This document shows positions 1 through 63,667 of a stretch of 63,667 bases of DNA, piece by piece (position 1 is the stretch's first letter; each line of letters opens with the position of its first letter). The notes under the pieces were generated by a model. That model was not told the origin of the DNA. It did not search any database and worked only from the letters and a program-made list of their open reading frames with translations. The position numbers and the translations under genes were made by a program. The stretch is from Candidatus Sulfotelmatobacter sp. (GTDB lineage Bacteria > Acidobacteriota > Terriglobia > Terriglobales > Acidobacteriaceae), in NCBI GenBank assembly GCA_035701745.1, contig DASSRO010000088.1, positions 1 to 63,667 on the forward strand, written 5' to 3'.

Positions 1-66
1 ACGACGGCAATTTGTGCACATCTTCGCGCCCCACTAACGGCAACTAACCGATCCAGAGGATCATGG

Positions 67-1374
67 ATGAAAGGATTGCTGCGGTCCTTCGCTTGCGGCC
101 TGTTTGCACTATCAGCGATAACATCTTCTACCACCCCCGCCAACGCCTACTCCGTTCTCACTCACGAGGAACTGATCGACCTCGCGTGGAACAGTTCCAT
201 ACGCCCCCTCTTGCTGGCGCGCTTCCCCGGAGCCACTGACGCCCAACTCGTCGAGGCTCACGCATACGCCTACGGCGGTTGCGTAATCCAGGACATGGGC
301 TATTACCCCTTCGGCAAGAAGTTCTTCAGCGACCTGACTCATTACGTTCGCTCAGGAGATTTCGTTGCCTGGCTCTTTCGCAATGCTCGCACTCTTAACG
401 AATACGCGTTTGCCATCGGCGCATTGTCGCATTACCTTGGCGACTCCATCGGCCACCTCGAGGCGATTAATCCAGCTACCGCTGTCGAATTTCCGAAATT
501 AAGCCAGAAGTACGGACCCGCGGTCACTTACGATGAGAGTCCTCACGGCCACATTCGAACCGAATTTGCTTTCGACGTCGAGGAACTGACCAGGCAGGCC
601 TTTGCGCCTCCCGCGTACCTGAGTTTTATTGGCTTTCTGGTCCCCAGGAAATTTCTGGCGCAGGCATTCATCGATACCTACGGATTCGACATTCACGAAG
701 TATTGGGCCAATCCCGACCCGCATTACGGAGCTACTCCACTTCCGCCCGCACTTTTATCCCCGCTTTTGCCGAAGCCGAAGTCGTCCTCCACCGGCATCA
801 GTTTCTGCCTCCCCCGGATGACGAGGCCTACAAAATCTTCGCCGAACGCGTGGCCCGCACCAACTACGAGCGCCGCTGGAAACATGCCTATCACGGACCC
901 GGCTTCAAGGCGCATCTCTTGGCGTTTTTCATCTTCATTGTTCCGAAAGTCGGCCCTGCCGCCGACTTGGCCATCAAGATTCCCAATCACGAAACCGAGG
1001 AATTGTATTTGCGCAGCGTGAACCAGGCCGTCGATTCCTTTCACTCTGCGTTGGATAAGTTAGGTTCCGAACCCAAGGTGCTCATCGCGCTTTCCAATAT
1101 CGATCTCGACACCGGAAATCACGTCAAGCGCGGCGAGTATCCTCGCACCGACCAGGCTTACGCAAACCTGCTGCGCCGCTTAACCGCCAATCCCGATCGA
1201 ACTATTCCCATTGACGTTCAGCAGAACATCCTCGAATTTTATGCCGCATCGAGAACCGCGCTTGATCCCAGCCCGCAAATAAAAGCGCAATTGGAAATCG
1301 TAAAGGGCATGAAGACCGCCGCCGGGCTCAGGCCCGAGCCGGAACCGGCACCTGCGCCCACGCCGAAAAAGTAA
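67..1374 (+). CDS. secreted zinc-dependent phospholipase C family protein (putative)
   Basis: 435-aa ORF with an N-terminal signal peptide (MKGLLRSFACGLFALSAI...PANA). His/Asp-rich motifs THEELIDLAWN and HYLGDSIGH resemble the zinc PLC-like fold. Assignment rests on motif memory only. Confidence 0.55.
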   Translation: MKGLLRSFACGLFALSAITSSTTPANAYSVLTHEELIDLAWNSSIRPLLLARFPGATDAQLVEAHAYAYGGCVIQDMGYYPFGKKFFSDLTHYVRSGDFVAWLFRNARTLNEYAFAIGALSHYLGDSIGHLEAINPATAVEFPKLSQKYGPAVTYDESPHGHIRTEFAFDVEELTRQAFAPPAYLSFIGFLVPRKFLAQAFIDTYGFDIHEVLGQSRPALRSYSTSARTFIPAFAEAEVVLHRHQFLPPPDDEAYKIFAERVARTNYERRWKHAYHGPGFKAHLLAFFIFIVPKVGPAADLAIKIPNHETEELYLRSVNQAVDSFHSALDKLGSEPKVLIALSNIDLDTGNHVKRGEYPRTDQAYANLLRRLTANPDRTIPIDVQQNILEFYAASRTALDPSPQIKAQLEIVKGMKTAAGLRPEPEPAPAPTPKK

Positions 1375-1404
1375 TGTTCGCGCGGTGCTAAACTCAGCAT
1401 CGCC

Positions 1405-2643
1405 ATGTTGACTCACCTGGAATGCACTCGCTGCCGCGAGCACTATCCCTCCGATCGCCCGCAGTCAGTTTGCCCCAAAGACGGCGGCATCCTTTACGCT
1501 CGCTACGACCTGCCGGCGATCAAGCGCAATTTTTCTGCCGCCCGCCTCGCCGGTCGCGCCCCCACCATGTGGCGCTACGACGCCGTTCTCCCCGACGCTA
1601 ATCCCGTGTCTCTCGGCGAGGGCTTCACGCCCATGCTTCCCAGCCGCGAATATCCCAACGTCTACATCAAGGACGAAGGCCTGAATCCAACCGGATCGTT
1701 CAAAGCCCGCGGACTCTCCGCCTGCGTGACCATGGCCCGCCACTACGGCCTGAAGAAGCTAGCCATTCCTTCCGCCGGAAACGCCGCCAGCGCCCTGGCG
1801 GCCTACGCCGCACTGGCCGGACTCGAAGCTCACATCTTCATGCCCAAAGATGTTCCCATGGCCAACCGTATTGAATGCGACTACTACGGCGCACATGTAA
1901 CGTTCGTCGACGGCCTCATCAGCGACTGCGCACAAAAAGTCGCCGCCTTGAAAAAAGAAAGTATGTGGGAAAAAGAAGGATGGTTCGACGTCAGCACCAC
2001 CAAAGAGCCGTACCGCGTCGAAGGCAAGAAGACCATGGGCTACGAAGTCGCTGAGCAACTCGGTTGGCGAATGCCGCAAGGCATCATCTATCCCACCGGC
2101 GGCGGAGTCGGTCTGCTCGGCATGTGGAAGGCCTTCGAAGAAATGGAAGCTCTCGGCTGGATCGGCCGCGAGCGCCCCAAGATGATCACCGTGCAATCCG
2201 CGGGTTGCGCGCCCATCGTCAAAGCGTGGGACGAACGCCGACCCACCGCCGACATGTGGCCCAATGCCGCGACCATGGCTTCCGGCCTGCGCGTTCCCAA
2301 ACCGTACGGCGACTACTTGATCCTCGACATCCTGATGAAGAGCAACGGCACCGCCATCAGCGCTACCGACGAAGAAATTCTTGAGGCCACGCGCCACTGG
2401 GCCAAAGTCGAAGGAATTTTCGCCGCCCCCGAGGGCGCAGCGTCGCTGGTCGCTTACCGCAAGCTCCGCGCCAACGGCTTCTTCAAGCCGGATGACACAG
2501 TCGTCCTATTCAACACCGGCAGCGGCCTGAAATATTTGGATGTATTCGATAGTAGTGTGGCGCGGGCGCCCTCGCCCGCGAAACCCGCGCAACCGGTAAA
2601 GCCCGCCGCAAGACAAATCGGAGGCATCATAGGCCCATACTGA
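1405..2643 (+). CDS. thrC: threonine synthase
   Basis: 412 aa. PLP-lysine motif NPTGSFKARG, N-terminal Cys cluster (CTRC...CPKDG), glycine loop TGGGVG and SGLRVP motif. Length is typical of ThrC. Confidence 0.85.
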   Translation: MLTHLECTRCREHYPSDRPQSVCPKDGGILYARYDLPAIKRNFSAARLAGRAPTMWRYDAVLPDANPVSLGEGFTPMLPSREYPNVYIKDEGLNPTGSFKARGLSACVTMARHYGLKKLAIPSAGNAASALAAYAALAGLEAHIFMPKDVPMANRIECDYYGAHVTFVDGLISDCAQKVAALKKESMWEKEGWFDVSTTKEPYRVEGKKTMGYEVAEQLGWRMPQGIIYPTGGGVGLLGMWKAFEEMEALGWIGRERPKMITVQSAGCAPIVKAWDERRPTADMWPNAATMASGLRVPKPYGDYLILDILMKSNGTAISATDEEILEATRHWAKVEGIFAAPEGAASLVAYRKLRANGFFKPDDTVVLFNTGSGLKYLDVFDSSVARAPSPAKPAQPVKPAARQIGGIIGPY

Positions 2644-2651
2644 CGGCTCTA

Positions 2652-2736
2652 CTCTGTGTCCCTCGGTGTCCCTCTGTGCCCTCTGTGCCCCTCTGTGTCC
2701 CTCTGAGTCTCTCTGTGTCCTCTGTGCCCTCTGTGG
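2652..2736. repeat. direct tandem array, about 9 units of CTCTGTGYCC-like 9-10-mers
   Basis: Read directly: ctctgtgtcc ctcggtgtcc ctctgtgcc ctctgtgccc ctctgtgtcc ctctgagtct ctctgtgtc ctctgtgcc ctctgtgg. It fills the thrC to alaX spacer. Confidence 0.9.
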
Positions 2737-2740
2737 TTAA

Positions 2741-3973
2741 ATGTTCCTACTGCCCATGACCACGCGTCTCTACTACAACGATTCCTTCCTCTACGACTTC
2801 GATGCCGAAGTCCGCGAGGTGCTTGAAACTCCGCGCCCCGGCGTCGTTCTCGACCAAACAGCGTTCTACCCCACCAGCGGTGGCCAAGTCTTCGACACCG
2901 GCTGGATTGCTTCCGATGCGAACTCCAAGCTCCGCGTCACGGAAGTTGCCGAGTCCGAGGATGGCAAGCTGATCCACTATCTAGAAGCACCACTCGACAT
3001 AAAACCCGGAACCCGCATCCGCGGCCAGATCGATAGCACGCGCCGCCGCGACCACATGCAGCAGCACTCCGGCCAGCACGTCCTCTCCGCCGCTTTCATC
3101 CGCCTCTACAACATCCCGACAGTTTCGTTCCACATGGCGGACGATTATTGCTCCATCGATCTCGACACGCCCACGCTGACGAAAGAACAAATCGAGTCAG
3201 CTGAGCGCCTCGCCAACGAAATTATTCTCGAGAACCGTCCTGTCGATATCCGTTACGTGACTCGTGACGAAGCCGGAAAACTGGGCCTGCGCAAACTCCC
3301 ACCCACAGAGCGCGACGAGCTTCGCCTCATCGACATCCGCGACTTCGATCTCACCGCCTGCGGCGGCACGCACGTAGCCCACACGGGACAGATCGCCAGC
3401 ATCCTGCTTCGTAAAACTGAAAAAGTCCGCCAGGGATGGCGGGTTGAATTCGTCGCCGGTCAGCGCGCCGTCGCCACCGCGCGCCGCGACTTCACCACGC
3501 TCACCGAAACCGCCGCGCTCTTTTCCGCCAACATTTACGACGTCCCGCAACAGGCTCGCAAATCGCTCGACGAAATCAAGTCGCTTCGCAAGCAGAACGA
3601 GCAGTCGCAGATCGAGCTAGCCGCAGCTTATGCCTCGGTCCTTCTTGCCGATGTTCCCGAAAGCAAAGGGCGCAAAATTATCGTCCGCACGCTCGCGGAT
3701 CGCGATCTGAACTTCGTGAAACTGCTGGCGCAAAGGGTGACTCGTCTGGCGCCCAACGTAGTCGCGTTCCTGGCCACGACTTCACCGCAGCCGTCGCTGG
3801 TGTTCGCCCAATCTCCGGGTCAGCCCTTCGACATGGGGACACTCATGAAAGAAACCATGACAAAGCTCGGAGGCCGTGGCGGTGGAAGCAAAGACATGGC
3901 GCAAGGAGGCCTGCCGAGCGCGAAGGGAATAGAGAATACTCTCCAAAACATAGCGGCGACGCTCACGGCGTGA
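2741..3973 (+). CDS. alaX: alanyl-tRNA editing protein, AlaX-L type (AlaRS editing domain plus DHHA1-like C-terminus)
   Basis: 410 aa. Zinc motifs HSGQHVLSAAF (HxxxH) and CGGTHV. C-terminal GGRGGGSKDMAQGG as in the AlaRS C-terminal/DHHA1 region. The start may be the Met at 2756 (MTTRLYYND). Confidence 0.75.
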   Translation: MFLLPMTTRLYYNDSFLYDFDAEVREVLETPRPGVVLDQTAFYPTSGGQVFDTGWIASDANSKLRVTEVAESEDGKLIHYLEAPLDIKPGTRIRGQIDSTRRRDHMQQHSGQHVLSAAFIRLYNIPTVSFHMADDYCSIDLDTPTLTKEQIESAERLANEIILENRPVDIRYVTRDEAGKLGLRKLPPTERDELRLIDIRDFDLTACGGTHVAHTGQIASILLRKTEKVRQGWRVEFVAGQRAVATARRDFTTLTETAALFSANIYDVPQQARKSLDEIKSLRKQNEQSQIELAAAYASVLLADVPESKGRKIIVRTLADRDLNFVKLLAQRVTRLAPNVVAFLATTSPQPSLVFAQSPGQPFDMGTLMKETMTKLGGRGGGSKDMAQGGLPSAKGIENTLQNIAATLTA

Positions 3974-4026
3974 GCGTCGCTGTTGTGGATTGGCTGACAG
4001 CCCGAGTGGCCCGTCGCTCCGAGGAA

Positions 4027-4266
4027 TTATGCCTGCTGCCCGCGTGCCCGTTCCCACCACACTTTGGGATCGTCGGGACGGTTCAGCATGTTGGACAATT
4101 CTTGCTTGATCTCGCGCAGGCGGTTCGTCCGCAACTCGAGCGCAGTCTGGTCGAGCGCATTATGCTCGCCCTTTCCGGTGAAACGGGCATTTAGGTTGCG
4201 CAAATCGGCTATTTCCTGGCGAAGGCTGGAGAGGTGTTCCGCAATATAAGGCATCTCCTCCATCAT
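4027..4266 (-). CDS. hypothetical small coiled-coil protein
   Basis: 79-aa ORF with charged heptad-like sequence (LSSLRQEIADLRNL...LRTNRLREIKQELSNML). It sits alone between convergent and divergent neighbours. No family recognised. Confidence 0.4.
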   Translation of the reverse strand: MMEEMPYIAEHLSSLRQEIADLRNLNARFTGKGEHNALDQTALELRTNRLREIKQELSNMLNRPDDPKVWWERARGQQA

Positions 4267-4320
4267 ACGCTCTATTTGTGCAGCCGCCGTTTAATTCCGC
4301 GGTAAAGGCGGTTCTTCGCG

Positions 4321-4375
4321 AGCGCTGAGGATTTTCTCAGCGAACTCAGCGGATTTTCTCAGCGTTCTCTGCGGT
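4321..4375. repeat. two tandem ~22-bp units, each containing a CTGAG/CTCAG hairpin
   Basis: gcgctgaggattttctcagcg aac tcagcggattttctcagcg, followed by ttctctgcggttcaag. That tail resembles the end of the 2652-2736 array (ctctgtggttaaa). Confidence 0.75.
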
Positions 4376-4446
4376 TCAAGCTTTTAGCTTTGTTTGACCA
4401 GAGCTCTCGTCTCGAAGTATGGGATGATGCTTCAAGGTGATTGGCG

Positions 4447-5862
4447 ATGAGCCGCAAAGCATGCGTCGTCGGTGCGGGTTCAAATGGGCTGGCGGCGGCC
4501 ATCCTCCTCGCCCAGGCGGGAGTCGCGGTAGACGTCCTGGAAGCGCAGTCCACGCCCGGCGGAGCAGCACGCACGCTGGAATTAACCCTACCAGGCTTTC
4601 GCCATGACTTCGGATCCGCGGTTTATCCGCTCGGTGCCGCCTCGCCTTTCTTCTCTTCGCTGCCCCTCGCGGCGCACGGCCTGGAATGGATTCATTCTCC
4701 TGCCGCATTGGCTCACCCCCTCGACGATGGCACCGCAGTATTGCTCTATCGCGACCTGACCAAAACCACAAACTCGCTCGGAAACGATGGGCAGGCATGG
4801 GACAATCTCATGCGTCCATTTATCGAGCATTGGTCGGAACTCGCCCCAGAAATACTCCGCCCAATTTCCTTCCTGCCACGCCATCCTCTGCTAATGGCTC
4901 GCTTCGGAATCGTCGGGCTGCAGTCGGCTCAGGCCGTGGCGCGACGCTTCCACGACCCGCGCGCTCGGGCGTTGTTCGCAGGCTGCGCCGCCCATTCCTT
5001 TCTCGCTTTGGACGAACCCCTGAGCGCCGCTTTCGCAATCCTCATGGCTGTGCCGGCGCACGCTGTCGGATGGCCCATTGCTCGCGGCGGTGCGCAGTCC
5101 ATTACCAACGCGCTATGCTCGGTCCTCTCTTCACTCGGAGGCAAGGTACGCACTTCCTCGCCCGTCGACAGCTTGGCCGCGCTGTCGAACTACGACGTGT
5201 TTCTTTGTGATCTGACGCCGCGGCAGCTTCTGCGAGTGGCTGCCCAAAAGTTCTCATCGAGCTACCGGCGCCGGCTTGGGCAGTATCGTTACGGCGCCGC
5301 CGCTTTCAAAGTCGATTACGCGCTCAGTGCGCCCATACCCTGGAAAGCCCGCGAGTGCCTGCAGGCTGCGAGCGTGCATCTGGGCGGAACCTTTGAGGAG
5401 ATTGCTGATTCGGAAAAGGCCGTGCGCTGCGGCCGGCATCCTGATCGTCCGTTCGTTCTTCTTGCCCAGCCCAGCCTGTTCGATAGTTCGCGGGCTCCAG
5501 CAGGCAAGCACACGGCGTGGGCTTACTGCCACGTGCCGAACGGATCGAGTGTCAACATGCTGGAGAAACTGGAGAACCAGATTGAACGCTTCGCTCCCGG
5601 CTTTCGCGATTGTGTATTGGCGCGCCGCGTCCTTTCCCCTGCCGACCTCGAGACCATGGACGCGAATCTGGTCGGCGGCGACATTGGCGGCGGCGTCATG
5701 GATATCCGCCAGTTTCTCTTGCGCCCGACCTGGCGGCACTATGCAACGTCGGCGCGCGACGTCTACATCTGCTCATCGTCCACCCCGCCCGGCGGCGGCG
5801 TGCACGGCATGTGCGGCTACCACGCCGCCAAGCTGGCGCTAGCGAGGACCCCGCAGTCGTAG
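4447..5862 (+). CDS. NAD(P)/FAD-dependent oxidoreductase, phytoene desaturase (CrtI)-like family
   Basis: N-terminal Rossmann motif VVGAGSNGLAAAILLAQAG...LE. About 470 aa with C-terminal STPPGGGVHG typical of CrtI-like amine-oxidase-fold enzymes. ATG at 4447 is preferred over TTG at 4441. Confidence 0.75.
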   Translation: MSRKACVVGAGSNGLAAAILLAQAGVAVDVLEAQSTPGGAARTLELTLPGFRHDFGSAVYPLGAASPFFSSLPLAAHGLEWIHSPAALAHPLDDGTAVLLYRDLTKTTNSLGNDGQAWDNLMRPFIEHWSELAPEILRPISFLPRHPLLMARFGIVGLQSAQAVARRFHDPRARALFAGCAAHSFLALDEPLSAAFAILMAVPAHAVGWPIARGGAQSITNALCSVLSSLGGKVRTSSPVDSLAALSNYDVFLCDLTPRQLLRVAAQKFSSSYRRRLGQYRYGAAAFKVDYALSAPIPWKARECLQAASVHLGGTFEEIADSEKAVRCGRHPDRPFVLLAQPSLFDSSRAPAGKHTAWAYCHVPNGSSVNMLEKLENQIERFAPGFRDCVLARRVLSPADLETMDANLVGGDIGGGVMDIRQFLLRPTWRHYATSARDVYICSSSTPPGGGVHGMCGYHAAKLALARTPQS

Positions 5863-5990
5863 CGACAGCCGCCTTCGGCTGTCGGCTGTGTCCAGGTCTG
5901 TGTGGGGACGGCCGCCTCGGCTGTCCGGCATGCGCAGCATGCCTCTTCGCGCCATCGCCACACGCGGACAGCCGAGGCGGCTGTCGCTAC
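5859..5990. repeat. REP-like cluster of three GC-rich hairpins sharing the stem GAC(A/G)GCCG...CGGCTGTC
   Basis: Hairpins at 5864-5883, 5908-5926 (one G-T wobble) and 5967-5985. The first and third are inverted copies including GTAGC/GCTAC flanks. The cluster lies between convergent stop codons (5862 and 5997). Confidence 0.85.
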
Positions 5991-5996
5991 ATGGAT

Positions 5997-7571
5997 TCAT
6001 TCGCGGCTCCCCTCAGCCGGGAATTCAATCGCATGGATCTCCCCGTCATTCCCGCGCTCCAGCGTCGGCGCGTACAGTCCTATGTAGTGCCTTCTCCACC
6101 ACAAACCTTGCGATCGTTTTTCCGCCATCGTCGTGAACCAGTACTGCCAGATCACCGCGCGCACCATGCGTGGAGGTTCGTGCGGAAATGGATTGCCCGC
6201 AAAAAGATTGAGCACATCGCCATCGTTGGACAGCAATCGCAACTCAGTTCGCGGCACGATCGAGTATTCCCGCCACGTGCCCAGCGATGCGAACCATAAG
6301 TTCCAGTCGAACCGCGGCTGGTACGGCGCATAAATTCCCGGAGGCTTATCGAGCGCCTGCGGCTTATAGCGGAACGGGTAAGGCACCCACGTCTGGCCAT
6401 CCGCAGACCCCTGAAACTCAATCTCGTACCGTCCGCGCGTCATGATGCCAAAGAGCCCGTAACGATTGGCGATGCGAAACGGCTCCAGCGCTATGACGGG
6501 CCAAGCGGGCGGCGAAATTGGCGCGAACGAGATGAGTTCTGCTGTGGTGACATAGAAAACCCAGGTGAGCATGGTAGCGCTTAGAGAAAGCTTTGCGATC
6601 TTCAACGGTTCGCGAGAACGTTGCGGCGATTGCGCTTCGGTCGCGCCGTCACCCAGAAATCCTTTCCATCGCTCCGGCAAAAAGCGCCGCAGAAAAGGGT
6701 CATCGAGCAACAGAACTCCCAAGCTCAGCACCAGGTAGTTCAGGAAAGTGTAGTTAGCGGTGAGAATCACGCCCACTTCCCATGGCGTCACAATCCAAAA
6801 GCAAACGATGCGCCAGCGTCGGGGCAGAAATAACATCAACACCAGTCCCAACTCCAGCGCGAGCGTGGCGAATGCGGATGACGCATGGAACCAGTGCGGC
6901 AGATGCTGCACATACCATCCGATCCAGGTGGGCAGCGGACCGTTCTGGTAGTACTCGTCCATGGCGGTGAGGTGGCGCCACTCCGGGTCGCCGCCCACAA
7001 TCTTGGCAACGCCCGATTCAAAGTAGATGCGAAACCACTCCCATTGCAGCAGGAACAAGCTTGCGCGCGATGGCGGGGACGCGCGCCCAAACCCGGGTCG
7101 CAATCCCTGCGGCGCAAAGAAAAGCGAGATGAATCCCGCTTCTAGCAACATGCCGTCCGACTGGTATCCCGAAAAGTCTTGCGCTGCGCTCACGAACGAC
7201 AGGAAACAGACAAAGCAGAGCGCCAGCATGGCGCGCGGCCAAATATTGAAGACGAGCAGCAGAGAAGCGGCCATGCCGATCCAGCAGAGGGCAGTCAACA
7301 TGTGGGGGCCGCTGGAGATCCAAAGCAGAGTTGGCGCATACCAAAGGCCGCGCATCGTGCCGAGCGATCGCGCGACAGCTTGCAGGTATTCGTTGGCCGG
7401 AAGGAGGCCCTGCGGCCCGATTAGCCCGCGGATTTGAAAGAGCAGGGAGAAGAAGGCGGAGAAATAGATTGCGCCCAGGGCGCGCAGGAACAGCCAGCGT
7501 GGAACCAGGCGGTCGACCGCGCCCTGCTCCGAGTCGAACAGCCGTCGGATGGCAGAAGAAAGCCGGGCCAT
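5997..7571 (-). CDS. lipase maturation factor (LMF1-like) family integral membrane protein
   Basis: Polytopic membrane protein. C-terminal soluble part has PRFDWNLWFA and WQYWFT motifs remembered from the LMF family. The start is set at MARLSSAIRR (7571) because the longer ORF (to 7733) would overlap the DoxX gene. Confidence 0.6.
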   Translation of the reverse strand: MARLSSAIRRLFDSEQGAVDRLVPRWLFLRALGAIYFSAFFSLLFQIRGLIGPQGLLPANEYLQAVARSLGTMRGLWYAPTLLWISSGPHMLTALCWIGMAASLLLVFNIWPRAMLALCFVCFLSFVSAAQDFSGYQSDGMLLEAGFISLFFAPQGLRPGFGRASPPSRASLFLLQWEWFRIYFESGVAKIVGGDPEWRHLTAMDEYYQNGPLPTWIGWYVQHLPHWFHASSAFATLALELGLVLMLFLPRRWRIVCFWIVTPWEVGVILTANYTFLNYLVLSLGVLLLDDPFLRRFLPERWKGFLGDGATEAQSPQRSREPLKIAKLSLSATMLTWVFYVTTAELISFAPISPPAWPVIALEPFRIANRYGLFGIMTRGRYEIEFQGSADGQTWVPYPFRYKPQALDKPPGIYAPYQPRFDWNLWFASLGTWREYSIVPRTELRLLSNDGDVLNLFAGNPFPHEPPRMVRAVIWQYWFTTMAEKRSQGLWWRRHYIGLYAPTLERGNDGEIHAIEFPAEGSRE

Positions 7572-7665
7572 AGGCTCGCCATGGAGGCGCTCGCAATTAT
7601 AGCGATGGAGAATGAGCCCGGCGCGCACAGGAATCTGCTTCGCAGCCGGGCCTCGTGGCAAGATT

Positions 7666-8109
7666 TTAGGCGGCCATTCTGCGAACGGCCTTGCGCGTCC
7701 TCTCGGCCAACGACGGCTGGCCGACGGGAACACTCGCTTCCCACGGTTCCTCGACGCCCATAAGCGCCAGCGCTCCGCCCGCGAGCGCCATGTTCTTCAT
7801 GAACATGATCATGTTATTCGTGCGAGCCTGGGGATCTTCATCGCGCCAGAAGTCATGCATGATGGGAGAGACTCCGACCAGAAAACCGAGGAGGGCAGCC
7901 GCTCCCAGCTTGGGTTTCACGCCCAGCAAAATGCTGGCGCCGCCGAGCAGCAGCGGCACGGCGGACAATGTCACCGCCAACTCCGGTTGCGGCACGCCCT
8001 TGGCCCGCGCATAACCCGCCATCGACTTGCGTTCTTTCAGGTGGCTGATTCCGCTGTTAATAAAAAAACCGGCAAACAGTAAACGACCGATAAGAAATGG
8101 GGCCTTCAT
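7666..8109 (-). CDS. DoxX family membrane protein
   Basis: 147 aa with four hydrophobic segments. The N-terminal IGRLLFAGFFINSGISHL pattern is typical of DoxX. Confidence 0.75.
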   Translation of the reverse strand: MKAPFLIGRLLFAGFFINSGISHLKERKSMAGYARAKGVPQPELAVTLSAVPLLLGGASILLGVKPKLGAAALLGFLVGVSPIMHDFWRDEDPQARTNNMIMFMKNMALAGGALALMGVEEPWEASVPVGQPSLAERTRKAVRRMAA

Positions 8110-8349
8110 TGAAGTTCTCCTTCAGCGGAAGTTCCGCCTGATGGACGAGTGGGCCTGATTGGGATGAGGAAAGGCCGACAGCAGTTGGCAGGGAACGACA
8201 TCGATCTCGCCATGGATGATTTCACGACGGATAAAGTGGGGCTGCAGATCTTAATCCTCGCCATGAGGCCCCGTGCAGACTTGCGATTGCCACTGCCCGC
8301 TTGCGGACGCGATACTGTTAAAGCGATACTTTAGCCAGGGACACATTCC

Positions 8350-8781
8350 ATGGCCATCATTCGAAGCTGCGCATCGTGCGGAAAGCCGAATCGAGTTCCC
8401 GCCAAACATCTTGCAGACATGGGACGATGCGGCGCGTGCAAAACGCCGCTGCCTCCGGTAGGCGATCCGGTTGAGGTCGGCCCTGAAGAGTTCGACGAAG
8501 TTGTGCGCGAGAGCAAAGTTCCTGTCCTTGTCGATTTCTGGGCGGCGTGGTGTGGGCCTTGCCGGATGGCAGCGCCCCATGTGGCGCAGGTGGCGCGCGA
8601 TCTTGCCGGGCGCGCCGTAGTGCTCAAGGTTGACACCGAGCGCCACCCGCAACTGGCGGCGCGGTACAACGTACAGGGCATTCCTAATTTTGCGGTCTTC
8701 GACGGCGGCAATCTCCAGTTCCAGCAAGCTGGCCTGGTTGATGCCAACACGATGAAGACTTGGCTGACGCGAGCTGCCTGA
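8350..8781 (+). CDS. trxC: thioredoxin 2 (zinc-finger thioredoxin)
   Basis: N-terminal CxxC...CxxC zinc finger (CASCGKPN...CGACKTPL) followed by a thioredoxin fold with active site WAAWCGPC. Confidence 0.85.
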   Translation: MAIIRSCASCGKPNRVPAKHLADMGRCGACKTPLPPVGDPVEVGPEEFDEVVRESKVPVLVDFWAAWCGPCRMAAPHVAQVARDLAGRAVVLKVDTERHPQLAARYNVQGIPNFAVFDGGNLQFQQAGLVDANTMKTWLTRAA

Positions 8782-9406
8782 GCTGCGGGTTGGCCTATGA
8801 TGGGCCGCACGAAGCCTATTCGCCTATCCGGAGCCGAATTTTTTTTTCGGCCTTTCCGTAAAATCCTGATTTGGCGGGAGTTACACAGAACAGATAGGAC
8901 CGGTGGCACGCAAAATCTTGAGCTATAAGGGTTTATAGGTAAAATATTACAAAATAAGGACTTATCTTGTATGCGCGAAACGTCCGGTGCGTGAGCGGTA
9001 GTCGAGTGCTTCGGGAGGTTGGCGCGCATGTGGCAAGCTTGCGCTTCCTCAAATCCAGGGTCAAGGTTGTTCGTCACATGGGGTGAGATTTGTTTCTGTG
9101 GAAAGCTGTGGAAAAAGGCAAGGACACGCCGCTTCGCTTCGGAAGATCTGCTTCAGGTCAATTCGTAGTCATGCCTTTTACAAACCCAGATGCGGTGACA
9201 GGGCAGTAGCGATATTTCGGCACCATGTTGCGAGTTTCGGGCACCGATTTGAGACGATCAAGAAATGTGTGGCGATATTCCTAATCGTAAGGTGTTGAAT
9301 GTATTGAGGTTCCGCGATCATGAAACTAGGATGATAATTGGAGCTCTAATTGCGTATTGAGGTATGAGGTAAACTTCGGTGCTTCAGTAGTTTTGACGGT
9401 AAACCC

Positions 9407-9706
9407 ATGCCTACAGTCCCAACGTTTTCACCTGTACTCGAAGTCTCTGCGGAACTGGTATCTCTTCGTCAAAACGGCAGTGTCGAAGCGGTTTACTTTA
9501 AATGGCTCGACGACACATACGTGGTATGGATTGGAATTTGCAACGATGATTCCAGTGCCCGCAGAGCTGCGTACCGGCTTGAGGACTCGGTGTCAGAAAA
9601 GTTCCCCAGCGTACTTTTCGATTTTCACGTGGTGGCCTTACCTGAAGGCAAAAAGATTCAGGATTATGTTTCGAACGCGCAGGTTGTATTCCAGCGCGGC
9701 GCATAA
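9407..9706 (+). CDS. hypothetical protein, possible partner of the downstream HEPN-like gene
   Basis: 99-aa ORF in a lower-GC stretch. Its TAA stop (9704-9706) directly abuts the GTG at 9707 of the next reading frame. No canonical nucleotidyltransferase GS...DxD motif was seen. Confidence 0.35.
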   Translation: MPTVPTFSPVLEVSAELVSLRQNGSVEAVYFKWLDDTYVVWIGICNDDSSARRAAYRLEDSVSEKFPSVLFDFHVVALPEGKKIQDYVSNAQVVFQRGA

Positions 9707-10075
9707 GTGCCCACCACTCGCGAGCATCTGGCAAGGGCTCATCAGAATGTTGCCTTCGCTCAATCCTTCGATCTAAAGACAACCCCATATATTGATTGAG
9801 TGGTCACGGCATATTTCTACGCTGCATTGCACCTTGTGGATGCGTTGCTGTGGGAAGAGGATAAACTCAATCCAGAAGGTCACGAGATTCGCAGAGAATA
9901 CGTGAGGACCAAGCCCTACCTTCGCGAGATTCGAAACGAATACAGGACGTTAAAGGATCACAGCGAAGACGCTCGATATAGGCTTATCACCATGACAAGC
10001 CATAAAATCCAGGACAAGATCATCCCGCTGTATCAAGCAATCGAGAGACACATCCTCCCGCAACTCCCAATCTAA
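9707..10075 (+). pseudogene. HEPN-like protein gene interrupted by an in-frame TGA (9797-9799)
   Basis: The frame is continuous from GTG 9707: VPTTREHLARAHQNVAFAQSFDLKTTPYID-TGA-VVTAYFYAALHLVDALLW...SEDARYRLITMTSH (R-x6-H). The stop sits where a Trp (TGG) would fit the pattern DW-VT-FYAALH. The HEPN call is from memory of the fold signature. Confidence 0.4.
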
Positions 10076-10308
10076 ATATTCTTACTTTTCTTTCGTGTTT
10101 TTCCCCGGCGGCTTCACTTTCAAAACGTCCGCTATCGTTTCCTTGAACTGGAAGGGGATGTGGGGGATCGGCTTCGAGTTCGTAACCTTCTGTCTTTGTT
10201 CGGCGTTCGTGACGCTGAATAGGTGCTAACTCCGGTAAAGCTGTTGGGCGCTCATGCCCTTCTTGCTGGCGAAAAGCAGATGGTGGAGCGTTTCCGAAGG
10301 TACCTCGT

Positions 10309-11076
10309 TCAGTGGGCGCCCGGACCCAGGCCGGCGCCGTAGTATTCGGAGACTGCCGTTTTCTCCTCGGCAGTCAGCTGGCGCGCAATGCTGCGCATGC
10401 GAACGTTAATGTCATTGGCCCGGGATCCCTCTGAAAAATGCTCGAGCTGCTGTTGCAGATAGGCGCCATTCTGGGTAGCGAGCGGCGGAGCGCCTTTCAC
10501 ATAGCTCACAGGACCGTGGCACGATTGGCAGGGTGGAATGCCGCGCTGGCCATCTCCGAAAACAATGAGGCGCATGGCGAGCAAAGCGCGGGAAGGGTCC
10601 TGCATGGCCTGTGGAAAGGCGCGGTTGTCCTGGGGATCGCTCGCGGTGGGCAGCATGGAGAAATATGCAGCCAAATCGGCCGAGTCGCGAGTGGAAATAG
10701 CCTCGGCGATGACCTGCATGACTGGCGAAGCACGTTTTGCGGATCGAAAATCCTGCATCTGTTTCCAGAACGACAAGCGGTCGAAGCCCGCGAGGTTGGG
10801 GTAGGCGGAAGTGGAGCTGTATCCTTCTTCGCCATGGCAATGATTGCAACGTCGGGCAAGAAGCAATCCGCGGAAGGCATTGCCTGCGGAAACGACCCTA
10901 AGCGTTTCTTCGGTCCAGGCCACGTTCGACGGGATGCGAACCGGCGGTTCCGAGTTCATCGATTGGGCGGAAGAGCCCCTTCCGGCTAAGAGGACGGCAA
11001 TCTCACACAAAAGTGTTAAGAGTCCTAGCCACCGCGTGCCGATTCGCCGGGGCGGAGTGTTACTGGCGCAGATCAC
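10309..11076 (-). CDS. diheme c-type cytochrome (c4-like)
   Basis: Two CxxCH heme-binding motifs (CNHCHG, CQSCHG) in two similar halves, with an N-terminal signal/anchor. It overlaps the upstream CuA gene by 17 nt. Confidence 0.8.
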   Translation of the reverse strand: MICASNTPPRRIGTRWLGLLTLLCEIAVLLAGRGSSAQSMNSEPPVRIPSNVAWTEETLRVVSAGNAFRGLLLARRCNHCHGEEGYSSTSAYPNLAGFDRLSFWKQMQDFRSAKRASPVMQVIAEAISTRDSADLAAYFSMLPTASDPQDNRAFPQAMQDPSRALLAMRLIVFGDGQRGIPPCQSCHGPVSYVKGAPPLATQNGAYLQQQLEHFSEGSRANDINVRMRSIARQLTAEEKTAVSEYYGAGLGPGAH

Positions 11077-11581
11077 AGGTCCGCCTTTCGCCGGGAAGCA
11101 GGGAGGTGAACTGATCGCGCGGGACCACGTTCAGCTGGCCTCTCATCGCATAATGCCCGGCCCCGCAGAATTCATGGCACGGGATCTTGAATGTGCCGGG
11201 CTTAGCAAAAGTGAAGGTCGCTTCGGTGACGGTCCCCGGCACAACTTTCAGGCCGTAATCGGTACCCAGGAAGCTCAGCATGTGCACGACGTCGGCACTG
11301 GTGATTCGAAAGGTGACGGGGACACCGGCAGGCACGACAACGCACTGAGGAACGAAAACGAATTGCTGAGCGATCATGCGGACGGTAAGGGAAGCAGACG
11401 GCCCTTGCGCGGCGCCCAGATTGCTTTCGACGAACTCTCCCTGGAGGTGTAACGCCGAAGGCTCGGGCCCTTCGCCGCCGCCGAAGAAATGATAGATGGG
11501 CAACTCGGCCATGTAGTAGCGAGTGGACAAGAGCGCCAGAGCTAACAGCGTCATGGCGGCTACAAACCCGATCTTTTTCAT
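11060..11581 (-). CDS. cytochrome oxidase subunit II-like CuA cupredoxin protein (single TM, ba3/B-family-like)
   Basis: Complete CuA ligand set: SADVVHMLSF...KVVPG and CHEFCGAGHYAM. One N-terminal TM helix. Short length resembles ba3-type subunit II. Start taken at MKKIGFVAAM (11581). Confidence 0.75.
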   Translation of the reverse strand: MKKIGFVAAMTLLALALLSTRYYMAELPIYHFFGGGEGPEPSALHLQGEFVESNLGAAQGPSASLTVRMIAQQFVFVPQCVVVPAGVPVTFRITSADVVHMLSFLGTDYGLKVVPGTVTEATFTFAKPGTFKIPCHEFCGAGHYAMRGQLNVVPRDQFTSLLPGERRTCDLRQ

Positions 11582-12048
11582 TTCAGCTGATCCGTATAAG
11601 ACAGGAATGCCAAGATAGAGCCGAACCAACCACTCGATTTAGCCGTATTGGTTTCTCCGCGGCGTATTGTATTCCCGGCGCGAGTGAATTGATGGAACCG
11701 GGCAATTATTGAACTTTTCGGCGTGCAGTTTTCGGTTTGCAGACTTGACAGCGTTGGAAACGGTGGATGAGTCGTTTCCAGAGTGGCCAGGCCTGCTTCT
11801 CGATTTCGTGTTGCCATCGAGGTCCAAACACTTTCTTTTGAATCTCTGGATCGCTGACGCCCATACGACGACTCCCAGGTGGTTTACGGGACGACTCAAA
11901 AGGCGTTTCCCGGCCGATGGCCTTGGCTTAGATTGTGCAGCCAAGAGGACGAATGTTGCAATAAGGACGCGGTAAACGATGATATTGCTGGCGCAGTGGT
12001 TACGAAGTCAGATGAGGCACTCGCAAGCGAATGATTTTTTTAAGCTGA

Positions 12049-12076
12049 AGAAAAAAACAGACCTTGAAAGGTCTGT
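12049..12076 (-). terminator. rho-independent terminator of rpsT
   Basis: Perfect 7-bp stem CAGACCT/AGGTCTG (12058-12064 / 12069-12075) with a 4-nt loop. On the minus strand it is followed by a T7 run (plus-strand A-run 12051-12057). It lies about 33 nt after the rpsT stop. Confidence 0.65.
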
Positions 12077-12108
12077 CCGGTGAGGCTGATGGTTGAGGGC
12101 CGAGAGGG

Positions 12109-12372
12109 TTATTTCATCGCGCCGACGCGCACGCCGAGCCGGGACTTGTAGCGCGAGGCGGTATTCTCGTGCAGGGTGCCCTTCTGGATGGCTTTGTCGA
12201 GGGCCGAAACGGTCTGGCGGTAAGCCTGTTCGGCGGCGGCTTTGTCGCCTTTTTCGATGGTCTCACGCAGAGCGCGCAACTGGGTGCGGAGGGTAGAGGT
12301 GTTGGCGCGGTTGCGGGCGGTGCGGCGTTCGGTTTGGCGCGCACGCTTCAGCGCCGAGAGATGGTTTGCCAT
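12109..12372 (-). CDS. rpsT: 30S ribosomal protein S20
   Basis: 87 aa, beginning [22 protein letters not shown] and ending [12 protein letters not shown]. Classic S20 sequence. Confidence 0.95.
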
Positions 12373-12551
12373 ATGGGGTTCGTTACCTTCGTGTCCTCAG
12401 AGAGATATTCGGGTGGGTCCGAATTCCTTATTATAGGGAAGCATTCCCGACCGGTCAAACATAAGAGATAGGGGCCGCAAAGGCGTCGCGCTATGGCTCG
12501 ACGGGGAGCCGGGGCGGTCCCGACAGCAACGATTCGGACGGCGGTTCAAAC

Positions 12552-14237
12552 ATGACAGACACCCTCGATCGCCTCAAAGTCTTAATTAACTCCTCCACTC
12601 CCATTGTGGTGATGGAGACGTCGGAGGAGACACACGCCATCGGGATGGTGCGCTCCGCCTGCGCCGAACTCAACATGGCGACGTTTGAATGGAGCATTGC
12701 TGATGGTCTGTTGCGCTCCGGCGCGAACAGTCCGCCCGACGCGCAGAAGAACCCGCTGCAGGCCCGCATCGATCAGGCGGCGAACTGGACTCACAGCCAG
12801 ACTCGCACCGCGCTCAGCCCTGGCGGCGCGGAGGCGGCCCGGCTCGCGCGGGCTATGGCGACATCCGTGGGCGGCGACACTTCTGCTGCCGCCGCGTCCG
12901 CTATCTACAATACGCGTGAACCGGCGCAGGCTCTCGCGAACATGGAGTCGATGACGGTCGAGGCGGTGTTCATCCTGAAGGATTTTCATCGTCACATGGA
13001 CGATCCCGTGGTTGTGCGCCGCTTGCGCGATGTGGGCCAGACATTTGCCGCCAACCGGCGCACGGTAATCATTACCGCTCCCGAGATTGCCGTGCCTGCC
13101 GAACTGACCACGCTGGTGGAATATTTCGATTTGCCGCTGCCGGATCGCGAGCGCCTGCACGAACTCATTCACGATACCTTCACGCGCCTTTCGAAGACGT
13201 ACACGTTGAAGCTGGAACTTGACGCGGGGGGAGTCGATGCGATGTCGGCCAACCTGCGCGGACTTACTGAAGAAGAGGCCGACCGCGCTATTTCACAGGC
13301 GCTGGTGACGCGCTACGCGCTGTGTGCCGAGAGCGTCACCGATGTGCTGGAGGCCAAGAAAAAGCTGCTGCGCCATTCGGGCATGCTCGAGTTCATCGAA
13401 GCCTCCGACAACATGGCCGCCGTCGGCGGATTGGAAAACTTGAAGCACTGGCTCGGCCAGCGTCGGGGGGCGTGGGAAGATGCGGCCCGCGAGTTCGGGC
13501 TGGAACCGCCGCGGGGCATGATCATTCTTGGAGTGCAGGGATGCGGGAAGTCGCTCTGCGCGCGGGCGGTCGCCGGCGAGTGGAAGCTGCCGCTGGTGAA
13601 GTTCGATACTTCTGCCGTCTACGACAAGTACATTGGCGAGACTGAGAAACGCATCCGCAAAGTGTTTCAGGTCGCAGAGGGACTGGCTCCGTGCGTTTTG
13701 TGGATCGATGAGTTGGAAAAAGTTTTCGCCGGGAGCGGCCCCGATTCCGCTTCGGCCGATGCCGGTGTCTCCTCGCGCCTGCTGGCCTCGTTCCTTTCAT
13801 GGATGCAGGACCGCAAGGCGGCGGTCTTCGTAGCCGCGACCTGCAACAACGTCACGGTGCTGCCGCCGGAGTTGATCCGCAAAGGCCGCTTTGACGAACT
13901 ATTTTTCGTCGACCTGCCCAATCAATCCGAACGCAAGCAGATCTTTGCGATTCAACTCGCGAAGCGCAAACGCAATCCCGCGGAGTTCGACCTGGAAAAA
14001 GTTGCGGGTGCTGCGCGGGGATACTCCGGCGCCGAAATCGATGCGGCTGTGCAAGGCGCGCTCTACGCCGCGTATTCCGAGAAGAAGCCGCTCTCTACAC
14101 AGTTGCTTGTGGACGCGCTAGGGCAGACCGTCCCACTCTCGACCACGCGCGCCGAAGAGATCGCGGCCTTGCGGGACTGGGCGAGAACCAGAGCCGTGCG
14201 GGCATCGGCCGGGGAAAGCGGCACGTCCGCGCAGTAA
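12552..14237 (+). CDS. AAA+ family ATPase with a long uncharacterised N-terminal region
   Basis: C-terminal classic-clade AAA module: Walker A GVQGCGKS, Walker B VLWIDELEK, ATCNN...PPELIRKGRFDE. About 300 N-terminal residues have no motif I recognise and include an Ala/Ser-rich low-complexity insert. Confidence 0.8.
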   Translation: MTDTLDRLKVLINSSTPIVVMETSEETHAIGMVRSACAELNMATFEWSIADGLLRSGANSPPDAQKNPLQARIDQAANWTHSQTRTALSPGGAEAARLARAMATSVGGDTSAAAASAIYNTREPAQALANMESMTVEAVFILKDFHRHMDDPVVVRRLRDVGQTFAANRRTVIITAPEIAVPAELTTLVEYFDLPLPDRERLHELIHDTFTRLSKTYTLKLELDAGGVDAMSANLRGLTEEEADRAISQALVTRYALCAESVTDVLEAKKKLLRHSGMLEFIEASDNMAAVGGLENLKHWLGQRRGAWEDAAREFGLEPPRGMIILGVQGCGKSLCARAVAGEWKLPLVKFDTSAVYDKYIGETEKRIRKVFQVAEGLAPCVLWIDELEKVFAGSGPDSASADAGVSSRLLASFLSWMQDRKAAVFVAATCNNVTVLPPELIRKGRFDELFFVDLPNQSERKQIFAIQLAKRKRNPAEFDLEKVAGAARGYSGAEIDAAVQGALYAAYSEKKPLSTQLLVDALGQTVPLSTTRAEEIAALRDWARTRAVRASAGESGTSAQ

Positions 14238-14504
14238 ATTGCGGCGGAATTGGTGTTCGCACTTCTCAGCTTCATCGGCTGCTGTGCTGCCCAGGCCTCG
14301 GTGGTTAAGAGCTTCGTTCCCGACGATTTGACTCCCTCACCGACCCGGGGTAGGCTTTATGGTTAATGGTAGTGACTTGCCTTCTGGGCATGCGCATTCC
14401 GGCTGGTCCCGTCTCCAAGCGAAACCCTGTTTTGTTCCTGACGCGGAGCCGGCACAGGTGTATCTCAACGTACGCATCTGCCGGGCTTGGCCCGGATGGT
14501 CAGC

Positions 14505-14552
14505 CCCTTCGATTGCGCTCAAGGCAGGCGAGGGCGGCTGTCCCCACATGGT
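14505..14552. repeat. single REP-like unit related to the 5859-5990 family (inverted orientation)
   Basis: The reverse complement of 14527-14548 is tgtggggacagccgccctcgcc, close to tgtggggacggccgcctcgg at 5901-5920. It accounts for the spurious N-terminal extension of the PhoH ORF (..FDCAQGRRGRLSPHG..). Confidence 0.7.
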
Positions 14553-14588
14553 TTCTCCAGGCATGAACCCAAAGGCACAGACCTAAGC

Positions 14589-15665
14589 ATGAAGAAGAGC
14601 ATCGGGGTAAGCCCCAACATCGAGACGTTTTTCGGCACGCGGGATGAGAATGTGCGCCTGCTCGAAGACGGCCTGAACGTCACCATCAATCTGCGGTCGA
14701 ATGCCATTGAACTGGAGGGCGCTGCGCGCGATGTGGCGCGGGCCGAGCAGGTCTTTGCCGACTACGAGGCTTTGCAGCGGTCGGGTTACACGTTCAACAA
14801 CGGGGACTTGAACAGCATGTTGCGCGTGCTGATCTCCGACCCTAATACAACGTTGCGCGGGCTCGCGGATGCCGGGCGCCAGCGCGCGTTCGGACGCCGG
14901 ACGGTACAACCCAAGAGCAGCAACCAGCGGCGTTATCTCGAGGCCATCGAAGGCCACGACATGGTGTTTGGCATTGGCCCGGCCGGTACGGGCAAGACTT
15001 ATCTTGCTGTCGCCATGGCGATCTCGGCGCTGCTGGCCAAGCGCGTGAACCGCATCATCCTGGCACGCCCCGCGGTGGAAGCCGGCGAGCGCCTGGGATT
15101 TTTGCCGGGCACGCTGCAGGACAAGATCGATCCGTATCTGCGTCCGCTCTACGACGCCCTTTATGACATGCTCGATCCGGAGAAAGTGGATCGCTACCTG
15201 GAGAAAAACGTCATTGAGATTGCGCCCATCGCCTTCATGCGCGGGCGCACGCTGAACGATTCTTTTGTCATCCTGGACGAGGCGCAGAACACGACTTCCG
15301 AGCAAATGAAGATGTTTGTCACGCGGCTGGGCTTCAATTCGAAAGCGGTGATTACGGGCGACGTCACCCAGATCGACCTGCCCAACGCGCGCCGCAGCGG
15401 ATTGCTGGAAGCGATGGATGTGCTGAAAACCGTGGACGGGCTCGCGTTCTGTCACTTTGACGAAACCGATGTGGTGCGGCATCACCTGGTGCAGCGGATT
15501 GTTCGCGCCTACGACGAGCACAAGACACGCTCCGCCGAGCAGCAGTTGCTTTTGCTGGCGGAACCCCGCCACGCGGACGCGGCCAGCGCCGGAAGACAGG
15601 CAGCCGCCGCAGCTCAAGGGGAGAAAGCGGCGTCCGATGCAAAGGGCGCCGAAGCCAAAGGATAG
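14589..15665 (+). CDS. phoH: PhoH family ATPase (YbeZ-like)
   Basis: Walker A GPAGTGKTYLAV, ILDEAQN, and the GD.TQIDLP motif. Start at MKKSIGV (14589). First gene of the phoH-ybeY-corC-era arrangement. Confidence 0.9.
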   Translation: MKKSIGVSPNIETFFGTRDENVRLLEDGLNVTINLRSNAIELEGAARDVARAEQVFADYEALQRSGYTFNNGDLNSMLRVLISDPNTTLRGLADAGRQRAFGRRTVQPKSSNQRRYLEAIEGHDMVFGIGPAGTGKTYLAVAMAISALLAKRVNRIILARPAVEAGERLGFLPGTLQDKIDPYLRPLYDALYDMLDPEKVDRYLEKNVIEIAPIAFMRGRTLNDSFVILDEAQNTTSEQMKMFVTRLGFNSKAVITGDVTQIDLPNARRSGLLEAMDVLKTVDGLAFCHFDETDVVRHHLVQRIVRAYDEHKTRSAEQQLLLLAEPRHADAASAGRQAAAAAQGEKAASDAKGAEAKG

Positions 15666-16344
15666 TGCAGGCGAATTGGGCCGGGAGGGTCGGCGGCCCT
15701 TCCGTTTGTTTTTTGCGGACCTGCTCCGGAGAGCTTTTGAAAAGAGCTTGGTGATTCTGGACTTGGTCATTCTGGAAAAGAGAGTCGCGGGAGTGAACGA
15801 GGCGGCGCTGGAACGCTTCGTACTGCGTGCCCGAAAGGCCGTGGGCTTAAGCGGGCAGGTGAATGTGCTGGTTACCAGCAGCGCGGCCGTACGCTCGCTC
15901 AACCAACAATTTCGCGACCAGGACAAAGCCACTGACGTGTTGTCGTTTCCAGCGGCCTCTTCCGCGCAGGGATCGCGTACCGCGACAAAGCTGGCCGGCG
16001 AGGTTGCGATCTCCGCTGACATCGCGTTGAAGAATTCATTCCGCCTCGGGCATACGGCAGCCGATGAAGTGAAAATCCTGGCGCTGCACGGAATCCTGCA
16101 CCTGGCGGGCTTTGATCACGAGCGCGATAATGGTGAAATGGCGCGCAAGGAAATGAAGTTACGCCACGCAATGGGCCTTCCCGAGGCGTTGATTGAAAGA
16201 GCAAAGATAGGACGAGCATCGACTGAACGAAGCAAGACGGAACGAGCCAAGGCCGAGCCAGTGACGGGCGGACTGTCGAAGCGCGTCTCCCGCAGGGGAC
16301 TTACGAAACTCCGCCGAAGCGCCCCCGTCCGGAGAACGGCATGA
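15637..16344 (+). CDS. ybeY: rRNA maturation endoribonuclease YbeY
   Basis: Zinc motif HGILHLAGFDHE and DVLSFP. The start is uncertain: ATG 15637 overlaps phoH by 29 nt, and in-frame TTG 15748 or GTG 15751 are alternatives. It has a ~50-aa Lys/Arg-rich C-terminal tail and an ATGA overlap with the next gene. Confidence 0.8.
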   Translation: MQRAPKPKDSAGELGREGRRPFRLFFADLLRRAFEKSLVILDLVILEKRVAGVNEAALERFVLRARKAVGLSGQVNVLVTSSAAVRSLNQQFRDQDKATDVLSFPAASSAQGSRTATKLAGEVAISADIALKNSFRLGHTAADEVKILALHGILHLAGFDHERDNGEMARKEMKLRHAMGLPEALIERAKIGRASTERSKTERAKAEPVTGGLSKRVSRRGLTKLRRSAPVRRTA

Positions 16345-17606
16345 ACATTGCTATCGCCATGGCTTTGCTTCTGTTGCTTGGGTTGCTGACGCTGGTCTCC
16401 TACGTCGATCGCGTCTATCAGGAAGTCGGCAAGTTTCTCTCGCGGGAATTTCAGGATAATGTCGATGTCTTCGAGCAGAAGATCGAGCCCAAGCTTGGGG
16501 TGGCGCGCTCACGGGCCTCGTTGTCGATGTCTGTGCTCACTCAACTCACCATGGCGACGATCGCGTTGCTGATCGGCTATCTGGTATTCAGCGATCAGGA
16601 GTGGAGCATCTACGAGATTTCGCAGGCGGCGATCAGCCTGATCCTTATCGTCATTCTGTGCAACCGCTTTTTGCCGTTCGTATTTTTTTCTCGCACCAAG
16701 GGCGACTGGCTCATTCATTGGACGCTGGTTCTGAAGATCCTGATTTATCTGGTCATGCCAGTCACGATCGTGCTTGGTTTCCTGCAGTCGGTGGCGTCGC
16801 TGACGCGGCAGAACACTGCCGAAGAGCCGGAGACTTCAGCGGAGGCGGTGGACGCGTTGATCGAAGCCGGCCAGGAAGAAGGAATTATTCAGGAGGGCGA
16901 TCGCGACCTGATCCAGTCGGTGGTGGAGTTCAGCGGCAAGACGGTGCGCGAGGCGATGAAGCCGCGTCCGCAGATGTTTGCCGTGCCCACCGATACCACG
17001 GTCGAGCGCTTCATCGAATTGCTGCGCGTGAAGCACTACTCGCGCGTGCCGGTATACGAAGGCAGCATTCATAACATCAAGGGGATCGTTTACACGCAGG
17101 ACGTGCTGCAGGTGCCGGACAGCGAAGCCCACGTCCGCATCGTGGAGACGATTATGCGGCGCGATGTTTATTTTGTGCCGGAGAGCAAGCTAGGCAGCGA
17201 TCTGCTGCGGGAAATGCAGAAGCAGAACATCCGCATGGCCATTGTGGTCGACGAATACGGTGGGGTCGCGGGACTGGTCACCATCGAAGACCTGGTGGAA
17301 GAGATTGTGGGGGAGATTCGCGACGACCACGATAAGCCGGAGATCGTGCGCGAAGGCGAACGGTCGTTCATTGTTGCCGGGGGCATGGATGTGGACCGCC
17401 TGGATGAACTCTTCGGGAGCAAGCCCGAAGGAAAAGAGTCGGCGACCATCGCCGGGCTGGTCAGCGAGCTCGCCGGCCGGATTCCCCGCAAAGGCGAAGT
17501 GGTGCAGGATGACGGCCTGCGCTTTGAAGTCCTGGAGTCGACCGACCGCAAGGTGGAGAGGGTGCGGGTGAGCGCGGTTCAGCCGCAGCAGTTGAAGCTG
17601 ATTTGA
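16341..17606 (+). CDS. hemolysin/CorC family protein (CNNM/DUF21 TM domain, CBS pair, CorC_HlyC domain)
   Basis: 421 aa. N-terminal four-TM region, REAMKPR motif, CBS pair, then C-terminal IAGLV...P..GE domain. Confidence 0.85.
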   Translation: MNIAIAMALLLLLGLLTLVSYVDRVYQEVGKFLSREFQDNVDVFEQKIEPKLGVARSRASLSMSVLTQLTMATIALLIGYLVFSDQEWSIYEISQAAISLILIVILCNRFLPFVFFSRTKGDWLIHWTLVLKILIYLVMPVTIVLGFLQSVASLTRQNTAEEPETSAEAVDALIEAGQEEGIIQEGDRDLIQSVVEFSGKTVREAMKPRPQMFAVPTDTTVERFIELLRVKHYSRVPVYEGSIHNIKGIVYTQDVLQVPDSEAHVRIVETIMRRDVYFVPESKLGSDLLREMQKQNIRMAIVVDEYGGVAGLVTIEDLVEEIVGEIRDDHDKPEIVREGERSFIVAGGMDVDRLDELFGSKPEGKESATIAGLVSELAGRIPRKGEVVQDDGLRFEVLESTDRKVERVRVSAVQPQQLKLI

Positions 17607-17870
17607 AGCTTCTAGCTGCTAGCTGCTAGCTTCTAGCAAAGGCTCACTGCTCCCCGCTAAGGAAGCTAGGAGCTATTCGCTCCACTTGAATAATTCGGCA
17701 AGATCTTCCAGACCCAGCGTTCTTAACAATTGATCGCAGAAGATGAGCGCGTCGTCCGTGATGTTCGGGCTCGTGCTCGAACCCGGTTTCTGCTCTAAGA
17801 TGAAGGTAGATGCCGTGGATTGTAGCTAGTAGCTAGAAGCTAGTAGCTAGAAGCTAGTAGCTAGAAGCTT
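17607..17870. repeat. mirror pair of CTAG-containing heptamer arrays around a ~185-nt core
   Basis: Left arm 17607-17637: (AGCTTCT/AGCTGCT) x4 plus AGC. Right arm 17823-17869: (AGTAGCT/AGAAGCT) x6-7. The arms are imperfect reverse complements. The left arm starts right after the corC-like stop and the right arm ends 5 nt before the era ATG. Confidence 0.9.
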
Positions 17871-17875
17871 ATCCC

Positions 17876-18901
17876 ATGCCCTTTCGCTCCGGTTTCGTTT
17901 GCATTCTCGGCCGCCCGAACGCGGGCAAGTCAACCTTGCTCAATGCGCTGGTGGGCGAGAAGCTGGCCATCATCTCGCCCAAGCCGCAGACCACGCGCAA
18001 TCGCATTCAGGGAGTGATTCACATTCCCAAGGGTAAGGGGAAGAGTAAAGACGGCGGGCAGATCGTGCTGGTCGATACGCCGGGAGTTCACAAGCCCGAC
18101 AGTTCGCTGGGCCGCAAGATGATGGTCGAAGTGCGCGAGGCGCTGGAAGGCTGCGACCTGGTGCTTGTGATCATGGATGTGACGCACAAGTTCGATCCGC
18201 GCGACCAGTTTGCGGTCGATCTGCTGAAGCGCCCGAGGACCAAGGCGTTTTTGCTGTTGAATAAAGTTGACTTGATTCGGGAGAAGGCAAAGCTGCTGCC
18301 GATGATCGAGCAGTACCGCAAGCTCTATGATTTCAGCGAAGTGATTCCGATTTCCGCGCTCAAGCGCAAGGGCCTCGATACGCTGCTGGAGAAGGTGATT
18401 GCGGCGCTACCCGCGGGGCCAGCCTACTTTCCAGAGGATCAGATCACCGACCAGCCGGCGCGGTTCATGGCGGCGGAAATCATCCGCGAGCAGGTACTGC
18501 TCAACACCAGCGAAGAGATTCCGTATGCGACCACGGTGATGGTTGAGAACTTCGAAGAAGGCGCGCGACTGACGCGAATTGCTGCGACTGTCTATTGCGA
18601 GCGCGCCGGGCAAAAGGGAATTCTGGTGGGCAAGGGCGGCAAGATGCTCAAGAAGATTGGGACGGCAGCCCGACTACAAATCGAGAAGATGGTTGGCACC
18701 AAGGTATTTCTTGAGTTGTACGTGAAGGCGGAACCGGGTTGGCGGGATTCGCGGCGCTTCGTAGAGGAACTGGATTGGCGCCGGCAACTGGAACAGCGGA
18801 TGCTGGAACAAACGGTGAGGCGCGCGCCGCAACCAAACCGGGAAGAGCTTGACGGGCAGCCTATCGGCATGGCCGAAGGCGGCAATTCCACAGAAGACTA
18901 A
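17876..18901 (+). CDS. era: GTPase Era
   Basis: G1 GRPNAGKSTLLN, G3 DTPG, G4 NKVD and a KH domain (VYCERAGQKGILVGKGG). It carries a ~40-aa C-terminal extension. Confidence 0.9.
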   Translation: MPFRSGFVCILGRPNAGKSTLLNALVGEKLAIISPKPQTTRNRIQGVIHIPKGKGKSKDGGQIVLVDTPGVHKPDSSLGRKMMVEVREALEGCDLVLVIMDVTHKFDPRDQFAVDLLKRPRTKAFLLLNKVDLIREKAKLLPMIEQYRKLYDFSEVIPISALKRKGLDTLLEKVIAALPAGPAYFPEDQITDQPARFMAAEIIREQVLLNTSEEIPYATTVMVENFEEGARLTRIAATVYCERAGQKGILVGKGGKMLKKIGTAARLQIEKMVGTKVFLELYVKAEPGWRDSRRFVEELDWRRQLEQRMLEQTVRRAPQPNREELDGQPIGMAEGGNSTED

Positions 18902-19018
18902 AGCTGTGTTATGGTAACGAGCGCTTCAATCAGGCTGCCGTTGCGGGATTTGAGCGGCGCCACTAAAATCGAAAAAGGCCGTCGCTCCACGGGCGGACTA
19001 AGAACGCACGAGCCAACC

Positions 19019-19480
19019 ATGGATGACGGGGCTTCCTCCGCGGAGCACTTTCCGGAACAGGAATTCGATCCAGAGAAGCTGACCCTGCAGGTGAGGGTGA
19101 CGCTGGCCGCCAGTCGCGAGTCTGTAGACCCGGTGGTGGCGCAGGTGATGCAGTCGGTGCGCGAAATGAAGTGTATCGATGGCAAGGAAGACGCCATTGA
19201 ACTGGCCTTGCAGGAGGCGCTGGCGAACGCGGTCATTCACGGCGCCAAGGAAGATCCGAGCAAGATTGTCGAGTGCATAGTGGCGTGCGACGCGGAGCGC
19301 GGAATTCTCATTATCGTGCGCGATCCCGGGAAGGGGTTTGATCCGCAGGCGATTCCCACGTGCACGGTCGGCGAGAATCTCTACTCCAATCACGGGCGGG
19401 GAATTTTCCTCATCAATCAGCTCATGGATGAAGTGAAGTTTCACAAAAACGGAACCGAGATTCACATGGTGAAGCGATAA
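19019..19480 (+). CDS. ATP-binding protein, RsbW/SpoIIAB-like anti-sigma-factor kinase fold (HATPase_c)
   Basis: Motifs LQEALANAVIHGA, VRDPGKGFD and GRGIFLINQLMDEV. Start taken at MDDGASS (19019). No STAS or PP2C partner gene is adjacent. Confidence 0.6.
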   Translation: MDDGASSAEHFPEQEFDPEKLTLQVRVTLAASRESVDPVVAQVMQSVREMKCIDGKEDAIELALQEALANAVIHGAKEDPSKIVECIVACDAERGILIIVRDPGKGFDPQAIPTCTVGENLYSNHGRGIFLINQLMDEVKFHKNGTEIHMVKR

Positions 19481-19531
19481 GTTTGCCCCGCGAGAGCGCG
19501 CCCGCGCGGCTCCTGAATTTTGCAGTGAAGG

Positions 19532-20029
19532 ATGATTTCGATGCGGAAGCAAAAAGGTTTCTCACTGATCGAGCTTTTGATCGTAGTCGCGATTATTCTG
19601 ATCATCGCCGCGATCGCGGTTCCAAACTTGTTGCGCGCCAAAATGGCGGCCAATGAATCGTCGGCCGTGGGCTCCATTCGCGCCATTATCACCGCTGAAA
19701 TCAGTTACAGTTCTTCGTTCCCATCCGTTGGCTACGCCGCAAGCCTGGCGCAGCTGGGTGGCCCGTCACCTTGCGTAGCGAGTCCGGCGACAGCATGCCT
19801 GATCGAGAGCAACCTTTCGAGCGGCAACAAGGCAGGCTATAACTTCGCGGCGATTGGCGGCGGAGGTCCTCCTAATTCGCAATACTATGCGACTGCGGTA
19901 CCCATCACCGTGGGGCAGACGGGAACCCGCAGCTTCTGCGCGTTTGAAGATGGAACCATTCGCGTCGATCCCACCGGCGCTGCGATTCCCAGCGAAGCCG
20001 CTTGCCAGGCGCTGCAGCCGCTGCCCTGA
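19532..20029 (+). CDS. type IV pilin (prepilin-type N-terminal cleavage/methylation domain)
   Basis: Class III signal peptide: KGFSLIELLIVVAIILIIAAIAVPNLL. Two Cys residues near the C-terminus could form a disulfide loop. The start may be 19541. Confidence 0.85.
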   Translation: MISMRKQKGFSLIELLIVVAIILIIAAIAVPNLLRAKMAANESSAVGSIRAIITAEISYSSSFPSVGYAASLAQLGGPSPCVASPATACLIESNLSSGNKAGYNFAAIGGGGPPNSQYYATAVPITVGQTGTRSFCAFEDGTIRVDPTGAAIPSEAACQALQPLP

Positions 20030-20050
20030 GTCGCGTTCGCGATTCGGTTA

Positions 20051-20098
20051 GTAAGGTTGTGCGATGTTCATTCGCCTTCCGGCGAATGGTAACCTTAC
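20051..20098 (+). terminator. nested hairpin downstream of the pilin gene (possible terminator or attenuator, no U-tract)
   Basis: Outer stem GTAAGGTT/AACCTTAC (20051-20058 / 20091-20098). Inner stem CATTCGCC/GGCGAATG (20069-20076 / 20081-20088) with loop TTCC. Confidence 0.35.
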
Positions 20099-20101
20099 GA
20101 C

Positions 20102-20779
20102 ATGCCTCTCGATCCTGCCGTTTCCGTCTCCGCAAAACCTGCGCGATCTCGCGCGGCGGTCGTGTCGGCCCTGGTGCTCGGGCTGTTACTCGGGATACTT
20201 TTTGTGGGATCGATGGGAGGGCTGCTACTGTCGCGGAATTCTGGGCGACCGCTGATCAGCCGGGCGTGGTCGGCGCTGACGGGCAGGACTCTCACTCTCG
20301 ATGTAAGCCAACCCACGGTCGTCGATCGAATCCAGCGCCTGCAGCGGCTGGAGACCGTGATTTATACGATGGACAAGATTGTTTCCGGAGCGAAGCAGAC
20401 GCCATTTTTTCCAGACTTTTTAGCGGGAGACCGGCTGCTGATGCTGGTGCACGGCGAGGTGGTCGCGGGGATCGATTTTTCGAATTTGAAGCCGGGCGAT
20501 GTCAAGGTTGAAGGCAAGCGCGTCCGCCTGCACCTTCCCGCGACGCAAGTGTTCAGCACACGCCTCGACAGCAGCAAGACGCGGGTGTACTCGCGGCAGA
20601 CCGGTTTGCTGGTGCCATCGGACCCGGATCTTGAAACGCAAGTGCGGCAGGAGGCGGAGCGTCAGCTGCTAGCGGCGGCGCTGACTGATGGCATTCTGCA
20701 CACGGCTCAGCAGAATGCGGCTTCGACCATCACCAGTTTGCTGCAGGGGTTGGGATTCGAGACGGTGGAGTTCGAATAA
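20102..20779 (+). CDS. DUF4230 domain-containing protein
   Basis: N-terminal TM anchor. The pattern RIQRLQRLETVIYTMDKIV...HGEVVAGIDFS...V.L.LP...V matches my memory of DUF4230. Confidence 0.65.
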   Translation: MPLDPAVSVSAKPARSRAAVVSALVLGLLLGILFVGSMGGLLLSRNSGRPLISRAWSALTGRTLTLDVSQPTVVDRIQRLQRLETVIYTMDKIVSGAKQTPFFPDFLAGDRLLMLVHGEVVAGIDFSNLKPGDVKVEGKRVRLHLPATQVFSTRLDSSKTRVYSRQTGLLVPSDPDLETQVRQEAERQLLAAALTDGILHTAQQNAASTITSLLQGLGFETVEFE

Positions 20780-20786
20780 CGGCGCC

Positions 20787-21908
20787 TTAGACGCCGGCGA
20801 ATTCCAGCACCACGATCTCCGGATTCGATCCCAGGCGCAGCGGGGGGCCCCAGGTTCCCGCGCCGCTGGAAGTAAAGACCTGCATCTGGCCGATCCGGCT
20901 TAAACCGTATACAAATTGGCGGTAAATTCGTCGCGCCATCCAGCTCCAGGGGATGAACTGGCCCAGATGGGTGTGCCCCGACAGCTGCAACGAAACGCCC
21001 GCAGCTTCGGCGATTTCCGGGCGGTCGGGGGCGTGGGTCAACAGGATGCTGGCGCGGTCGCGATCGACGCCCACGCCGCGCAACACCGAAGCAAAGTGCC
21101 CGTCCTGTACGGCATTTCGGTAAGGCACGCCGATAATTTGAAGGCCTTCGACGTCAACCTTCTCGTTGGTAAGCACACGTACGCCCGCCGCCGCGATGGC
21201 GTTCAGGTATTGGCTGTCGTCGCCGAACTGCTCATGATTCCCGGCAACAAAATACACGCCCTGCGGCGCGGTCAACGCACTCAGTGGCGCGGCCGCACTG
21301 CCGGCGTCAATGGCGGTGCCGTCGTACAGATCACCGGCAATGAAAATCGCATCCGGTTCCTCATTCAAAATCTTGGCGATCAGGCGGCGCAGGAACCTGC
21401 CATTGCGCACGTGGCCGAGATGAACATCGCTGATGAGCGCGGCCTTGCGCCCGTGCCAGGCTGCGGGAAGGTTCGCGAGCCGCACCGTGGTGCGGGTGAT
21501 GCGCGTCCAGCCGGCGTTGAAAACTCCGTAGAGTCCGGCAATGGCCGCGAGGCCGAAAAGCGATTCCACCAAGCGGTGAAAGTTGAGGCCCGTTCCCAGC
21601 AGGTTCGCGGCCCCGAAGATGATCCAAGAGCCGGCGGCGGCAACGAACAGGAACGAGAGCAGGCCCATCCAAACTGCGGCCGCTCGATAAAACAAGCGGA
21701 CCGGAGCATTCGTGTAGCGAAAGGCGAGCAGGGATGCGGCAACGAAACTCACCGACAAGACGGCGAGAATCGGCGCAATCCATCGTGCGCCGGGAACGTG
21801 GGTGCCGTCCGGAGCAAACGTCCAGGTCTTATAAAGAAAAAAGTGGGTCAACAAAAGAATGGACTGTACTACGGCCACGAAACCGACGATGCCCTTACGG
21901 AAGCGCAT
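20787..21908 (-). CDS. membrane-anchored metallophosphoesterase
   Basis: Four N-terminal TM helices, then calcineurin-like motifs SDVHLG, GDLYDG, GNHE and GHTH. Confidence 0.8.
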   Translation of the reverse strand: MRFRKGIVGFVAVVQSILLLTHFFLYKTWTFAPDGTHVPGARWIAPILAVLSVSFVAASLLAFRYTNAPVRLFYRAAAVWMGLLSFLFVAAAGSWIIFGAANLLGTGLNFHRLVESLFGLAAIAGLYGVFNAGWTRITRTTVRLANLPAAWHGRKAALISDVHLGHVRNGRFLRRLIAKILNEEPDAIFIAGDLYDGTAIDAGSAAAPLSALTAPQGVYFVAGNHEQFGDDSQYLNAIAAAGVRVLTNEKVDVEGLQIIGVPYRNAVQDGHFASVLRGVGVDRDRASILLTHAPDRPEIAEAAGVSLQLSGHTHLGQFIPWSWMARRIYRQFVYGLSRIGQMQVFTSSGAGTWGPPLRLGSNPEIVVLEFAGV

Positions 21909-21994
21909 GACAGATTAGATTCATGAAACCCAAAATCGATGCGGGCTGCCGGTGGCGTTGCCAAATTGTGGCTTGCGCGTGCAATCTGGTATCG

Positions 21995-22894
21995 ATGCCC
22001 GAATTGCCCGATATTGCCGCCTACATCGGAGCGCTCGAATCGCGTATTGTTGGTCAGCCGCTGGAACACGTCCGCCTCAATAGTGCCTTTCTTTTGCGAA
22101 CCGCGCAGCCTCCGCTTGCGAGCGTGGAGGGCGGGGTCGTTCGCGGACTGCGTCGCATTGGAAAGCGCATCGCCATTGGATTCGACGATGAGCTGTGGCT
22201 GGCGCTTCATCTCATGATTGCCGGCCGGCTGCACTGGCAGGCGGCAAACGCCAAGCTGTCCGGCCGCCGCAGCCTGGCGGCGTTCGACTTCCCGAATGGC
22301 TCGCTGGTGCTGACCGAAGCCGGCACCAAGCATCGTGCTGCCCTGCATGTGCTGCAGGGCGAAGATAGCTTGCGTTCCATCGATGCCGGAGGGATCGACA
22401 TTTTCTCCAGCGACCTGGATTTGTTTTGCGCGACCCTGACCGCTGAAAATCACACGCTGAAGCGGGCGCTGACCGATCCACGGTTGCTGAGCGGCATTGG
22501 TAACGCGTATTCGGATGAGATTCTGCACGCGGCGCAATTGTCTCCCATTGCGCACACCAACAAGCTGAAGCCGGAAGAGTGGGAGAGGTTATTCGCTGCG
22601 ACCCGGCGTACGATTCAAGATTGGATTGATAGGCTAGGCACAGAAGCGAAAAAAGCTTTCCCTGAAAAAGTCACGGCCTTCCGCAAGGGAATGGCGGTGC
22701 ACGGGCGTTATGGAGAGCCGTGCCCGCGATGCGGCGACAAGGTTTTGCGCATTCGTTATGCCGATAAGGAAACGAATTACTGCGCGCGCTGCCAGACCGG
22801 CGGCAAGGTTCTGGCGGACCGAAGCCTGTCGCGGCTGCTGGGATCGGACTGGCCACGAACGCTGGAAGAGTTGGAAGCGCTGAAACGCCGGTGA
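21995..22894 (+). CDS. Fpg/Nei family DNA glycosylase
   Basis: N-terminal MPELPD catalytic Pro2/Glu3, an H2TH region (GIGNAYSDEILH) and a C-terminal zinc finger CPRCG...CARCQ. Start at 21995. Confidence 0.8.
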   Translation: MPELPDIAAYIGALESRIVGQPLEHVRLNSAFLLRTAQPPLASVEGGVVRGLRRIGKRIAIGFDDELWLALHLMIAGRLHWQAANAKLSGRRSLAAFDFPNGSLVLTEAGTKHRAALHVLQGEDSLRSIDAGGIDIFSSDLDLFCATLTAENHTLKRALTDPRLLSGIGNAYSDEILHAAQLSPIAHTNKLKPEEWERLFAATRRTIQDWIDRLGTEAKKAFPEKVTAFRKGMAVHGRYGEPCPRCGDKVLRIRYADKETNYCARCQTGGKVLADRSLSRLLGSDWPRTLEELEALKRR

Positions 22895-22908
22895 ACGCGG
22901 CTGTTCCG

Positions 22909-24303
22909 TCACTCCTTAGCTGCAATGGCCAGCGCCTTCATCTTGCGGTAAAGATGGCTGCGCTCCAGGCCCAGCACCTCGGCGGTGCGGCTCACGTTGC
23001 CGTGATTTTGGTCGAGCGTCTTCAGGATGTAGTCGCGCTCGTAGGCGTCGCGAGCCTGGTGAAGCGTGGAGAATTCGCTTTTGGGCGCGCGCCGGCTGCC
23101 TTCGCGGTACACCAGCGGCGGCAGATGCTTGGCGTCAAAGCGCGTAGTCGTGGGATTCATGATCACGATGCGCTCGATCACGTTGCGCAGTTCGCGCACA
23201 TTTCCCGGCCAGGAATAGCGCATCAGGATTTCGATCGCGTCGTCGCTGATTTCGCGCGGACGGCGTCCGTAGGTGGCCGCCAGTTCTTTTAGAAAGTGCC
23301 GGGTGAAAAGTGGGATATCTTCTTTGCGTTCGCGCAACGGCGGTACGAAAAAAGGAATTACGTTGAGCCGGTAGAAAAGATCCTCGCGAAAGTTGCCGCG
23401 CGAAATTTCTTCATCCAGATCTTTGTTGGTCGAGGCGATCACGCGCACATCGACAGTGATGGTTTCATCGCTGCCGACTGGCGTGAAACGCTGCTCTTCC
23501 AGCGTGCGCAAGACTTTCGACTGCGTCTTTAGGCTCATGTCGCCGACTTCGTCGAGGAAAAGGGTTCCCCCATTGGCTCGCTGAAACTTTCCTTCCTTGT
23601 CGGCGGCGGCACCGGGAAACGAGCCCTTGTAGTGGCCAAAAAGTTCGCTCTCGATCAGATCCTCGGGAATGGCGGCGCAGTTGACCTCAACAAAAGTTTC
23701 GTCCTTGCGCAGGCTCTGGCCATGGATGGCGTGCGCCACGAGTTCTTTGCCCGTGCCCGACTCTCCGTATATGAGAACGCGGCCGTTGGTCGGCGCCATC
23801 AGGTTGATCTGCTGGCGCAGCGCCTTCATCGGGATGCTGTCGCCCACGATGATGCTCTTCACCTGAAGTTGCTTTTTCAGGTCGACGTTCTCGCGCTGCA
23901 ATTTTTTCGACTCGATGGCGTTCTTGACCAGGATTAAAGTTTTTTCGAGCGAGAGCGGTTTTTCGAGGAAGTCATAGGCGCCGAGTTTGGTGGCGCGCAC
24001 GGCGGTCTCGATGCTTCCATGGCCGGAGATCATGATGACTTCGGGAGGATTCTCGAGTTCACGAATCCGGGTGAGAATTTCGAGGCCGTCTACGCCGGGC
24101 AGCCAGATGTCGAGCAGAACAACATCGAACGCGTTTTTGCGCAGCAGTTCCAGGCAAGCCTCGCCACTCTCGACTGACGCGGTGGCATAGCCTTCGTCTG
24201 CCAGAATGCCGGCCAAGGATTCGCGAATGCCGGCTTCGTCGTCGACGATGAGAATGTTATGCATGCTGGGCGTTGGGGACGGCCGCGGCAGATTCGACAA
24301 CAA
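22909..24303 (-). CDS. sigma-54-dependent response regulator (NtrC family)
   Basis: REC domain (ILIVDDE...DIWLPG), AAA+ module GESGTGKE with a GAFTGA-like loop (GSFPGA), ESELFGH, and a C-terminal Fis-type HTH (NVSRTAEVLGLERSHLYRKMK). Confidence 0.9.
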   Translation of the reverse strand: MLSNLPRPSPTPSMHNILIVDDEAGIRESLAGILADEGYATASVESGEACLELLRKNAFDVVLLDIWLPGVDGLEILTRIRELENPPEVIMISGHGSIETAVRATKLGAYDFLEKPLSLEKTLILVKNAIESKKLQRENVDLKKQLQVKSIIVGDSIPMKALRQQINLMAPTNGRVLIYGESGTGKELVAHAIHGQSLRKDETFVEVNCAAIPEDLIESELFGHYKGSFPGAAADKEGKFQRANGGTLFLDEVGDMSLKTQSKVLRTLEEQRFTPVGSDETITVDVRVIASTNKDLDEEISRGNFREDLFYRLNVIPFFVPPLRERKEDIPLFTRHFLKELAATYGRRPREISDDAIEILMRYSWPGNVRELRNVIERIVIMNPTTTRFDAKHLPPLVYREGSRRAPKSEFSTLHQARDAYERDYILKTLDQNHGNVSRTAEVLGLERSHLYRKMKALAIAAKE

Positions 24304-26506
24304 CCGGAAGTTCGACGATGAAGCGAGTTCCCACGGGCCGGTTCTCTTCGACGCGAATCGAGCCGCGGTGATCTTCCACGATGCGGTTCACAATGGCGAG
24401 GCCAAGGCCGGTACCGCGCTTCTTGGTGGAGAAATATGGCAGGAAAAGTCTTTCTTTCAGCTCGCGGGTTACGCCGTGGCCGGTATCGGCGACGGTAATT
24501 TCGACAGCATCGCGCGTGGCCACGAGCGCGGTTGAAATCTCAATCTCGCGCACCACTGAATCTTGCGACGCTTCGGCCGCGTTGTCGACCAGGTTGGCTA
24601 CGACGCGCTTGATGGCTTCGCTATCGGCCATTACCTTGGGAAGATCCGAGGCAAGCGATTTGTGCAGTTCGATGCCATCCAGCCTGCCGTTAAACATGGA
24701 GAGAGCGTTTTCGATGACATCGTTAATGTCGGCGGGTTGAGGCTTGGCGACGGGAAAGCGCGCCAGGGTGGAAAATTCGTCGACCAGGCGGCGGACGGTT
24801 TCAACTGCTCCGGCAATGGTGGCCGCGCAAGAGCGCACTACGCCGAGGGATGCAGGATCGGTGGGAGTGGCGCGGTCGAGATGGCGCTGGATGCGTTCGA
24901 CCGAAAGAGCGATGGGCGTGAGCGGATTCTTGATTTCGTGTGCGACCCGGCGCGCCACCTCGCGCCACGCGGCCTGCTTCTGCGCCTTCAGCAAGTCGGA
25001 AAGATCCTCGAATACCACGACGTAGCCCGAGCCCGCGCCCTGATGACGCAGCGTGGCTACGGTTACGGCGACGTTCAGCGATACTCGCGGCAATTGCATC
25101 TGCATCTGGCTGGTGGTCATGCCCATGCGATCGGCGCGCCGCAGCAGCGGCTCGAAATCTTCGAGTACTTCAGCGGGGAACACTTCGGTGAGCGACGCAC
25201 CCCGGAGTATCTGGGGGCCGCCATCACGTCCCGCATCGGGATGGAACATGCGCAGCAGCGCCTGATTGACGTGGGTGACGCGGCGGGTGGCGTCGAGGGA
25301 GAGCACACCGGTGGGAATGCTCTCGAGGATGGTTTCCATTTGGCGGCGGCGCTGGTCGAGTTCGGCGTTGGCGGCGCTCAAGTCGCGGCTGGAGGCTTCG
25401 ATCTGGCGGCGGCTGCTTTCGAGATCTTCAGCCATGCGATTGAAAGAGCGCACCAGGTCGCCGATTTCGTCGGCTGCGCTGACTGGAACGCGATAGTCAA
25501 GGCGTCCGCGGGAAATTTCCTGGGTTGCTTCCGCCAGCGCCGAGAGAGGCCGCGTCACAATTTTCGAAAGGAACAACGCGAGCCAAGTGGTCACGAAGAG
25601 CACGATCATGGTCAGCAGCAGCAGCAGGCTCATGTAGGTGCGGCGCACCAGTTTCCGCTCGTGGGCCAGATCGTAATAGCGTTGCTGGCTGGCCTCCACC
25701 TGGCGCACGGTTTGTGAAAACTCGCGGGGAAGCGGAATGGCCACCAGAATCAGGCCTCCTCCATCGGTCGCGGCGCTGCCTAGCGTGTAGTCGGTTTGCT
25801 CCCAATTAAATTGCGCGGGATTTCCTAACGCGGCGTCGGAGAGCGGCAGCCGAGACTTCAGCGCAGGCCAGGGAGCAGGCAAATTGAAACTGGCCTCGGC
25901 GTTGCCGTCCTGAACCGCCACGGCAAATCCGCCTTGCAAGGTCTTTTCGTGGCGCTGAAATTCGTCGACCACTCCGGAGAATCCGTGCCCGGAAAACCCG
26001 CGCTCCATTTCCGGAGAGGCCGCAATGGAAGACGCTTCGGCGCGCGCAGTCTGGGTCGCATAGCCGGCCAGCAGAGACGCCATGGCGTGAGTGTCGGCGC
26101 GCACTTCCTCTACCGGCGTGGAGAACCACTTGTCGATGGAGCGATTCATCAATCCGTAGGCAAACCAGTACATCACCATCACGGGCAGCGACGACAGCAG
26201 GAGCGCGCCGGCGACCATTCGCGTGCGGAACTTCGAGCCGAGCACTCCGAGTCGCCGTTCGGCAAAGAGTTTGAGCAGGTTGCGCATCAGCACAAAAGTG
26301 AGCGCCACGAACAGAAGAAAAATCAGAGCGGAAAGTGCGGCAAAAACGACAATGTCCTGATTGTTTCCGGGACGGAGAAACGTCAGATCAAACGCAGTTT
26401 GAGAAACCAGGATCGCAAATAACAGGAATACGGAGATCGCGAGCAGGATGATCACCTGCTTGCGGTGCGAGGTCTTCTCGGGCGGAATTGAGGCTGTCTG
26501 GGGCAC
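24257..26506 (-). CDS. sensor histidine kinase (NtrY-like: TM, HAMP, PAS, HisKA, HATPase)
   Basis: 749 aa. H-box AHEIKNPLTPI, N-box NLVDNAAEA, G-boxes DTGHGV and GTGLGLAIV. It overlaps the regulator gene by 47 nt. Confidence 0.85.
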   Translation of the reverse strand: MPQTASIPPEKTSHRKQVIILLAISVFLLFAILVSQTAFDLTFLRPGNNQDIVVFAALSALIFLLFVALTFVLMRNLLKLFAERRLGVLGSKFRTRMVAGALLLSSLPVMVMYWFAYGLMNRSIDKWFSTPVEEVRADTHAMASLLAGYATQTARAEASSIAASPEMERGFSGHGFSGVVDEFQRHEKTLQGGFAVAVQDGNAEASFNLPAPWPALKSRLPLSDAALGNPAQFNWEQTDYTLGSAATDGGGLILVAIPLPREFSQTVRQVEASQQRYYDLAHERKLVRRTYMSLLLLLTMIVLFVTTWLALFLSKIVTRPLSALAEATQEISRGRLDYRVPVSAADEIGDLVRSFNRMAEDLESSRRQIEASSRDLSAANAELDQRRRQMETILESIPTGVLSLDATRRVTHVNQALLRMFHPDAGRDGGPQILRGASLTEVFPAEVLEDFEPLLRRADRMGMTTSQMQMQLPRVSLNVAVTVATLRHQGAGSGYVVVFEDLSDLLKAQKQAAWREVARRVAHEIKNPLTPIALSVERIQRHLDRATPTDPASLGVVRSCAATIAGAVETVRRLVDEFSTLARFPVAKPQPADINDVIENALSMFNGRLDGIELHKSLASDLPKVMADSEAIKRVVANLVDNAAEASQDSVVREIEISTALVATRDAVEITVADTGHGVTRELKERLFLPYFSTKKRGTGLGLAIVNRIVEDHRGSIRVEENRPVGTRFIVELPVVVESAAAVPNAQHA

Positions 26507-26706
26507 TGAACTTTACGCGTGCGGGTTCTGCGGCGAGCCATGCGGAAGCCAGCACGCCAGTCATTATAGATGCAGAGGCCCTGGCGAAAGCCGCATAAGC
26601 GGCCGGGACACTGAGGAGTTATCGGGCGTTTGCTGTGGGTTTGGGCGTGTGGGATTTTTGAAGAATGCATGTAGCGAGGGCAAAACCGGCGGCCCTGCGG
26701 GCCGCG

Positions 26707-26804
26707 GCCGGGTCAGAGGACCCGGCCCCACACGAGCCTGGCCGGGTCAGAGGACCCGGCCCCACACGAGGGCTGCTGGGTCAGAGGACCCGGCCCCACA
26801 CGAG
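26707..26804. repeat. three tandem copies of a ~30-bp hairpin unit (CCGGGTC-AGAG-GACCCGG followed by CCCCACACGAG)
   Basis: Copies at 26707-26736, 26740-26770 and 26778-26804, separated by 3-7 nt. They lie downstream of the xylanase stop and upstream of the kinase start (both genes on the minus strand). Confidence 0.9.
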
Positions 26805-26822
26805 CAAAATACAACCACATGC

Positions 26823-27893
26823 TCACTGCTGCCGATCCCTGTGGGTCGAGATCTCCTCTAACATGGCGGCATAAGCAGGCTTTGGCGCATAGAGGCGATC
26901 GAAGGGCAAGGCTGCGCCGCGCGAGCCGTGCGAGTGCGATCCGATCCATGAATATTTGTCGGTGAATCCCCAGGTTTGAATCGCGGTGCAGCCGGGACTC
27001 TGTAGACATGCGCGCACCACGCCGCGATAAGTTTCCGCCTGGCGGCGAAGGTCGTCTTGCTGGGCAGAGCCAGTCGAGTCTACAGGCAGGGAAACGTCGA
27101 GTTCGGTGATGTGAACCTGGACTCCCAGCGCAGTCAGGCGGGCAATGTTCGCGGCGAGCGCCGCGGTGTCGAAGTCGAGGCGCGAAATGTGCAACTGAAG
27201 GCCAACTCCATCGATTGGTACGCCGCGCTGCTTGAAATCCTTCACCATGGCGTAGATGGCGTCAGACTTGCGATTCAGCCCTTCGCCTTCGGCCTCGTTA
27301 TAGAACAGGAGCGCCTGCGGATCGGCGGCGCGGGCCCAGCGAAACGTCTGCTCGATATAGGCCGTGCCTTGATCCGACATTCCGATGCCGGGCTGGTTGT
27401 ACCACGGCGAATCTTTGGGGCGGCCCTTTTCGTCCAGAGCCTCATTCACCACATCCCATGCAAAGACCTGCCCAGCGTAATGTTTCATGACCGTGGCAAT
27501 ATGCTCCTGCAGCAAGGCCGCAATCTGTGCGGGCGTGAAATTGCCCTGCGCCAGCCATTCGGGATTGTTGTGATCCCATACCAGGCAGTGCCCGCGAACT
27601 TTCATGCCGTGTGCCTGGGCGAAGCGGACCACTTCATCGCCGTCGCGAAAATCGAATGCGCCGGCCTTGCGCCGCACGACCCACCATTTCATTACGTCTT
27701 CGGGTTCGACCATGTTGAATTCACGAGCCAGGGTGGCCGAGTACGCGGCCTCGGCGAACATGGATGGGCGGACGGCGGTTCCGATCAGCAAATGAGCGTG
27801 GTCAGCAGCTTGGCGCAATGGCAAAGAGGGTGCCCCCGCAGTTGCGGCGAGAAACGCCAATGCGATGCAGAGTTGACGCGAAGCAGACAGCAT
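26823..27893 (-). CDS. endo-1,4-beta-xylanase, glycoside hydrolase family 10
   Basis: Signal peptide. GH10 catalytic motifs WDVVNEA (acid/base Glu) and ITELDV (nucleophile Glu). Also GHCLVWH-like HCLVWD. Confidence 0.85.
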   Translation of the reverse strand: MLSASRQLCIALAFLAATAGAPSLPLRQAADHAHLLIGTAVRPSMFAEAAYSATLAREFNMVEPEDVMKWWVVRRKAGAFDFRDGDEVVRFAQAHGMKVRGHCLVWDHNNPEWLAQGNFTPAQIAALLQEHIATVMKHYAGQVFAWDVVNEALDEKGRPKDSPWYNQPGIGMSDQGTAYIEQTFRWARAADPQALLFYNEAEGEGLNRKSDAIYAMVKDFKQRGVPIDGVGLQLHISRLDFDTAALAANIARLTALGVQVHITELDVSLPVDSTGSAQQDDLRRQAETYRGVVRACLQSPGCTAIQTWGFTDKYSWIGSHSHGSRGAALPFDRLYAPKPAYAAMLEEISTHRDRQQ

Positions 27894-27931
27894 GTTCCGT
27901 CCTTTAAAGAAAGGCCGAGCGATTCAAGGAT

Positions 27932-28717
27932 TCACTTAACTCCCGGCAGGAATCGCTGTAAAGGACATCCGTCACATTTGGGCTGTGATTTTCTACAATA
28001 ATTTTTGCCGACTCCCACAATCAGACCGTGCATTTCGTTGTAGACCTGCACCAGAGCCGTACGCTCGGCCGTGCTCATGACAGAGGGCGGATGGGCTGCG
28101 CCGCGAAAACCGGCTTCGAGATGCGGCGCGTCCTCTGCTGGCTTGTGCTCCTGCTGGCGAACTGCGGGCTCTAAGGCGCGCTGAAAGAGCCGGCGAATCT
28201 CCTCGTAATTCGCTTTCGCGGGCAGGATTTCGTGCCGCTCAAGGATGCGTCGCGTGTAGGCGTCGACAACGAAGACCGGATGGTTCCCCGCATAGAGCAG
28301 AATCGAATCCGCAGTCTCGGGCCCGATCCCATTCAAGCCGAGCAACTCTTCGCGAAGTTTTTCGGTTGTCTGCGAGAAAAGTTTGTCGAGCGAGCCAGCA
28401 TATTGTGTGTCGAGGTATGCGACGAAGGTCTTGAGCCGGGCGGCTTTCTGCCGGAAATATCCGGACGAACGAATCAGGCGCTGGAGTTTTCGCAGAGGCA
28501 CTTTGCGAATGCCTTCCACGCTCAGAAGGCGTGCATGCCGCAGGTTTGCTAATGCAAGCTCCACGTTTGTCCATGCGGTATTCTGCGTTAAATACGCTCC
28601 CACGATGACTTCGAAGCGAGTTTCCGCAGGCCACCAATGTTGGGCTCCCCACGCGTGAAACAGTGCGCGGTAGTAGCGCAGAATTTGTTCTTCTTTTTCT
28701 AGGCGGGCTCGCGGCAA
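27932..28717 (-). CDS. endonuclease III-like HhH-GPD base-excision repair protein
   Basis: HhH motif LLGLNGIGPETADSILLYA, catalytic Asp in VVDAYTRR, C-terminal Cys cluster (C.....C..C). The start is proposed at TTG 28717, 7 nt after a GAGGAG Shine-Dalgarno. The ORF stays open up to 28912. Confidence 0.7.
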   Translation of the reverse strand: MPRARLEKEEQILRYYRALFHAWGAQHWWPAETRFEVIVGAYLTQNTAWTNVELALANLRHARLLSVEGIRKVPLRKLQRLIRSSGYFRQKAARLKTFVAYLDTQYAGSLDKLFSQTTEKLREELLGLNGIGPETADSILLYAGNHPVFVVDAYTRRILERHEILPAKANYEEIRRLFQRALEPAVRQQEHKPAEDAPHLEAGFRGAAHPPSVMSTAERTALVQVYNEMHGLIVGVGKNYCRKSQPKCDGCPLQRFLPGVK

Positions 28718-29063
28718 GCAGCTACTCCTCAGCTCAAGTCTAGTGTAGGCCCACCGACAGATGGTTAATCCATCCCCAGAAATGATCACAAAACTTACTG
28801 AAGTGCATGTACCTGAGCTGGCAAATAGCTTGGCCGCCTTAAGAAAAGAGGCATTTGGCGCGGAGTTCAGCGAGTAGGACGCCTTTCGCTCCGAATTTCC
28901 CGTGTAGGCCAAGTACCAAAGTAAGTGGTGCGGTAATCGACTTGCGTTGACAATTTATGTCAACGCGAACGAGCCGCTTCTCTCCCGATGAACGGCGGCC
29001 CTTTGCGCTATGCCCGCACAAGTGCGCGGCGTCGTTCCACCCACGTGGATAGGAGATCCGGGT

Positions 29064-30782
29064 ATGTCTCAACGGCTGGGTGACCTTCTCGTCAAAGAGA
29101 AGATCATTACCCCAGAGCAGTTGGAACAAGCGAGCAAGGTTCAGAAGGAACAGAGCTGTCGCCTGGGGTCCGCCCTGGTGAAGCTGGGTTTCCTGACGGA
29201 CGAAGACGTCACCAATTTCCTTTCCCGGCAATACGGCGTTCCGGCCATTAATCTTTCCTACTTCGAAATTGACGCGGCGGTGGTCAAGCTGATTCCGTTT
29301 GAGACCGCCAAGCGCTACCAGATTCTGCCTTTGAGCCGAGTTGGCGCGTCGCTGACCATTGCCATGGTCGACCCGACCAACGTCTTCGCCATGGACGATA
29401 TCAAGTTCATGACCGGCTTCAATATCGAGCCGGTAGTCGCGTCGGAAAGCTCCATCCTGGCAGGCATTGAGAAGGCATACGGCGGCGGGGCCAAAGAAGA
29501 GGACCTTGAGACCGTAATGCAGTCGATGTCGGAGATGAACGAAAGCGACGTCGAACTGCAGGCGGAAGAGCAGCAAATCGAGTTGGCCGAACTGGAGAAA
29601 GCGGCCGACGAAGCGCCGGTCGTCAAACTGGTAAACGTGGTTCTGGGCGATGCGGTGAAGCGGGGCGCCAGCGACATTCACATCGAGCCTTACGAAAAAG
29701 AATTCCGCGTGCGCTTTCGTATTGACGGCGTGTTGCAGTCGATCATGTCGCCGCCGCTGAAGTTGAAGGATGCGATCACGTCACGGCTGAAGATCATGTC
29801 GAAGCTCGACATCAGCGAAAAGCGGCTGCCGCAGGACGGCCGCATCATGCTGAAGATGAATATCGGGGGCCGCAAAAAGCAGCTCGACTTCCGCGTCAGC
29901 ACCCTGCCCACGTTGTGGGGCGAGAAGATCGTGCTGCGGTTGCTGGACAAGGAGAACCTGCGGCTCGACATGACCAAGCTCGGTTTCGAACCCGAGTCGC
30001 TGGTGAAATTCGAGAAAGCTATTTTGAAGCCATACGGCATGGTGCTGGTGACGGGGCCCACGGGATCGGGCAAAACCAACACGCTGTATTCTGCGATCTC
30101 GCGCTTGAACCAGCCCGACACCAACATCATGACCGCGGAAGATCCGGTCGAATTTCAGTTGGGCGGCGTCAACCAGGTGCAGATGAAGGAGCAGATTGGA
30201 TTGAACTTCGCCGCTGCGCTCCGGTCGTTCCTGCGGCAAGATCCCAACATTATTCTGGTGGGCGAGATTCGAGACTTCGAAACCGCAGAAATCGCCATCA
30301 AGGCCGCGCTCACCGGACACCTTGTGCTCTCCACGCTGCACACGAACGGCGCGCCGGAAACTATCACCCGCCTGATGAACATGGGTATTGAACCGTTCCT
30401 GGTGGCGACGTCGGTTCACCTGATTTGCGCCCAGCGCCTGGTGCGGCGTATTTGCAAGGATTGCACCGAGATCGTGGATGTTCCGGGCCAGACGCTGATC
30501 GACGCCGGCTTTACACCCGAGGAGTCCAAGACTGTGAAGATTCAGAAGGGCAAGGGCTGCGGCGTCTGCAACAACACCGGATACAAGGGGCGCTGCGGTT
30601 TGTACGAAGTCATGGAAGTCGACGACGAAATTCGCGAACTGGTTCTGGTTGGCGCCTCCGCCGTCGAGTTGAAGAAGAAAGCCATTGAACGCGGCATGAT
30701 CACGCTGCGCCGCAGCGGATTAATCAAGGTGGCGGCGGGCATGACGACGCTCGAGGAAGTGGCGCGCGAAACGATTCACTGA
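29064..30782 (+). CDS. pilB: type IV pilus assembly ATPase PilB (GspE family)
   Basis: N-terminal MshEN/GSPII domain, Walker A GPTGSGKTN, Asp/His boxes, and a tetracysteine motif CKDC...CGVC. AGGAGA Shine-Dalgarno 7 nt upstream of 29064. Confidence 0.9.
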   Translation: MSQRLGDLLVKEKIITPEQLEQASKVQKEQSCRLGSALVKLGFLTDEDVTNFLSRQYGVPAINLSYFEIDAAVVKLIPFETAKRYQILPLSRVGASLTIAMVDPTNVFAMDDIKFMTGFNIEPVVASESSILAGIEKAYGGGAKEEDLETVMQSMSEMNESDVELQAEEQQIELAELEKAADEAPVVKLVNVVLGDAVKRGASDIHIEPYEKEFRVRFRIDGVLQSIMSPPLKLKDAITSRLKIMSKLDISEKRLPQDGRIMLKMNIGGRKKQLDFRVSTLPTLWGEKIVLRLLDKENLRLDMTKLGFEPESLVKFEKAILKPYGMVLVTGPTGSGKTNTLYSAISRLNQPDTNIMTAEDPVEFQLGGVNQVQMKEQIGLNFAAALRSFLRQDPNIILVGEIRDFETAEIAIKAALTGHLVLSTLHTNGAPETITRLMNMGIEPFLVATSVHLICAQRLVRRICKDCTEIVDVPGQTLIDAGFTPEESKTVKIQKGKGCGVCNNTGYKGRCGLYEVMEVDDEIRELVLVGASAVELKKKAIERGMITLRRSGLIKVAAGMTTLEEVARETIH

Positions 30783-30826
30783 TTTGTTGTGAGAAAGAAC
30801 AGGAAGTTTAAGGAAGGAAACTTGTC

Positions 30827-31963
30827 ATGGGTTTGTCGTTAAGCGATCTACTCAAGAGAATGCTGGAGATGAACGGCAGCGATCTGCACATTACTACGAA
30901 CTCGCCGCCCCAGATCCGCGTGCACGGACACCTGGTGCCGCTCGATCTGCCGCAGATGACGCCTGCCGAGACCAAGCAGCTGGCCTACAGCGTCATGACT
31001 GATTCGCAGAAGCATCGTTTCGAAGAGAGCCTGGAGCTGGACTTCTCTTTCGGATTGAAAGGTCTGGCGCGTTTCCGCGCCAACGTATTTAACCAGCGCG
31101 GCGCGACGGCCGCCGTCTTCCGTGTGATTCCGTTCGAAATCAAATCGTTTAACCAACTCGGCCTGGCGCCGGTGGTGAGTAAATTGTGCGACAAACCTCG
31201 CGGATTGGTGCTGGTTACGGGGCCGACCGGATCGGGCAAGTCGACCACGCTGGCGGCCATGATCGACAAGATCAACAGCGAACGCCACGATCACATTCTC
31301 ACCATTGAAGATCCGATCGAGTTCGTGCACATGAACAAGAACTGCGTGGTCAACCAGCGCGAGCTGCACGCCGACACCAAGAGTTTTACCGACGCCCTGC
31401 GCGCCGCGCTTCGTGAAGATCCCGACGTCGTGCTGATCGGCGAAATGCGCGATCTGGAAACCATCGAATCGGCGCTGCGCATCGCGGAAACCGGGCACTT
31501 GACCTTTGGGACGCTGCACACCAACTCGGCCACTTCGACCATCAACCGTATCATCGACGTGTTTCCGGCGCACCAGCAGCCGCAGATTCGCGCCCAGCTT
31601 TCGCTGGTGCTGGAAGGCATCATGTGCCAAAGCCTGGTGCCGACGGTGAACGGCAAAGGGCGCGCCATGATCATGGAAATTCTGATTCCGAACGCGGCCG
31701 TCCGCAACCTGATCCGCGAAGACAAGATTCACCAGATTTATTCGTCGATGCAGTCGGGACAGGAGAAGTTCGGGATGCAGACGTTTAACCAGTCGCTGGC
31801 GACGGCCTATTTCCAGAAGCAGATCTCGCTGGAAACGGCTATGGCGCGTTCCAGCAATGCCGACGAGTTGCAGGAAATGATTAACCGCGGGGCGAGTCTA
31901 GTGAACCGGCCGACCGCGGCAGGAACCACGATGGCGCGAGGCGCTGCCCCCTCCAAGCACTAG
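30827..31963 (+). CDS. pilT: twitching motility ATPase PilT
   Basis: Walker A GPTGSGKSTT, GHLTFGTLHT, and the AIRNLIRE motif characteristic of PilT. Confidence 0.9.
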   Translation: MGLSLSDLLKRMLEMNGSDLHITTNSPPQIRVHGHLVPLDLPQMTPAETKQLAYSVMTDSQKHRFEESLELDFSFGLKGLARFRANVFNQRGATAAVFRVIPFEIKSFNQLGLAPVVSKLCDKPRGLVLVTGPTGSGKSTTLAAMIDKINSERHDHILTIEDPIEFVHMNKNCVVNQRELHADTKSFTDALRAALREDPDVVLIGEMRDLETIESALRIAETGHLTFGTLHTNSATSTINRIIDVFPAHQQPQIRAQLSLVLEGIMCQSLVPTVNGKGRAMIMEILIPNAAVRNLIREDKIHQIYSSMQSGQEKFGMQTFNQSLATAYFQKQISLETAMARSSNADELQEMINRGASLVNRPTAAGTTMARGAAPSKH

Positions 31964-32035
31964 GGCAGCATGAACAGGAATATGGGAAGTACGGTTTTCA
32001 CCCAGCAGCTACATCAGTCGAGGAGAAGCTAAACC

Positions 32036-33244
32036 ATGCCAGTCTTTACATTTTCCGGCAAGGATGCATCCGGACAGAAGATTTCCGGGGAGCGAATGGC
32101 GTCCAACAAGCAGGCGCTGGCGCAGGCGTTGCGGCGCGAGCGCATCACCCCTGGGGCGATTCGGGAAAAGGGCAAGGAATTCAACATGCCCACGTTTGGC
32201 TCCGGCAAGGTCGGGACCAAAGAAATCGCGATCTTCTTTCGCCAGTTCTCCGTCATGATCGATGCTGGACTGCCTTTGGTGCAGTGTCTGGAAATCCTGG
32301 CGGCAAACCAGGAGAACCAGGCTTTCCAGAAGATTCTGACCGGCGTACGAACCACCGTGGAGGGCGGCGCCACTTTGGCGAACGCTATGCGCGGTTTTCC
32401 GCTGGTCTTCGACGACCTGACGACCAACATGATCGAGGCCGGCGAAACCGGCGGTATTCTCGACATTATTCTGCAGCGTTTGGCCACCTACGTGGAAAAA
32501 GCCGTGCGCCTGAAAGCCGCAGTGAAGTCGGCGCTGATCTACCCGGTGGCTGTGGTCAGCATGGCGGTCTTAATCGTGGGCGCGCTGCTGAAGTGGGTTG
32601 TGCCCATCTTCGCCAATCTGTTCGCCGGACTGGGGGTCAACCTCCCGCTTCCGACCCGCATTGTGATGGGACTGAGCGGATTTGTGCAGACCTTTTGGTG
32701 GGTGTTTATCGTGGTCGTGGTAGGAGTTTTCGTTGGGATCAAACAAATCCGCAAACATCCGCGCGGGCGCTATTACTTCGACAAGTTGCTGCTTTATGTT
32801 CCGGTTGTCGGCTCGCTGCTGCGCAAGATTGCCGTCGGCCGCTTTACCCGGACGTTGGGCACGCTGATCACCTCCGGTGTTCCGATTCTTGAGGGCTTGA
32901 CCATTACCGCCAAGACGTCGGGCAACGCCGTGCTGGAAGAGGCGCTGTTAAAAGTGCGGAAGGCCATCGAAGAAGGGCGCACTATTGTCGATCCGTTGCG
33001 TGAGTGCGGGGTGTTTCCGAACATGGTTACGCAGATGATCGGCGTTGGCGAAGCCACCGGCGCCATGGATTCGATGTTGCAGAAGATCGCCGACTTCTAC
33101 GAAGAGGAAGTCGACGCCGCCACCAAAGACATGCTGGCCATGCTGGAGCCGTTCATCATCGGCGCCCTGGGCATCATGATCGGCGGCATCGTCATTTCGC
33201 TCTACATGCCGTTGTTTGCCATGATCGCGAAGTTGGCGGGCTAG
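32036..33244 (+). CDS. pilC: type IV pilus platform protein PilC (GspF family)
   Basis: 402 aa with two GspF repeats and three TM segments. ...GEATGAMD...L..IADFYE pattern. Confidence 0.9.
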   Translation: MPVFTFSGKDASGQKISGERMASNKQALAQALRRERITPGAIREKGKEFNMPTFGSGKVGTKEIAIFFRQFSVMIDAGLPLVQCLEILAANQENQAFQKILTGVRTTVEGGATLANAMRGFPLVFDDLTTNMIEAGETGGILDIILQRLATYVEKAVRLKAAVKSALIYPVAVVSMAVLIVGALLKWVVPIFANLFAGLGVNLPLPTRIVMGLSGFVQTFWWVFIVVVVGVFVGIKQIRKHPRGRYYFDKLLLYVPVVGSLLRKIAVGRFTRTLGTLITSGVPILEGLTITAKTSGNAVLEEALLKVRKAIEEGRTIVDPLRECGVFPNMVTQMIGVGEATGAMDSMLQKIADFYEEEVDAATKDMLAMLEPFIIGALGIMIGGIVISLYMPLFAMIAKLAG

Positions 33245-33264
33245 AGGCAGGTTTTCAATTAGGG

Positions 33265-33334
33265 CAAGGTTTCAAAGTTTCAAGGAACCAATCTCCGCGA
33301 AACTTTGAGACCTTGCAACCTTACGACCTTCAAA
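33265..33334. repeat. mirror pair of 8-mer arrays (CAARGTTT vs CCTTNMRA) in the pilC-pilS spacer
   Basis: Left arm caaggtttcaaagtttcaagg (33265-33285). Right arm gaaactttgagaccttgcaaccttacgaccttcaaa (33299-33334). The arms are imperfect reverse complements. Confidence 0.8.
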
Positions 33335-33354
33335 TATTGGTTTTTCCGATCTCC

Positions 33355-35046
33355 ATGCAATCGACCTTCGACGAGCGCAATTGGCTGGTATGGCTGGTGC
33401 GGGTGCGGATTCTTATTCTGACGCTCCTGCTCGGCATTGAACTGGCGGTCGCTCAATTCAGCCCGGCGCCGCTGCCCATGCGGCTCTTTCTGAGCACCAT
33501 TCTTTTCTGGTACAGCCTGTCGCTGTTCTACGTGCTTTTGCTTTCCCTGTGGCGCGAGCACCGGCTGCAAGCGTCGCTGCAGGTTCTGACCGACCTGATC
33601 CTGGTCAGCCTGGTAGTTCACGAAACCGGAGGGTGGGACAGCTCACTCAACTTTCTTTACCCGCTGGTGATTATCGTCGCCAGCGTACTACTAACGCGAG
33701 CCTGGGCGCATTTGGTGGCCGCGTTGGCGTTCATCCTTTACGGGACGGTGCTGGAGCTCAGCTACTTCGGGTACATTCCGTCCTACACCGGCTCTCATCC
33801 GGACCTGCGAACACTGCAGGCCATCATTTTTGTCAACTTGTTCGCTTTTCTGGCGGTGGCCTATCTGGCCGGGCTGCTCACCGCAAAATTGCGGCAAGTG
33901 GGCGTAGAGCTGAAGAACACCAGCGGTGCGCTGGAAAGCCTGCAGGCGCTGCACGAGAACATCATCCATTCCATCAGCAGCGGGTTGATCACCACGGGCC
34001 TCGATGGCCGGATCACGCTGGTGAACGGGGCGGCGCAACAGCTTTTGGAGCGTACCGCGGCCGATCTGTTCGGGGCGCGGGTGGACCAGCTGTTTCTCGA
34101 TCCTTTACCCACCGTCGAATCGCACCAGAATCACGGTGAAGTGCGTTTCGACGCTCCCAATAAATATCGCAAGACGGTCCGGGTGCGCGTGGCTACCTTG
34201 ACGGTACCGGAGCGGGGCGAGTTGGGATACGTGTACGTGTTCGACGACCTCACCGAGATTCGGCGCCTGGAGCGGGAAGTGCGGATGCAGGACCGGCTGG
34301 CGGCTGTCGGCCGCCTGGCCGCGGCGATTGCGCATGAAATTCGCAATCCGCTGACTTCCATCGCCGGCTCGGTCAGCATGCTGTCGGGCGTGCCGGAGAT
34401 GAACGAAGATCACCGCCGCCTGCTCGACATCGTCACGCGCGAGTCGCAGCGGTTAAACAGCATTATTACCGACTTTTTGGCGTACTCGCGCACCAAGCAA
34501 TATCACTTCGACAAGGTCGATCTGATCCAGCTAATCCAAGATACGTTGACGCTGATGGAACACCGGATGACCGCCGAGAAAACCGGAATCAGAATCGAGC
34601 GCCATTTTCCGGCGGGAAGCGCTTTGAGCATGGCGGATGGCGACAAGCTCAAACAGGTGTTCTGGAATTTCTGCGAAAACGCGGTGCGCGCCATGAAGGG
34701 GCTGGAGCAGGAACGGCTGCTCACGGTGAGCGTGGAGTCTATAGGAGACGATTGGCAGGTGGGATTCACCGATACCGGATCGGGCATGAGCCCGCAACAG
34801 ATCGAGAAAATTTTCGAGCCCTTCCAGTCGAACTTCGAGGGTGGAACCGGCCTCGGTCTGGCGATCGTGTACCAGATCGTGCAGGCGCATGGGGGCAAAG
34901 TGTGGGCGCGCTCCAAACCGGGGCAGGGAACCACCTTCGTACTGAGGCTGCACCGGTTGGAAGCCGGCCGCGCGCAGCCCGCCGCCGAGACTACGCAGGA
35001 AAGGACAGAAGTGCTGGCTGCAGCCGCAGGGGGTGGACGTGGCTAA
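33355..35046 (+). CDS. pilS: sensor histidine kinase, PilS-like (polytopic N-terminus, PAS, HisKA, HATPase)
   Basis: Six predicted TM helices, a PAS region, H-box AHEIRNPLTSI, and G-boxes DTGSGM and GTGLGLAIV. Start at ATG 33355; the longer ORF from 33004 overlaps pilC and the repeat. The pilS name follows from context with pilR and pilBTC. Confidence 0.7.
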   Translation: MQSTFDERNWLVWLVRVRILILTLLLGIELAVAQFSPAPLPMRLFLSTILFWYSLSLFYVLLLSLWREHRLQASLQVLTDLILVSLVVHETGGWDSSLNFLYPLVIIVASVLLTRAWAHLVAALAFILYGTVLELSYFGYIPSYTGSHPDLRTLQAIIFVNLFAFLAVAYLAGLLTAKLRQVGVELKNTSGALESLQALHENIIHSISSGLITTGLDGRITLVNGAAQQLLERTAADLFGARVDQLFLDPLPTVESHQNHGEVRFDAPNKYRKTVRVRVATLTVPERGELGYVYVFDDLTEIRRLEREVRMQDRLAAVGRLAAAIAHEIRNPLTSIAGSVSMLSGVPEMNEDHRRLLDIVTRESQRLNSIITDFLAYSRTKQYHFDKVDLIQLIQDTLTLMEHRMTAEKTGIRIERHFPAGSALSMADGDKLKQVFWNFCENAVRAMKGLEQERLLTVSVESIGDDWQVGFTDTGSGMSPQQIEKIFEPFQSNFEGGTGLGLAIVYQIVQAHGGKVWARSKPGQGTTFVLRLHRLEAGRAQPAAETTQERTEVLAAAAGGGRG

Positions 35047-36433
35047 CATCCTGGTCTGCGACGACGAACGCTCGATCTGCGAAATGCTCGACATCTCTCT
35101 GCGCCGCGAGGGACACCGCGTCGAGACGGTGCAATCGGGACAACAGGCGAAAAATAAAATCGACGGCGCGCTCTACGACGTGATTATCACCGACATCAAA
35201 ATGCCGACCATTGACGGCATTGAAGTGCTGCGGCACGCCCACAAAGTTTCGCCCGACTCGTCCGTCATCCTGATCACGGCGGTCGACGACTACGCGGCAG
35301 CGGTCGAAGCGGTGAAAGCGGGAGGCGCGACCGACTACATTCGCAAAAGCCCCGGGCTGGTCGACGAGATCAAGCTGGCGATCAATCGCGCGGTGGAGAA
35401 ACTGAATCTCAGCAAACAGAATTTCGCGCTGCGGCGGGACGCGGCCGCCCGCAACTCGCTGGATAACATCATCGGCTCCAGTTCCGCGATGGAGAAGCTT
35501 AAGCAGACGGTGCGGACCGTGGCTTCCACCGCCAGCACGGTGTTGATCCATGGCGAGAGCGGTACTGGAAAAGAACTGGTCGCCCGCGCCGTGCACGTTT
35601 GTTCTCCGCGCGCCACCGACGCCTTCGTTTCCGTGAACTGCGGAGCGTTTCCGGAAACCTTGCTCGAAAGCGAGCTGTTCGGCTATCTCAAAGGCGCGTT
35701 CACCGGAGCGAACCAGAACAAGCGCGGCCTGTTCGAAGTGGCCGACGGGGGAACGATCTTCCTCGACGAAATCAGCGAAATGACGCTGGCCATGCAGGTC
35801 AAGCTGCTGCGGGTGCTGCAGGAGCGGACGATTCGCCCGGTGGGGAGCACGCGCGAGATTGCCATCGATGTGCGCGTAATCGCGGCCACCAACCGCGATC
35901 TCGATAAAGCGGTCGCAGAAAATCTGTTTCGCGAAGATCTCTACTACCGGCTCAACGTGATCCCGATTCGCGTGCCTCCGCTCAGCGAGCGGCGCGAGGA
36001 CATTCCTCTGTTGGTGAATCACTTCCTGAAAAAATACGCCGCCGCCGCGGGACGCAGCATCCTGCGGGTACATGCGCCGTCGCTCGACTCGTTATGCGGC
36101 TACGAGTGGCCGGGAAACGTTCGCCAGCTGGAAAACACGGTCGAACGGGCCGTGGCGCTGGAAACCACGGAAGAATTGCACGTGCAGCTCCCTGCCGAGC
36201 GCCCTAAGGCGCGGGCTGCCGCCGCGTCCGCCGGGGGAGGGACTTTGCCGGAAATCGGCGGCGACCTTACTTTGCCCGAGGGTCTGGGAATGGAAAACTA
36301 CGTGGCGGGCATTGAACGCTCGTTGTTGCAGAGCGCTCTAAATCAGAGTGGGGGCGTCCAGACCAAGGCCGCGGACGTGCTCGGCATCTCCTACCGCTCG
36401 TTCCGGCATTTGATGAAGAAATACAGCCTGTAG
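35033..36433 (+). CDS. pilR: sigma-54-dependent response regulator PilR-like
   Basis: REC domain (ILVCDDE...TDIKMP), [21 protein letters not shown], and C-terminal HTH ([22 protein letters not shown]). It overlaps the kinase gene by 14 nt. Confidence 0.8.
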
Positions 36434-36593
36434 CTCTCAGCTGTCAGCTCTCAGCAATCAGCGAAGGCCTGATCTGTGATTTGTAACTCGCCCAGTCTAA
36501 TCAGACGGCCTTCTGGCGGGACTGCATAGGCCAGGTCAGAAAGCTGATAGCTGACGGCTGAGAGCTGAGATCTGACAGCTGAGAGCTGACAGC
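36434..36593. repeat. mirror pair of heptamer arrays (CTSTCAG vs CTGASAG-like) forming a long imperfect palindrome
   Basis: Left arm 36434-36462, immediately after the pilR stop. Right arm 36543-36593, reaching the stop of the convergent TPR gene. Inner complementarity GAAGGCCTGAT / ATCAGACGGCCTTC extends the stem. Confidence 0.9.
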
Positions 36594-36943
36594 TAGCCTT
36601 TCTTCAACTGCTGCTTCCAGCCCAGCACCCGTGCCTTTGCCCCTTCCGCCTCGGCCTCGGGGATCATCCCTTTCTTCTGGTAGAGCACCGACAAACTGGT
36701 ATGAGCGAGCACGTCGTCTGGATCGATTTCCGCCAGTTTTTGCGCGACCGCGATCGCATCGTCATAGCGTTGCAAGTCCTGCAAAGCTCGCGCCAGCCCG
36801 TGCATGGCTTCGGTGAAGGTTGGATCGGCGGCCAGAGATTCTTGATACGCGGCAACCGCTTTCTCCGTGTGTCCGTCCGCCATCAGGTCGAGCGCGGCAT
36901 AGTAATGGTCTTCAGCTTTTTGGCGGGCGTCCGGATCATGCAT
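36593..36943 (-). CDS. tetratricopeptide repeat protein
   Basis: Three TPR-like units (AVAAYQESLAADPTFTEA..., ALQDLQRYDDAIAVAQKLAEIDPDD..., LSVLYQKKGMIPEAEAE). Start taken at MHDPDARQ (36943). Confidence 0.6.
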   Translation of the reverse strand: MHDPDARQKAEDHYYAALDLMADGHTEKAVAAYQESLAADPTFTEAMHGLARALQDLQRYDDAIAVAQKLAEIDPDDVLAHTSLSVLYQKKGMIPEAEAEGAKARVLGWKQQLKKG

Positions 36944-37001
36944 GCGGGAAGATTCCAAGCAGAAACTGAATTCTAACACTGGGGGCGCAAATGCAGGAAT
37001 T

Positions 37002-37153
37002 CACCACGAAGGACACGAAGTTCCACGAAGGAAAAACGAGGCTGCATCTCGTTCCCGGCTCGGGTTTTCTCCCGCAGCACAAAACCTCAGTTCAACCGCT
37101 GCTCTTACCAACTTTGCCTGGCTTTTCTTTGTGAACCTTCGTGCCCTTCATGG
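37002..37153. repeat. inverted pair of CACGAAG-based short arrays around a ~95-nt core
   Basis: Left arm caccacgaaggacacgaagttccacgaagg (37002-37031). Right arm ctttgtgaaccttcgtgcccttcatgg (37127-37153). The core contains a small hairpin ACGAG-GCTGCAT-CTCGT. Confidence 0.8.
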
Positions 37154-37197
37154 TTCGAGGTTTTCCGAGGGCTTGACCGGGTGGGTATGATGGCTGC

Positions 37198-37431
37198 ATG
37201 CGCTACAAGCTTCGTTTTCTTTGGAACGCGACCAAAGGGCATCGCCTGGCCCCGTGGCGCAGTCCTTACCTGCTATGGCGCATTGAAACTTACACCGGCG
37301 TGAAGATGACGCAGATCGGGTTCGTGGAGTTCTGGGAATTCATGTGGCGGGAGCGCCATCATCTGTGGCGTTTTCTCGGCTGGACCAGCGACATGGAGCG
37401 CTATGTCCATCCCAAGCCGAAGGGTTCGTGA
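37198..37431 (+). CDS. hypothetical Trp-rich small protein
   Basis: 77-aa ORF with eight Trp residues (..LWNATKGHRLAPWRSPYLLWRIETYTG..FWEFMWRERHHLWRFLGW..). Codon usage looks native. No family recognised. Confidence 0.4.
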   Translation: MRYKLRFLWNATKGHRLAPWRSPYLLWRIETYTGVKMTQIGFVEFWEFMWRERHHLWRFLGWTSDMERYVHPKPKGS

Positions 37432-37450
37432 GGCAGTTCGAAGATTCTAG

Positions 37451-37641
37451 TTCTCAGTTCTCAGTTCCCAGTTCTCAGTTCTCAGAAAAGACGAAACCAA
37501 GAAAAGTTGAGCAGTGAGAGCCGAAGGCAAACAGCCCCGGCCTGAGAGTTTGCAACTGAGAGCTGAGTACCGAGTACCGAGTACTGAGTACCGAGTACCG
37601 AGAACTGAGAACCGAGAACTGAGAACTGAGAACTGAGAACT
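37451..37641. repeat. asymmetric mirror pair of heptamer arrays: (TTCTCAG)x5 vs (CTGAGAA/CCGAGTA/CTGAGAG)x~14
   Basis: Left arm 37451-37485, right arm 37541-37641, between convergent genes. The unit CTGAGAA is the same heptamer as the array at 46921-46957. Confidence 0.9.
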
Positions 37642-37645
37642 GCTC

Positions 37646-38533
37646 CTACGCGCCCGCCGCCGTGGCTTCACCGAGAAAAATGCTGACTTCCGCGCCTTTG
37701 CCTGCGCCTAGAATCTGCGCCGCGGCCGCGCGGTTCGACACAATTTCCAGATATCCCATGCTGCCCAGAATGCCAAAGACCTCGCCGGGGCCGCCCTCCG
37801 CGAAATTCTTGCGGATATCGGTGATCTCTTTTCCGCCCACCACGATCTTGAACTTCGCAGCCTGGGCAAACAGCGCAGGAGCGTCTTCGGGCGTCACATT
37901 AGTGATCAGATTCCCGAAGCGATCGACTTTCAGCACCACTGCGCGCAGGCGATTCTCGCCCGCGGGCTTGGGACGGGGAGCCGCGAAGCGCACGTAATCC
38001 TCAATCTCGTCGCCGAATTTGTGCGATTCGACGAGCTTCGCCAGATAAGCTGCCACCGGAGCGAATATGTCACGGCCATGAAATGTGTTACTCACCGGCT
38101 GCCGGAAATAGTGTTCGGCGGTGATGTGCCGCACGTGCATGCGCTCTTCCTTGGCATAGACCATGGAGAGCACGCCATTATCGGGCGCGACAAAATGATA
38201 GCCGTCGCTGGAGGCGAGAATCGGACGGCGCGTCGTTCCCACGCCGGGGTCCACTACCACCATGTGAATCGTCCCGTTAGGGAAGTAGGAGTAGGCCTGC
38301 GAAATGGCCAGTGCGCCGTCGAGCACGTCGAAGGCCTGCACGGCATGGGAAATGTCGACGATCGCAGCCTCAGGCACGATGTCGAGAATGACGCCCTTCA
38401 TTGCGCCCACAAAATGATCGTTGGTTCCAAAATCGGTGGTCAGAGTAATGATCGGACGGTGCGGCAAAGTTCCCTCGCTGGAAGACAAAATTCTAGGTAC
38501 AGCGAGGTTATTGGACAGGAAATCGTGCGTCAA
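37646..38533 (-). CDS. SAM hydrolase / SAM-dependent halogenase family protein (SAM hydroxide adenosyltransferase, DUF62)
   Basis: N-terminal ITLTTDFGTNDHFVGAMKGVI, DISH, VVDPGVGT and HGRDIFAP motifs typical of the family. Confidence 0.8.
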   Translation of the reverse strand: MTHDFLSNNLAVPRILSSSEGTLPHRPIITLTTDFGTNDHFVGAMKGVILDIVPEAAIVDISHAVQAFDVLDGALAISQAYSYFPNGTIHMVVVDPGVGTTRRPILASSDGYHFVAPDNGVLSMVYAKEERMHVRHITAEHYFRQPVSNTFHGRDIFAPVAAYLAKLVESHKFGDEIEDYVRFAAPRPKPAGENRLRAVVLKVDRFGNLITNVTPEDAPALFAQAAKFKIVVGGKEITDIRKNFAEGGPGEVFGILGSMGYLEIVSNRAAAAQILGAGKGAEVSIFLGEATAAGA

Positions 38534-38668
38534 GGCACGTAGGTCATAGCTGGAAACAACACCCTTGGCAATCCACGGAGGAAGGGACGGCTACTTGTTA
38601 CTTCTTGAAGGAAGAGGAGCTTGTGGCCGAAATCGAAAAGCAAGGGAACGAATGTAAGGGCATGTCTC

Positions 38669-39925
38669 TTACTCGTAGCGCAGCGCTTCGATCGGATTCA
38701 GCCGCGATGCTTTCAGGGCGGGGAAGAAGCCGGAGACGATTCCGACCAGCGACAGGATGACGAACGAAATCATCATCACGCCGAGGGAGGCGTGCAGAAA
38801 GATCGCGCCCTCGTGGTCGGCGGTTTTGTAGAACTCGTCGTAGAGGGGCATGGGTGGAATCGCCCACGTAAGAAATTCGGCGACTGCCATTCCGATGAGG
38901 CCGCCGACAAAGGTGAGCACCAGCGCCTCCAGAAGGAATTGCACGAGGATGTGCCGGGGCCGTGCTCCAATTGCCTTGCGCAGGCCGATTTCGCGCGTCC
39001 GCTCGGTCACCGAGACCAACATGATATTCATCACGCCGATGCCGCCGACTGCCAGCGTGCACACGCCGATCAGTCCCAGCACCGCCTGCAGTCCGTAGGA
39101 GAACGCATTGATCATGGCGCGGTCTTCAATCGTGTCCCACTCCGGCGTGGCCTTGTCGTCTTTGGGATCGAAGTGGTGCCGCCGCGCGATTACCTCGCGC
39201 ACCGCCATCAGCGCCTTCTTGTTGAGTTCCGGCGCGGTGGGTTGAATGATGATCTCGTCGGGATCGCGAAGGTTTTTCAGGTCGCGCATCAGCGCGAAGG
39301 GAATGAAGGCATTCTCGTTGTCCGGACCCTGATACATGGAGTCCTGAATCTTGTTGCGCATGGTGCCGATCACTTCAAAATCCAGGCCGCCGATTTCCAC
39401 GTGCTGGCCCGCGCCGGGAGCACCCTGGAACACTTTCTTAGCTGCCTCGTAGCCGAGAATCACCACGCGATGGTGATCGGCGAAATCGCTCTCGTTGAAG
39501 TAGCGGCCGTCTGCCAGGTCCAGCTTGCGCATCTGCCCGTAGGGCATGTCCACGCCGCGCACCATGATTGACACCACGCGCGTGCCGATCTTGAAGCCGA
39601 GGTCGCGGTCGATTTCGCCGCTCACCGCGCGCACGATGGGAACTTCGTCGCGAATTGCCTCCACATCCTCTAGTTCATAGGCAACTTTCTTTCCTGCACG
39701 CTGCCCGCCAGCCTGCATGCTCGTCTGCCCGGGCCACATCACGATTACGTTGTTGCCCATGTTGAGGAAGGCATGCAGCACGCATCCGCCCAGCCCCTGG
39801 CCGTAGGCCAGCAACAGCACCACCGATACCAATCCCCACACGATGCCCAGCATGGTCAGCGACGACCGCATGCGGTCGCGCATCAGCGACTGCCAGCCTT
39901 GCGAGATGAGTTCCTTCAGGTACAT
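38669..39925 (-). CDS. ABC transporter permease, MacB-like (MacB periplasmic domain plus FtsX)
   Basis: 418 aa. N-terminal TM (RSSLTMLGIVWGLVSVVLL), a large periplasmic domain, and a C-terminal FtsX module (SVTERTREIGLRKAIGA...). Ends ..IEALRYE. Confidence 0.85.
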   Translation of the reverse strand: MYLKELISQGWQSLMRDRMRSSLTMLGIVWGLVSVVLLLAYGQGLGGCVLHAFLNMGNNVIVMWPGQTSMQAGGQRAGKKVAYELEDVEAIRDEVPIVRAVSGEIDRDLGFKIGTRVVSIMVRGVDMPYGQMRKLDLADGRYFNESDFADHHRVVILGYEAAKKVFQGAPGAGQHVEIGGLDFEVIGTMRNKIQDSMYQGPDNENAFIPFALMRDLKNLRDPDEIIIQPTAPELNKKALMAVREVIARRHHFDPKDDKATPEWDTIEDRAMINAFSYGLQAVLGLIGVCTLAVGGIGVMNIMLVSVTERTREIGLRKAIGARPRHILVQFLLEALVLTFVGGLIGMAVAEFLTWAIPPMPLYDEFYKTADHEGAIFLHASLGVMMISFVILSLVGIVSGFFPALKASRLNPIEALRYE

Positions 39926-39931
39926 AAGAAA

Positions 39932-40012
39932 GTGGCCAGTGGCCAGTGTTCAGTGGCCAGCGATCAAGTCCAGAGCCGCGTTTTGTCTGCGGCCACCGAC
40001 CACTGGCCACTG
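39932..40012. repeat. intra-operon mirror array, GTGGCCA heptamers
   Basis: Left arm gtggccagtggccagtgttcagtggccagcg (39932-39962). Right arm cggccaccgaccactggccactg (39990-40012). It lies in the 93-nt spacer between the DUF4097 stop and the permease start. Confidence 0.85.
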
Positions 40013-40018
40013 ATTTCG

Positions 40019-40978
40019 CTATCCAATATGAATGTCTCCGGACCCGGTGCGCACCTTCAGCAATTGGCCGCCGCCATGCACTTTGCCATGGATCTGGTGG
40101 TGTGTGTCGTCGACTCGGCCTTGCACCGTCATCTCGATTGGCGAGCCTACGTCGATGCTCCCCGAGCTGGTGGAAATATCCGCGTCAAAACCGGCATCAC
40201 CCGGCAGCTTCAACCGCACGTTGCCCGAGCCAGTGCGAATTTCCCACGCGCCACCCATGGTCCCTTCGGCTGTAACGTCGCCGCTGCCAGTCTCGCCGTG
40301 GAAGCCGCCGTTGATGCCGCGGGCGGTCAGGTTGCCCGAACCAGTGCGCAAGTCCACCTCACCCGCACTGGTTTCTTCGACTTCTACGTCGCCGCTTCCG
40401 GTCCCGCCTTTCACCGAGCCCGCGATCTGGTGCGCGCGCACGTTGCCCGAACCGGTCTGCAAACGAATCTCGCCGTTGAGGTTGCTGAGCTTCAGGTCGC
40501 CGGAGCCAGTTTGCGTGTCGACGTTGCCATGCGTGCCCTCGATGGTCTGATCGCCCGAACCGCTCCGCGTGCGCACGACGGTATCGGCAGGGACTGTGAT
40601 CTCGTAATCCACCGAGATGTTGTGCATGTCCACGTAATCAATGTGAACGTTGTTACCTTCTTGCCGGATGGGGGGATTCTGTTCGATCTGGTGCACGTCG
40701 CTCTCGCGATTGCCGCTGAACCAGTTGTTGCCGACAAAAATCTTTCCGCGGATAAGCACCGATCCCGATGACCCGGCGCGGACAGTGATGTCGCCGGAAT
40801 GCGTGAGCACCTCAAGATTGACTGGGCCGTTCACCGTCAGCGTTCGCTCAAACGAGCCCTGCGGGTTGGAGGCGAAAACTGCGGTGGAGGCGAAAAGCAC
40901 GACCAGCGCGATGGCAAAGCTCAACCGGCTGGACACTGGAGCGGCATGCGTGCGGAACTGAGAAGCGTGTTTATTCAT
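40019..40978 (-). CDS. DUF4097 family beta-strand repeat protein (LiaG-like putative adhesin fold)
   Basis: N-terminal signal/anchor, then many TGSG(D/N)(V/L/I) repeats (SGSGDQT, TGSGDLK, TGSGNVR, TGSGDVE, TGSGNLT, TGSGDVT, TGSGNVR, SSGSIDV, TGSGDIH). Confidence 0.7.
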   Translation of the reverse strand: MNKHASQFRTHAAPVSSRLSFAIALVVLFASTAVFASNPQGSFERTLTVNGPVNLEVLTHSGDITVRAGSSGSVLIRGKIFVGNNWFSGNRESDVHQIEQNPPIRQEGNNVHIDYVDMHNISVDYEITVPADTVVRTRSGSGDQTIEGTHGNVDTQTGSGDLKLSNLNGEIRLQTGSGNVRAHQIAGSVKGGTGSGDVEVEETSAGEVDLRTGSGNLTARGINGGFHGETGSGDVTAEGTMGGAWEIRTGSGNVRLKLPGDAGFDADISTSSGSIDVGSPIEMTVQGRVDDTHHQIHGKVHGGGQLLKVRTGSGDIHIG

Positions 40979-42230
40979 AGCGTAGAGACTCCACGGGTGT
41001 CATATCCGCGGCGCGCTGGGCGGGATACATGCCTGCGGTCACGGTGATTAACGAAAGGGTCAAGATTGACGCGACAATCGAAATCCAGGAAACGATGGGG
41101 TGAGGGACGAAGTCTGGGAGCGGCAACTGTTCCATGGCCGCGCATGTGCCCATGCCAACCGCGAGGCCGAGAATACCGCTGACCACAGTAAGCATTGCGG
41201 ACTCGGCAAAAAACTGGCGCAGGATGTCGCGCTTGGTTGCGCCCATGGCCTTGCGCGTGCCGATCTCGCGGGTGCGCTCGGTGACCGATACCAGCATGAT
41301 GTTCATGACGCCGATTCCGCCCAGGCACAGCGTCACAATCGCAACGCACCCGAAGAAGATGGTCACCACACCGAAAATCTTGTCCAGCATCTTCGCGCCC
41401 TCCATGGTGTCCCAAATAAATAACGCGTCTTTGTCGAGCGGGTCGAAGTGGTGCACTCGCGCCAGACTGCGGCGTACCTGTAGGACGGCGGATTCATGCT
41501 CTTCCGGATCGCTCACTTCAAAAACAATGTCATCCAGATAGCCGCGCGTGATTCCAGCCCCGGGCTTGGTGGGCGGAGGAAAATCGCGCGACACCGCCGA
41601 GTACGGGGCGAAGAGGTAATCGTTGTCGGGACCGCTGTAATTCGAGTTCTGTTTTTTCTCCTGCAGGACACCGACTACAAGGTAGGGAACACTCTGCACC
41701 AGCACGCTGGCGCCGATGGCGGGCTGCCCGGGGAAGAGCTGCCGGTAGGCTTTCGATCCCAGCACCAGCACGCGGCGGCCTTCGCGTTGGTCGTCGTCGG
41801 TAATCAGCCGTCCCTCGGAGATTTGCAGGGCGCGGAAATCCTGATACGACGGCCACATGCCGACCACGCCGCGGCTCGCCAGGTTGTACTGGCTCACTTC
41901 CGGAATGGTTCGCCGCAACTCCGGGCTGACATTCTTTACCATGTAGCACTCGTCGCGAATCAGGTCGGCGTCGTCGACGCTCAAGTGGATCTCGCGGCCG
42001 GCGGCTCGTCCGCCCACCTGCGAACTGGTGCGGCCGCCCCACATGATGACCAGGTCTTTGCCGAGCGTGGCCATGTGTTTCTTCTGGTCGACGCTGAAGC
42101 CGCGTCCGAGGCCCACCAGGATGATCACCGACGCGATGCCCCACACGATCCCGAACATCGTGAGAAAGGTTCGCATCTTGTGAGTCCGGAAGGTCGCGAA
42201 AGCCTGGCGGAGAATTTCAGAGAGAGTCAT
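40971..42230 (-). CDS. ABC transporter permease, MacB-like (MacB periplasmic domain plus FtsX)
   Basis: 419 aa, paralogous to 38669..39925 (SVTERTREIGTRKAMGA, ..VESLRYE). It overlaps the DUF4097 start by 8 nt. Confidence 0.85.
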   Translation of the reverse strand: MTLSEILRQAFATFRTHKMRTFLTMFGIVWGIASVIILVGLGRGFSVDQKKHMATLGKDLVIMWGGRTSSQVGGRAAGREIHLSVDDADLIRDECYMVKNVSPELRRTIPEVSQYNLASRGVVGMWPSYQDFRALQISEGRLITDDDQREGRRVLVLGSKAYRQLFPGQPAIGASVLVQSVPYLVVGVLQEKKQNSNYSGPDNDYLFAPYSAVSRDFPPPTKPGAGITRGYLDDIVFEVSDPEEHESAVLQVRRSLARVHHFDPLDKDALFIWDTMEGAKMLDKIFGVVTIFFGCVAIVTLCLGGIGVMNIMLVSVTERTREIGTRKAMGATKRDILRQFFAESAMLTVVSGILGLAVGMGTCAAMEQLPLPDFVPHPIVSWISIVASILTLSLITVTAGMYPAQRAADMTPVESLRYE

Positions 42231-42245
42231 AACAATCCCTAAAGC

Positions 42246-42322
42246 AACCGGCTTCCGGCTCTCGGCTTCCGGTGGTACGGATAGCGCTTGAACCGGAAGC
42301 CGGTGGCATGACGCCTGAAGCC
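42246..42322. repeat. intra-operon mirror array, CGGCTTC/CGGCTCT vs CCGGAAG heptamers
   Basis: Left arm aaccggcttccggctctcggcttccggtgg (42246-42275). Right arm gaaccggaagccggtggcatgacgcctgaagcc (42290-42322). It lies in the 97-nt spacer between the adaptor stop and the permease start. Confidence 0.85.
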
Positions 42323-42327
42323 ATTCT

Positions 42328-43584
42328 TTACTGCAGGACTACTTGATCGCCTTCCTTCAACCCGCTAAGCACCTCGGTCTTGGCGCCGTTCGAGATCCCA
42401 ATGTTGACGGCCACTTTATCCTTGCCGTCTTTGCCCTTGGGATTGGGAATTTCCACCGAAGCCTTTTTGTCCTTGTCGTAGAGGATTGCGCCTTCGGGAA
42501 TCTGCAGCACGTTCTTGTGTTCTTCCAGGATGATTTCCGCGTTGGCGGTCATCTCGGCCTTGAGTTCGCCGCCGGGATTCTGGATCGACACGCGCACTTC
42601 AAAGGTTGTGACGTTATCTTTCTCGACACCCATGGGAGAAATTTTCGTCACTTTGCCGTCAAAGGTTTTGTCCTTGAAAGACTCGACCTTGATGCGCGCC
42701 CGTTGTCCCAGGTACACCTTGCCGATGTCGCTCTCGTCGACCTTGCCCTTTACGTACACTTCGCTGGTATCGCCCAGCGTCATGACCAGCGTGGCGGACG
42801 AGCCTAACACCAGGATCGAGCTCACTGCGTCGCCCATCTGCACGTCGCGCGAGAGCACGATGCCGTCAATCGGCGAGATGATGTCGGTGTAGCTGAGCTG
42901 CTCTTCCAGTTGCTTGAGATTGGCTTCATCCTGGGCTACCTGGGCCTGGGATTGCGCAATCTTCGCCTTCAGCACAGTTACCTGCGCCTTCGACACGTTC
43001 TGCTTGTTCAACGCCATCTCGTAATTTTTCTGCGAATCTTCGAGAGAGGAAGTTGAAACCACGCCGTCCTTGGCCATGCTGACGTTGCGCTCATAGGCGC
43101 GCTTTAGGAGCGGCACATCGGGACCCTCCGCGTCGACCTTGGCGCGTTCGAAATCAGCCTGCGAACTCTTGAGGTTGGCTTGCGCGGCTTCCAGTGCGGC
43201 CTTCGATTGCTCCACCTGCGCCTCAATCTCGATCTTGTCGAGTTGGGCCAGCAATTGGCCTTTCTTCACGCGATCGCCATAGTCCACCAGCAGCTTTTTC
43301 ACAATGCCGCTGGCTTTCGATTTGACTTCGACCTTTGTGATGGGCGTGACCTTGCCGGTTGCGACGACGCTTTTAGCTAAGTCGCCTTTTTCCACTTTGG
43401 CAAGTTTCGACGGATCAATTTTGGTGCCGCCACGCGTCGCAGCTATGACTCCGCCTGCGATCACCAGCACGATGACCGCGACCACGATTCCCCAGATGAT
43501 CAGTTTGCGACGCTTTTTCTTATTATTTCCGTTGCCGTTCACAACGCCTCCTGTAGATACCGCCAAGTGGAGATTGGGAGCCAT
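42328..43584 (-). CDS. efflux transporter periplasmic adaptor subunit (HlyD/MacA family)
   Basis: N-terminal TM anchor, a long coiled-coil hairpin (AQVEQSKAALEAAQANLKSSQADFERAK...) and beta-barrel/lipoyl-like segments. Confidence 0.85.
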   Translation of the reverse strand: MAPNLHLAVSTGGVVNGNGNNKKKRRKLIIWGIVVAVIVLVIAGGVIAATRGGTKIDPSKLAKVEKGDLAKSVVATGKVTPITKVEVKSKASGIVKKLLVDYGDRVKKGQLLAQLDKIEIEAQVEQSKAALEAAQANLKSSQADFERAKVDAEGPDVPLLKRAYERNVSMAKDGVVSTSSLEDSQKNYEMALNKQNVSKAQVTVLKAKIAQSQAQVAQDEANLKQLEEQLSYTDIISPIDGIVLSRDVQMGDAVSSILVLGSSATLVMTLGDTSEVYVKGKVDESDIGKVYLGQRARIKVESFKDKTFDGKVTKISPMGVEKDNVTTFEVRVSIQNPGGELKAEMTANAEIILEEHKNVLQIPEGAILYDKDKKASVEIPNPKGKDGKDKVAVNIGISNGAKTEVLSGLKEGDQVVLQ

Positions 43585-43997
43585 TCCGCTGCCCTCAATT
43601 CCATGTACGCGGCTTGAGTTGCTTTTGTTCCCGTAATTTTCGACTGCAAGAAGTGAAACGCGCCTTGAAAATGCGATTTCTGTGTTTTGCCAAGAACGGG
43701 TCTCGGGAAGGGCACGAAGTAAGCCGTGCCGCCAGCCTGCCAGTTAGACCAGCGACCCGCTAAAAGGATAGCGCATTCCACGGCGGAATTTTGTGATCAC
43801 GAGCACCGGATCGGAGTTCATGTGGTCAAGGCCCCGGCCGTCGGTCGAGGGCGGCACAGACTTACTTCAGCTTGCCAGAGCGGGCCTTCGGCCCCAGGGA
43901 CAGCCCGTGGCGGCTGGCCCTGAGGCGCTGATTTGAGGATGGCATCGAGTTTGCCGGTGATCTGCCGGCGAACGGCATTGAGTGCTCGGATAGGCGC

Positions 43998-44984
43998 TTA
44001 CATGGTGAGGACTGCGCGGAAGCGGGCTTTGCCCTGCGCCACGCGGTCGTAGGCCTTTGGCGCCTCTGCCAACGCGTACGTCTCGACAATCGTTTTAACT
44101 TTTTCTTGGGCTACGAAATCGAGCGCTTCGTAAAGATATTCGGGGCCGTTTTGCTGGCTGCCAATAATTCGAATGCGCTTCGAGATGAGATCAAGCAGCG
44201 AGATGGAAAGCGGCTCGGCGTCGGCGCCCATGGTGATGAGGCGGCCGTCCGGCCGTAATCCCTGGATGCTGTCCACCATCGACTTGGTTGAATTCGAGGT
44301 ACTGAGGATTACATCCGCGCCTCCCGCCGCGGCAAGGCTTTTTCCGTCGCGGACGAGTTCGTCGGCGCCCAGATCGCGGATCATCTTGTCTTTATCGGGG
44401 GAATGCGAAACGGCAATGGTTTCGAAGCCTGCGGCCTTGGCGTATTGCACGGCCAAGTGCCCCAGGCCGCCGATCCCGAGGACCGCGACCCGCTCATGGG
44501 GCTGAGGGTCGGCCCAGCGGAGCCCGCTGTAGACCGTATAACCGGCGCAAAAGATCGGAGCGGCCTGCTCGTATGAAACCTTGTCGGGAATCAGATAGGT
44601 TGCGTCGGCATACATCAGCATGTACTCGGCATGGCCGCCCTGCGCCTCAACCCCCGTACCCTTCAGATAGGGGCAGAACATTTTGCGGCCGCGCTGGCAC
44701 CATTCGCAGCGCCCGCAAGTGGATTGAATCCAGGGAGTGCCCACCCGGTCGCCGACCTTTCGCGTGGTCACGTCGGGAGCCACTGCAACGATCTCGCCAA
44801 CGGGCTCGTGGCCGAGGATTCGCGGGAATGGTCCGGGTAAGTGTCCGAGGGTTTGATGTACATCGGTATAGCAGATGCCGCTGGCATGCATCTTCACGAG
44901 AACTTGATTCGGTCCGGGCTGAGGTTGGGGAACATCTTTGACCTGCCACGAACTGCTCACGGCGGGAACTATAGCAGCTTGCAT
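43998..44984 (-). CDS. zinc-dependent alcohol dehydrogenase (MDR family)
   Basis: GICYTDVH, GHEPVGEIV, structural-zinc Cys cluster CGRCEWCQRGRKMFC, and NAD motif VLGIGGLGHLAVQ. Start at MQAAIVPA (44984). Confidence 0.85.
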   Translation of the reverse strand: MQAAIVPAVSSSWQVKDVPQPQPGPNQVLVKMHASGICYTDVHQTLGHLPGPFPRILGHEPVGEIVAVAPDVTTRKVGDRVGTPWIQSTCGRCEWCQRGRKMFCPYLKGTGVEAQGGHAEYMLMYADATYLIPDKVSYEQAAPIFCAGYTVYSGLRWADPQPHERVAVLGIGGLGHLAVQYAKAAGFETIAVSHSPDKDKMIRDLGADELVRDGKSLAAAGGADVILSTSNSTKSMVDSIQGLRPDGRLITMGADAEPLSISLLDLISKRIRIIGSQQNGPEYLYEALDFVAQEKVKTIVETYALAEAPKAYDRVAQGKARFRAVLTM

Positions 44985-45224
44985 AAAAGCATCCTCCTGG
45001 GGCGATTGATGCGAGCGCCTTTGCCGTTGTTGCACAATTCTGAATGTTGCATTCGACAGTCAGTTGGTGGATGGCCGGTTAACACGGAAGTTATCGTCAA
45101 CGCGGGGAGGGCTGAACTGCGGCATGTGGCTGCTTCAATTAGCTTTGGGGCGGCTGCGCTCATAGTGAGACGAAATTCCTCCCACCTCAATCCATGCCCT
45201 TTAAAATGTTAGAATTACCCATCC

Positions 45225-46613
45225 ATGATCGCTTTTGTGCTGCTCCGGGTCATTCTGATCCTCCTCCTGGTGGCGGCCAATGCCTTCTTCGCAGCAGCCG
45301 AATTCGCCCTGGTGAGCGTGCGCGATACGCGCATCCAGCAGCTCATTTCCGCGGGGCGCATTGGCGCGCGCATCGTGCAGCGGCTTCACCAGAATCTTGA
45401 CGAGGTCGTCAACGGGGTGCAGTTGGGCGTCACCATGGTCAGCCTCACCCTGGGCTGGATCGGCGAGCCCATCGTCGCCCGCCTGGTGGAAGGGACGCGC
45501 TTCGTCCATGAAGTTCCCCATGCCGCCGTCTACGCTCACGCGATAGCTATCGCGGTCGCCTTCAGCCTGATCACTTACATGCACGTGATCCTCGGCGAGC
45601 TGGTCCCAAAAACTCTGGCGCTGCAACGCGCGGAGCATGTTGCGCTCGCGGTGGCAGCGCCCATGGAGGCCTTCCTCACCCTTACGCGCCCGGTTCTTTT
45701 CTTCATGCGGCGTTCGGGAGGCCTGGTGTTGCGGCTGTTTGGCGCACAGCCGACGCGCCGAGGCGGCGCCGTCCACTCCCCCGACGAACTCAAGCTCATC
45801 GTCACCGCCAGCCGCCAGTTCGGGCAGATTCCCGAATTTCAGGAAGAAATGATCCACAGCGCCATTGAACTCGACAGCATTACGGTTCGAGAAGTCATGG
45901 TGGCCCGCCCTGACATTTTTTCTCTACCCTCCGACCTGACGCTCGACGATGCCCTGGCGCGCGTGGTCGAGGGCCAGCACTCGCGCATTCCTGTATACGA
46001 CCCGCAGCGCGGCCCGGAGCACATAGTCGGGGTGCTCTACTACAAAGATCTCATGCGCTGGATGCGCCTGCGCCTCAGCAACCTTGGCCAGTCGGTCGCG
46101 ATTCGGATTTCGGCAATGCAAATCGGGCAGATCATGCACGACGTGCTGGTCGTTCCCGAAACCAAGGTTCTGGCGGAACTGCTGTCTGAGTTCAAGGATC
46201 GCCGCCGCCATCTTGCGGTCGTGGTCGACGAATTCGGCTCGACTGCCGGCGTGATCACGGTCGAGGACATCCTCGAACAACTGGTTGGCAACATCGAAGA
46301 CGAGTTCGACGTTTCTCCTACTGAGCCCGCGCTCGCGAACGAATCGGTTCTCGCGCTCGAGGGTTCGGTTAACATTCGCGACCTTGAAACCGAGTATGGG
46401 CTGACGCTTCCGCGCGACGCTGGTTTTGAGACGTTGGCCGGATTTATCCTCGCTCGCCTGCAGAGGATTCCAGTGCTGCGTGATTCTTTCGAATACGACG
46501 GCCGCCGCTATACGGTGGAAGACCTGGAAGGCCACCGCATCGCCAGGGTTCGCATAGAAAAGACCGCCAAAGTAGAAGGCGAAGCCGAAGCGGCGAAGGG
46601 AGCAGGAGACTGA
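45225..46613 (+). CDS. hemolysin/CorC family protein (CNNM/DUF21, CBS pair, CorC_HlyC)
   Basis: 462 aa, same architecture as 16341..17606. Its stop codon lies inside the first unit of the 25-bp repeat array. Confidence 0.85.
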   Translation: MIAFVLLRVILILLLVAANAFFAAAEFALVSVRDTRIQQLISAGRIGARIVQRLHQNLDEVVNGVQLGVTMVSLTLGWIGEPIVARLVEGTRFVHEVPHAAVYAHAIAIAVAFSLITYMHVILGELVPKTLALQRAEHVALAVAAPMEAFLTLTRPVLFFMRRSGGLVLRLFGAQPTRRGGAVHSPDELKLIVTASRQFGQIPEFQEEMIHSAIELDSITVREVMVARPDIFSLPSDLTLDDALARVVEGQHSRIPVYDPQRGPEHIVGVLYYKDLMRWMRLRLSNLGQSVAIRISAMQIGQIMHDVLVVPETKVLAELLSEFKDRRRHLAVVVDEFGSTAGVITVEDILEQLVGNIEDEFDVSPTEPALANESVLALEGSVNIRDLETEYGLTLPRDAGFETLAGFILARLQRIPVLRDSFEYDGRRYTVEDLEGHRIARVRIEKTAKVEGEAEAAKGAGD

Positions 46614-46717
46614 AGCCGCAAAGGGCGCAGGAGACGGAAGCCGCGAAGGGAGCAGGAGACGGACGCTGCGAAGGGAGCAGGAGACGGAGGCTGCGAAGGG
46701 AGTAGGAGACTGCGAAG
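46596..46717. repeat. five direct 25-bp repeats (AAGGGAGCAGGAGACGGANGCNGCG)
   Basis: Unit starts (AAGGG) at 46596, 46621, 46646, 46671 and 46696. The first unit contains the TGA stop (46611-46613) of the CNNM gene. Confidence 0.9.
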
Positions 46718-46747
46718 ATGCGCGCTCCGTATTAGCACCCTATGGCA

Positions 46748-46903
46748 TGTCATCCTGAGCGAAGCACGAGGGCGAGCAAAGCGAGCCTTCGCGCGCAGTC
46801 GAAGGACCTTGTGCTCGGCGGCGCCTCGCTGCCAGCGCATCCCGGGAACACAAGGTCCTTCGACTACGCGAGCGCATTCGCGCTCGCTCCGCTCAGGATG
46901 ACA
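46748..46903. repeat. nested palindromic element (MITE/REP-like)
   Basis: Outer stem GTCATCCTGAGCG (46749-46761) / CGCTCAGGATGAC (46890-46902). Inner stem GTCGAAGGACCTTGTG (46798-46813) / CACAAGGTCCTTCGAC (46849-46864). Plus hairpin GCGAGCGC-ATTC-GCGCTCGC (about 46869-46888). Confidence 0.85.
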
Positions 46904-46920
46904 AAAAACGAATTCCGCGC

Positions 46921-46957
46921 GAGAACTGAGAACTGAGAACTGAGAACTGAGAACTGA
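46921..46957. repeat. (GAGAACT)x5 heptamer array abutting the permease gene
   Basis: Five perfect units, 46921-46955. This is the same unit (CTGAGAA in another register) as the right arm at 37590-37641. Confidence 0.95.
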
Positions 46958-47868
46958 AACCCCTCCTCCAACGCGTCCTCTACACGCTCCCGGTCATCTG
47001 GCTGGTAGTCAGTCTCGTATTCCTGCTCATCCATCTGGTCCCCGGGGACCCCATCGCGCAAATGCTCGGCGAAGGCGCTCCCCCGGCCGACATCGCGGCC
47101 ACCCGCCACGCCTACGGTCTCGACGCTCCTCTTGGCGAGCAATACTGGCGTTATTGGAAGGGGGTGCTGCACGGCGATCTCGGCCGCTCCATCCGCTACA
47201 ACCAAACCGTCACCGGCCTGATCGCCCAGCGTTATCCCTACACGTTGCGGCTCACGCTGGCGTCGCTGTTCGTTGCAATCATCCTGTCCATCCCCGCGGG
47301 GGTGCGGTCCGCCACACGGCGCAATCGCTGGGACGATCGCCTGCTCTCCGTCGTCAGCCTGTTCGGGTTGTCATTTCCCAACTTCGCACTCGGCCCCATT
47401 CTCATTTTGCTGTTCGCTATCAAAGCGGGATGGCTGCCGGTTTCCGGCGCCGGATCGTTCGCTAATCTCGTGCTGCCGGCCCTGACCATGGGCGGCGCGC
47501 TCGCTGCCATTCTCACCCGCATGGTGCGCACCTCCATGCTCGAAGAACTCAGCCAGGACTACATTCGCACCGCCCGCGCCAAAGGTCTTTCCGAACGCAT
47601 GGTGGTTTATCGTCATGCCCTGCGCAATGCGATGATTCCGGTGCTTACCGTGCTGGGGCTGCAGTTCGGCGCGCTCCTGGCGGGCGCGATCGTCACCGAA
47701 AAAATCTTCTCCTGGCCCGGCATCGGCCGCCTCACCGTCGATGCCATCTCCGCCCGCGACTATTTCCTGGTGCAAGGCTGCATCCTCGCGATTGGACTGA
47801 CGTACGTGGCCGTGAACTTCCTGACGGACGTGCTCTATTCAGTGGCCAACCCCAGAATCCGCCAATAG
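46954..47868 (+). CDS. ABC transporter permease, DppB/OppB-like (start codon unresolved)
   Basis: The frame is open from 46951, after an in-frame TGA at 46948. The conserved TM1 and PGDP motif (LLQRVLYTLPVIWLVVSLVFLLIHLVPGDP) lie upstream of the first ATG (47062). The only near-cognate start is CTG 46954, inside the last repeat unit. The rest is a typical BPD_transp_1 permease. Confidence 0.7.
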   Translation: MKPLLQRVLYTLPVIWLVVSLVFLLIHLVPGDPIAQMLGEGAPPADIAATRHAYGLDAPLGEQYWRYWKGVLHGDLGRSIRYNQTVTGLIAQRYPYTLRLTLASLFVAIILSIPAGVRSATRRNRWDDRLLSVVSLFGLSFPNFALGPILILLFAIKAGWLPVSGAGSFANLVLPALTMGGALAAILTRMVRTSMLEELSQDYIRTARAKGLSERMVVYRHALRNAMIPVLTVLGLQFGALLAGAIVTEKIFSWPGIGRLTVDAISARDYFLVQGCILAIGLTYVAVNFLTDVLYSVANPRIRQ

Positions 47869-47898
47869 CCGGCGTGCCTAACTCGTGTGCTCTTGACT

Positions 47899-47933
47899 CC
47901 ACGTATAAACGTGATCCACGTAAAATACGTGGA
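47899..47933 (+). promoter_or_regulatory. two palindromic candidate operators upstream of the vapB-like gene
   Basis: CCACGT-ATAA-ACGTG (47899-47913) and the perfect TCCACGTA-AAA-TACGTGGA (47915-47933), 9 nt before the ATG at 47942. A TTGACT hexamer lies at 47893-47898. Confidence 0.4.
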
Positions 47934-47941
47934 CAAGCGAA

Positions 47942-48179
47942 ATGGCAAAGCAGAATCTTACACTTAGCCTCCCGCAGCATACGATTCGCAAGGCCAAAAT
48001 CCTGGCTGCGCGCCGTGGTTCCTCTATCAGCGGGCTTGTGGCTCAACAGATTGAGGATTCTCGCTGGCGAAGAAGAAGCCTATGATCGCGCTCAGCGTCA
48101 GGCCAATGTGCTGCTTGATCAAGGTTTTCACCTTGGGGGCGTAATTCGCGCTTTCCGGGACGAGTGGCATGAACGCTAA
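47942..48179 (+). pseudogene. vapB: VapB-type (ribbon-helix-helix-like) antitoxin gene with an apparent 1-nt frameshift
   Basis: Frame 1 (47942-48085): MAKQNLTLSLPQHTIRKAKILAARRGSSISGLVAQQIED then nonsense and TGA. The expected continuation ..LAGEEEAYDRAQRQANVLLDQGFHLGGVIRAFRDEWHER runs in another frame to TAA 48179. The total span is 238 nt (3n+1). Confidence 0.55.
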
Positions 48180-48585
48180 GACTTTCGTCGACACAAACGT
48201 CCTGATTTATGCCCACGATGTTGACGCCAAAGCCAAACACGCTATTGCTAAAGAAATCCTGCGCGAACTCTGGCGTCAGCGCTCCGGCGTTCTGAGCGTG
48301 CAGGTGTTGCAGGAATTTTATGTGAACGTTACCCGCAAGATTCCATCCCCACTGCCAAGAGACGCAGCGAGACTCGTAGTCAACATCTATTCCATTTGGT
48401 GCACCGAAACTACACCGACAGAAACCGTAGAGGCTTTTCGCATCGAAGACGAATCGCGTATCAGCTTTTGGGAGGTGTTGATGGTCGCATCCGCGGTCAA
48501 ATGCGGGGCAACGCGAATTCTCTCGGAGGATCTGAACGAGCAAAAAATTGCGGGTGTACGGATCGAGAACCCGTTTACCAAGTGA
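48169..48585 (+). CDS. vapC: PIN-domain toxin VapC
   Basis: 138 aa. Acidic PIN residues occur in FVDTNVLIY, VLQEF and LSEDLN. Its start overlaps the antitoxin reading frame by 11 nt. Confidence 0.85.
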   Translation: MNAKTFVDTNVLIYAHDVDAKAKHAIAKEILRELWRQRSGVLSVQVLQEFYVNVTRKIPSPLPRDAARLVVNIYSIWCTETTPTETVEAFRIEDESRISFWEVLMVASAVKCGATRILSEDLNEQKIAGVRIENPFTK

Positions 48586-48631
48586 GAAAGATTGAGAAAA
48601 GCGGGGCGTGGCCGCCCCGCCCTGAATCAAA

Positions 48632-49108
48632 CTACGCTGCTGCGGGTCTCAGTTTCTTCATCCGCTCTTCCATGTCCTTGGGTGACACATCTTCCACGTG
48701 AGTGGCGACGCCCCACAGGTGTCCGAACGGATCTTGAATAAATCCGGAGCGGTCGCCGTAGAACTGATCCTCCACCGGCTTCAGGATTCTCGCGCCCTCG
48801 GCGGCTGCGCGCTTTACCACGCTGTCCACGTCAGGAAGGTAAACATACAAGCTCACCGGGCTTTGGCCGATGGTAGCCGCGCTGGTGTGTCCCTGCCCCA
48901 TGCTGGGATTTTCGTCGGCGAGCATGAGGTGCGAGTTCCCGATCTTTAGTTCCGCGTGGCCCACCTTGCCGTCGGGCCCATTCATGCGAAACAGTTCGGT
49001 CGCGCCAAAGACTTTCTTGTAGTAGTCAATGGCCTGGGCTGCGCCCTTGATGATGAGGTAAGGGGTGATGGTGTTGTAGTCTTTGGGAATATACGAGACG
49101 TTACTCAT
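48632..49108 (-). CDS. VOC (glyoxalase/bleomycin-resistance fold) family protein, PhnB/YjdN-like
   Basis: 158 aa. TPYLIIKGAAQAIDYYKKVFGA...GKVGHAELKIGNSHLMLADE...D.FGH.W pattern. Confidence 0.75.
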   Translation of the reverse strand: MSNVSYIPKDYNTITPYLIIKGAAQAIDYYKKVFGATELFRMNGPDGKVGHAELKIGNSHLMLADENPSMGQGHTSAATIGQSPVSLYVYLPDVDSVVKRAAAEGARILKPVEDQFYGDRSGFIQDPFGHLWGVATHVEDVSPKDMEERMKKLRPAAA

Positions 49109-49419
49109 GATTTTCCTCCTATTTTGAATGTTGGCTAGGGTTGGAGGTTAAGGCGCGTATGCCGACCGGGCCCGGCGGTCCGGCGCTTCTCTTTATGAGA
49201 ACACATCTGGTGGCCGAACCTCAAGGTTCGAACCGACAACCTTGGAATCTTCTGCAGGGGCTGTTTCTGTAACGATCTCACCTGCGGACCTCACCGGCGT
49301 TGTCGTCCTGAGCGGAGCGGATCCTTACATTCACAAGCACGTGCGTAGGGGTCGTCGGGGGGGAAGTTGAAATCATAACCGTCATTTTCATCTCGAGATG
49401 TGGTAGTTGTATTGAGTTC

Positions 49420-50289
49420 ATGTCAACTGCTGGCATCTCCTTTCGCCGCCGTGTTGCCGGAAACGCCCGCCACAATCCGCTGGCGGCCATCGGTGTGGTG
49501 CTGGTCGTAATCTTTGTTATCTTCGCCCTGTTCGCACCCTGGATCGCGCCGCAGGATCCCGCTTCCATTCATCTACCCGCTCGCCTCGATTCTCCGTCGC
49601 GCGGCCACTGGTTTGGTACCGACGAATTGGGGCGCGACATTTTCTCGCGCGTTGTCTATGGCGCCCGCATCTCCATGGTGGTGGGGAGTTGCGTTGTGCT
49701 GACGTCGCTCGCGCTGGGGTTGATTATTGGCTCGATCGCCGGATATTACGGCGGCGGCATAGACCGCTTCGTTAACGTTGTGCTGATGAACGCGTTCCTA
49801 TCTTTTCCAGGAATCCTGCTGGCGATTGCGTTCATCGCATTTCGAGGCCCCGGGATCTTTAATCTGGTACTCGCACTTTCGCTGGGCGGTTGGGTGGGAT
49901 ACGCGCGGTTGGTTCGCGGACAAGTCCTCGCCGCCCGCGAGCGCGAATTCGTCGAAGCCGCGCGCGCCCTGGGGGCGAGCGACCTGCGCATCATCGTCAG
50001 GCACATCCTTCCGAACATCATTCAACCCGTGGTTGTCCAAGCGGCGATTGGCATGGCTGGAGCCATCCTCGCCGAGGCCACTATGAGTTTCTTGGGTCTG
50101 GGCGTGCCTCCGCCGACCGCCAGTTGGGGAGCCATGCTGAATGACGGCCGCGCCCACCTGTTCGACGCGCCTTATCTGGTGCTGTTTCCCGCGCTCGCTG
50201 TAATGCTGGCGGTGTTAAGTTTCAACTTCATCGGCGACGCCCTGCGGGACTATCTCGACCCGCGTTCGCGGATCGAGGCGGGACTCTAG
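49420..50289 (+). CDS. ABC transporter permease, DppC/OppC-like
   Basis: 289 aa. N-terminal OppC_N-like segment (NPLAAIGVVLVVIFVIFALFAPWIAPQDP, HWFGTDELGRD) and the EAA loop EAARALGASDLRII. Confidence 0.85.
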   Translation: MSTAGISFRRRVAGNARHNPLAAIGVVLVVIFVIFALFAPWIAPQDPASIHLPARLDSPSRGHWFGTDELGRDIFSRVVYGARISMVVGSCVVLTSLALGLIIGSIAGYYGGGIDRFVNVVLMNAFLSFPGILLAIAFIAFRGPGIFNLVLALSLGGWVGYARLVRGQVLAAREREFVEAARALGASDLRIIVRHILPNIIQPVVVQAAIGMAGAILAEATMSFLGLGVPPPTASWGAMLNDGRAHLFDAPYLVLFPALAVMLAVLSFNFIGDALRDYLDPRSRIEAGL

Positions 50290-50330
50290 TCCGCCACCGT
50301 CTTAGCCTCCGAAAAAATGAGCCCGCGAGT

Positions 50331-52241
50331 TCAGCCTTCCATCGTTGAAGTGTCTCCAGCATCAGTTCCGGCTTCTTTGGCTTTCAGGAAACGGCGAAGA
50401 ATTTTGCCGGACCGAGTTTTTGGCAATGACGTTACAAACTCCAACGATGATGGAGTTGCGATAGGGCCCAGTTCGCGACGGACATGTTCGATGAGAGTTG
50501 CCGCCAGCGCATCGGAGGCAGTGTGATCGGAGCGGACTTGCACGAAAGCCTTGATGCACTCGCCCTTGAGCGGGTCGGGGATGCCGATGGCGGCGGCTTC
50601 GGCGACGGCGGGATGCGAGACCAGGGCGCTCTCGACTTCAGCGGTACCGATGCGGTGTCCGGCGACGTTGAGCACGTCGTCGGAGCGGCCGAGTACGGCG
50701 ATGTATCCGTCCTTGTCTTTCATGGCGACGTCGCCGGTAACGTAGAAGCCGGGGAAAAAGTTCCAGTCGCGTTCGTAGCGGGCAGGATCGCGCCACACGG
50801 TGCGCAGCATACAGGGGAAGGGGCGCTTGAGGACGAGACGTCCGCCAACTCCTGGAGGCACGGGGTGGCCGTCCTCATCGAGCACATCGGCTTCGGCACC
50901 GGGTAAGGCGACTCCCACTTTGCCCGGACGCATCGCCATGGAGGGAGCGGTTCCGAGCGCAGGTCCGCCTAGCTCGGTTTGCCACCAGTTGTCGATGACA
51001 TATCCCCACTTGCCGTCGCCGGCGAGATGAGTTTGTGCCCAGCGCCAGGCTTCGGGATTCAGAGGTTCGCCGGCGCATGCGATCACACGAAGCGTGCTCA
51101 AATCGTGGGCGGCGGGGTAACTTTCGCCGTAGCGCATAAACATGCGCAAGGCCGTGGGCGCGGTAAACATTTTCGTAACGCCATAACGCTCGACGATTTC
51201 CCAGGCGGTGCCGGGATTGGGGAAGTCGATGGCGCCTTCGCGAAACAGCGTGGTGACGCCGGCGCAGAGCGGGGCGTAGACGATGTAGGAATGGCCGACG
51301 ACCCATCCAATGTCGGAAGTGCACCAGAAAATGTCGCGCTCGCCCACGTCGAAGAAACTTTCCAGATGGTAGGTGGTTCCGACCATGTATCCACCATGGA
51401 CGTGCAAAACGCCTTTCGGTTTTCCGGTGGAGCCGGAAGTGTAGAGCAGGAAGAGCGGATCTTCGGCGTCCATTTCCTCCGCAGGACAATCGGGCGGGAA
51501 GTTGAGCAGGTCGTTGAAATCAATTTCGCGCGGGGCGGTAATCCGGATTTTGGCGCGCGAATGGATGACGACTTTCTGGACGCAGTCGAGCGAATCCAAA
51601 GCTTCGTCGACGATGGCCTTGAGGGCGATGGCTTTGCCACGGCGATAGCCGACGTCGCCGGCGATGACGATTCTTGCTTGCGCATCGGTGATGCGGTCGC
51701 GGAGCGCGGTGTGTCCGAGGCCGGCATAGACCACCGAATGAATTGCACCGATGCGGGCGCAGGCCAGCATAGCTATGACGCCTTCGATGGTGAGCGGCAT
51801 GTAAATGACGACGCGGTCGCCCTTGACGACACCCAAGGATTTCAATCCGTTGGCGAAACGGCAGACCAGACGGTAGAGCTGGCCGTAGGTGACGATGCGC
51901 TCCGAGCCGTCCTCGCCCAGCCAGATGAAGGCGGCGCGATTGCAGCGGTCGGAGTTGGCATGGCGGTCGAGTGCGTTCGTGGTGATGTTGGTTTTCGCGC
52001 CTGGAAACCATTGGTGATGGACACCGTCCCATTCGAGAACTTTGTTCCAGGGTTGCGACCACTCAAAACGGCGCGCATAGTCCGCCCAGAACCCTTCCGG
52101 ATTCTTCAGCGAGCGCTCGCGTTCCCCGGTCCAATCTTTTTGCAAAACGTTGTCGGCGACGATGGCAGGCGCCGCGTATTCCTGGTCGAGGGCAAGCAGG
52201 TTGGAAATATTTTCTGGCTTGGCGAGGGGAATGGCGCTCAT
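50331..52241 (-). CDS. AMP-forming acyl-CoA synthetase, acetate/propionate--CoA ligase family
   Basis: 636 aa from MSAIPLAK (AGGAGG Shine-Dalgarno 7 nt upstream). Motifs YTSGSTGKPKGV, GEPL, WWQTE(L)GG, and C-terminal PKTRSGKILRR with the conserved regulatory Lys. Confidence 0.85.
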   Translation of the reverse strand: MSAIPLAKPENISNLLALDQEYAAPAIVADNVLQKDWTGERERSLKNPEGFWADYARRFEWSQPWNKVLEWDGVHHQWFPGAKTNITTNALDRHANSDRCNRAAFIWLGEDGSERIVTYGQLYRLVCRFANGLKSLGVVKGDRVVIYMPLTIEGVIAMLACARIGAIHSVVYAGLGHTALRDRITDAQARIVIAGDVGYRRGKAIALKAIVDEALDSLDCVQKVVIHSRAKIRITAPREIDFNDLLNFPPDCPAEEMDAEDPLFLLYTSGSTGKPKGVLHVHGGYMVGTTYHLESFFDVGERDIFWCTSDIGWVVGHSYIVYAPLCAGVTTLFREGAIDFPNPGTAWEIVERYGVTKMFTAPTALRMFMRYGESYPAAHDLSTLRVIACAGEPLNPEAWRWAQTHLAGDGKWGYVIDNWWQTELGGPALGTAPSMAMRPGKVGVALPGAEADVLDEDGHPVPPGVGGRLVLKRPFPCMLRTVWRDPARYERDWNFFPGFYVTGDVAMKDKDGYIAVLGRSDDVLNVAGHRIGTAEVESALVSHPAVAEAAAIGIPDPLKGECIKAFVQVRSDHTASDALAATLIEHVRRELGPIATPSSLEFVTSLPKTRSGKILRRFLKAKEAGTDAGDTSTMEG

Positions 52242-52716
52242 GCGAAAACCTCCTGAGAGCGAAGGTGACGACCCGGGGGACGAGGGGGATTCTGCTGCCG
52301 TAGCGGTTGACGGACAGTGATCACGATCACAAACCGATGTGTTTCTGCGCGAGAAGAGAAAGAAACGCCGGGGATATGGGTAACCAGCAAGTGCCACGCT
52401 GGACGCGCCAATTGTGCGGGCCCGGGCAGATGGCGCGGTAGATCTAGCAAGTTCGCTCACAGCTCGCAAACGGGCTCGGAGTGATGCGAATCACAACAGT
52501 CCGTGCGCGTCCGCACGGCGCGACATGAGTTTCCATCCTACTGTCGCATCCCGTTGCACCCAAAAACTTGGGAGAAAAGATCGGTCCCAAACTGGGAAAC
52601 GCGGTCGCGAGGCACAAGACGCGTGAGCCTCACGATGATGGAACTTGCTGACGCGTCATCAGGCCCCCGATGGCACTCGCAAGAGAACTGCTCCCGCGAA
52701 GGAGGAAAAATCAATC

Positions 52717-54684
52717 ATGCTGAAGGTGAAGCGATGCATTTGTAGCGCCCTACTCGTAGTCGTAACCGTTGCACCCGCCCTGGCAGGGACCAAGACCGCC
52801 AGCGACATTAAAGCGCCCGCAGAAAGTGCTTCCGAGCCGGCCGCGCCGCCCGCAGGTGGTGCGAACCCGACAATAGGTTCGGGGGGCAATCCGAACATTA
52901 CAGCTCTGTTGGGCGTGTTGGTTATGAAGGGGGTGCTCTCGGCGAGTGAGGGGAACGCAATACGCAACGCGGCTCCCGAGGCGGAGCTTCAATTGCTTGT
53001 GGAGGCGCTAGCACGCAAGGGAGTGGTGAGCGCGGCAGATATGCCGGCGGTGAGGACTCCCAGCCCGCAAGTGAATGCAGCGGTCGCAGTGGCAGTTCCG
53101 GCGGCAGCGAGTGCAGCCCAAGCAACAACTCCAAAAGAAACTAAGCCGTCCGGACCCGCGGTGGTGGCGGCGATAGTTCCGCTGCGAGTGCTGCCGATCG
53201 ATCCGCCCGTGAAAGATGGCCTGAGAGCGGCTTTCACGCTGGGCCCAGTTAAGATGACGCCGTACGGATTTCTAAAGGCGACGGCGGTTTACGACACCAG
53301 CAATCCGAATGGCGACGACATGCCGTTTCCGGGCTTGTTCCTGTCGTCGACGTCGATCTTGAACACGGGGCCGACGAAGAATCCCGAATTCCACTTGAAG
53401 GCGCGGTCGGCGCGCATTGGAGCGAACTTTGAATTTCCCGACATGGCGTCAAGACTCACGCTAACCGGGCGAATCGAAGGCGATTATGAGGGCAACTTCA
53501 GCGAAGTGGACAACCGGGACGTCTCGTCGATTCGCAGCAGCATGTTCTCGTTCCGCCAGGCATGGGCCCGTTTGGACTATGCAGCCGGCGAGAGGACGGA
53601 TATCTACTTCGAGGGCGGGCAGGACTGGACGCTGTTCGGCTCCAGCGCATTGCCGAATCTTCTGGAGACGACGGCCCTGGGGTATTGGTACGGTGACATC
53701 TATGAGCGGTCTCCGCAATTCCAGTTTGGATTGGTGCAGAAGCTGGGTGGTTCTCGCAATCTGAAGCTGGCTCCGACATTTGCAATCATGATGCCGAGCA
53801 CCGGGCAAATTGAGAAGCTCGGGACTCTGGGGCTGCAGGGGCAAATCGCACAGGCCGAGCGGGAAGGGGCAGACTCGGGGCGTCCGGAGTTCGAAGGCCG
53901 ACTGATGGCGCAATTTCAGCTGGACAAAGCGCCTGGAGTAGCGCCGGCACAAATATTCTGGAGCGGGTTTCGAGCGAAGCGCACCTCGATCGTGACCAGC
54001 GATCAGATGGGCACCGCACCAGGTGCTTATGCGGCTGCGTTTCCCAATGGCTTTACCGCTTCCAGCCCAATGTATGGGAACCAGGTCGGCCTGCAGTTGC
54101 CCACGCGATGGGCGACCCTGGTAGCGAGCGCATACTTCGGCGGGGATTTGCGCTTCTTCTTTGGCGGGCAAGTCAACTCGTTTTACACCGACATCGGTGG
54201 TCTGACGAATCCAATCACGTTCAAGTCGGTCGATGGAGGCCCGCTGGCTGCGGCTGGCGCGCCCACTCTGGCAACGAACGCGGCGGGACAGGTCGTGGTA
54301 GCTCCAGAAAAACCGATTCGTGCGTTTGGGGGATTCGTCAACCTGGGCCTGCCGCTGTCGCGGTGGTTCAAGGCTGATCCCAAGGGCCACAATGCGGGCT
54401 GGCAACTCTACCTGCACATGGGCAAGGATCAGGTGGTGCACAACGAACTGACCAATCCGAATGCCGGAGCGGCGGCCAATGTTCTTTCTCCGCTGCCGCT
54501 GTTGATGGGCAAGCTGACGGCGGCGACGCTCTATTACAAAGTCAATCCGTATGTCACATTCGGCTTCGAGGAATCGATCTATGCTACGCGCCTTGTGCCC
54601 GGCGCTACCTACACGATCGCGGGTAAGCCCAGCAACGAGTGGCAGGATCATCGCAGCGAGTTCGGACCGATCTTCACATTTTAG
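52717..54684 (+). CDS. putative outer-membrane beta-barrel porin
   Basis: Signal peptide (MLKVKRCICSALLVVVTVAPALA). Ala/Pro-rich linker with two KGV(L/V)SA-type short helices. Long region of alternating beta-strand-like sequence rich in G/Y/F. C-terminal ..GPIFTF ending in Phe. AGGAGG Shine-Dalgarno upstream of 52717. Confidence 0.5.
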   Translation: MLKVKRCICSALLVVVTVAPALAGTKTASDIKAPAESASEPAAPPAGGANPTIGSGGNPNITALLGVLVMKGVLSASEGNAIRNAAPEAELQLLVEALARKGVVSAADMPAVRTPSPQVNAAVAVAVPAAASAAQATTPKETKPSGPAVVAAIVPLRVLPIDPPVKDGLRAAFTLGPVKMTPYGFLKATAVYDTSNPNGDDMPFPGLFLSSTSILNTGPTKNPEFHLKARSARIGANFEFPDMASRLTLTGRIEGDYEGNFSEVDNRDVSSIRSSMFSFRQAWARLDYAAGERTDIYFEGGQDWTLFGSSALPNLLETTALGYWYGDIYERSPQFQFGLVQKLGGSRNLKLAPTFAIMMPSTGQIEKLGTLGLQGQIAQAEREGADSGRPEFEGRLMAQFQLDKAPGVAPAQIFWSGFRAKRTSIVTSDQMGTAPGAYAAAFPNGFTASSPMYGNQVGLQLPTRWATLVASAYFGGDLRFFFGGQVNSFYTDIGGLTNPITFKSVDGGPLAAAGAPTLATNAAGQVVVAPEKPIRAFGGFVNLGLPLSRWFKADPKGHNAGWQLYLHMGKDQVVHNELTNPNAGAAANVLSPLPLLMGKLTAATLYYKVNPYVTFGFEESIYATRLVPGATYTIAGKPSNEWQDHRSEFGPIFTF

Positions 54685-54760
54685 GCGTCACATGGATCGA
54701 AACCTGCGGATGATTGTTGAAGGCCGGGACTACAATGGCTGGCCGGGTTTTGAGGTTCTG

Positions 54761-55474
54761 ATGAATCTGCACAAACAAATCGTCCTGCCCAGCCTGCTGT
54801 TGATTGCCGTGTTCGCAAACGCAGTTACGAAGCAGACCGGAAGGATTACAGTTCTGGAGTCGCAAGCCGAATGGGTAATTCTCGACGATAGCGGCGTGCC
54901 CCGAAATTGCGACGCGGTGAATTTCGATGCCTATTGCCATAACAGCAAGACGACCCAACTTACGAACACGTTGCTAGTGCAGGAAGGCGAGCAACCTCCA
55001 TTCCGCATCGCGTGCACGGTCGATACGAAATGGTCGAGGTGTGTGCAGTTGCCAACGGGAAGAAGCTTCGAGTACACCCGCGAAAAGCGCGGCGTGGTGG
55101 TGTACTACGAGGACGTCAAGGGCAAGGTGCGAAAGCACCTGTACTCTCTGATCGCGGCTGATGGAAGCGAGGCACTGGCAGCGACACCAATGCCAGTTGC
55201 GGTTTCCGCCGCCGAGAATAACGCGCGGGCTCCCATAAAGGCCAGCGTGAGCCCGGGTGACACCGTGAAATGCATTTTCCGCTCGATCCCGTCAGGGGCT
55301 GAAGTTGCACTCGACGGAAGATACATTGGGAGCACGCCGTCAGTGGTAAACATTCAGCCTGGTAGTCACGCTGTTCTGGTTGCGCTCCCCGGTTTTGCGG
55401 AGTGGAAACGGAATCTAACGGTTTCGGCGGAATCGGCAGTTACGGTGAATGCAATTTTGAAAACAGAGAAGTAG
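54761..55474 (+). CDS. PEGA domain-containing secreted protein
   Basis: Signal peptide MNLHKQIVLPSLLLIAVFANA. C-terminal PEGA-like domain (IFRSIPSGAEVALDGRYIGSTPSVVNIQPGSHAVLVALPGFAEWKRNLTV). Confidence 0.6.
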   Translation: MNLHKQIVLPSLLLIAVFANAVTKQTGRITVLESQAEWVILDDSGVPRNCDAVNFDAYCHNSKTTQLTNTLLVQEGEQPPFRIACTVDTKWSRCVQLPTGRSFEYTREKRGVVVYYEDVKGKVRKHLYSLIAADGSEALAATPMPVAVSAAENNARAPIKASVSPGDTVKCIFRSIPSGAEVALDGRYIGSTPSVVNIQPGSHAVLVALPGFAEWKRNLTVSAESAVTVNAILKTEK

Positions 55475-55583
55475 GGAAGTGAATTAGGGGCTGAGATTTG
55501 GCGCGAAGAAGTGGCCGGGATCCCCTAGTGCTTCAAGGGAAGGGGTTTCGCGGCTGTTCGATTCATTCTCAAAGGAGAAAAAT

Positions 55584-56855
55584 GTGGCTACTGCAGATGA
55601 GTCGTCAAGCTCTGGAATCAGTCGTTGGTGGCGGGTGGTTGGCGGGATGTCGATGAACCTGGCGCTGGGCACACTGTATGGCTGGAGTGTGTTTGTTGCG
55701 CCGCTGGAAAAAGAATTTGGCTGGAAGCGAGCGGAAACCTCGAACGTGTTTACCATCGCGGTGGTAGTGTTTGCCCTGACGTTTATTGTGGCGGGACGGC
55801 TGCAGGATAAGTTTGGCCCGTTCTGGGTTTCTTTAACCGGCGGAATTCTGGTCAGCCTGGGATTTTTCCTGTGCTCCTTCACGCACAGCTTGACCTATTT
55901 GTATGTTTGCTTCGGAGTAATCGGCGGGCTGGGAAATGGGTTTGGCTATGCCACGCCGATTCCGGTGATGGCTAAATGGTTTCCCGATAAGCGCGGATTG
56001 GCTGTAGGACTGGCGGTGGGCGGATACGGAGCGGGATCGGCGATCTTCGGACCGCTGGCGAACCTAAAACTGATTCCAGCGTATGGTGTGCACACTACAT
56101 TCATGATCCTGGGCGGGATTTTTCTGGTGATGACAGTTTTTGGTTCGTTCCTGCTGCACAATCCTCCGGCCGGGTACAGGCCGGCAGGTTGGGTGCCGAC
56201 AGCGGCGGCCAAGGCTGCGGCGTCGACCCACGAGTTCAGTCCCAGCGAAGTTTTGCGCACACCTGCGTTTTACTTCATGTGGGTCGCCTATGCGCTGGGT
56301 TGCTCGGCGGGGCTGATGGTGATCAGCCAACTGGTTCCGTTTGCGAAGAGCGTGGGGATTCCAAGCACAGCACTCGCGACAATGGGCCTGGTTGTGGGCG
56401 CGGTGGGTAACGCCTCGGGCCGAATATTATCCGGCTGGATGTCGGATACGCTCGGCAGGCTGAACACATTGCGTCTGATGATCGCCATCTCGATGGTGGC
56501 CATGCCGATTCTCTACCAGGTGGGCGGCAATGTGGCGCTGCTGTACGCAACCGTGTTTGTCGTGTACTGGTGCTATGGAACGCAGCTTTCGGTGAATGGA
56601 GTTACTGCGGCAGATTTCTGGGGAACCAAGAACGCCGGCATCAATTACGGAATGCTGTTTTCTGCGTGGGGTGTTGCGGGCATTATTGGGCCGAGAATTG
56701 CCGGAGTGCTTTTCGATAAGTATAAGAACTACCAGATGGCGTTCTACTCCGCGGCGGGTTTGGCGGCAGTGGCGCTGATTTGCGAATTGGCGGCCAAGCG
56801 CCCAACCGTGCCGGCGGGAGATCTGGCTGGCGTGCGGGCGACGGCAGCGGCATAG
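55584..56855 (+). CDS. MFS transporter, oxalate/formate antiporter (OFA) family
   Basis: Twelve hydrophobic segments. N-terminal RWW.V....MNLALGTLYGWSVF typical of OFA/OxlT-like carriers. GTG start 6 nt after an AAAGGAG Shine-Dalgarno. Confidence 0.75.
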   Translation: MATADESSSSGISRWWRVVGGMSMNLALGTLYGWSVFVAPLEKEFGWKRAETSNVFTIAVVVFALTFIVAGRLQDKFGPFWVSLTGGILVSLGFFLCSFTHSLTYLYVCFGVIGGLGNGFGYATPIPVMAKWFPDKRGLAVGLAVGGYGAGSAIFGPLANLKLIPAYGVHTTFMILGGIFLVMTVFGSFLLHNPPAGYRPAGWVPTAAAKAAASTHEFSPSEVLRTPAFYFMWVAYALGCSAGLMVISQLVPFAKSVGIPSTALATMGLVVGAVGNASGRILSGWMSDTLGRLNTLRLMIAISMVAMPILYQVGGNVALLYATVFVVYWCYGTQLSVNGVTAADFWGTKNAGINYGMLFSAWGVAGIIGPRIAGVLFDKYKNYQMAFYSAAGLAAVALICELAAKRPTVPAGDLAGVRATAAA

Positions 56856-56873
56856 TTTTTCGCGACGAGAGCC

Positions 56874-56906
56874 GACGGGCGCCGGGTAACTTGCGCCCCG
56901 TCTTTC
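56874..56906 (+). terminator. GC-rich hairpin with a short T-run after the MFS gene
   Basis: GACGGGCGC (56874-56882) / GCGCCCCGTC (56893-56902) with one bulge, followed by TTTCG. Confidence 0.4.
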
Positions 56907-56969
56907 GCGCGGGTGGTGATAAGGCGAGCCAGGAGCGATTAAAATTCAGCGAGACAAGGGGCAAATGAC

Positions 56970-59078
56970 ATGGCTGAACTACGCACGAAACCACAAGGTG
57001 TGATCGAGACCAGCGAAGCTCAGATCGCCGTGCATTGGAGGGAAGAGGAATATTACTATCCCTCGTCGAAGTTTATTGGACAGGCGAATTTGAGCGACCC
57101 GGATATTCTCAACCGATTCAGCGAGGACAAGTTCCCGGAATGTTTCCGGGAGTATGCGGATCTGTTGAGTTGGGACCAATATTGGCACACGACGCTCGAT
57201 ACCAATGATCCGCCGTTCTGGAAGTGGTTTGTCGGCGGCAAACTGAATGCGTCGTATAACTGCGTGGACCGCCATCTTGCCAAGTATGGAAACAAAGCGG
57301 CCTTGATTTTTGTTCCGGAGCCGGAGAGCGAGAAGCCGGTATCGGTGACGTATCGCGAACTCTACGTGCGGGTGAACGAGTTTGCAGCGCTGTTGCGCGA
57401 TTACTGCGGGCTGAAGGCTGGGGATCGCGTCACCATACATATGCCGATGGTTCCGGAGTTGCCGGTCACCATGCTGGCATGCGCGCGACTGGGGGTAATT
57501 CATTCGGTCGTGTTTGGCGGGTTCAGCGGAGAGGCTTGCGGATTGCGCGTCGCCGATTCCAGCAGCCATGTCCTGATTACGATGGACGGATATTACCGGA
57601 ACGGCAAGTTGCTCGATCACAAGGCGGGCGCCGACATTGCGCTCGATGTGGCCGGCAAAGAAGGCCATAAGGTTGAGAAGGTACTGGTATGGAGACGTCA
57701 TCCGGGCCAGAACGCTTCCGCTTCTCCATTCGTGAAAGGACGCGACGTTTTTGTCGATGAAATTCTGCCAAATTATTCGGGGGAGATTGTGGCTCCGCTG
57801 CCGATGGACGCGGAGGCGCCGCTGTTCCTGATGTACACCAGCGGCAGCACGGGCAAGCCCAAGGGATGCCAACACCGCACCGGCGGGTACTTGTCGTACG
57901 TTGCGGGAACTTCGAAGTACATTCAGGACATTCATCCCGAGGACGTTTACTGGTGCATGGCCGACATCGGGTGGATCACGGGACACTCTTATATCGTCTA
58001 TGGTCCGCTGGCACTGGCGGCGACCAGCGTGATCTATGAAGGAGTACCGACCTTCCCGGACGCGGGTCGCGTCTGGCGGATTGCAGAACGACTGGGGGTG
58101 AACATTTTCCACACGTCGCCGACTGCGATTCGTATGTTGCGCAAGGCCGGTCACGACGAACCCACCAAGTACAACTATCACTTCAAGCACATGACCACTG
58201 TGGGCGAGCCGATTGAACCCGAGGTCTGGCGCTGGTATTACGAGACCGTGGGCAAGAGGGAGGCGGTGATAGTCGATACGTGGTGGCAAACCGAGAACGG
58301 CGGTTTCTTATGCAGCACAAAGCCGGCAATCGATCCGATGAAGCCCGGAAGCGCGGGGCCGGGAATGCCGGGAATTTTTCCGGAGATCCGGGACGAAATG
58401 GGCGAGATCGTGGCTGCGGGGTCAGGAAAGGCGGGAAACATTTGTATTCGTAATCCATGGCCTGGGATCATGCAGACGATCTGGGGAGATCGCGAGCGTT
58501 TCGTGAACCAGTACTACCGCAAATATTGTAAAGATGTGAACAGCAAGAACTGGCGGGACTGGCCGTATTTCGCGGCCGATGGCGCGGTGGAGGCGGTGGA
58601 CGGATACTTCCGAATTCTCGGACGTGTGGACGACGTTATCAACGTGGCCGGACACCGGCTGGGGACGAAGGAAATTGAGTCTGCATGCCTGACGGTTTCG
58701 GAGGTGGCGGAGGCGGCGGTCGTGCCGGTGGTGGACGAGATCAAGGGCCGAGTGCCGGAAGTTTATATCGCGTTGCAACCGGGACTGCAGCCGAGCCAGG
58801 CGGTGATTGATAAAGTTAACAAGGCGATTGAAACCATGATTGGTAAGATCGCGCGGCCGCGAAATATCCATATCGTGCCGGACATGCCGAAGACGCGGTC
58901 GGGCAAACTCATGCGGCGCGTTCTGGCTTCCATCTCCAACCGGATGAATACCGGCGACATTACGACGCTGGCGAATCCCGACGTGGTGGAGAAGGTGCGG
59001 GAGTTGGTGCAGGGCAAAGAACCGGTGGTCGTCGCTGAAGTCGCGGACGATATCAAGCAGTTCGGGAAAGAGGAGTAG
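56970..59078 (+). CDS. acs: acetate--CoA ligase (AMP-forming acetyl-CoA synthetase), long form
   Basis: 702 aa. Motifs YTSGSTGKPKG, TVGEPI, WWQTENGG, and PKTRSGKLMRR with the conserved Lys. Confidence 0.9.
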   Translation: MAELRTKPQGVIETSEAQIAVHWREEEYYYPSSKFIGQANLSDPDILNRFSEDKFPECFREYADLLSWDQYWHTTLDTNDPPFWKWFVGGKLNASYNCVDRHLAKYGNKAALIFVPEPESEKPVSVTYRELYVRVNEFAALLRDYCGLKAGDRVTIHMPMVPELPVTMLACARLGVIHSVVFGGFSGEACGLRVADSSSHVLITMDGYYRNGKLLDHKAGADIALDVAGKEGHKVEKVLVWRRHPGQNASASPFVKGRDVFVDEILPNYSGEIVAPLPMDAEAPLFLMYTSGSTGKPKGCQHRTGGYLSYVAGTSKYIQDIHPEDVYWCMADIGWITGHSYIVYGPLALAATSVIYEGVPTFPDAGRVWRIAERLGVNIFHTSPTAIRMLRKAGHDEPTKYNYHFKHMTTVGEPIEPEVWRWYYETVGKREAVIVDTWWQTENGGFLCSTKPAIDPMKPGSAGPGMPGIFPEIRDEMGEIVAAGSGKAGNICIRNPWPGIMQTIWGDRERFVNQYYRKYCKDVNSKNWRDWPYFAADGAVEAVDGYFRILGRVDDVINVAGHRLGTKEIESACLTVSEVAEAAVVPVVDEIKGRVPEVYIALQPGLQPSQAVIDKVNKAIETMIGKIARPRNIHIVPDMPKTRSGKLMRRVLASISNRMNTGDITTLANPDVVEKVRELVQGKEPVVVAEVADDIKQFGKEE

Positions 59079-59123
59079 GCCAAAGAGCAGCGTTCTGAGC
59101 TACTGACGTGCGGTTCAATCACA

Positions 59124-59155
59124 AAGGCCAGTTCGATTTGGACTGGCTTTTGTTG
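59124..59155. terminator. bidirectional rho-independent terminator between acs and the MoaD-like gene
   Basis: Stem GCCAGT (59127-59132) / ACTGGC (59142-59147). It is followed on the plus strand by TTTTGTTG and preceded by AAA (a T-run on the minus strand). Confidence 0.55.
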
Positions 59156-59157
59156 CT

Positions 59158-59442
59158 TTATCGGCCGCCGCTCACGGCGGGCACAATTGAAATCTCAGAA
59201 CCTGCGGGAACGGGGCTTGTCAGCCCGCCGGTATAGCGAATGTTTTCGTCGCCGATGAAGATATTGATATGCTCGCGCACTTGTCCCTGCTCGGTGGTGA
59301 TGCGGTCGCGAACGCCGGGGTAGAGTGCCCAGAGCTGAGACAAAGCTTCGCCCACATTTGCGGGCGAAGATTCGATCGAGACTCGACTGCGGCCAGCGGT
59401 GAATTCTCGCAACGATCCGGGAATGTGAAAGGTCACCGGCAT
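59158..59442 (-). CDS. MoaD/ThiS family ubiquitin-fold protein ending in Gly-Gly-Arg
   Basis: 94 aa with a beta-grasp-like pattern (VTFHIPGSLREF......INIFIGDENIRY......GSEISIVPAVSGGR). It starts 4 nt after the kinase stop, with a GAGG Shine-Dalgarno inside the kinase 3' end. Confidence 0.65.
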   Translation of the reverse strand: MPVTFHIPGSLREFTAGRSRVSIESSPANVGEALSQLWALYPGVRDRITTEQGQVREHINIFIGDENIRYTGGLTSPVPAGSEISIVPAVSGGR

Positions 59443-59446
59443 GAGA

Positions 59447-61549
59447 TCACCTCTTCGACCGGCGTGTTTTGGACTTTGCCATAGGCGTCGCGCGACGGGA
59501 AGTGGTGGTCGCCGGCTTGGGCATGAGCGATTGCGGAGGGCCGTCCTCCAGCAGAGCGGCTCGCACGCAGACAACTGACGGGAGCCCTTCCAGTATTTTT
59601 TGCCAAGACTTGCCTTCGTCGCGCGAGCCAAACAGTTGTCCGCTTCTGGTTCCGAAGTAAATGCCCGCGGGGTCGAATGAGTCAGCCGCCATGGCATCCC
59701 GCAAGACGGTTTCGTAAGCGCGCTTTTGCGGCAGGCCGCGCATCAAGGGCTCCCAGGACTCGCCGGCGTTACGGGAGCGATAAATCCGCAGGCGTCCGTC
59801 GCAAGCGCAGCGGAATTCATCGGACTCGACCGGAGCGACATAAACGCAGTCGGGATTTCTGGGGTGCATCAACACGGGAAAGCCGAAATCGGAGGGCACG
59901 CCATTGGCGATGTCGGTCCAGCTTTCGGCGCCATCATCGGATCGATACAAGCCCCAATGATTTTGCAGGAAGAGACGGCCGGGGCGGGCGGGATGCATGG
60001 CGATTTTGTGTACGCATTGCCCGAACTCGGGAAATTTGTCGGGCATGAACATGGCGCGAATCCCGCGGTTCTGGGCGGTCCATGAAGCTCCGCCATCGAC
60101 GGTGCGGTACACGCCGCCGGCAGAGATTGCGACATACATGCGCCGCTTATCCGCCGGGTCGAGCACAACCGTGTGCAAAGCGAGGCCGCCGTTTCCAGGC
60201 ATCCAACGGGGACGATGCGGATGATCGAACAATCCGCGAACCATCGACCAGCTTTTACCGCCGTCGCCGGTTTCAAACAACGCAGCGGGTTCGACGCCGC
60301 AGTAAAGCACGTTTGGTTCCTCGTCTGGGCCGGGCGTGATCTGCCAGATATTTTTCAAGGAAAGTCCAGTGTCAGACGGAAAGCGAATGGGGGCTTGCTG
60401 CGGATTGGTCCAGCTCTTTCCAAAGTCGTCGCTGGAGCGAAGAATTGTGCCCCAATAGCTGGAGGTCGAAGCCCAAATCCGGCGCTGATCGCCGCGGCCG
60501 TCGAAGGCCATGGCATAAACACTCTGCCCGTGGAAATAAGGACCGCCAACTTCCCATCGGTTGCGCTGGGCGTTGGAGCGCAGGATGAAGGCTCCTTTGG
60601 TCGTTCCGACGAGCACGAGGAACGCGCCTTTTTTGACATGCACGTGTTGCACGCTGTGGAAGACGGTCGGGCGATCGGAAGCCGGGTCCGGGCCGGGTTC
60701 GGGGGCTGAAGTCATTGCTGCGGACTGAATTGCCTCCATCGCCGCCTGAACCTCGCCGGCGCGCTGGTACCGTTGCATCGGTTCCTTGGTCAGGCAGCGT
60801 TGAATGATGGCCCAGAGTCCGGGCGGTACGGGGGGGCCGAGGGTTGCGGGAGTCTCACGCATGATCGCGGAACTGATCTCGAAGCCGGTGCGGCCTGCAA
60901 ATGGCAAATGTCCAGAAACAGCTTCATAGAGGACAACGCCAAGTGCCCACAAATCGCTGCGATGGTCGGCGACCTCGCCACGCAAGATTTCCGGCGCCAT
61001 GTAGGGGAGGGTGCCGCTGACGCCGGAGGTCTCTCCTACCGTGGCGAAAGATCGGGTGGGGCCTTCCAGGATGCCGCCGCCAACCTGCTTGGCAAGACCG
61101 AAGTCGAGAACCTTGACCAATCCTTCATTCGTGATGACGATATTTGCGGTTTTGAGGTCGCGATGAATAATGCCGCGATCGTGTGCACGGGCGAGTGCAC
61201 TTGCGATCTGCACGCCGTAGCGGAGAACCGATTCCGGGGGCAGTCCTCCGGCCGCACACATTTCGGCCAGGGACTTGCCCTCGACCAACTCCATCACGAT
61301 ATAGAGTTCGCCCTCATTTTCGGCGACTTCGTAAATGGTGCAAATATTGGGATGGGCAAGGGCGGAAGACGCACGGGCTTCGTGGAGGAGGCGTTGGCTT
61401 GAAGAAGAATCCAGGCGGGTGTCTTTTTTTACGACTTTCAGGGCGACATCGCGGTGCAGCACTTCATCATAAGCGCGATAAACAACCCCCATGCCTCCTT
61501 CTCCGAGCTTAGCTATCACTCGGCAATGACCGAGTACCTGACCGATCAC
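59447..61549 (-). CDS. serine/threonine protein kinase fused to a BNR/Asp-box beta-propeller domain
   Basis: Hanks kinase motifs GEGGMGVVYRA, ALKV, HRDLKTANIV, DFGLAK and APE. The C-terminal ~400 aa carry six Asp-box-like repeats (SDDFGKSW, TGDGGKSW, TVDGGASW, SDDGAESW, SRNAGESW, SRDEGKSW). Confidence 0.85.
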   Translation of the reverse strand: MIGQVLGHCRVIAKLGEGGMGVVYRAYDEVLHRDVALKVVKKDTRLDSSSSQRLLHEARASSALAHPNICTIYEVAENEGELYIVMELVEGKSLAEMCAAGGLPPESVLRYGVQIASALARAHDRGIIHRDLKTANIVITNEGLVKVLDFGLAKQVGGGILEGPTRSFATVGETSGVSGTLPYMAPEILRGEVADHRSDLWALGVVLYEAVSGHLPFAGRTGFEISSAIMRETPATLGPPVPPGLWAIIQRCLTKEPMQRYQRAGEVQAAMEAIQSAAMTSAPEPGPDPASDRPTVFHSVQHVHVKKGAFLVLVGTTKGAFILRSNAQRNRWEVGGPYFHGQSVYAMAFDGRGDQRRIWASTSSYWGTILRSSDDFGKSWTNPQQAPIRFPSDTGLSLKNIWQITPGPDEEPNVLYCGVEPAALFETGDGGKSWSMVRGLFDHPHRPRWMPGNGGLALHTVVLDPADKRRMYVAISAGGVYRTVDGGASWTAQNRGIRAMFMPDKFPEFGQCVHKIAMHPARPGRLFLQNHWGLYRSDDGAESWTDIANGVPSDFGFPVLMHPRNPDCVYVAPVESDEFRCACDGRLRIYRSRNAGESWEPLMRGLPQKRAYETVLRDAMAADSFDPAGIYFGTRSGQLFGSRDEGKSWQKILEGLPSVVCVRAALLEDGPPQSLMPKPATTTSRRATPMAKSKTRRSKR

Positions 61550-61696
61550 AATGGCTCCTCAAAGGCCCAATGGTAGGCTGCGTTTCGGAAGTCCGTCAAT
61601 GAACGCCCGGACAGCGAAGCGAATGCTCGCTGGAAAAGCACCGTTTTCATATATAAATGTGAGGCATTGACTGCCCCCTTTCCCGGAGGTACAAGC

Positions 61697-63667
61697 ATGG
61701 CGCTGCAGACGGTTGTCATTGCAATGCGGGTGCTGCGCAAGAATCCGGTGTTTACATTGACGGCCGTGGTCACGATCGCCCTGGGACTGGGCGCGACCAC
61801 AGCGATCTTCAGCGTGACGAACGGTGTGCTGCTGGAGTCGCTTCCATATAAAGATCCGGATCGAATAGTGATCGCGGGAACTGACTTGCGGCAGCGGCAC
61901 GTTCGGAACCTGCCGTTTTCCAACGCAGATTTTATCGATCTGCGCGACGGCACAAAAGATGCTTTCGAGGATATGGCCGGAGTGTTTACCTTTCGAGACG
62001 TCACTCCGATGGACGATGGCACGCCGGAGCAAACGCGTTTTGCCATCGTCACTACGAATTTCTTCCGCGTGCTGGGCGGGCGGATTGTGCTTGGCCGCGA
62101 CCTAACCGATGAAGACGGCCTTCCGCAGCCGCCGCGGCCGCAGGCTGGGCAGCCGGTTCCGGCGCGGCTGCCGATAGCGGCGGTCATCAGCTACGAATAT
62201 TTTCAGCGGCGCTTTGGCGGCAACGCGGCTGCGCTTGGACATCCCATGCCTGGGAGCGGTGGCCGGCCCAGCCCAATCATTGTTGGTGTGCTGGCTCCGC
62301 GCTTTCGGCTCTACTTTCCTCCGGAGGCGGACCAGGAATCCGCGCCGGACATATGGATCGCCAATCGGCTGGGCTACGATGCGGCGGAACGAAATCAGTT
62401 TTCGATTCTGCCGGTAGGCAGGTTGAGGCCGGGTGTATCCGTAGAACAAGCGCAAGCGGCGGCCGATAACGTAGCCGCGGAGGCGCGCAAGAATTTCCTG
62501 ATCGCGAGAACCGCGGGATATTACATTCACATCGAGTCCATGCGGAAGCATCTAGTTTCCGAAGTGCGGCCGGCAATTCTGGCGCTGATGGGATCGGCTG
62601 TTTTTCTGCTGCTGATCGCCTGCGCAAACGTGGCCAATCTTCTGCTGGTACGGGCTTCGCTGCGCGAGCGGGAACTGGCGGTGCGCGCAGCTTTGGGTGC
62701 GAACCGCTGGCGCCTGATTGTTTCCTTGCTGACCGAGGCCGGCCTGATTACCGCGATGGGCGCGGCGATCGCGCTGGGGCTGGCATGGATCGGAATTCGC
62801 GAACTGCACGGCCTTGCCCCCGAGAATTTGCCGCGGCTCGACACGATCCGGCTTAATTCAGTGGTCCTGGGAGTGACCGCGTTCACCTGCCTGGCGGCGA
62901 CCGCGATTTTCGGGATGCTGCCGGCTTGGCGGGCTTCGAAACCGGGAGTCGCGAAATTGCTGAGAGGGAGCAGCCGAAATGCAGGTCTGCTGGGCGCCAG
63001 TACTTTGCGGAATGCGGTGGTGATGGTGGAGGTTGCCCTCTCCTTTGTTCTTCTGGCGGGAGCAGGACTGATGTTCCGCAGTTTTATTGAACTGCAGCAT
63101 ACCGATCCGGGCTTCGACCCGCAGCGGCTCCTGACGTTTCAGCTGCTGGGCGCCAATCAAGGTCAAGATCCGCCGGAAAAGCGCGCTGTTGTCATTCGGC
63201 AAATACAGGACCGGTTGCGCAGGATTCCGGGCGTGGAGGCAGTAACTGCGTCGAGTCCGTTTCCGCTGGCGGGTGGCTTTAGTCCAATCAGATGGGGCAC
63301 CGGGGAAGCACTAGCGGACGCCAGCAAGTTCCAAGCAACCGATGTCGAAGCTGTTCTTCCCGGCTACTTCGAAACCATGCGTATGCGCTTGCTGGCAGGC
63401 CGCTTCTTTACCTGGGACGATAACCTGCCTGGGCGCAATGTGGTAGTGATTGACGACATGCTGGCGAACAAAGCGTTTCACGGACAGCCCGCAGTCGGTG
63501 GCCGCATCTTGATTCGAGCGCGAACTCCGGAGCCGGAGTGGGTTGAAGTAATTGGCGTAGTCGCGCACCAGCACGAGGTCTCGCTCACCGAAGCGGGACG
63601 CGAGCAGGTTTTCTTTACCGATGCGTTCATGGGCTCGGGTGCTGTTGATCGCTGGGTGCTGCGGACG
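61697..63667 (+). CDS. ADOP family duplicated permease (MacB/FtsX-like), 3'-partial at the window end
   Basis: The open frame from ATG 61697 (GGAGGT Shine-Dalgarno 6 nt upstream) runs to the end of the window without a stop. MALQTVVIAMRVLRKNPVFTLTAVVTIALGLGATTAIFSV N-terminus. First FtsX module ...ACANVANLLLVRASLRERELAVRAALGANRWRLI, followed by a second MacB-like periplasmic domain. Confidence 0.8.
   Translation, partial: MALQTVVIAMRVLRKNPVFTLTAVVTIALGLGATTAIFSVTNGVLLESLPYKDPDRIVIAGTDLRQRHVRNLPFSNADFIDLRDGTKDAFEDMAGVFTFRDVTPMDDGTPEQTRFAIVTTNFFRVLGGRIVLGRDLTDEDGLPQPPRPQAGQPVPARLPIAAVISYEYFQRRFGGNAAALGHPMPGSGGRPSPIIVGVLAPRFRLYFPPEADQESAPDIWIANRLGYDAAERNQFSILPVGRLRPGVSVEQAQAAADNVAAEARKNFLIARTAGYYIHIESMRKHLVSEVRPAILALMGSAVFLLLIACANVANLLLVRASLRERELAVRAALGANRWRLIVSLLTEAGLITAMGAAIALGLAWIGIRELHGLAPENLPRLDTIRLNSVVLGVTAFTCLAATAIFGMLPAWRASKPGVAKLLRGSSRNAGLLGASTLRNAVVMVEVALSFVLLAGAGLMFRSFIELQHTDPGFDPQRLLTFQLLGANQGQDPPEKRAVVIRQIQDRLRRIPGVEAVTASSPFPLAGGFSPIRWGTGEALADASKFQATDVEAVLPGYFETMRMRLLAGRFFTWDDNLPGRNVVVIDDMLANKAFHGQPAVGGRILIRARTPEPEWVEVIGVVAHQHEVSLTEAGREQVFFTDAFMGSGAVDRWVLRT

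Follow-up and report, generated by a model that had tools for sequence, protein, structure and literature searches.

Related repeats in other bacteria

Paired, inverted heptamer arrays have been described in two bacterial groups. In Xanthomonas, GGGAATC heptamers form paired, convergently oriented intergenic arrays, with 70–75 pairs per genome, whose length varies between species while their type (single array or inverted pair) is kept (Rehm 2015, PMC4692102). Classes 1–3 of Geobacter metallireducens comprise three to five tandem units of 7–9 nt (GTTGCTYN, TCTCCGTS[Y], and MTYCTGA) on opposite strands, at a variable distance of ~70–110 bp, and a DNA-binding role has been proposed for these paired sites (Aklujkar 2009, PMC2700814). 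According to a summary of Mrazek (2007) given in PMC4679880, heptamers are the most common among the long simple-sequence repeats of prokaryotes.

Other dispersed repeats are also comparable. REP/BIME, ERIC, and Correia elements are hairpin-forming, 3′ untranslated or intercistronic, promoter-avoiding, and nested or clustered, and are known to influence mRNA ends and stability via RNase III and RNase E. Some BIMEs and Correia elements are known to be bound by proteins at the DNA level. Cyanobacterial STRR (short tandemly repeated repetitive) heptamers were reportedly described by Mazel and colleagues in 1990, and Vioque is said to have observed in 1997 that they elongate a helix in RNase P RNA. 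STRR consist of heptamers repeated in tandem between genes; a genome carries several unit families, and complementary runs can extend an RNA helix.

Our window is a 63,667-nt stretch of DNA from Candidatus Sulfotelmatobacter sp. (contig DASSRO010000088.1). As in Xanthomonas, its arrays are overwhelmingly intergenic, and paired arrays on opposite strands could fold into a stem-loop or cruciform. Xanthomonas uses one G-rich unit with G-quadruplex potential, whereas the lineage of the window has dozens of units, none with G-tracts; a single genome holds several families, and families replace one another at a given spacer. Like G. metallireducens, which belongs to another phylum, it carries several classes per genome, also between operon genes (PMC2700814). 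Geobacter class 2 (TCTCCGTS) resembles, by eye, the CTCCGTG/CTCTGTG family found at 2652–2735 and in relatives. The Geobacter sites were called IHF/HU or regulator sites by conjecture, in a paper without comparative or population data.

Several units of the window lineage have the CAGT/ACTG cores of STRR, but STRR are mainly direct arrays for which mirroring is not defining, and in Nostoc only a few are paired. TAACTGA repeats of marine Beggiatoaceae, cyanobacteria, and Bacteroidetes are similarly intergenic heptamers in tens of copies (MacGregor 2015, PMC4679880), yet nearly all are direct (one indirect among 169 sets) and lie just upstream of start codons, whereas arrays of the window lineage follow stop codons. 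The window elements share dispersal, hairpins, and placement with REP/BIME, ERIC, and Correia elements, whose arms, unlike theirs, lack a tandem structure. REPs bear GTAG or CGTC tags and need RAYT transposases, and MITEs have defined termini and target-site duplications; neither set of features was found here, and no conserved termini, target-site duplication, or candidate transposase was detected. A preliminary description of this DNA had correctly set the arrays apart from CRISPR and classical REP. It erred in assigning them to no described class: given the Xanthomonas and Geobacter arrays, they are not a new class.

Heptamer arrays in the window

The arrays and their partners are as follows.

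2652–2735, plus strand: solo array of 8.7 CTCTGTGYCC units (period 10), ending in CTCTGTGGTTAAA
17607–17637, plus strand: 5′ arm, 4.4 AGCTKCT units (Tandem Repeats Finder)
17822–17869, plus strand: 3′ arm, 6.9 AGCTAGW units, perfect at period 14 (Tandem Repeats Finder)
33248–33285, plus strand: 5′ arm of an 8-mer family (unit GTTTCAAR), following the stop codon (33244) of a pilC-like gene
33299–33334, plus strand: matching 3′ arm of that 8-mer family (unit GAAACYTT), ahead of the start codon (33355) of a pilS-like gene
36428–36462, plus strand: 5′ arm, four to five CTNTCAG units, taking in the pilR-like stop codon TAG (36431–36433)
36542–36594, plus strand: 3′ arm, 7.6 CTGANAG units, reaching into the stop codon of a convergent TPR gene
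37002–37032, plus strand: three copies of CACGAAGGA inside TTCACCACGAAGGACACGAAG, a variant of the CACAGAG/CACGGAG family
37127–37153, plus strand: CCTTCGTGCCCTTCATGG, weak complementary partner of 37002–37032 in the minimum free energy (MFE) structure
37445–37485, plus strand: 5′ arm, six TTCTCAG units, after the stop codon (37431) of a 77-aa gene
37554–37642, plus strand: 3′ arm, CYGAGTA then CYGAGAA, 12.7 units in all (Tandem Repeats Finder)
39931–39960, minus strand: arm, 4.3 AGTGGCC units (Tandem Repeats Finder)
39991–40012, minus strand: partner arm of 39931–39960, 3.1 GGCCACT units (Tandem Repeats Finder)
42248–42272, minus strand: "type A" hairpin arm, 3.6 CCGGCTT units, in the HlyD–MacB intercistronic spacer
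42293–42322, minus strand: "type A" partner arm of CCGGAAG units, complementary to the CCGGCTT arm
46921–46957, plus strand: solo array, 5.3 GAGAACT units (Tandem Repeats Finder)

Tandem Repeats Finder returned period-7 arrays at 17607–17637, 17822–17869, 36432–36462, 36542–36594, 37445–37485, 37554–37642, 39931–39960, 39991–40012, 42248–42272, and 46921–46957, together with period-8 arrays at 33265–33283 and 33309–33330, one period-9 array (37005–37032), one period-10 array (2652–2735), and period-21 structure in two arrays. A stricter rescan of periods 4–15 returned only 7 and its multiple 14. Counting arrays of at least three copies, the 10 period-7 arrays compare with a mean of 0.25 and a maximum of 3 when the window was simulated 100 times under a first-order Markov model. 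The heptamer-array observation is confirmed as real, including its excess over chance and the preferred 7-nt period, although the list behind the claim of "at least eleven" spacers covers nine.

Many arms closely adjoin genes. The array at 2652–2735 spans the whole gap from a stop codon (2643) to an ATG (2741); it corresponds to the 3′-arm type of the TTCACCACAGAGG...CCTCTGTGGTGAA family, which is mirrored in relatives. The 17607–17637 arm begins at the base directly after the stop codon of a CorC/CBS gene (16341–17606), its partner stops 6 nt short of the Era GTPase start codon (17876), and the 184-nt core between them holds no credible ORF. The TPR gene convergent to the pilR-like gene occupies 36593–36943 on the minus strand, and 3 nt separate the end of the 37554–37642 arm from the stop codon of a SAM-hydroxide adenosyltransferase gene (37646–38467, minus strand). 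The arms at 39931–40012 lie between the start codon of a MacB-like gene (39925) and the stop codon of a DUF4097 gene (40019), both on the minus strand. The array at 37002–37032 sits in a divergent spacer. That at 46921–46957, 105 nt upstream of an oppB-like start codon (47062), has a unit in common with the 37554–37642 arm, and no TTCTCAG partner was found for it within the window.

The preliminary interpretation is supported in part. Mirror pairing holds in general, but 2652–2735 and 46921–46957 are solo arms and the 37002/37127 pair is weak. No array covers a real start codon, as one had been thought to do: the ORF start at 33004 is mechanical, and the pilS-like gene begins at 33355 by the gene call in contig L001. 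The proposed shadow ORF at 37447..37671 is present, as a mechanical ORF. It is arithmetically true that 7, being coprime to 3, lets units with stop triplets close every frame; no functional link was found, and 5′ arms adjoining stop codons are mostly without such triplets.

Hairpin potential of the spacers

The suggestion that these spacers can form hairpins was borne out by MFE z-scores computed against dinucleotide shuffles. Six of the eight tested window spacers fold well beyond the shuffles (z −3.4 to −13.3): 17607–17875 (−5.9 on the plus and −3.2 on the minus strand), 33245–33354 (−6.0, the 8-mer family), 36434–36592 (−6.1 and −4.5), 37432–37645 (−8.9 and −13.3), 39926–40018 (−5.3 and −6.3), and 42231–42327 (−3.4 and −4.6, type A). 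The 37002/37127 pair appears in the MFE structure, yet its spacer scores only 0.4 and −1.8. There is no hairpin at 2652–2735 (z 0.7 and −0.5). No U-tract follows the hairpins, and a consensus terminator scan gave fewer sites than in shuffles.

Distribution among relatives

The comparative set was 1.5 Mb from 80 species related to this soil acidobacterium, of the Terriglobia ("Ca. Sulfotelmatobacter"-like) lineage. Its 80 loci are about 10 spacers sampled repeatedly, so that the counts are not independent. Arrays of at least three copies number ~214–215 for period 7, 59 for period 8, and 53–54 for period 6. Period-7 arrays are intergenic in 188 of 215 cases, though only ~14% of the DNA is intergenic; period-6 arrays are coding in 52 of 54. 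About 60 distinct heptamer units occur in the 1.5 Mb, the commonest being AACTGAG. Intergenic 7- to 8-nt arrays thus extend across the lineage, beyond the window in which they had been noticed, and the 7-nt preference recurs there.

The mirror arrangement holds here too. A partner within 600 nt is reverse-complementary for 128 arrays and direct for 6, and 54 further arrays have a reverse-complementary partner of only two copies. The gap between mirrored arms has a median of 27 nt, and the distance from arm start to stop codon a median of 5.5 nt. Mirrored pairs avoid divergent spacers: the 64 pairs fall in 52 co-directional, 11 convergent, and 1 divergent spacer, against 479, 171, and 201 background spacers. 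In some relatives both arms persist though an inserted gene separates them.

Turnover and copy number variation

Closely related species can carry different unit families at one orthologous spacer, and several unrelated units coexist within one genome. Copies of one family also recur at unrelated loci. An 8-mer family that includes the odd unit GTGACAAG occupies at least six unrelated gene contexts, and the GGGTCTTAGGTGTT family is shared by pilC|pilS and MacB|HlyD; loops of dispersed copies are not conserved. The spacer is empty or nearly so in some relatives (12–39 nt at g07|g08, 0–23 nt at g09|g10).

Arrays differ by whole units between near-identical strains. Over 15 kb, the window and a contig 99.7% identical to it show a single indel, which amounts to one GAGTACC unit. 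Among contigs with identical neighboring spacers, both arms of 37445–37642 differ by one unit: the 37445–37485 arm has one fewer in L085 and L089, and the 37554–37642 arm one more or fewer in L001/L084 and L089. Copy number at an orthologous spacer ranges from 2 to 41, and the lengths of paired arms are uncorrelated (Spearman 0.01). Large one-sided expansions, such as 3 versus 41 or 17 versus 3 units, serve no hairpin.

Candidate explanations

We cautiously favor the view that these are dispersed, REP/ERIC-like palindromic elements with microsatellite arms, transcribed into mRNA hairpins, and we infer their role at the RNA level. Counting for this view are the excess of arrays, their mirrored arms and hairpin z-scores, the placement after stop codons, dispersal with turnover, whole-unit slippage, and the constraint described below; counting against it are the absence of U-tracts, a strand bias that weakens under a composition control, the one-sided expansions, and arms that persist on either side of an inserted gene. 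It is possible, if doubtful, that the elements are instead selfish or neutral palindromic microsatellites without host function, spread and enlarged by copying, by slippage, and by template switching inside the palindrome, and persisting only where harmless, downstream from genes and away from promoters. Fast replacement at one spacer, empty spacers, uncorrelated arm lengths with expansions on one side up to 41 units, and unconserved loops all suit this explanation, and purifying selection against promoter disruption would equally lead to avoidance of divergent spacers.

Three observations of constraint argue against it. The type-A hairpin is almost invariant in 14 species, whereas synonymous sites are near saturation (4-fold degenerate sites only ~0.53 identical). 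The 8-mer element at pilC|pilS is nearly constant in length (96–117 nt) in 17 species. Finally, the sense strand is favored in co-directional spacers, where its fold is more stable than the antisense fold in 24 versus 8, 35 versus 20, and 42 versus 9 loci. With a composition control this bias is smaller and still significant in two of three spacers; at MacB|DUF4097 it is not significant with that control, and at g14|g15 the energy bias has the opposite sign. The pilR|TPR arms co-vary (CAGC/GCTG, TAGC/GCTA, GAGC/GCTC) in 12 of 14 callable loci; substitution of one sister family for another, as opposed to compensatory mutation in situ, could give this pattern.

The invariance of type A would also suit a protein site, and the architecture matches Geobacter classes 1–3, which their authors read as IHF/HU or global-regulator sites. 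Three heptamers make 21 bp, or two helical turns, in keeping with the period-21 structure of two arrays. Even so, it is unlikely that the arrays serve at the DNA level as binding sites for nucleoid or topology proteins (IHF, HU, gyrase) or an unidentified global regulator: some 60 units, several of them unrelated within a genome, argue against one sequence-specific protein, the arms complement each other with no motif common to all loci, and strand asymmetry of folding is unexpected of a purely double-stranded site.

We consider it very improbable that a translational or post-transcriptional regulator binds the arrays as repeated sites on mRNA, the role suggested for the Beggiatoaceae TAACTGA arrays. 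AACTGAG is one base from TAACTGA (read as AACTGAT), the solo arrays of the window precede start codons on the sense strand (2652–2735 abuts its ATG, without a Shine–Dalgarno sequence), and among solo period-7 arrays of co-directional spacers an A-rich sense strand is the commoner case (38 versus 20). Most arrays, however, are mirrored and follow stop codons, some between convergent genes with no following start codon, and the diversity of units again argues against a single binding protein. Contingency loci, in which unit number would switch neighboring genes on or off (phase variation), are the least credible reading of the difference among near-identical strains, given a free-living soil bacterium whose variable arrays occupy gaps between convergent stop codons or sit in housekeeping operons (era, pilSR, an ABC efflux system), and neither between promoter and start codon nor in coding sequence.

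Predicted roles of the hairpins

On the reading we favor, the arrays are the arms of small dispersed palindromic elements of roughly 60–270 bp that fill presumably transcribed gaps between genes in this Terriglobia lineage. Each element consists of two reverse-complementary arms, which flank a loop of variable size and hold three to seven (occasionally more than 40) units of 7 or 8 nt, with several families per genome, copies of one family at unrelated loci, and families supplanting one another at a spacer over short evolutionary distances. Each arm behaves as a microsatellite: replication slippage adds or removes whole units in one arm regardless of its partner, with period 7 as the slippage-favored unit length reported for prokaryotes generally. 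The data show the anatomy, the excess over chance, the hairpin potential, dispersal with turnover, and the unit-number polymorphism directly, whereas transcription, action at the RNA level, and the route by which copies spread are inferred. Among analogous elements, those of MITE type insert into each other (PMC10969869).

The elements sit just past stop codons, at 3′ ends, and inside operons, and they are therefore presumably transcribed. Their RNA would fold into a long, imperfect hairpin tolerant of register shifts. RNase III cleaves Correia elements and RNase E cleaves ERIC elements (PMC10969869), and the hairpins most likely act as those of REP, ERIC, and Correia elements do: they would be a barrier or processing site that fixes mRNA 3′ ends and the stability of mRNA segments, and would also halt convergent transcription.

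Short-unit arrays in the window

Tandem Repeats Finder located the following arrays in the window.

17607-17637: period-7 array
17822-17869: period-7 array
36432-36462: period-7 array
36542-36594: period-7 array
37445-37485: period-7 array
37554-37642: period-7 array
39931-39960: period-7 array
39991-40012: period-7 array
42248-42272: period-7 array
46921-46957: period-7 array
33265-33283 and 33309-33330: period-8 arrays
37005-37032: period-9 array
2652-2735: period-10 array

When the window was scanned more strictly for periods 4-15, period 7 and its multiple 14 were the only ones recovered. The 10 period-7 arrays with at least three copies compare with a mean of 0.25 and a maximum of 3 in 100 first-order Markov simulations, so the proposed preference for 7 nt exceeds chance. 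On inspection, the sequence bears out the units as well as the reverse complementarity between proximal and distal arrays. Thus, the preliminary description correctly recorded, and described well, a real and strongly nonrandom feature. Its figure of at least eleven spacers is not matched by its own list, which holds nine.

When folded as RNA, six spacers lie far below their dinucleotide shuffles (z from -3.4 to -13.3), which agrees with the suggestion that they form hairpins.

17607-17875: spacer containing the first pair of period-7 arrays
33245-33354: pilC|pilS spacer
36434-36592: pilR|TPR spacer
37432-37645: spacer on the side of the SAM-hydroxide adenosyltransferase gene
39926-40018: MacB|DUF4097 spacer
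42231-42327: MacB|HlyD spacer

Mirror pairing had been claimed for most loci, and reverse-complementary arms are indeed present. The arrays at 2652-2735 (z about 0) and 46921-46957 (no partner) are instead solo arms, and the pair proposed at 37002-37031 / 37127-37153 is weak (z 0.4 and -1.8). One array was thought to lie over a start region, but real start codons are covered by none. An AlaX-like gene (2741-3973) begins 5 nt past the point where the CTCTGTGYCC array ends, and the intervening sequence (2736-2743; CTCTGTGGTTAAATG) has nothing resembling a Shine-Dalgarno site. The window is ordinary housekeeping chromosome, and its PilR-like protein also occurs on two soil-metagenome contigs.

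Occurrence and placement in the lineage

A one-genome-per-species scan yielded 80 orthologous loci (1.5 Mb) around the SAM-hydroxide adenosyltransferase gene. All derive from Acidobacteriaceae, 'Candidatus Sulfotelmatobacter' or Terriglobia MAGs, with protein identities of 83-94% and the pilB-to-oppB gene order kept. Because these loci resample about a dozen spacers, neither the counts that follow nor those on pairing and placement below are independent. Arrays of at least three copies peak sharply at period 7 (214, compared with 53, 59, and 16 at periods 6, 8, and 9). Intergenic DNA makes up only ~14% of the total but houses 188 of the 215 period-7 arrays; 52 of 54 period-6 arrays are coding.

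Among the 215 period-7 and 69 period-8 arrays, 128 have a reverse-complement partner no more than 600 nt away, compared with just 6 that have a direct one. A further 54 are accompanied by a two-copy reverse-complement partner that falls below the length detected by Tandem Repeats Finder. The gap between arms has a median of 27 nt and ranges from 1 to 448 nt. The dominance of period 7 and the inverted pairing extend from the window to the lineage. Of the mirrored pairs, 52 lie in co-directional, 11 in convergent, and 1 in divergent spacers, against a background of 479, 171, and 201 such spacers. The median distance between a stop codon and the start of an arm is 5.5 nt.

The two arms also differ in composition. 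Over the mirrored pairs of the window and of relatives L003-L082 taken together, the unit of the 5' arm is T-rich and A-poor (T 109 versus A 37 when weighted by array; 56 versus 25 across 25 distinct units). It follows that the 3' arms are A-rich and carry the TGA, TAG, and TAA triplets, and because the element is a palindrome the polarity is present on both strands. Closure of all three frames by stop codons is rejected as the reason for period 7, since stop triplets are mostly absent from the 5' arms that follow the stop codons.

Slippage and unit number

Unit number varies between orthologous spacers. Over 15 kb at 99.7% identity to the related contig L001, the sole indel is one GAGTACC unit. 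In six near-identical contigs both arms at 37445-37642 vary by one unit, and neighboring spacers of 159 and 254 nt are identical or differ by at most one base. Copy number in one arm does not correlate with that in the other (Spearman 0.01), which implies that expansions are one-sided and speaks against mutual copying as a means of keeping arms symmetrical.

Period 7 would be best explained by a general slippage preference of prokaryotes. Mrazek et al. (2007), as summarized in PMC4679880, suggested that the polymerase contacts a stretch of 7 nt. An origin from mini-hairpins, with a 4-nt palindrome and a 3-nt loop in each unit, was not supported; such palindromes occur in 25 of 60 distinct units versus 18.8 expected (P = 0.06), and are mostly AGCT.

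There are practical consequences as well. Three short-read contigs stop within the TTCTCAG arm, and arrays of this kind break short-read assemblies. A second effect is the creation of low-complexity shadow ORFs, which may be annotated as genes by automated pipelines.

Turnover and dispersal of unit families

At the spacer orthologous to 37432-37645, the closest relatives retain the TTCTCAG/CTGAGAA unit in 2 to 41 copies around unrelated loops. Other species carry mirrored CAGTGAT, TAGGGAC, or CTTTGCG units, a mirrored TTCACCACAGAGG...CCTCTGTGGTGAA element, a GC-rich GTAG-type palindrome, or a small membrane-protein gene, or are nearly empty (12-39 nt). The MacB|DUF4097 and MacB|HlyD spacers behave in the same way. 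Particular families recur at several of these sites: the 8-mer GTTTCAAR family at pilC|pilS, MacB|DUF4097, and MacB|HlyD; the GGGTCTTAGGTGTT family at pilC|pilS and MacB|HlyD; and the AACTGAG family at two or more spacers.

When metagenomes were scanned with a 24-mer containing an odd unit of the 8-mer family (GGTTTCAAAGTGACAAGGTTTCAA), matches came from 22 contigs, and the gene contexts were of six or more unrelated kinds. Every copy lies a few bases from a stop codon, and the loops differ. The dispersed copies share AGGTTTCAAAGTGACAAGG at the left, but their ends are set by unit number rather than fixed, and no target-site duplication flanks them in six contexts. These copies are homologous rather than convergent, and so copies do spread between loci. 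Separately, a 33-mer (TGAAACTTTGAAACCTAGGGTTAGATTGACCTT) on both sides of one such element in L097 (1-230) suggests two tandem copies at the start of that contig.

Other palindromes and insertions

Several further repeats share these intergenic regions. A nested long palindrome at 46745-46905, TGTCATCCTGAGCGAAGC...GCTCCGCTCAGGATGACA, has 18-nt arms 120 nt apart around CGCGCAGTCGAAGGACCTTGTGCTC / GAACACAAGGTCCTTCGACTACGCG. The same palindrome (GTCATCCTGAGCGAAGCGAAGGACC...) fills the MacB|DUF4097 spacer in six relatives (L005, L024, L029, L037, L055, and L068), and thus represents a further dispersed palindromic family competing for the same spacers. The interval that separates the histidine-kinase start codon (26506) from the stop codon of the GH10 gene (26823, minus strand) holds, at 26706-26805, a 34-nt unit repeated 2.9 times; each unit carries the hairpin GGCCGGGTC-AGA-GGACCCGGCC, which makes a tandem series of three REP-like stem-loops. 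A 25-nt unit (GAAGCCGCGAAGGGAGCAGGAGACG) is present in five copies at 46587-46710, from within the CNNM/CorC 3' end (stop codon 46613) to ~100 nt beyond, and a 22-nt unit repeated 2.6 times at 4318-4374, each with a CTGAG-GATTTT-CTCAG hairpin, lies in the gap before an amine-oxidase-like gene (4441).

In relatives, a separate GTAGCGCCGCC... palindrome is a better REP candidate than the arrays. A GC-rich palindromic (G)TAGCGCCGCCGTCCCGGCGGC...GCCGGCAAGATGCCGGCGCTAC element with GTAG/CTAC ends, found at the 37432-37645 orthologue in L011, L018, L023, L024, L033, L041, and L051, is also a better candidate for a classical REP of the RAYT type than they are.

Genes can also lie between arms. At this orthologue in L060 (9617-10360), an ORF of ~120 aa is flanked by 17+2 TTCTCAG units and 3 CTGAGAA units; from inspection by eye, we take its product to be a four-helix bundle resembling the '23S rRNA intervening-sequence protein'. 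Unrelated small membrane or secreted-protein ORFs lie between separated arms at pilR|TPR in L009, L020, and L006. The loop of mirrored elements seems to be a place of gene insertion. Elsewhere in the window, a PIN-domain (VapC-like) gene (48169-48585) and the region preceding it lie between oppB-like (47062-47868) and oppC-like (49420-50289) permease genes, with a 17-nt near-duplicate (TCCACGTAAAATACGTGA) at 47898-47931. The region 47874-48585 probably represents a toxin-antitoxin insertion interrupting the opp operon.

Comparison with known element classes

The arrays are not CRISPR, as had been stated, since units run head-to-tail without spacers. The exclusion of classical REP/BIME elements also stands: each arm is built from tandem copies of a short unit, units are of many kinds, and they share no GTAG/CGTC tag, whereas a REP is a single consensus palindrome of 20-40 nt. 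The arms are inverted repeats, but the lack of target duplication and of fixed ends speaks against a TIR-bounded MITE, again in line with the preliminary description. A published MITE review is silent on arms made of tandem arrays (PMC10969869). None of the 30 window ORFs scanned against Pfam matched a transposase family above its curated cut-off; one weak sub-threshold match, IstB_IS21, underlies a PhoH-like ATPase.

Intrinsic terminators can be rejected, with 15 consensus sites in the window versus 19.6 in shuffles and no U-tract signature. Only 36577-36594 and 39933-39945 fall within array arms, each as a local 5-bp stem, and TTT(T) follows the hairpin only in type A, the CCGGCTT/CCGGAAG element at 42248-42322. 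Neither sigma-70 promoters nor canonical terminators exceed chance at the arrays. The entire window has no Rfam 15 match at gathering score, and the sole sub-threshold match in 33000-43000, McaS, is at chance level (E 0.68). No tRNA or tmRNA was found. Carriage by phages is rejected, as among 2.9 million viral contigs just one contains (GAGAACT)4. Coding cores are likewise rejected, given that the 184-nt core at 17638-17821 has no credible ORF and the inter-arm ORFs of relatives are unrelated accessory genes.

The preliminary description could not place the arrays in a described class, but the architecture has been reported in Xanthomonas and in Geobacter metallireducens. Xanthomonas genomes each hold 70-75 convergent pairs of GGGAATC arrays, whose lengths differ between species while the type is preserved (Rehm et al. 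2015; PMC4692102). G. metallireducens has three classes of paired sites, each site with 3-5 tandem units of 7-9 nt, on opposite strands ~70-110 bp apart, and its class 3 units are ATTCTGA/CTCCTGA (Aklujkar et al. 2009; PMC2700814). The arrays described here share tandem units of 7 (to 9) nt in at least three copies, strongly intergenic placement, pairing on opposite strands, and repeat numbers that differ between related genomes while the arrangement is kept. Compared by eye, G. metallireducens class 2 (TCTCCGTS) resembles the CTCCGTG/CTCTGTG family. Unlike the G-tract, G-quadruplex-capable subtype of Xanthomonas and Nostoc, the units lack GGG tracts, the exception being rare TAGGGAC/CAGGGGC arrays in relatives.

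Cyanobacterial STRR heptamers are related direct arrays. Beggiatoaceae TAACTGA repeats are another example (PMC4679880), and AACTGAG is one base away from that unit. Heptamers were reported in 2007 by Mrazek as the commonest long simple repeat of prokaryotic genomes, according to the summary in PMC4679880. Our literature searches returned no account of such arrays in Acidobacteriota. The arrays are thus a member of an already reported kind, in a new phylum, with an unusually rich set of families.

Constraint and the level of action

The type A hairpin, in the HlyD-MacB spacer, is almost invariant in 14 species, including its asymmetric internal loop, while identity at 4-fold degenerate sites in the flanking genes is only about 0.53. 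Because its stem never varies, covariation statistics on this alignment are uninformative. The 8-mer element at pilC|pilS is held to 96-117 nt in 17 species. At pilR|TPR, the arms change together (CAGC/GCTG, TAGC/GCTA, GAGC/GCTC) in 12 of 14 callable loci, and the two exceptions are wobble-compatible on one strand. That the elements are selfish or neutral DNA is possible, if on balance rather doubtful: rapid turnover at the same spacer and one-sided expansion sit easily with it, and the near-invariance of type A and the steady length of the 8-mer element at pilC|pilS less so.

The sense strand gives the more stable fold at all three co-directional spacers for which the data sufficed (24 versus 8, 35 versus 20, and 42 versus 9 loci). 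After shuffle asymmetry is subtracted, this bias is kept at pilC|pilS (-3.75 kcal/mol) and at MacB|HlyD (-1.41 kcal/mol; G-U pairs 222 versus 138) and is not significant at MacB|DUF4097. The g14|g15 spacer has the opposite bias. Together, the sense-strand bias and the avoidance of divergent spacers lead us to favor a transcribed, RNA-level element, short of proof. Protein sites at the DNA level are improbable. We judge sites for an mRNA-binding regulator very unlikely. Phase variation is hardly credible: unit number does vary, but the arrays lie past stop codons and in housekeeping operons, whereas a contingency locus would have its repeat in the coding sequence of a surface or variable gene or between the promoter and start codon of one.

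Proposed role and significance

The arrays make up the arms of palindromic elements; these are dispersed, evolve in the manner of microsatellites, and fill gaps directly past stop codons. We infer a function for the hairpins. The elements would be co-transcribed with flanking genes, and the transcript would fold into a long hairpin that tolerates register shifts. By analogy, such hairpins may act as exonuclease barriers or RNase III/E sites that fix 3' ends and the relative stability of operon segments, and may also halt transcription where genes converge. The functional analogues are the hairpins of REP, ERIC, and Correia elements (PMC10969869). Translational coupling, in which the hairpin base links the upstream stop codon to the downstream ribosome-binding site, is not general because in type A, where conservation is best, the AGGGA site lies outside the hairpin, and because no start codon follows the element when genes converge.

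At least three phyla have yielded paired inverted heptamer arrays. A more speculative proposal, which we consider unlikely, is that mirrored short-unit arrays constitute a mobile-element class of their own that crosses phyla, the 'palindromic microsatellite'. Its members would move from one stop-codon-proximal site to another with neither a conventional transposase nor a target duplication, and their families would compete for the same intergenic niches, with hosts using them as length-tunable RNA hairpins that set the ends and relative stability of operon segments. If true, the heptamer excess in many prokaryotes, cyanobacterial STRR, Xanthomonas GGGAATC pairs, and Geobacter paired sites would be one phenomenon.

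What is useful here is the comparative behavior: families replace one another at fixed spacers, homologous copies are dispersed, a frozen hairpin sits next to hypervariable ones, and arms lie close against stop codons. The Terriglobia lineage is an unusually rich comparative system, with many unit families per genome, replacement between sister species at the same spacer, and a hairpin unchanged across species adjacent to one whose length differs between strains. With this comparison, the choice between selfish and functional elements, the level of action (RNA or DNA), and the mode of spread become testable.

Follow-up and report, generated by a model that had tools for sequence, protein, structure and literature searches.

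Why does a soil acidobacterium carry a Ser/Thr kinase and a beta-propeller on one polypeptide, directly followed by a gene for a ubiquitin-like (Ubl) protein? The locus lies in a stretch of 63,667 nucleotides, here called the window, and it consists of a two-gene unit with both genes on the minus strand. An earlier sequence-only reading had described a Hanks-type kinase fused to an Asp-box propeller and linked in translation to a small beta-grasp protein, a pairing that it could not assign to a known pathway. The relevant features are as follows.

61570..61599, minus strand: sigma-70-like promoter candidate TTGACG-18-TACCAT, 20 nt upstream of the kinase start
59447-61549, minus strand: kinase-propeller gene, 700 aa, GTG start
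60710..61549, minus strand: Hanks-type Ser/Thr kinase domain (Pfam Pkinase), residues 1-280
60638..60709, minus strand: linker, residues about 281-304, unconserved and without a transmembrane segment
59552..60637, minus strand: seven-bladed Asp-box beta-propeller of the 3B7F family, residues about 305-666
59450..59551, minus strand: basic, Ser/Thr-rich low-complexity tail, residues 667-700, unconserved, pLDDT <50
59450-59455, minus strand: Shine-Dalgarno AAGAGG of the Ubl gene, within the final kinase-gene codons
59158-59442, minus strand: Ubl gene, 94 aa, CysO/SAMP1-like beta-grasp protein
59164-59169, minus strand: Gly-Gly codons of the Ubl gene, followed by the extra Arg codon CGA (59161-59163) and the stop codon TAA (59158-59160)
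59121..59153, no strand: palindrome (15-bp stem) separating the Ubl gene from the convergent acs gene

The layout of the two reading frames and the 4-nt gap between stop and start were found at exactly the coordinates first given for them. On the minus strand the junction reads AAG AGG TGA tctc ATG (stop, 4 nt, start), and the GAGG Shine-Dalgarno of the Ubl gene, 7 nt 5' of its ATG, does lie inside the last kinase-gene codons as had been claimed. This arrangement is that of a two-gene operon in which the Ubl gene is predicted to be translationally coupled. The palindrome behind the Ubl gene scored terminator-like on the plus strand and is likely a bidirectional terminator closing the operon, while the promoter candidate is a consensus match only, weak alone (1 site versus 0.8 expected in shuffles). 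The contig carries no ThiF, JAB, or MoaE gene, in keeping with the earlier statement that genes for an E1, a JAMM, or cofactor synthesis are missing from the neighbourhood, and no phosphatase partner, FHA protein, or conserved kinase-substrate gene was linked to the fused cassette. Downstream synteny is not kept between genomes, and no empty site could be defined. Contamination of the MAG was ruled out; the contig belongs to the genus because its neighbouring acs gene is 79-93% identical to orthologues in seven same-genus genomes.

The first half of the question concerns the kinase. Its domain matched Pkinase (PF00069) over residues 11-262 (E 1e-53, 182.7 bits) and contains the G-loop, VAxK Lys, alpha-C Glu, HRD, catalytic Asn, DFG, and APE elements of Hanks-type kinases, so that the reading of a Hanks-type kinase fused to an Asp-box propeller held. 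Across 14 fused orthologues the G-loop, VAxK (Lys38), HRDLK, Asn, DFG, and APE motifs are conserved, with identity in every sequence or in no fewer than 80% of them, and the activation loop holds a conserved Thr. Foldseek matched the fold to PknB, PknA, and Stk1 (TM 0.85-0.90), and the domain looks like a working, PknB-like, soluble kinase. Identity with the PASTA kinases PknB/Stk1 was ruled out by the score of model NF033483 (268.7 bits versus a cut-off of 450, with only the kinase part covered) and by the absence of any transmembrane segment in the 700-aa protein, whose maximal 19-residue Kyte-Doolittle hydropathy is 1.26. A linker of ~25 aa, modelled as flexible, leads to the propeller; its conservation profile is blank and its AF2 pLDDT falls below 50 at residues 281-285. 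Neither the domain matches nor the AF2 model disclosed a sensor domain other than the propeller. Comparison with eight orthologues gave dN/dS values of 0.04-0.13 for kinase, propeller, and Ubl, with dS saturated, and each of the three is under strong purifying selection.

The propeller belongs to the family of PDB 3B7F, with which it shares 37% identity over domain residues 14-373 (phmmer E 1.6e-80) and a Foldseek TM of 0.91 (rmsd 2.7); the family profile matched with E 2e-125. The family motifs HP.R..W, GG..LH, C.H, QNH, and FGFP are all present, which places the domain among the 3B7F-type propellers, and no dedicated Pfam family was found for this type. The AF2 model (pLDDT >90) contains about 28 strands. 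Seven blades were reported for 3B7F (PMC2716378). The strand number agrees with that report, and the first blade lacks an Asp-box. The earlier description of a six-bladed Asp-box propeller was thus right in its motifs and wrong in its blades: six Asp-box-like motifs occur (residues 373, 427, 483, 537, 592, and 642), two of them exact S-x-D-x-G-x-x-W, two with T for S, one with A for G, and one with N for D, on a seven-bladed fold. Homologues of the propeller fill about 1,600 representative clusters at E below 1e-30. Residues H443, H459, C512, H514, Q529, and H531 are invariant in 75 propeller sequences, fused ones included, and this putative hub is more suggestive of a catalytic or metal site than of a surface that binds peptides.

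Two other Asp-box families were considered and rejected. For Ycf48/HCF136, PSII_BNR reached 21.4 bits over 74 residues against a cut-off of 27, and NF010237 28.8 against 326. The ten-bladed Sortilin/Vps10 model scored above its cut-off (48.9 versus 33), yet covered only model positions 24-115 of 446; this partial match reflects the Asp-box repeats, and the fold here is seven-bladed.

The plainest explanation of the locus is that the propeller is a BNR glycosyl hydrolase and the Ubl an ordinary MoaD/ThiS, their adjacency and fusion being meaningless. Existing labels lean this way, as 3B7F was deposited as a 'glycosyl hydrolase, BNR repeat' and JGI names Ubl homologues 'molybdopterin converting factor small subunit'. 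A sialidase, GH33, or six-bladed BNR glycosidase was nevertheless rejected for the propeller: BNR_2 (sialidase) scored 14.8 bits against a cut-off of 31.4 and the Ycf48 model is likewise below its Pfam cut-off, the blades are seven, and the invariant residues are His, Cys, and Gln, with R617 the sole Arg among columns invariant in all 75 sequences, so that the sialidase Arg triad is missing. The lack of a transmembrane segment also predicts a cytoplasmic protein, an argument against a glycosidase. The cofactor half fares no better, since MoaE (PF02391) had no match in this 94%-complete genome (11 of 14 control genomes match), which likewise led us to reject the Ubl as a MoaD; the genome has a separate short ThiS at C297; and the propeller and Ubl genes adjoin at 91% of assessable loci across phyla, sometimes as one chain. 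We consider this explanation very improbable.

What, then, is the small protein? It matched ThiS (PF02597) with E 6e-10 and 39.9 bits (gathering cut-off 22.5), which makes it a member of that superfamily. Its AF2 model (pLDDT 93.4) has the beta-grasp element order, and Foldseek aligned it with CysO (4N6E_B and 3DWG_C) and SAMP1 (3PO0) at TM 0.80-0.88, as well as with MoaD and Urm1; the beta-grasp assignment made earlier was confirmed by this model and by its best matches. Among solved structures, its nearest relatives are the sulfur carriers CysO and SAMP1, the sequence match to CysO 3DWG_C having E 1.6e-14.

This family likeness also raises the possibility of protein tagging, in which the Ubl would be conjugated by an E1 alone in the manner of SAMP/Urm1, with the propeller as substrate receptor and the kinase making or reading phospho-marks. 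Such a system, which we regard as quite improbable, would be the bacterial equivalent of propeller-type receptors recognising phosphodegrons. The Ubl exceeds the cut-off of the SAMP1 equivalog NF041918, albeit marginally (61.2 versus 60 bits) and with SAMP1 archaeal and the host bacterial; SAMP1 and Urm1 are among its structural matches, its Gly-Gly is invariant, the genome holds JAMM and E1 proteins, and propellers are common protein-binding scaffolds. Opposed to tagging are the sequence relationship to sulfur carriers, CysO foremost, and the propeller hub, which is more catalytic or metal-like than peptide-binding. In addition, most cassettes have no kinase at all, and none of the genes linked to the cassette encodes an E2- or E3-like protein or a JAMM or E1 dedicated to it.

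The C-terminus of the Ubl reads VSGGR, encoded by GGC GGC CGA TAA, as first noted, and a free Gly-Gly would indeed need trimming. The Arg is not the family norm: Gly-Gly is invariant in 68/68 relatives, so that the homologues keep the motif whose loss would have undone the assignment, and 51 of 67 end directly after it. R56 is invariant among relatives as well. The terminal Arg looks like a derived one-codon extension produced by a one-base change of the stop codon (TGA to CGA). Extensions beyond Gly-Gly are commoner in the kinase-fused clade (8/15 versus 8/52, p 0.005), where a free C-terminal carboxylate could be less important. Two other sulfur-carrier paralogues in the genome have short tails of this kind, ending GGAA and GGSM. 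Because stop codons after GG are frequently lost, the pattern suggests routine GG-specific processing in these bacteria.

Comparison across genomes showed which parts of the locus belong together. Of the 76 loci that could be assessed, 69 have a Ubl gene adjacent to the propeller gene, almost always immediately downstream and in the same orientation, and the paired loci span more than 10 phyla, among them Acidobacteriota, Gemmatimonadota, Actinomycetota, Planctomycetota, Chloroflexota, Dormibacterota, Binatota, Verrucomicrobiota, and Eisenbacteria, with one Bathyarchaeon. Pairing confined to this genome, which would have counted against the earlier proposal, is not what was found. Homologues number in the thousands. 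All-against-all clustering of flanking ORFs revealed no other gene family recurring in more than 5 of 80 loci, and the immediate operonic neighbours are heterogeneous. In two loci (L041 and L049) an E1 gene directly follows the Ubl gene; the E1 that follows the cassette in these few lineages is of the MoeZ type. The propeller and Ubl genes form an ancient and self-contained pair that many phyla have kept together. No description of the pair was found in the searchable literature, in line with the earlier reading, which could not assign it to a known pathway.

Clean single-chain ThiS-propeller fusions occur in P0265 and P0306; in such N-terminal Ubl-propeller fusions the GG is buried unless the chain is cleaved. 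Other apparent fusions were set aside. The C-terminal propeller-Ubl cases L060 and L083 resemble frameshifted long-read MAG sequence and were not counted, the Ubl read-through of L026 and L027 into a PPOX-like gene and an ABC ATPase gene appears to stem from accidental stop losses, and all long ORFs suggesting other N-terminal domain fusions were Arg-rich over-calls in high-GC DNA.

The kinase has a different history. Kinase-fused forms make up one clade (support 100/99), and across it the stop-to-start distance ranges from -4 to +15 nt. Within the genus, 17 of 81 genomes have the fused form in addition to an unfused paralogue that is nearly universal; the fused form is an accessory second copy, and the unfused paralogue is the core one. 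The conserved unit is propeller plus Ubl, to which the kinase is a late, patchy addition of single origin; by this phylogeny it was added once, in an acidobacterial clade, and was not part of the ancestral module.

This clade also bears on another explanation, in which propeller and Ubl perform the same chemistry as in the unfused cassette and the kinase is an on/off switch acting on either of them in response to signals from elsewhere. For a kinase with a Ubl as its target, the nearest precedent is eukaryotic PINK1, which acts on ubiquitin. The propeller hub residues, which resemble an active site, and the Ubl Gly-Gly stay invariant in the fused clade, and two possible target residues are nearly fixed there and rare in unfused cassettes, namely Ser85 (14/14 versus 7/54) and Thr71 (12/14 versus 6/54) of the Ubl; the conserved Thr of the activation loop fits as well. 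The clade-specific Ser and Thr may, however, merely reflect narrow clade diversity, there is no other sensor domain to receive the signal, and bacterial Hanks kinases normally receive their input through the C-terminal domain. We regard a kinase switch of this kind as unlikely.

A carrier would need activation, and the search of the genome for E1 and JAMM genes proposed at the outset located both in trans. A MoeZ-type E1 (ThiF plus rhodanese) is encoded at C315 beside a second CysO-like gene, a second ThiF protein is present, and the single Prok-JAB (JAMM) peptidase lies at C32 next to a CysM-like PLP enzyme. The Ubl was not accepted as a canonical CysO, its CysM, Mec+ JAMM, and MoeZ counterparts being off the contig (C32 and C315). 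E1 and JAMM are tied to the Ubl only by their presence in the genome, and each adjoins another carrier system; JAMM presence does not separate carriers of the fused cassette from non-carriers, as 38/38 genomes have one.

In our preferred reading, for and against which the scales stand about level, the Ubl is an E1-activated carrier with the propeller as its dedicated partner, and the kinase couples the complex to phospho-signalling. The trans-acting JAMM-type peptidase would trim the Ubl to a free Gly-Gly, after which the trans-encoded E1-rhodanese would adenylate and probably thiocarboxylate it. The tail would then be handed to the propeller as a dedicated acceptor or enzyme partner, by analogy with MoaD-MoaE, ThiS-ThiG, and CysO-CysM. 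In the fused accessory copy, the propeller-Ubl complex may provide the kinase with its cytoplasmic input or targeting module, so that Ser/Thr phosphorylation would be coupled to the carrier's loading state. The reverse may also hold, with the kinase switching the propeller-Ubl reaction by phosphorylating it; none of the results constrains the direction in which information flows between kinase and propeller-Ubl.

In its boldest form, a possibility we hold only tentatively and think doubtful, the proposal would make the 3B7F-type propeller a new kind of enzyme partner or receptor serving a dedicated Ubl carrier, and in this acidobacterial clade the two would be wired directly to a Hanks kinase, with carrier loading read as Ser/Thr phosphorylation or with the kinase phosphorylating its cognate Ubl as PINK1 does. 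If true, it would be the first bacterial case of Ubl or sulfur-carrier loading read as Ser/Thr phosphorylation, or of a PINK1-like kinase-Ubl pair.

To our knowledge, few partner types exist for sulfur carriers and Ubl proteins, these being MoaE, ThiG, CysM, TtuA, BexX, and E1-only conjugation. The propeller-Ubl pair is very widespread and has no assigned function, though a propeller crystal structure became available in 2007. The kinase fusion serves as a Rosetta stone, indicating that the propeller-Ubl complex is worth coupling to phospho-signalling, and kinase activity could serve as a simple readout of Ubl binding or loading.

Among known systems, CysO-CysM-Mec+-MoeZ of Mycobacterium tuberculosis (PDB 3DWG) and CysO-BexX (4N6E) are closest in Ubl sequence and fold (E 1.6e-14, TM 0.85-0.88). 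CysO has the same length and shares the ...P-A-V-[SA]-G-G end, and the genome described here also has a MoeZ-type E1-rhodanese and a JAMM beside a CysM-like PLP enzyme. In contrast to the CysO systems, the conserved partner is a beta-propeller rather than a PLP or thiazole-synthase-like enzyme, and E1 and JAMM are unlinked to the Ubl gene; the second CysO-like gene, beside MoeZ, is a better candidate for the canonical CysO pathway. Haloferax SAMP1/UbaA and eukaryotic Urm1/Uba4, each a sulfur carrier and modifier, have the same beta-grasp and Gly-Gly end, and an E1-rhodanese may plausibly activate the present Ubl as well. Unlike them, our Ubl is bacterial, locked to a propeller gene, and found in a genome without MoaE.

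For the propeller, 3B7F (Reut_B4987/YP_299179 of Cupriavidus (Ralstonia) JMP134, a structural-genomics 'putative glycosyl hydrolase with BNR repeats') shares the seven blades, the Asp-boxes, and the QNH, HP.R..W, and LH motifs. It differs in being stand-alone and kinase-free and in having H-x-x-H-C in place of C-x-H in the alignment, and its glycosidase label is unsupported. Mycobacterial MoaX is a single MoaD-MoaE chain cleaved after Gly-Gly. The Ubl-propeller chains P0265 and P0306 mirror its logic of carrier and partner in one gene with an internal GG.

The kinase part resembles PknB-type PASTA kinases in its PknB-like catalytic domain with all motifs, while PknD (NHL propeller) and PkwA (WD40) likewise carry a C-terminal beta-propeller at the usual sensor or targeting position. 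Compared with all of these, the present protein has no transmembrane segment and no PASTA domain, and its propeller is an Asp-box propeller that comes with its own Ubl partner.

The kinase-propeller protein and its small ubiquitin-like neighbor (Ubl) are encoded in tandem, within the following features:

59447-61549, reverse strand: kinase-propeller ORF, 700 aa, GTG start
59158-59442, reverse strand: Ubl ORF, 94 aa, after the kinase-propeller ORF
61599-61570, reverse strand: sigma-70-like site TTGACG-18-TACCAT, a sequence match
59121-59153: palindrome with a 15-bp stem, between the Ubl gene and a convergent acetyl-CoA synthetase gene (acs)

The junction (...AAG AGG TGA tctc ATG...) leaves 4 nt between the genes and places the GAGG Shine-Dalgarno of the Ubl gene within the last codons of the kinase-propeller gene, as the sequence-only reading had described. 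The cassette is flanked by acs and by a divergent FtsX-type ABC permease gene. Given the sigma-70-like site and the palindrome that separates the Ubl gene from acs, the two genes look like a self-contained two-gene operon. The neighboring acs is 79-93% identical to its orthologues in seven congeneric genomes, which rules out the contig as a contaminant. At the acs locus (56970-59078 and relatives L105-L111), the downstream region differs in each of seven same-genus genomes, marking a local hotspot where gene content varies and where this genome carries the accessory cassette.

Close Ubl homologues directly follow ~700-aa kinase-propeller genes in differing flanking contexts. The survey covered 80 loci, drawn from the species genomes of over ten phyla and including one from a Bathyarchaeon. 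Of the 76 that were assessable, 69 have a Ubl gene adjoining the propeller gene, almost always as the next gene downstream in the same orientation, and the pairing noticed in one genome is thus conserved beyond it. No third conserved neighbor family recurred in more than 5 of the 80 loci examined. Two Gemmatimonadaceae loci display the order propeller-Ubl-E1 (ThiF-type adenylyltransferase), and their E1s score 510-530 bits to the E1 on contig C315 of the Sulfotelmatobacter genome:

L041, 7240-8574: MoeZ-like E1 directly downstream of the Ubl gene
L049, 7402-8553: MoeZ-like E1 directly downstream of the Ubl gene

The Ubl matches ThiS (E 6e-10) and marginally passes the NCBIfam SAMP1 model (61.2 against a cut-off of 60). 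Among solved structures it is closest to the sulfur carriers CysO (3DWG_C, E 1.6e-14; 4N6E_B) and SAMP1. AF2 models it (pLDDT 93.4) as a beta-grasp that aligns with both at TM 0.80-0.88, which bears out the fold proposed from sequence. The Gly-Gly motif is kept by homologues and, like Arg56, is invariant in 68 cassette Ubls. Together, the conserved pairing, the conserved Gly-Gly, and the beta-grasp fold argue that propeller-Ubl is a real module, with the two proteins as dedicated partners.

A stop codon comes straight after Gly-Gly in 51 of 67 Ubl genes. The window gene ends GGC GGC CGA TAA, one base from GGC GGC TGA, so its extra Arg (VSGGR) is best read as a stop-codon substitution. Post-GG extensions, which vary in length and sequence, occur in 8 of 15 Ubls of the kinase-fused clade versus 8 of 52 elsewhere (Fisher p 0.005) and in ~40% of the 120 nearest database Ubl homologues. 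In two kinase-fused cassettes the GG stop is lost and the Ubl frame continues into the gene that follows:

L026, 7215-7886: Ubl read-through into a PPOX-like protein gene
L027, 7252-8352: Ubl read-through into an ABC transporter ATPase gene

Two other carriers of this genome, outside the window, are also tailed:

Contig C315, 1846-2124: CysO-like, ends ...SIAGGAA, adjoins MoeZ
Contig C55, 14084-14350: CysO-like, ends ...SIAGGSM, adjoins a ThrC-like PLP enzyme

With both carriers tailed after Gly-Gly, post-GG processing seems to be usual for the organism. The stop substitution, the fused-clade extensions, and the tailed sister carriers point to GG-specific trimming as a routine process in such bacteria.

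The genome search that the sequence-only reading had called for located ThiF-like E1 and JAMM genes in trans (assembly of 4.6 Mb, 94% complete, 5% contaminated). The E1 beside the second CysO-like gene on C315 is MoeZ-type (ThiF plus rhodanese), C161 encodes a second ThiF protein, and C32 holds the genome's single Prok-JAB peptidase, adjoining a CysM-like PLP enzyme; the C55 gene is the third carrier, and C297 encodes a short ThiS. MoaE was not found in the 94% complete assembly, which excludes the small protein as a molybdopterin synthase subunit.

The C-terminal domain of the large protein carries six Asp-box-like motifs ~54 residues apart, from which six blades had been proposed. This number must be corrected to seven: the domain is homologous over its full length to PDB 3B7F (E 1.6e-80; profile E 2e-125; Foldseek TM 0.91), a seven-bladed Asp-box propeller without known function (PMC2716378), and the AF2 strand count fits seven blades, of which the first has no Asp-box. 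The propeller does not qualify under the sialidase, Ycf48, or full Sortilin models. A trivial annotation, with the Ubl as MoaD and the propeller as a glycosidase, is contradicted by the present data. In a 75-sequence propeller alignment, H443, H459, C512, H514, Q529, and H531 are the invariant non-structural residues, and this set suggests a catalytic or metal-binding center. Searching 1.84 billion representative proteins for the family gave 1,636 clusters at E < 1e-30, typically stand-alone proteins of ~360 aa with 40-50% identity. Among the best 150 of these clusters, the only extra domains are the kinase and an N-terminal ThiS, the latter in P0265 and P0306, where ...SGG lies internally.

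The kinase matches Pfam Pkinase at residues 11-262 (E 1e-53), and its G-loop, Lys38, HRDLK, catalytic Asn, DFG, and APE are conserved across 14 fused orthologues. Its AF2 model aligns with PknB, PknA, and Stk1 at TM 0.85-0.90; on the PASTA-kinase model the protein scores 268.7 bits, below the cut-off of 450. An unconserved, low-confidence linker (~residues 281-304) precedes the propeller. No hydrophobic segment was found in the large protein (maximum KD19 = 1.26), so the whole kinase-propeller is predicted to be cytoplasmic. Across 17 contigs, the genome encodes 16 further Hanks-type kinases, mostly of 800-1100 aa; at locus L020, the fused gene is immediately preceded upstream by a gene for an 843-aa kinase.

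A maximum-likelihood tree of the propeller domains places every kinase-fused gene, including a frameshifted copy (L029), in one clade (100/99 support) nested among unfused acidobacterial cassettes. Estimates of dN/dS are ~0.04-0.13 for kinase, propeller, and Ubl, with dS saturated, and the stop-to-start spacing of fused cassettes is held within -4 to +15 nt. These results show an intact kinase that was acquired in a single fusion and kept thereafter. The L029 gene (5106-7203) is split into a 227-aa kinase fragment and a 495-aa remainder, which may reflect a pseudogene or a sequencing error in a possibly long-read assembly. Locus L028, an acidobacterial-clade fused cassette in a MAG labelled Gemmataceae (Planctomycetota), represents either horizontal transfer or mis-binning.

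The propeller family occurs in 111 genomes of an even 301-genome phylum sample, the fused form only in this genome. Of 81 genomes in the genus, 17 encode the fused form (72-89% identity) and ~66 a distant unfused paralogue (47% identity), with most fused-form carriers having both; by this distribution, the fused cassette is an accessory, patchily inherited second copy. The core cassette of this genome lies outside the window:

Contig C29, 5425-7515: propeller, DUF4440 gene, divergent Ubl

In the tree, its stand-alone propeller (394 aa, 47% identity to the fused copy) clusters with those of verrucomicrobia, planctomycetes, and Binatia. The inserted DUF4440 gene is signal-peptide-like, and the 101-aa Ubl ends GAIAGG and is not detected by Pfam ThiS.

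No account of the propeller-Ubl pair or of 3B7F function turned up in the searchable literature. We propose that a JAMM peptidase and an E1 encoded in trans, both assigned from their presence in the genome, would trim and activate the Ubl, probably as a thiocarboxylate, and that the Ubl would act on or with the conserved His/Cys hub of the propeller. In the fused copy, the propeller-Ubl complex could provide a cytoplasmic kinase with its input or targeting domain, or could be the output that the kinase regulates. Pure regulation of an enzyme by phosphorylation is an alternative at which the clade-specific Ubl residues Ser85 and Thr71 faintly hint. A further rival to the sulfur-carrier reading that we propose, in line with the resemblance of the Ubl to SAMP1, is protein tagging of the SAMP/Urm1 kind, in which the propeller would serve as receptor.
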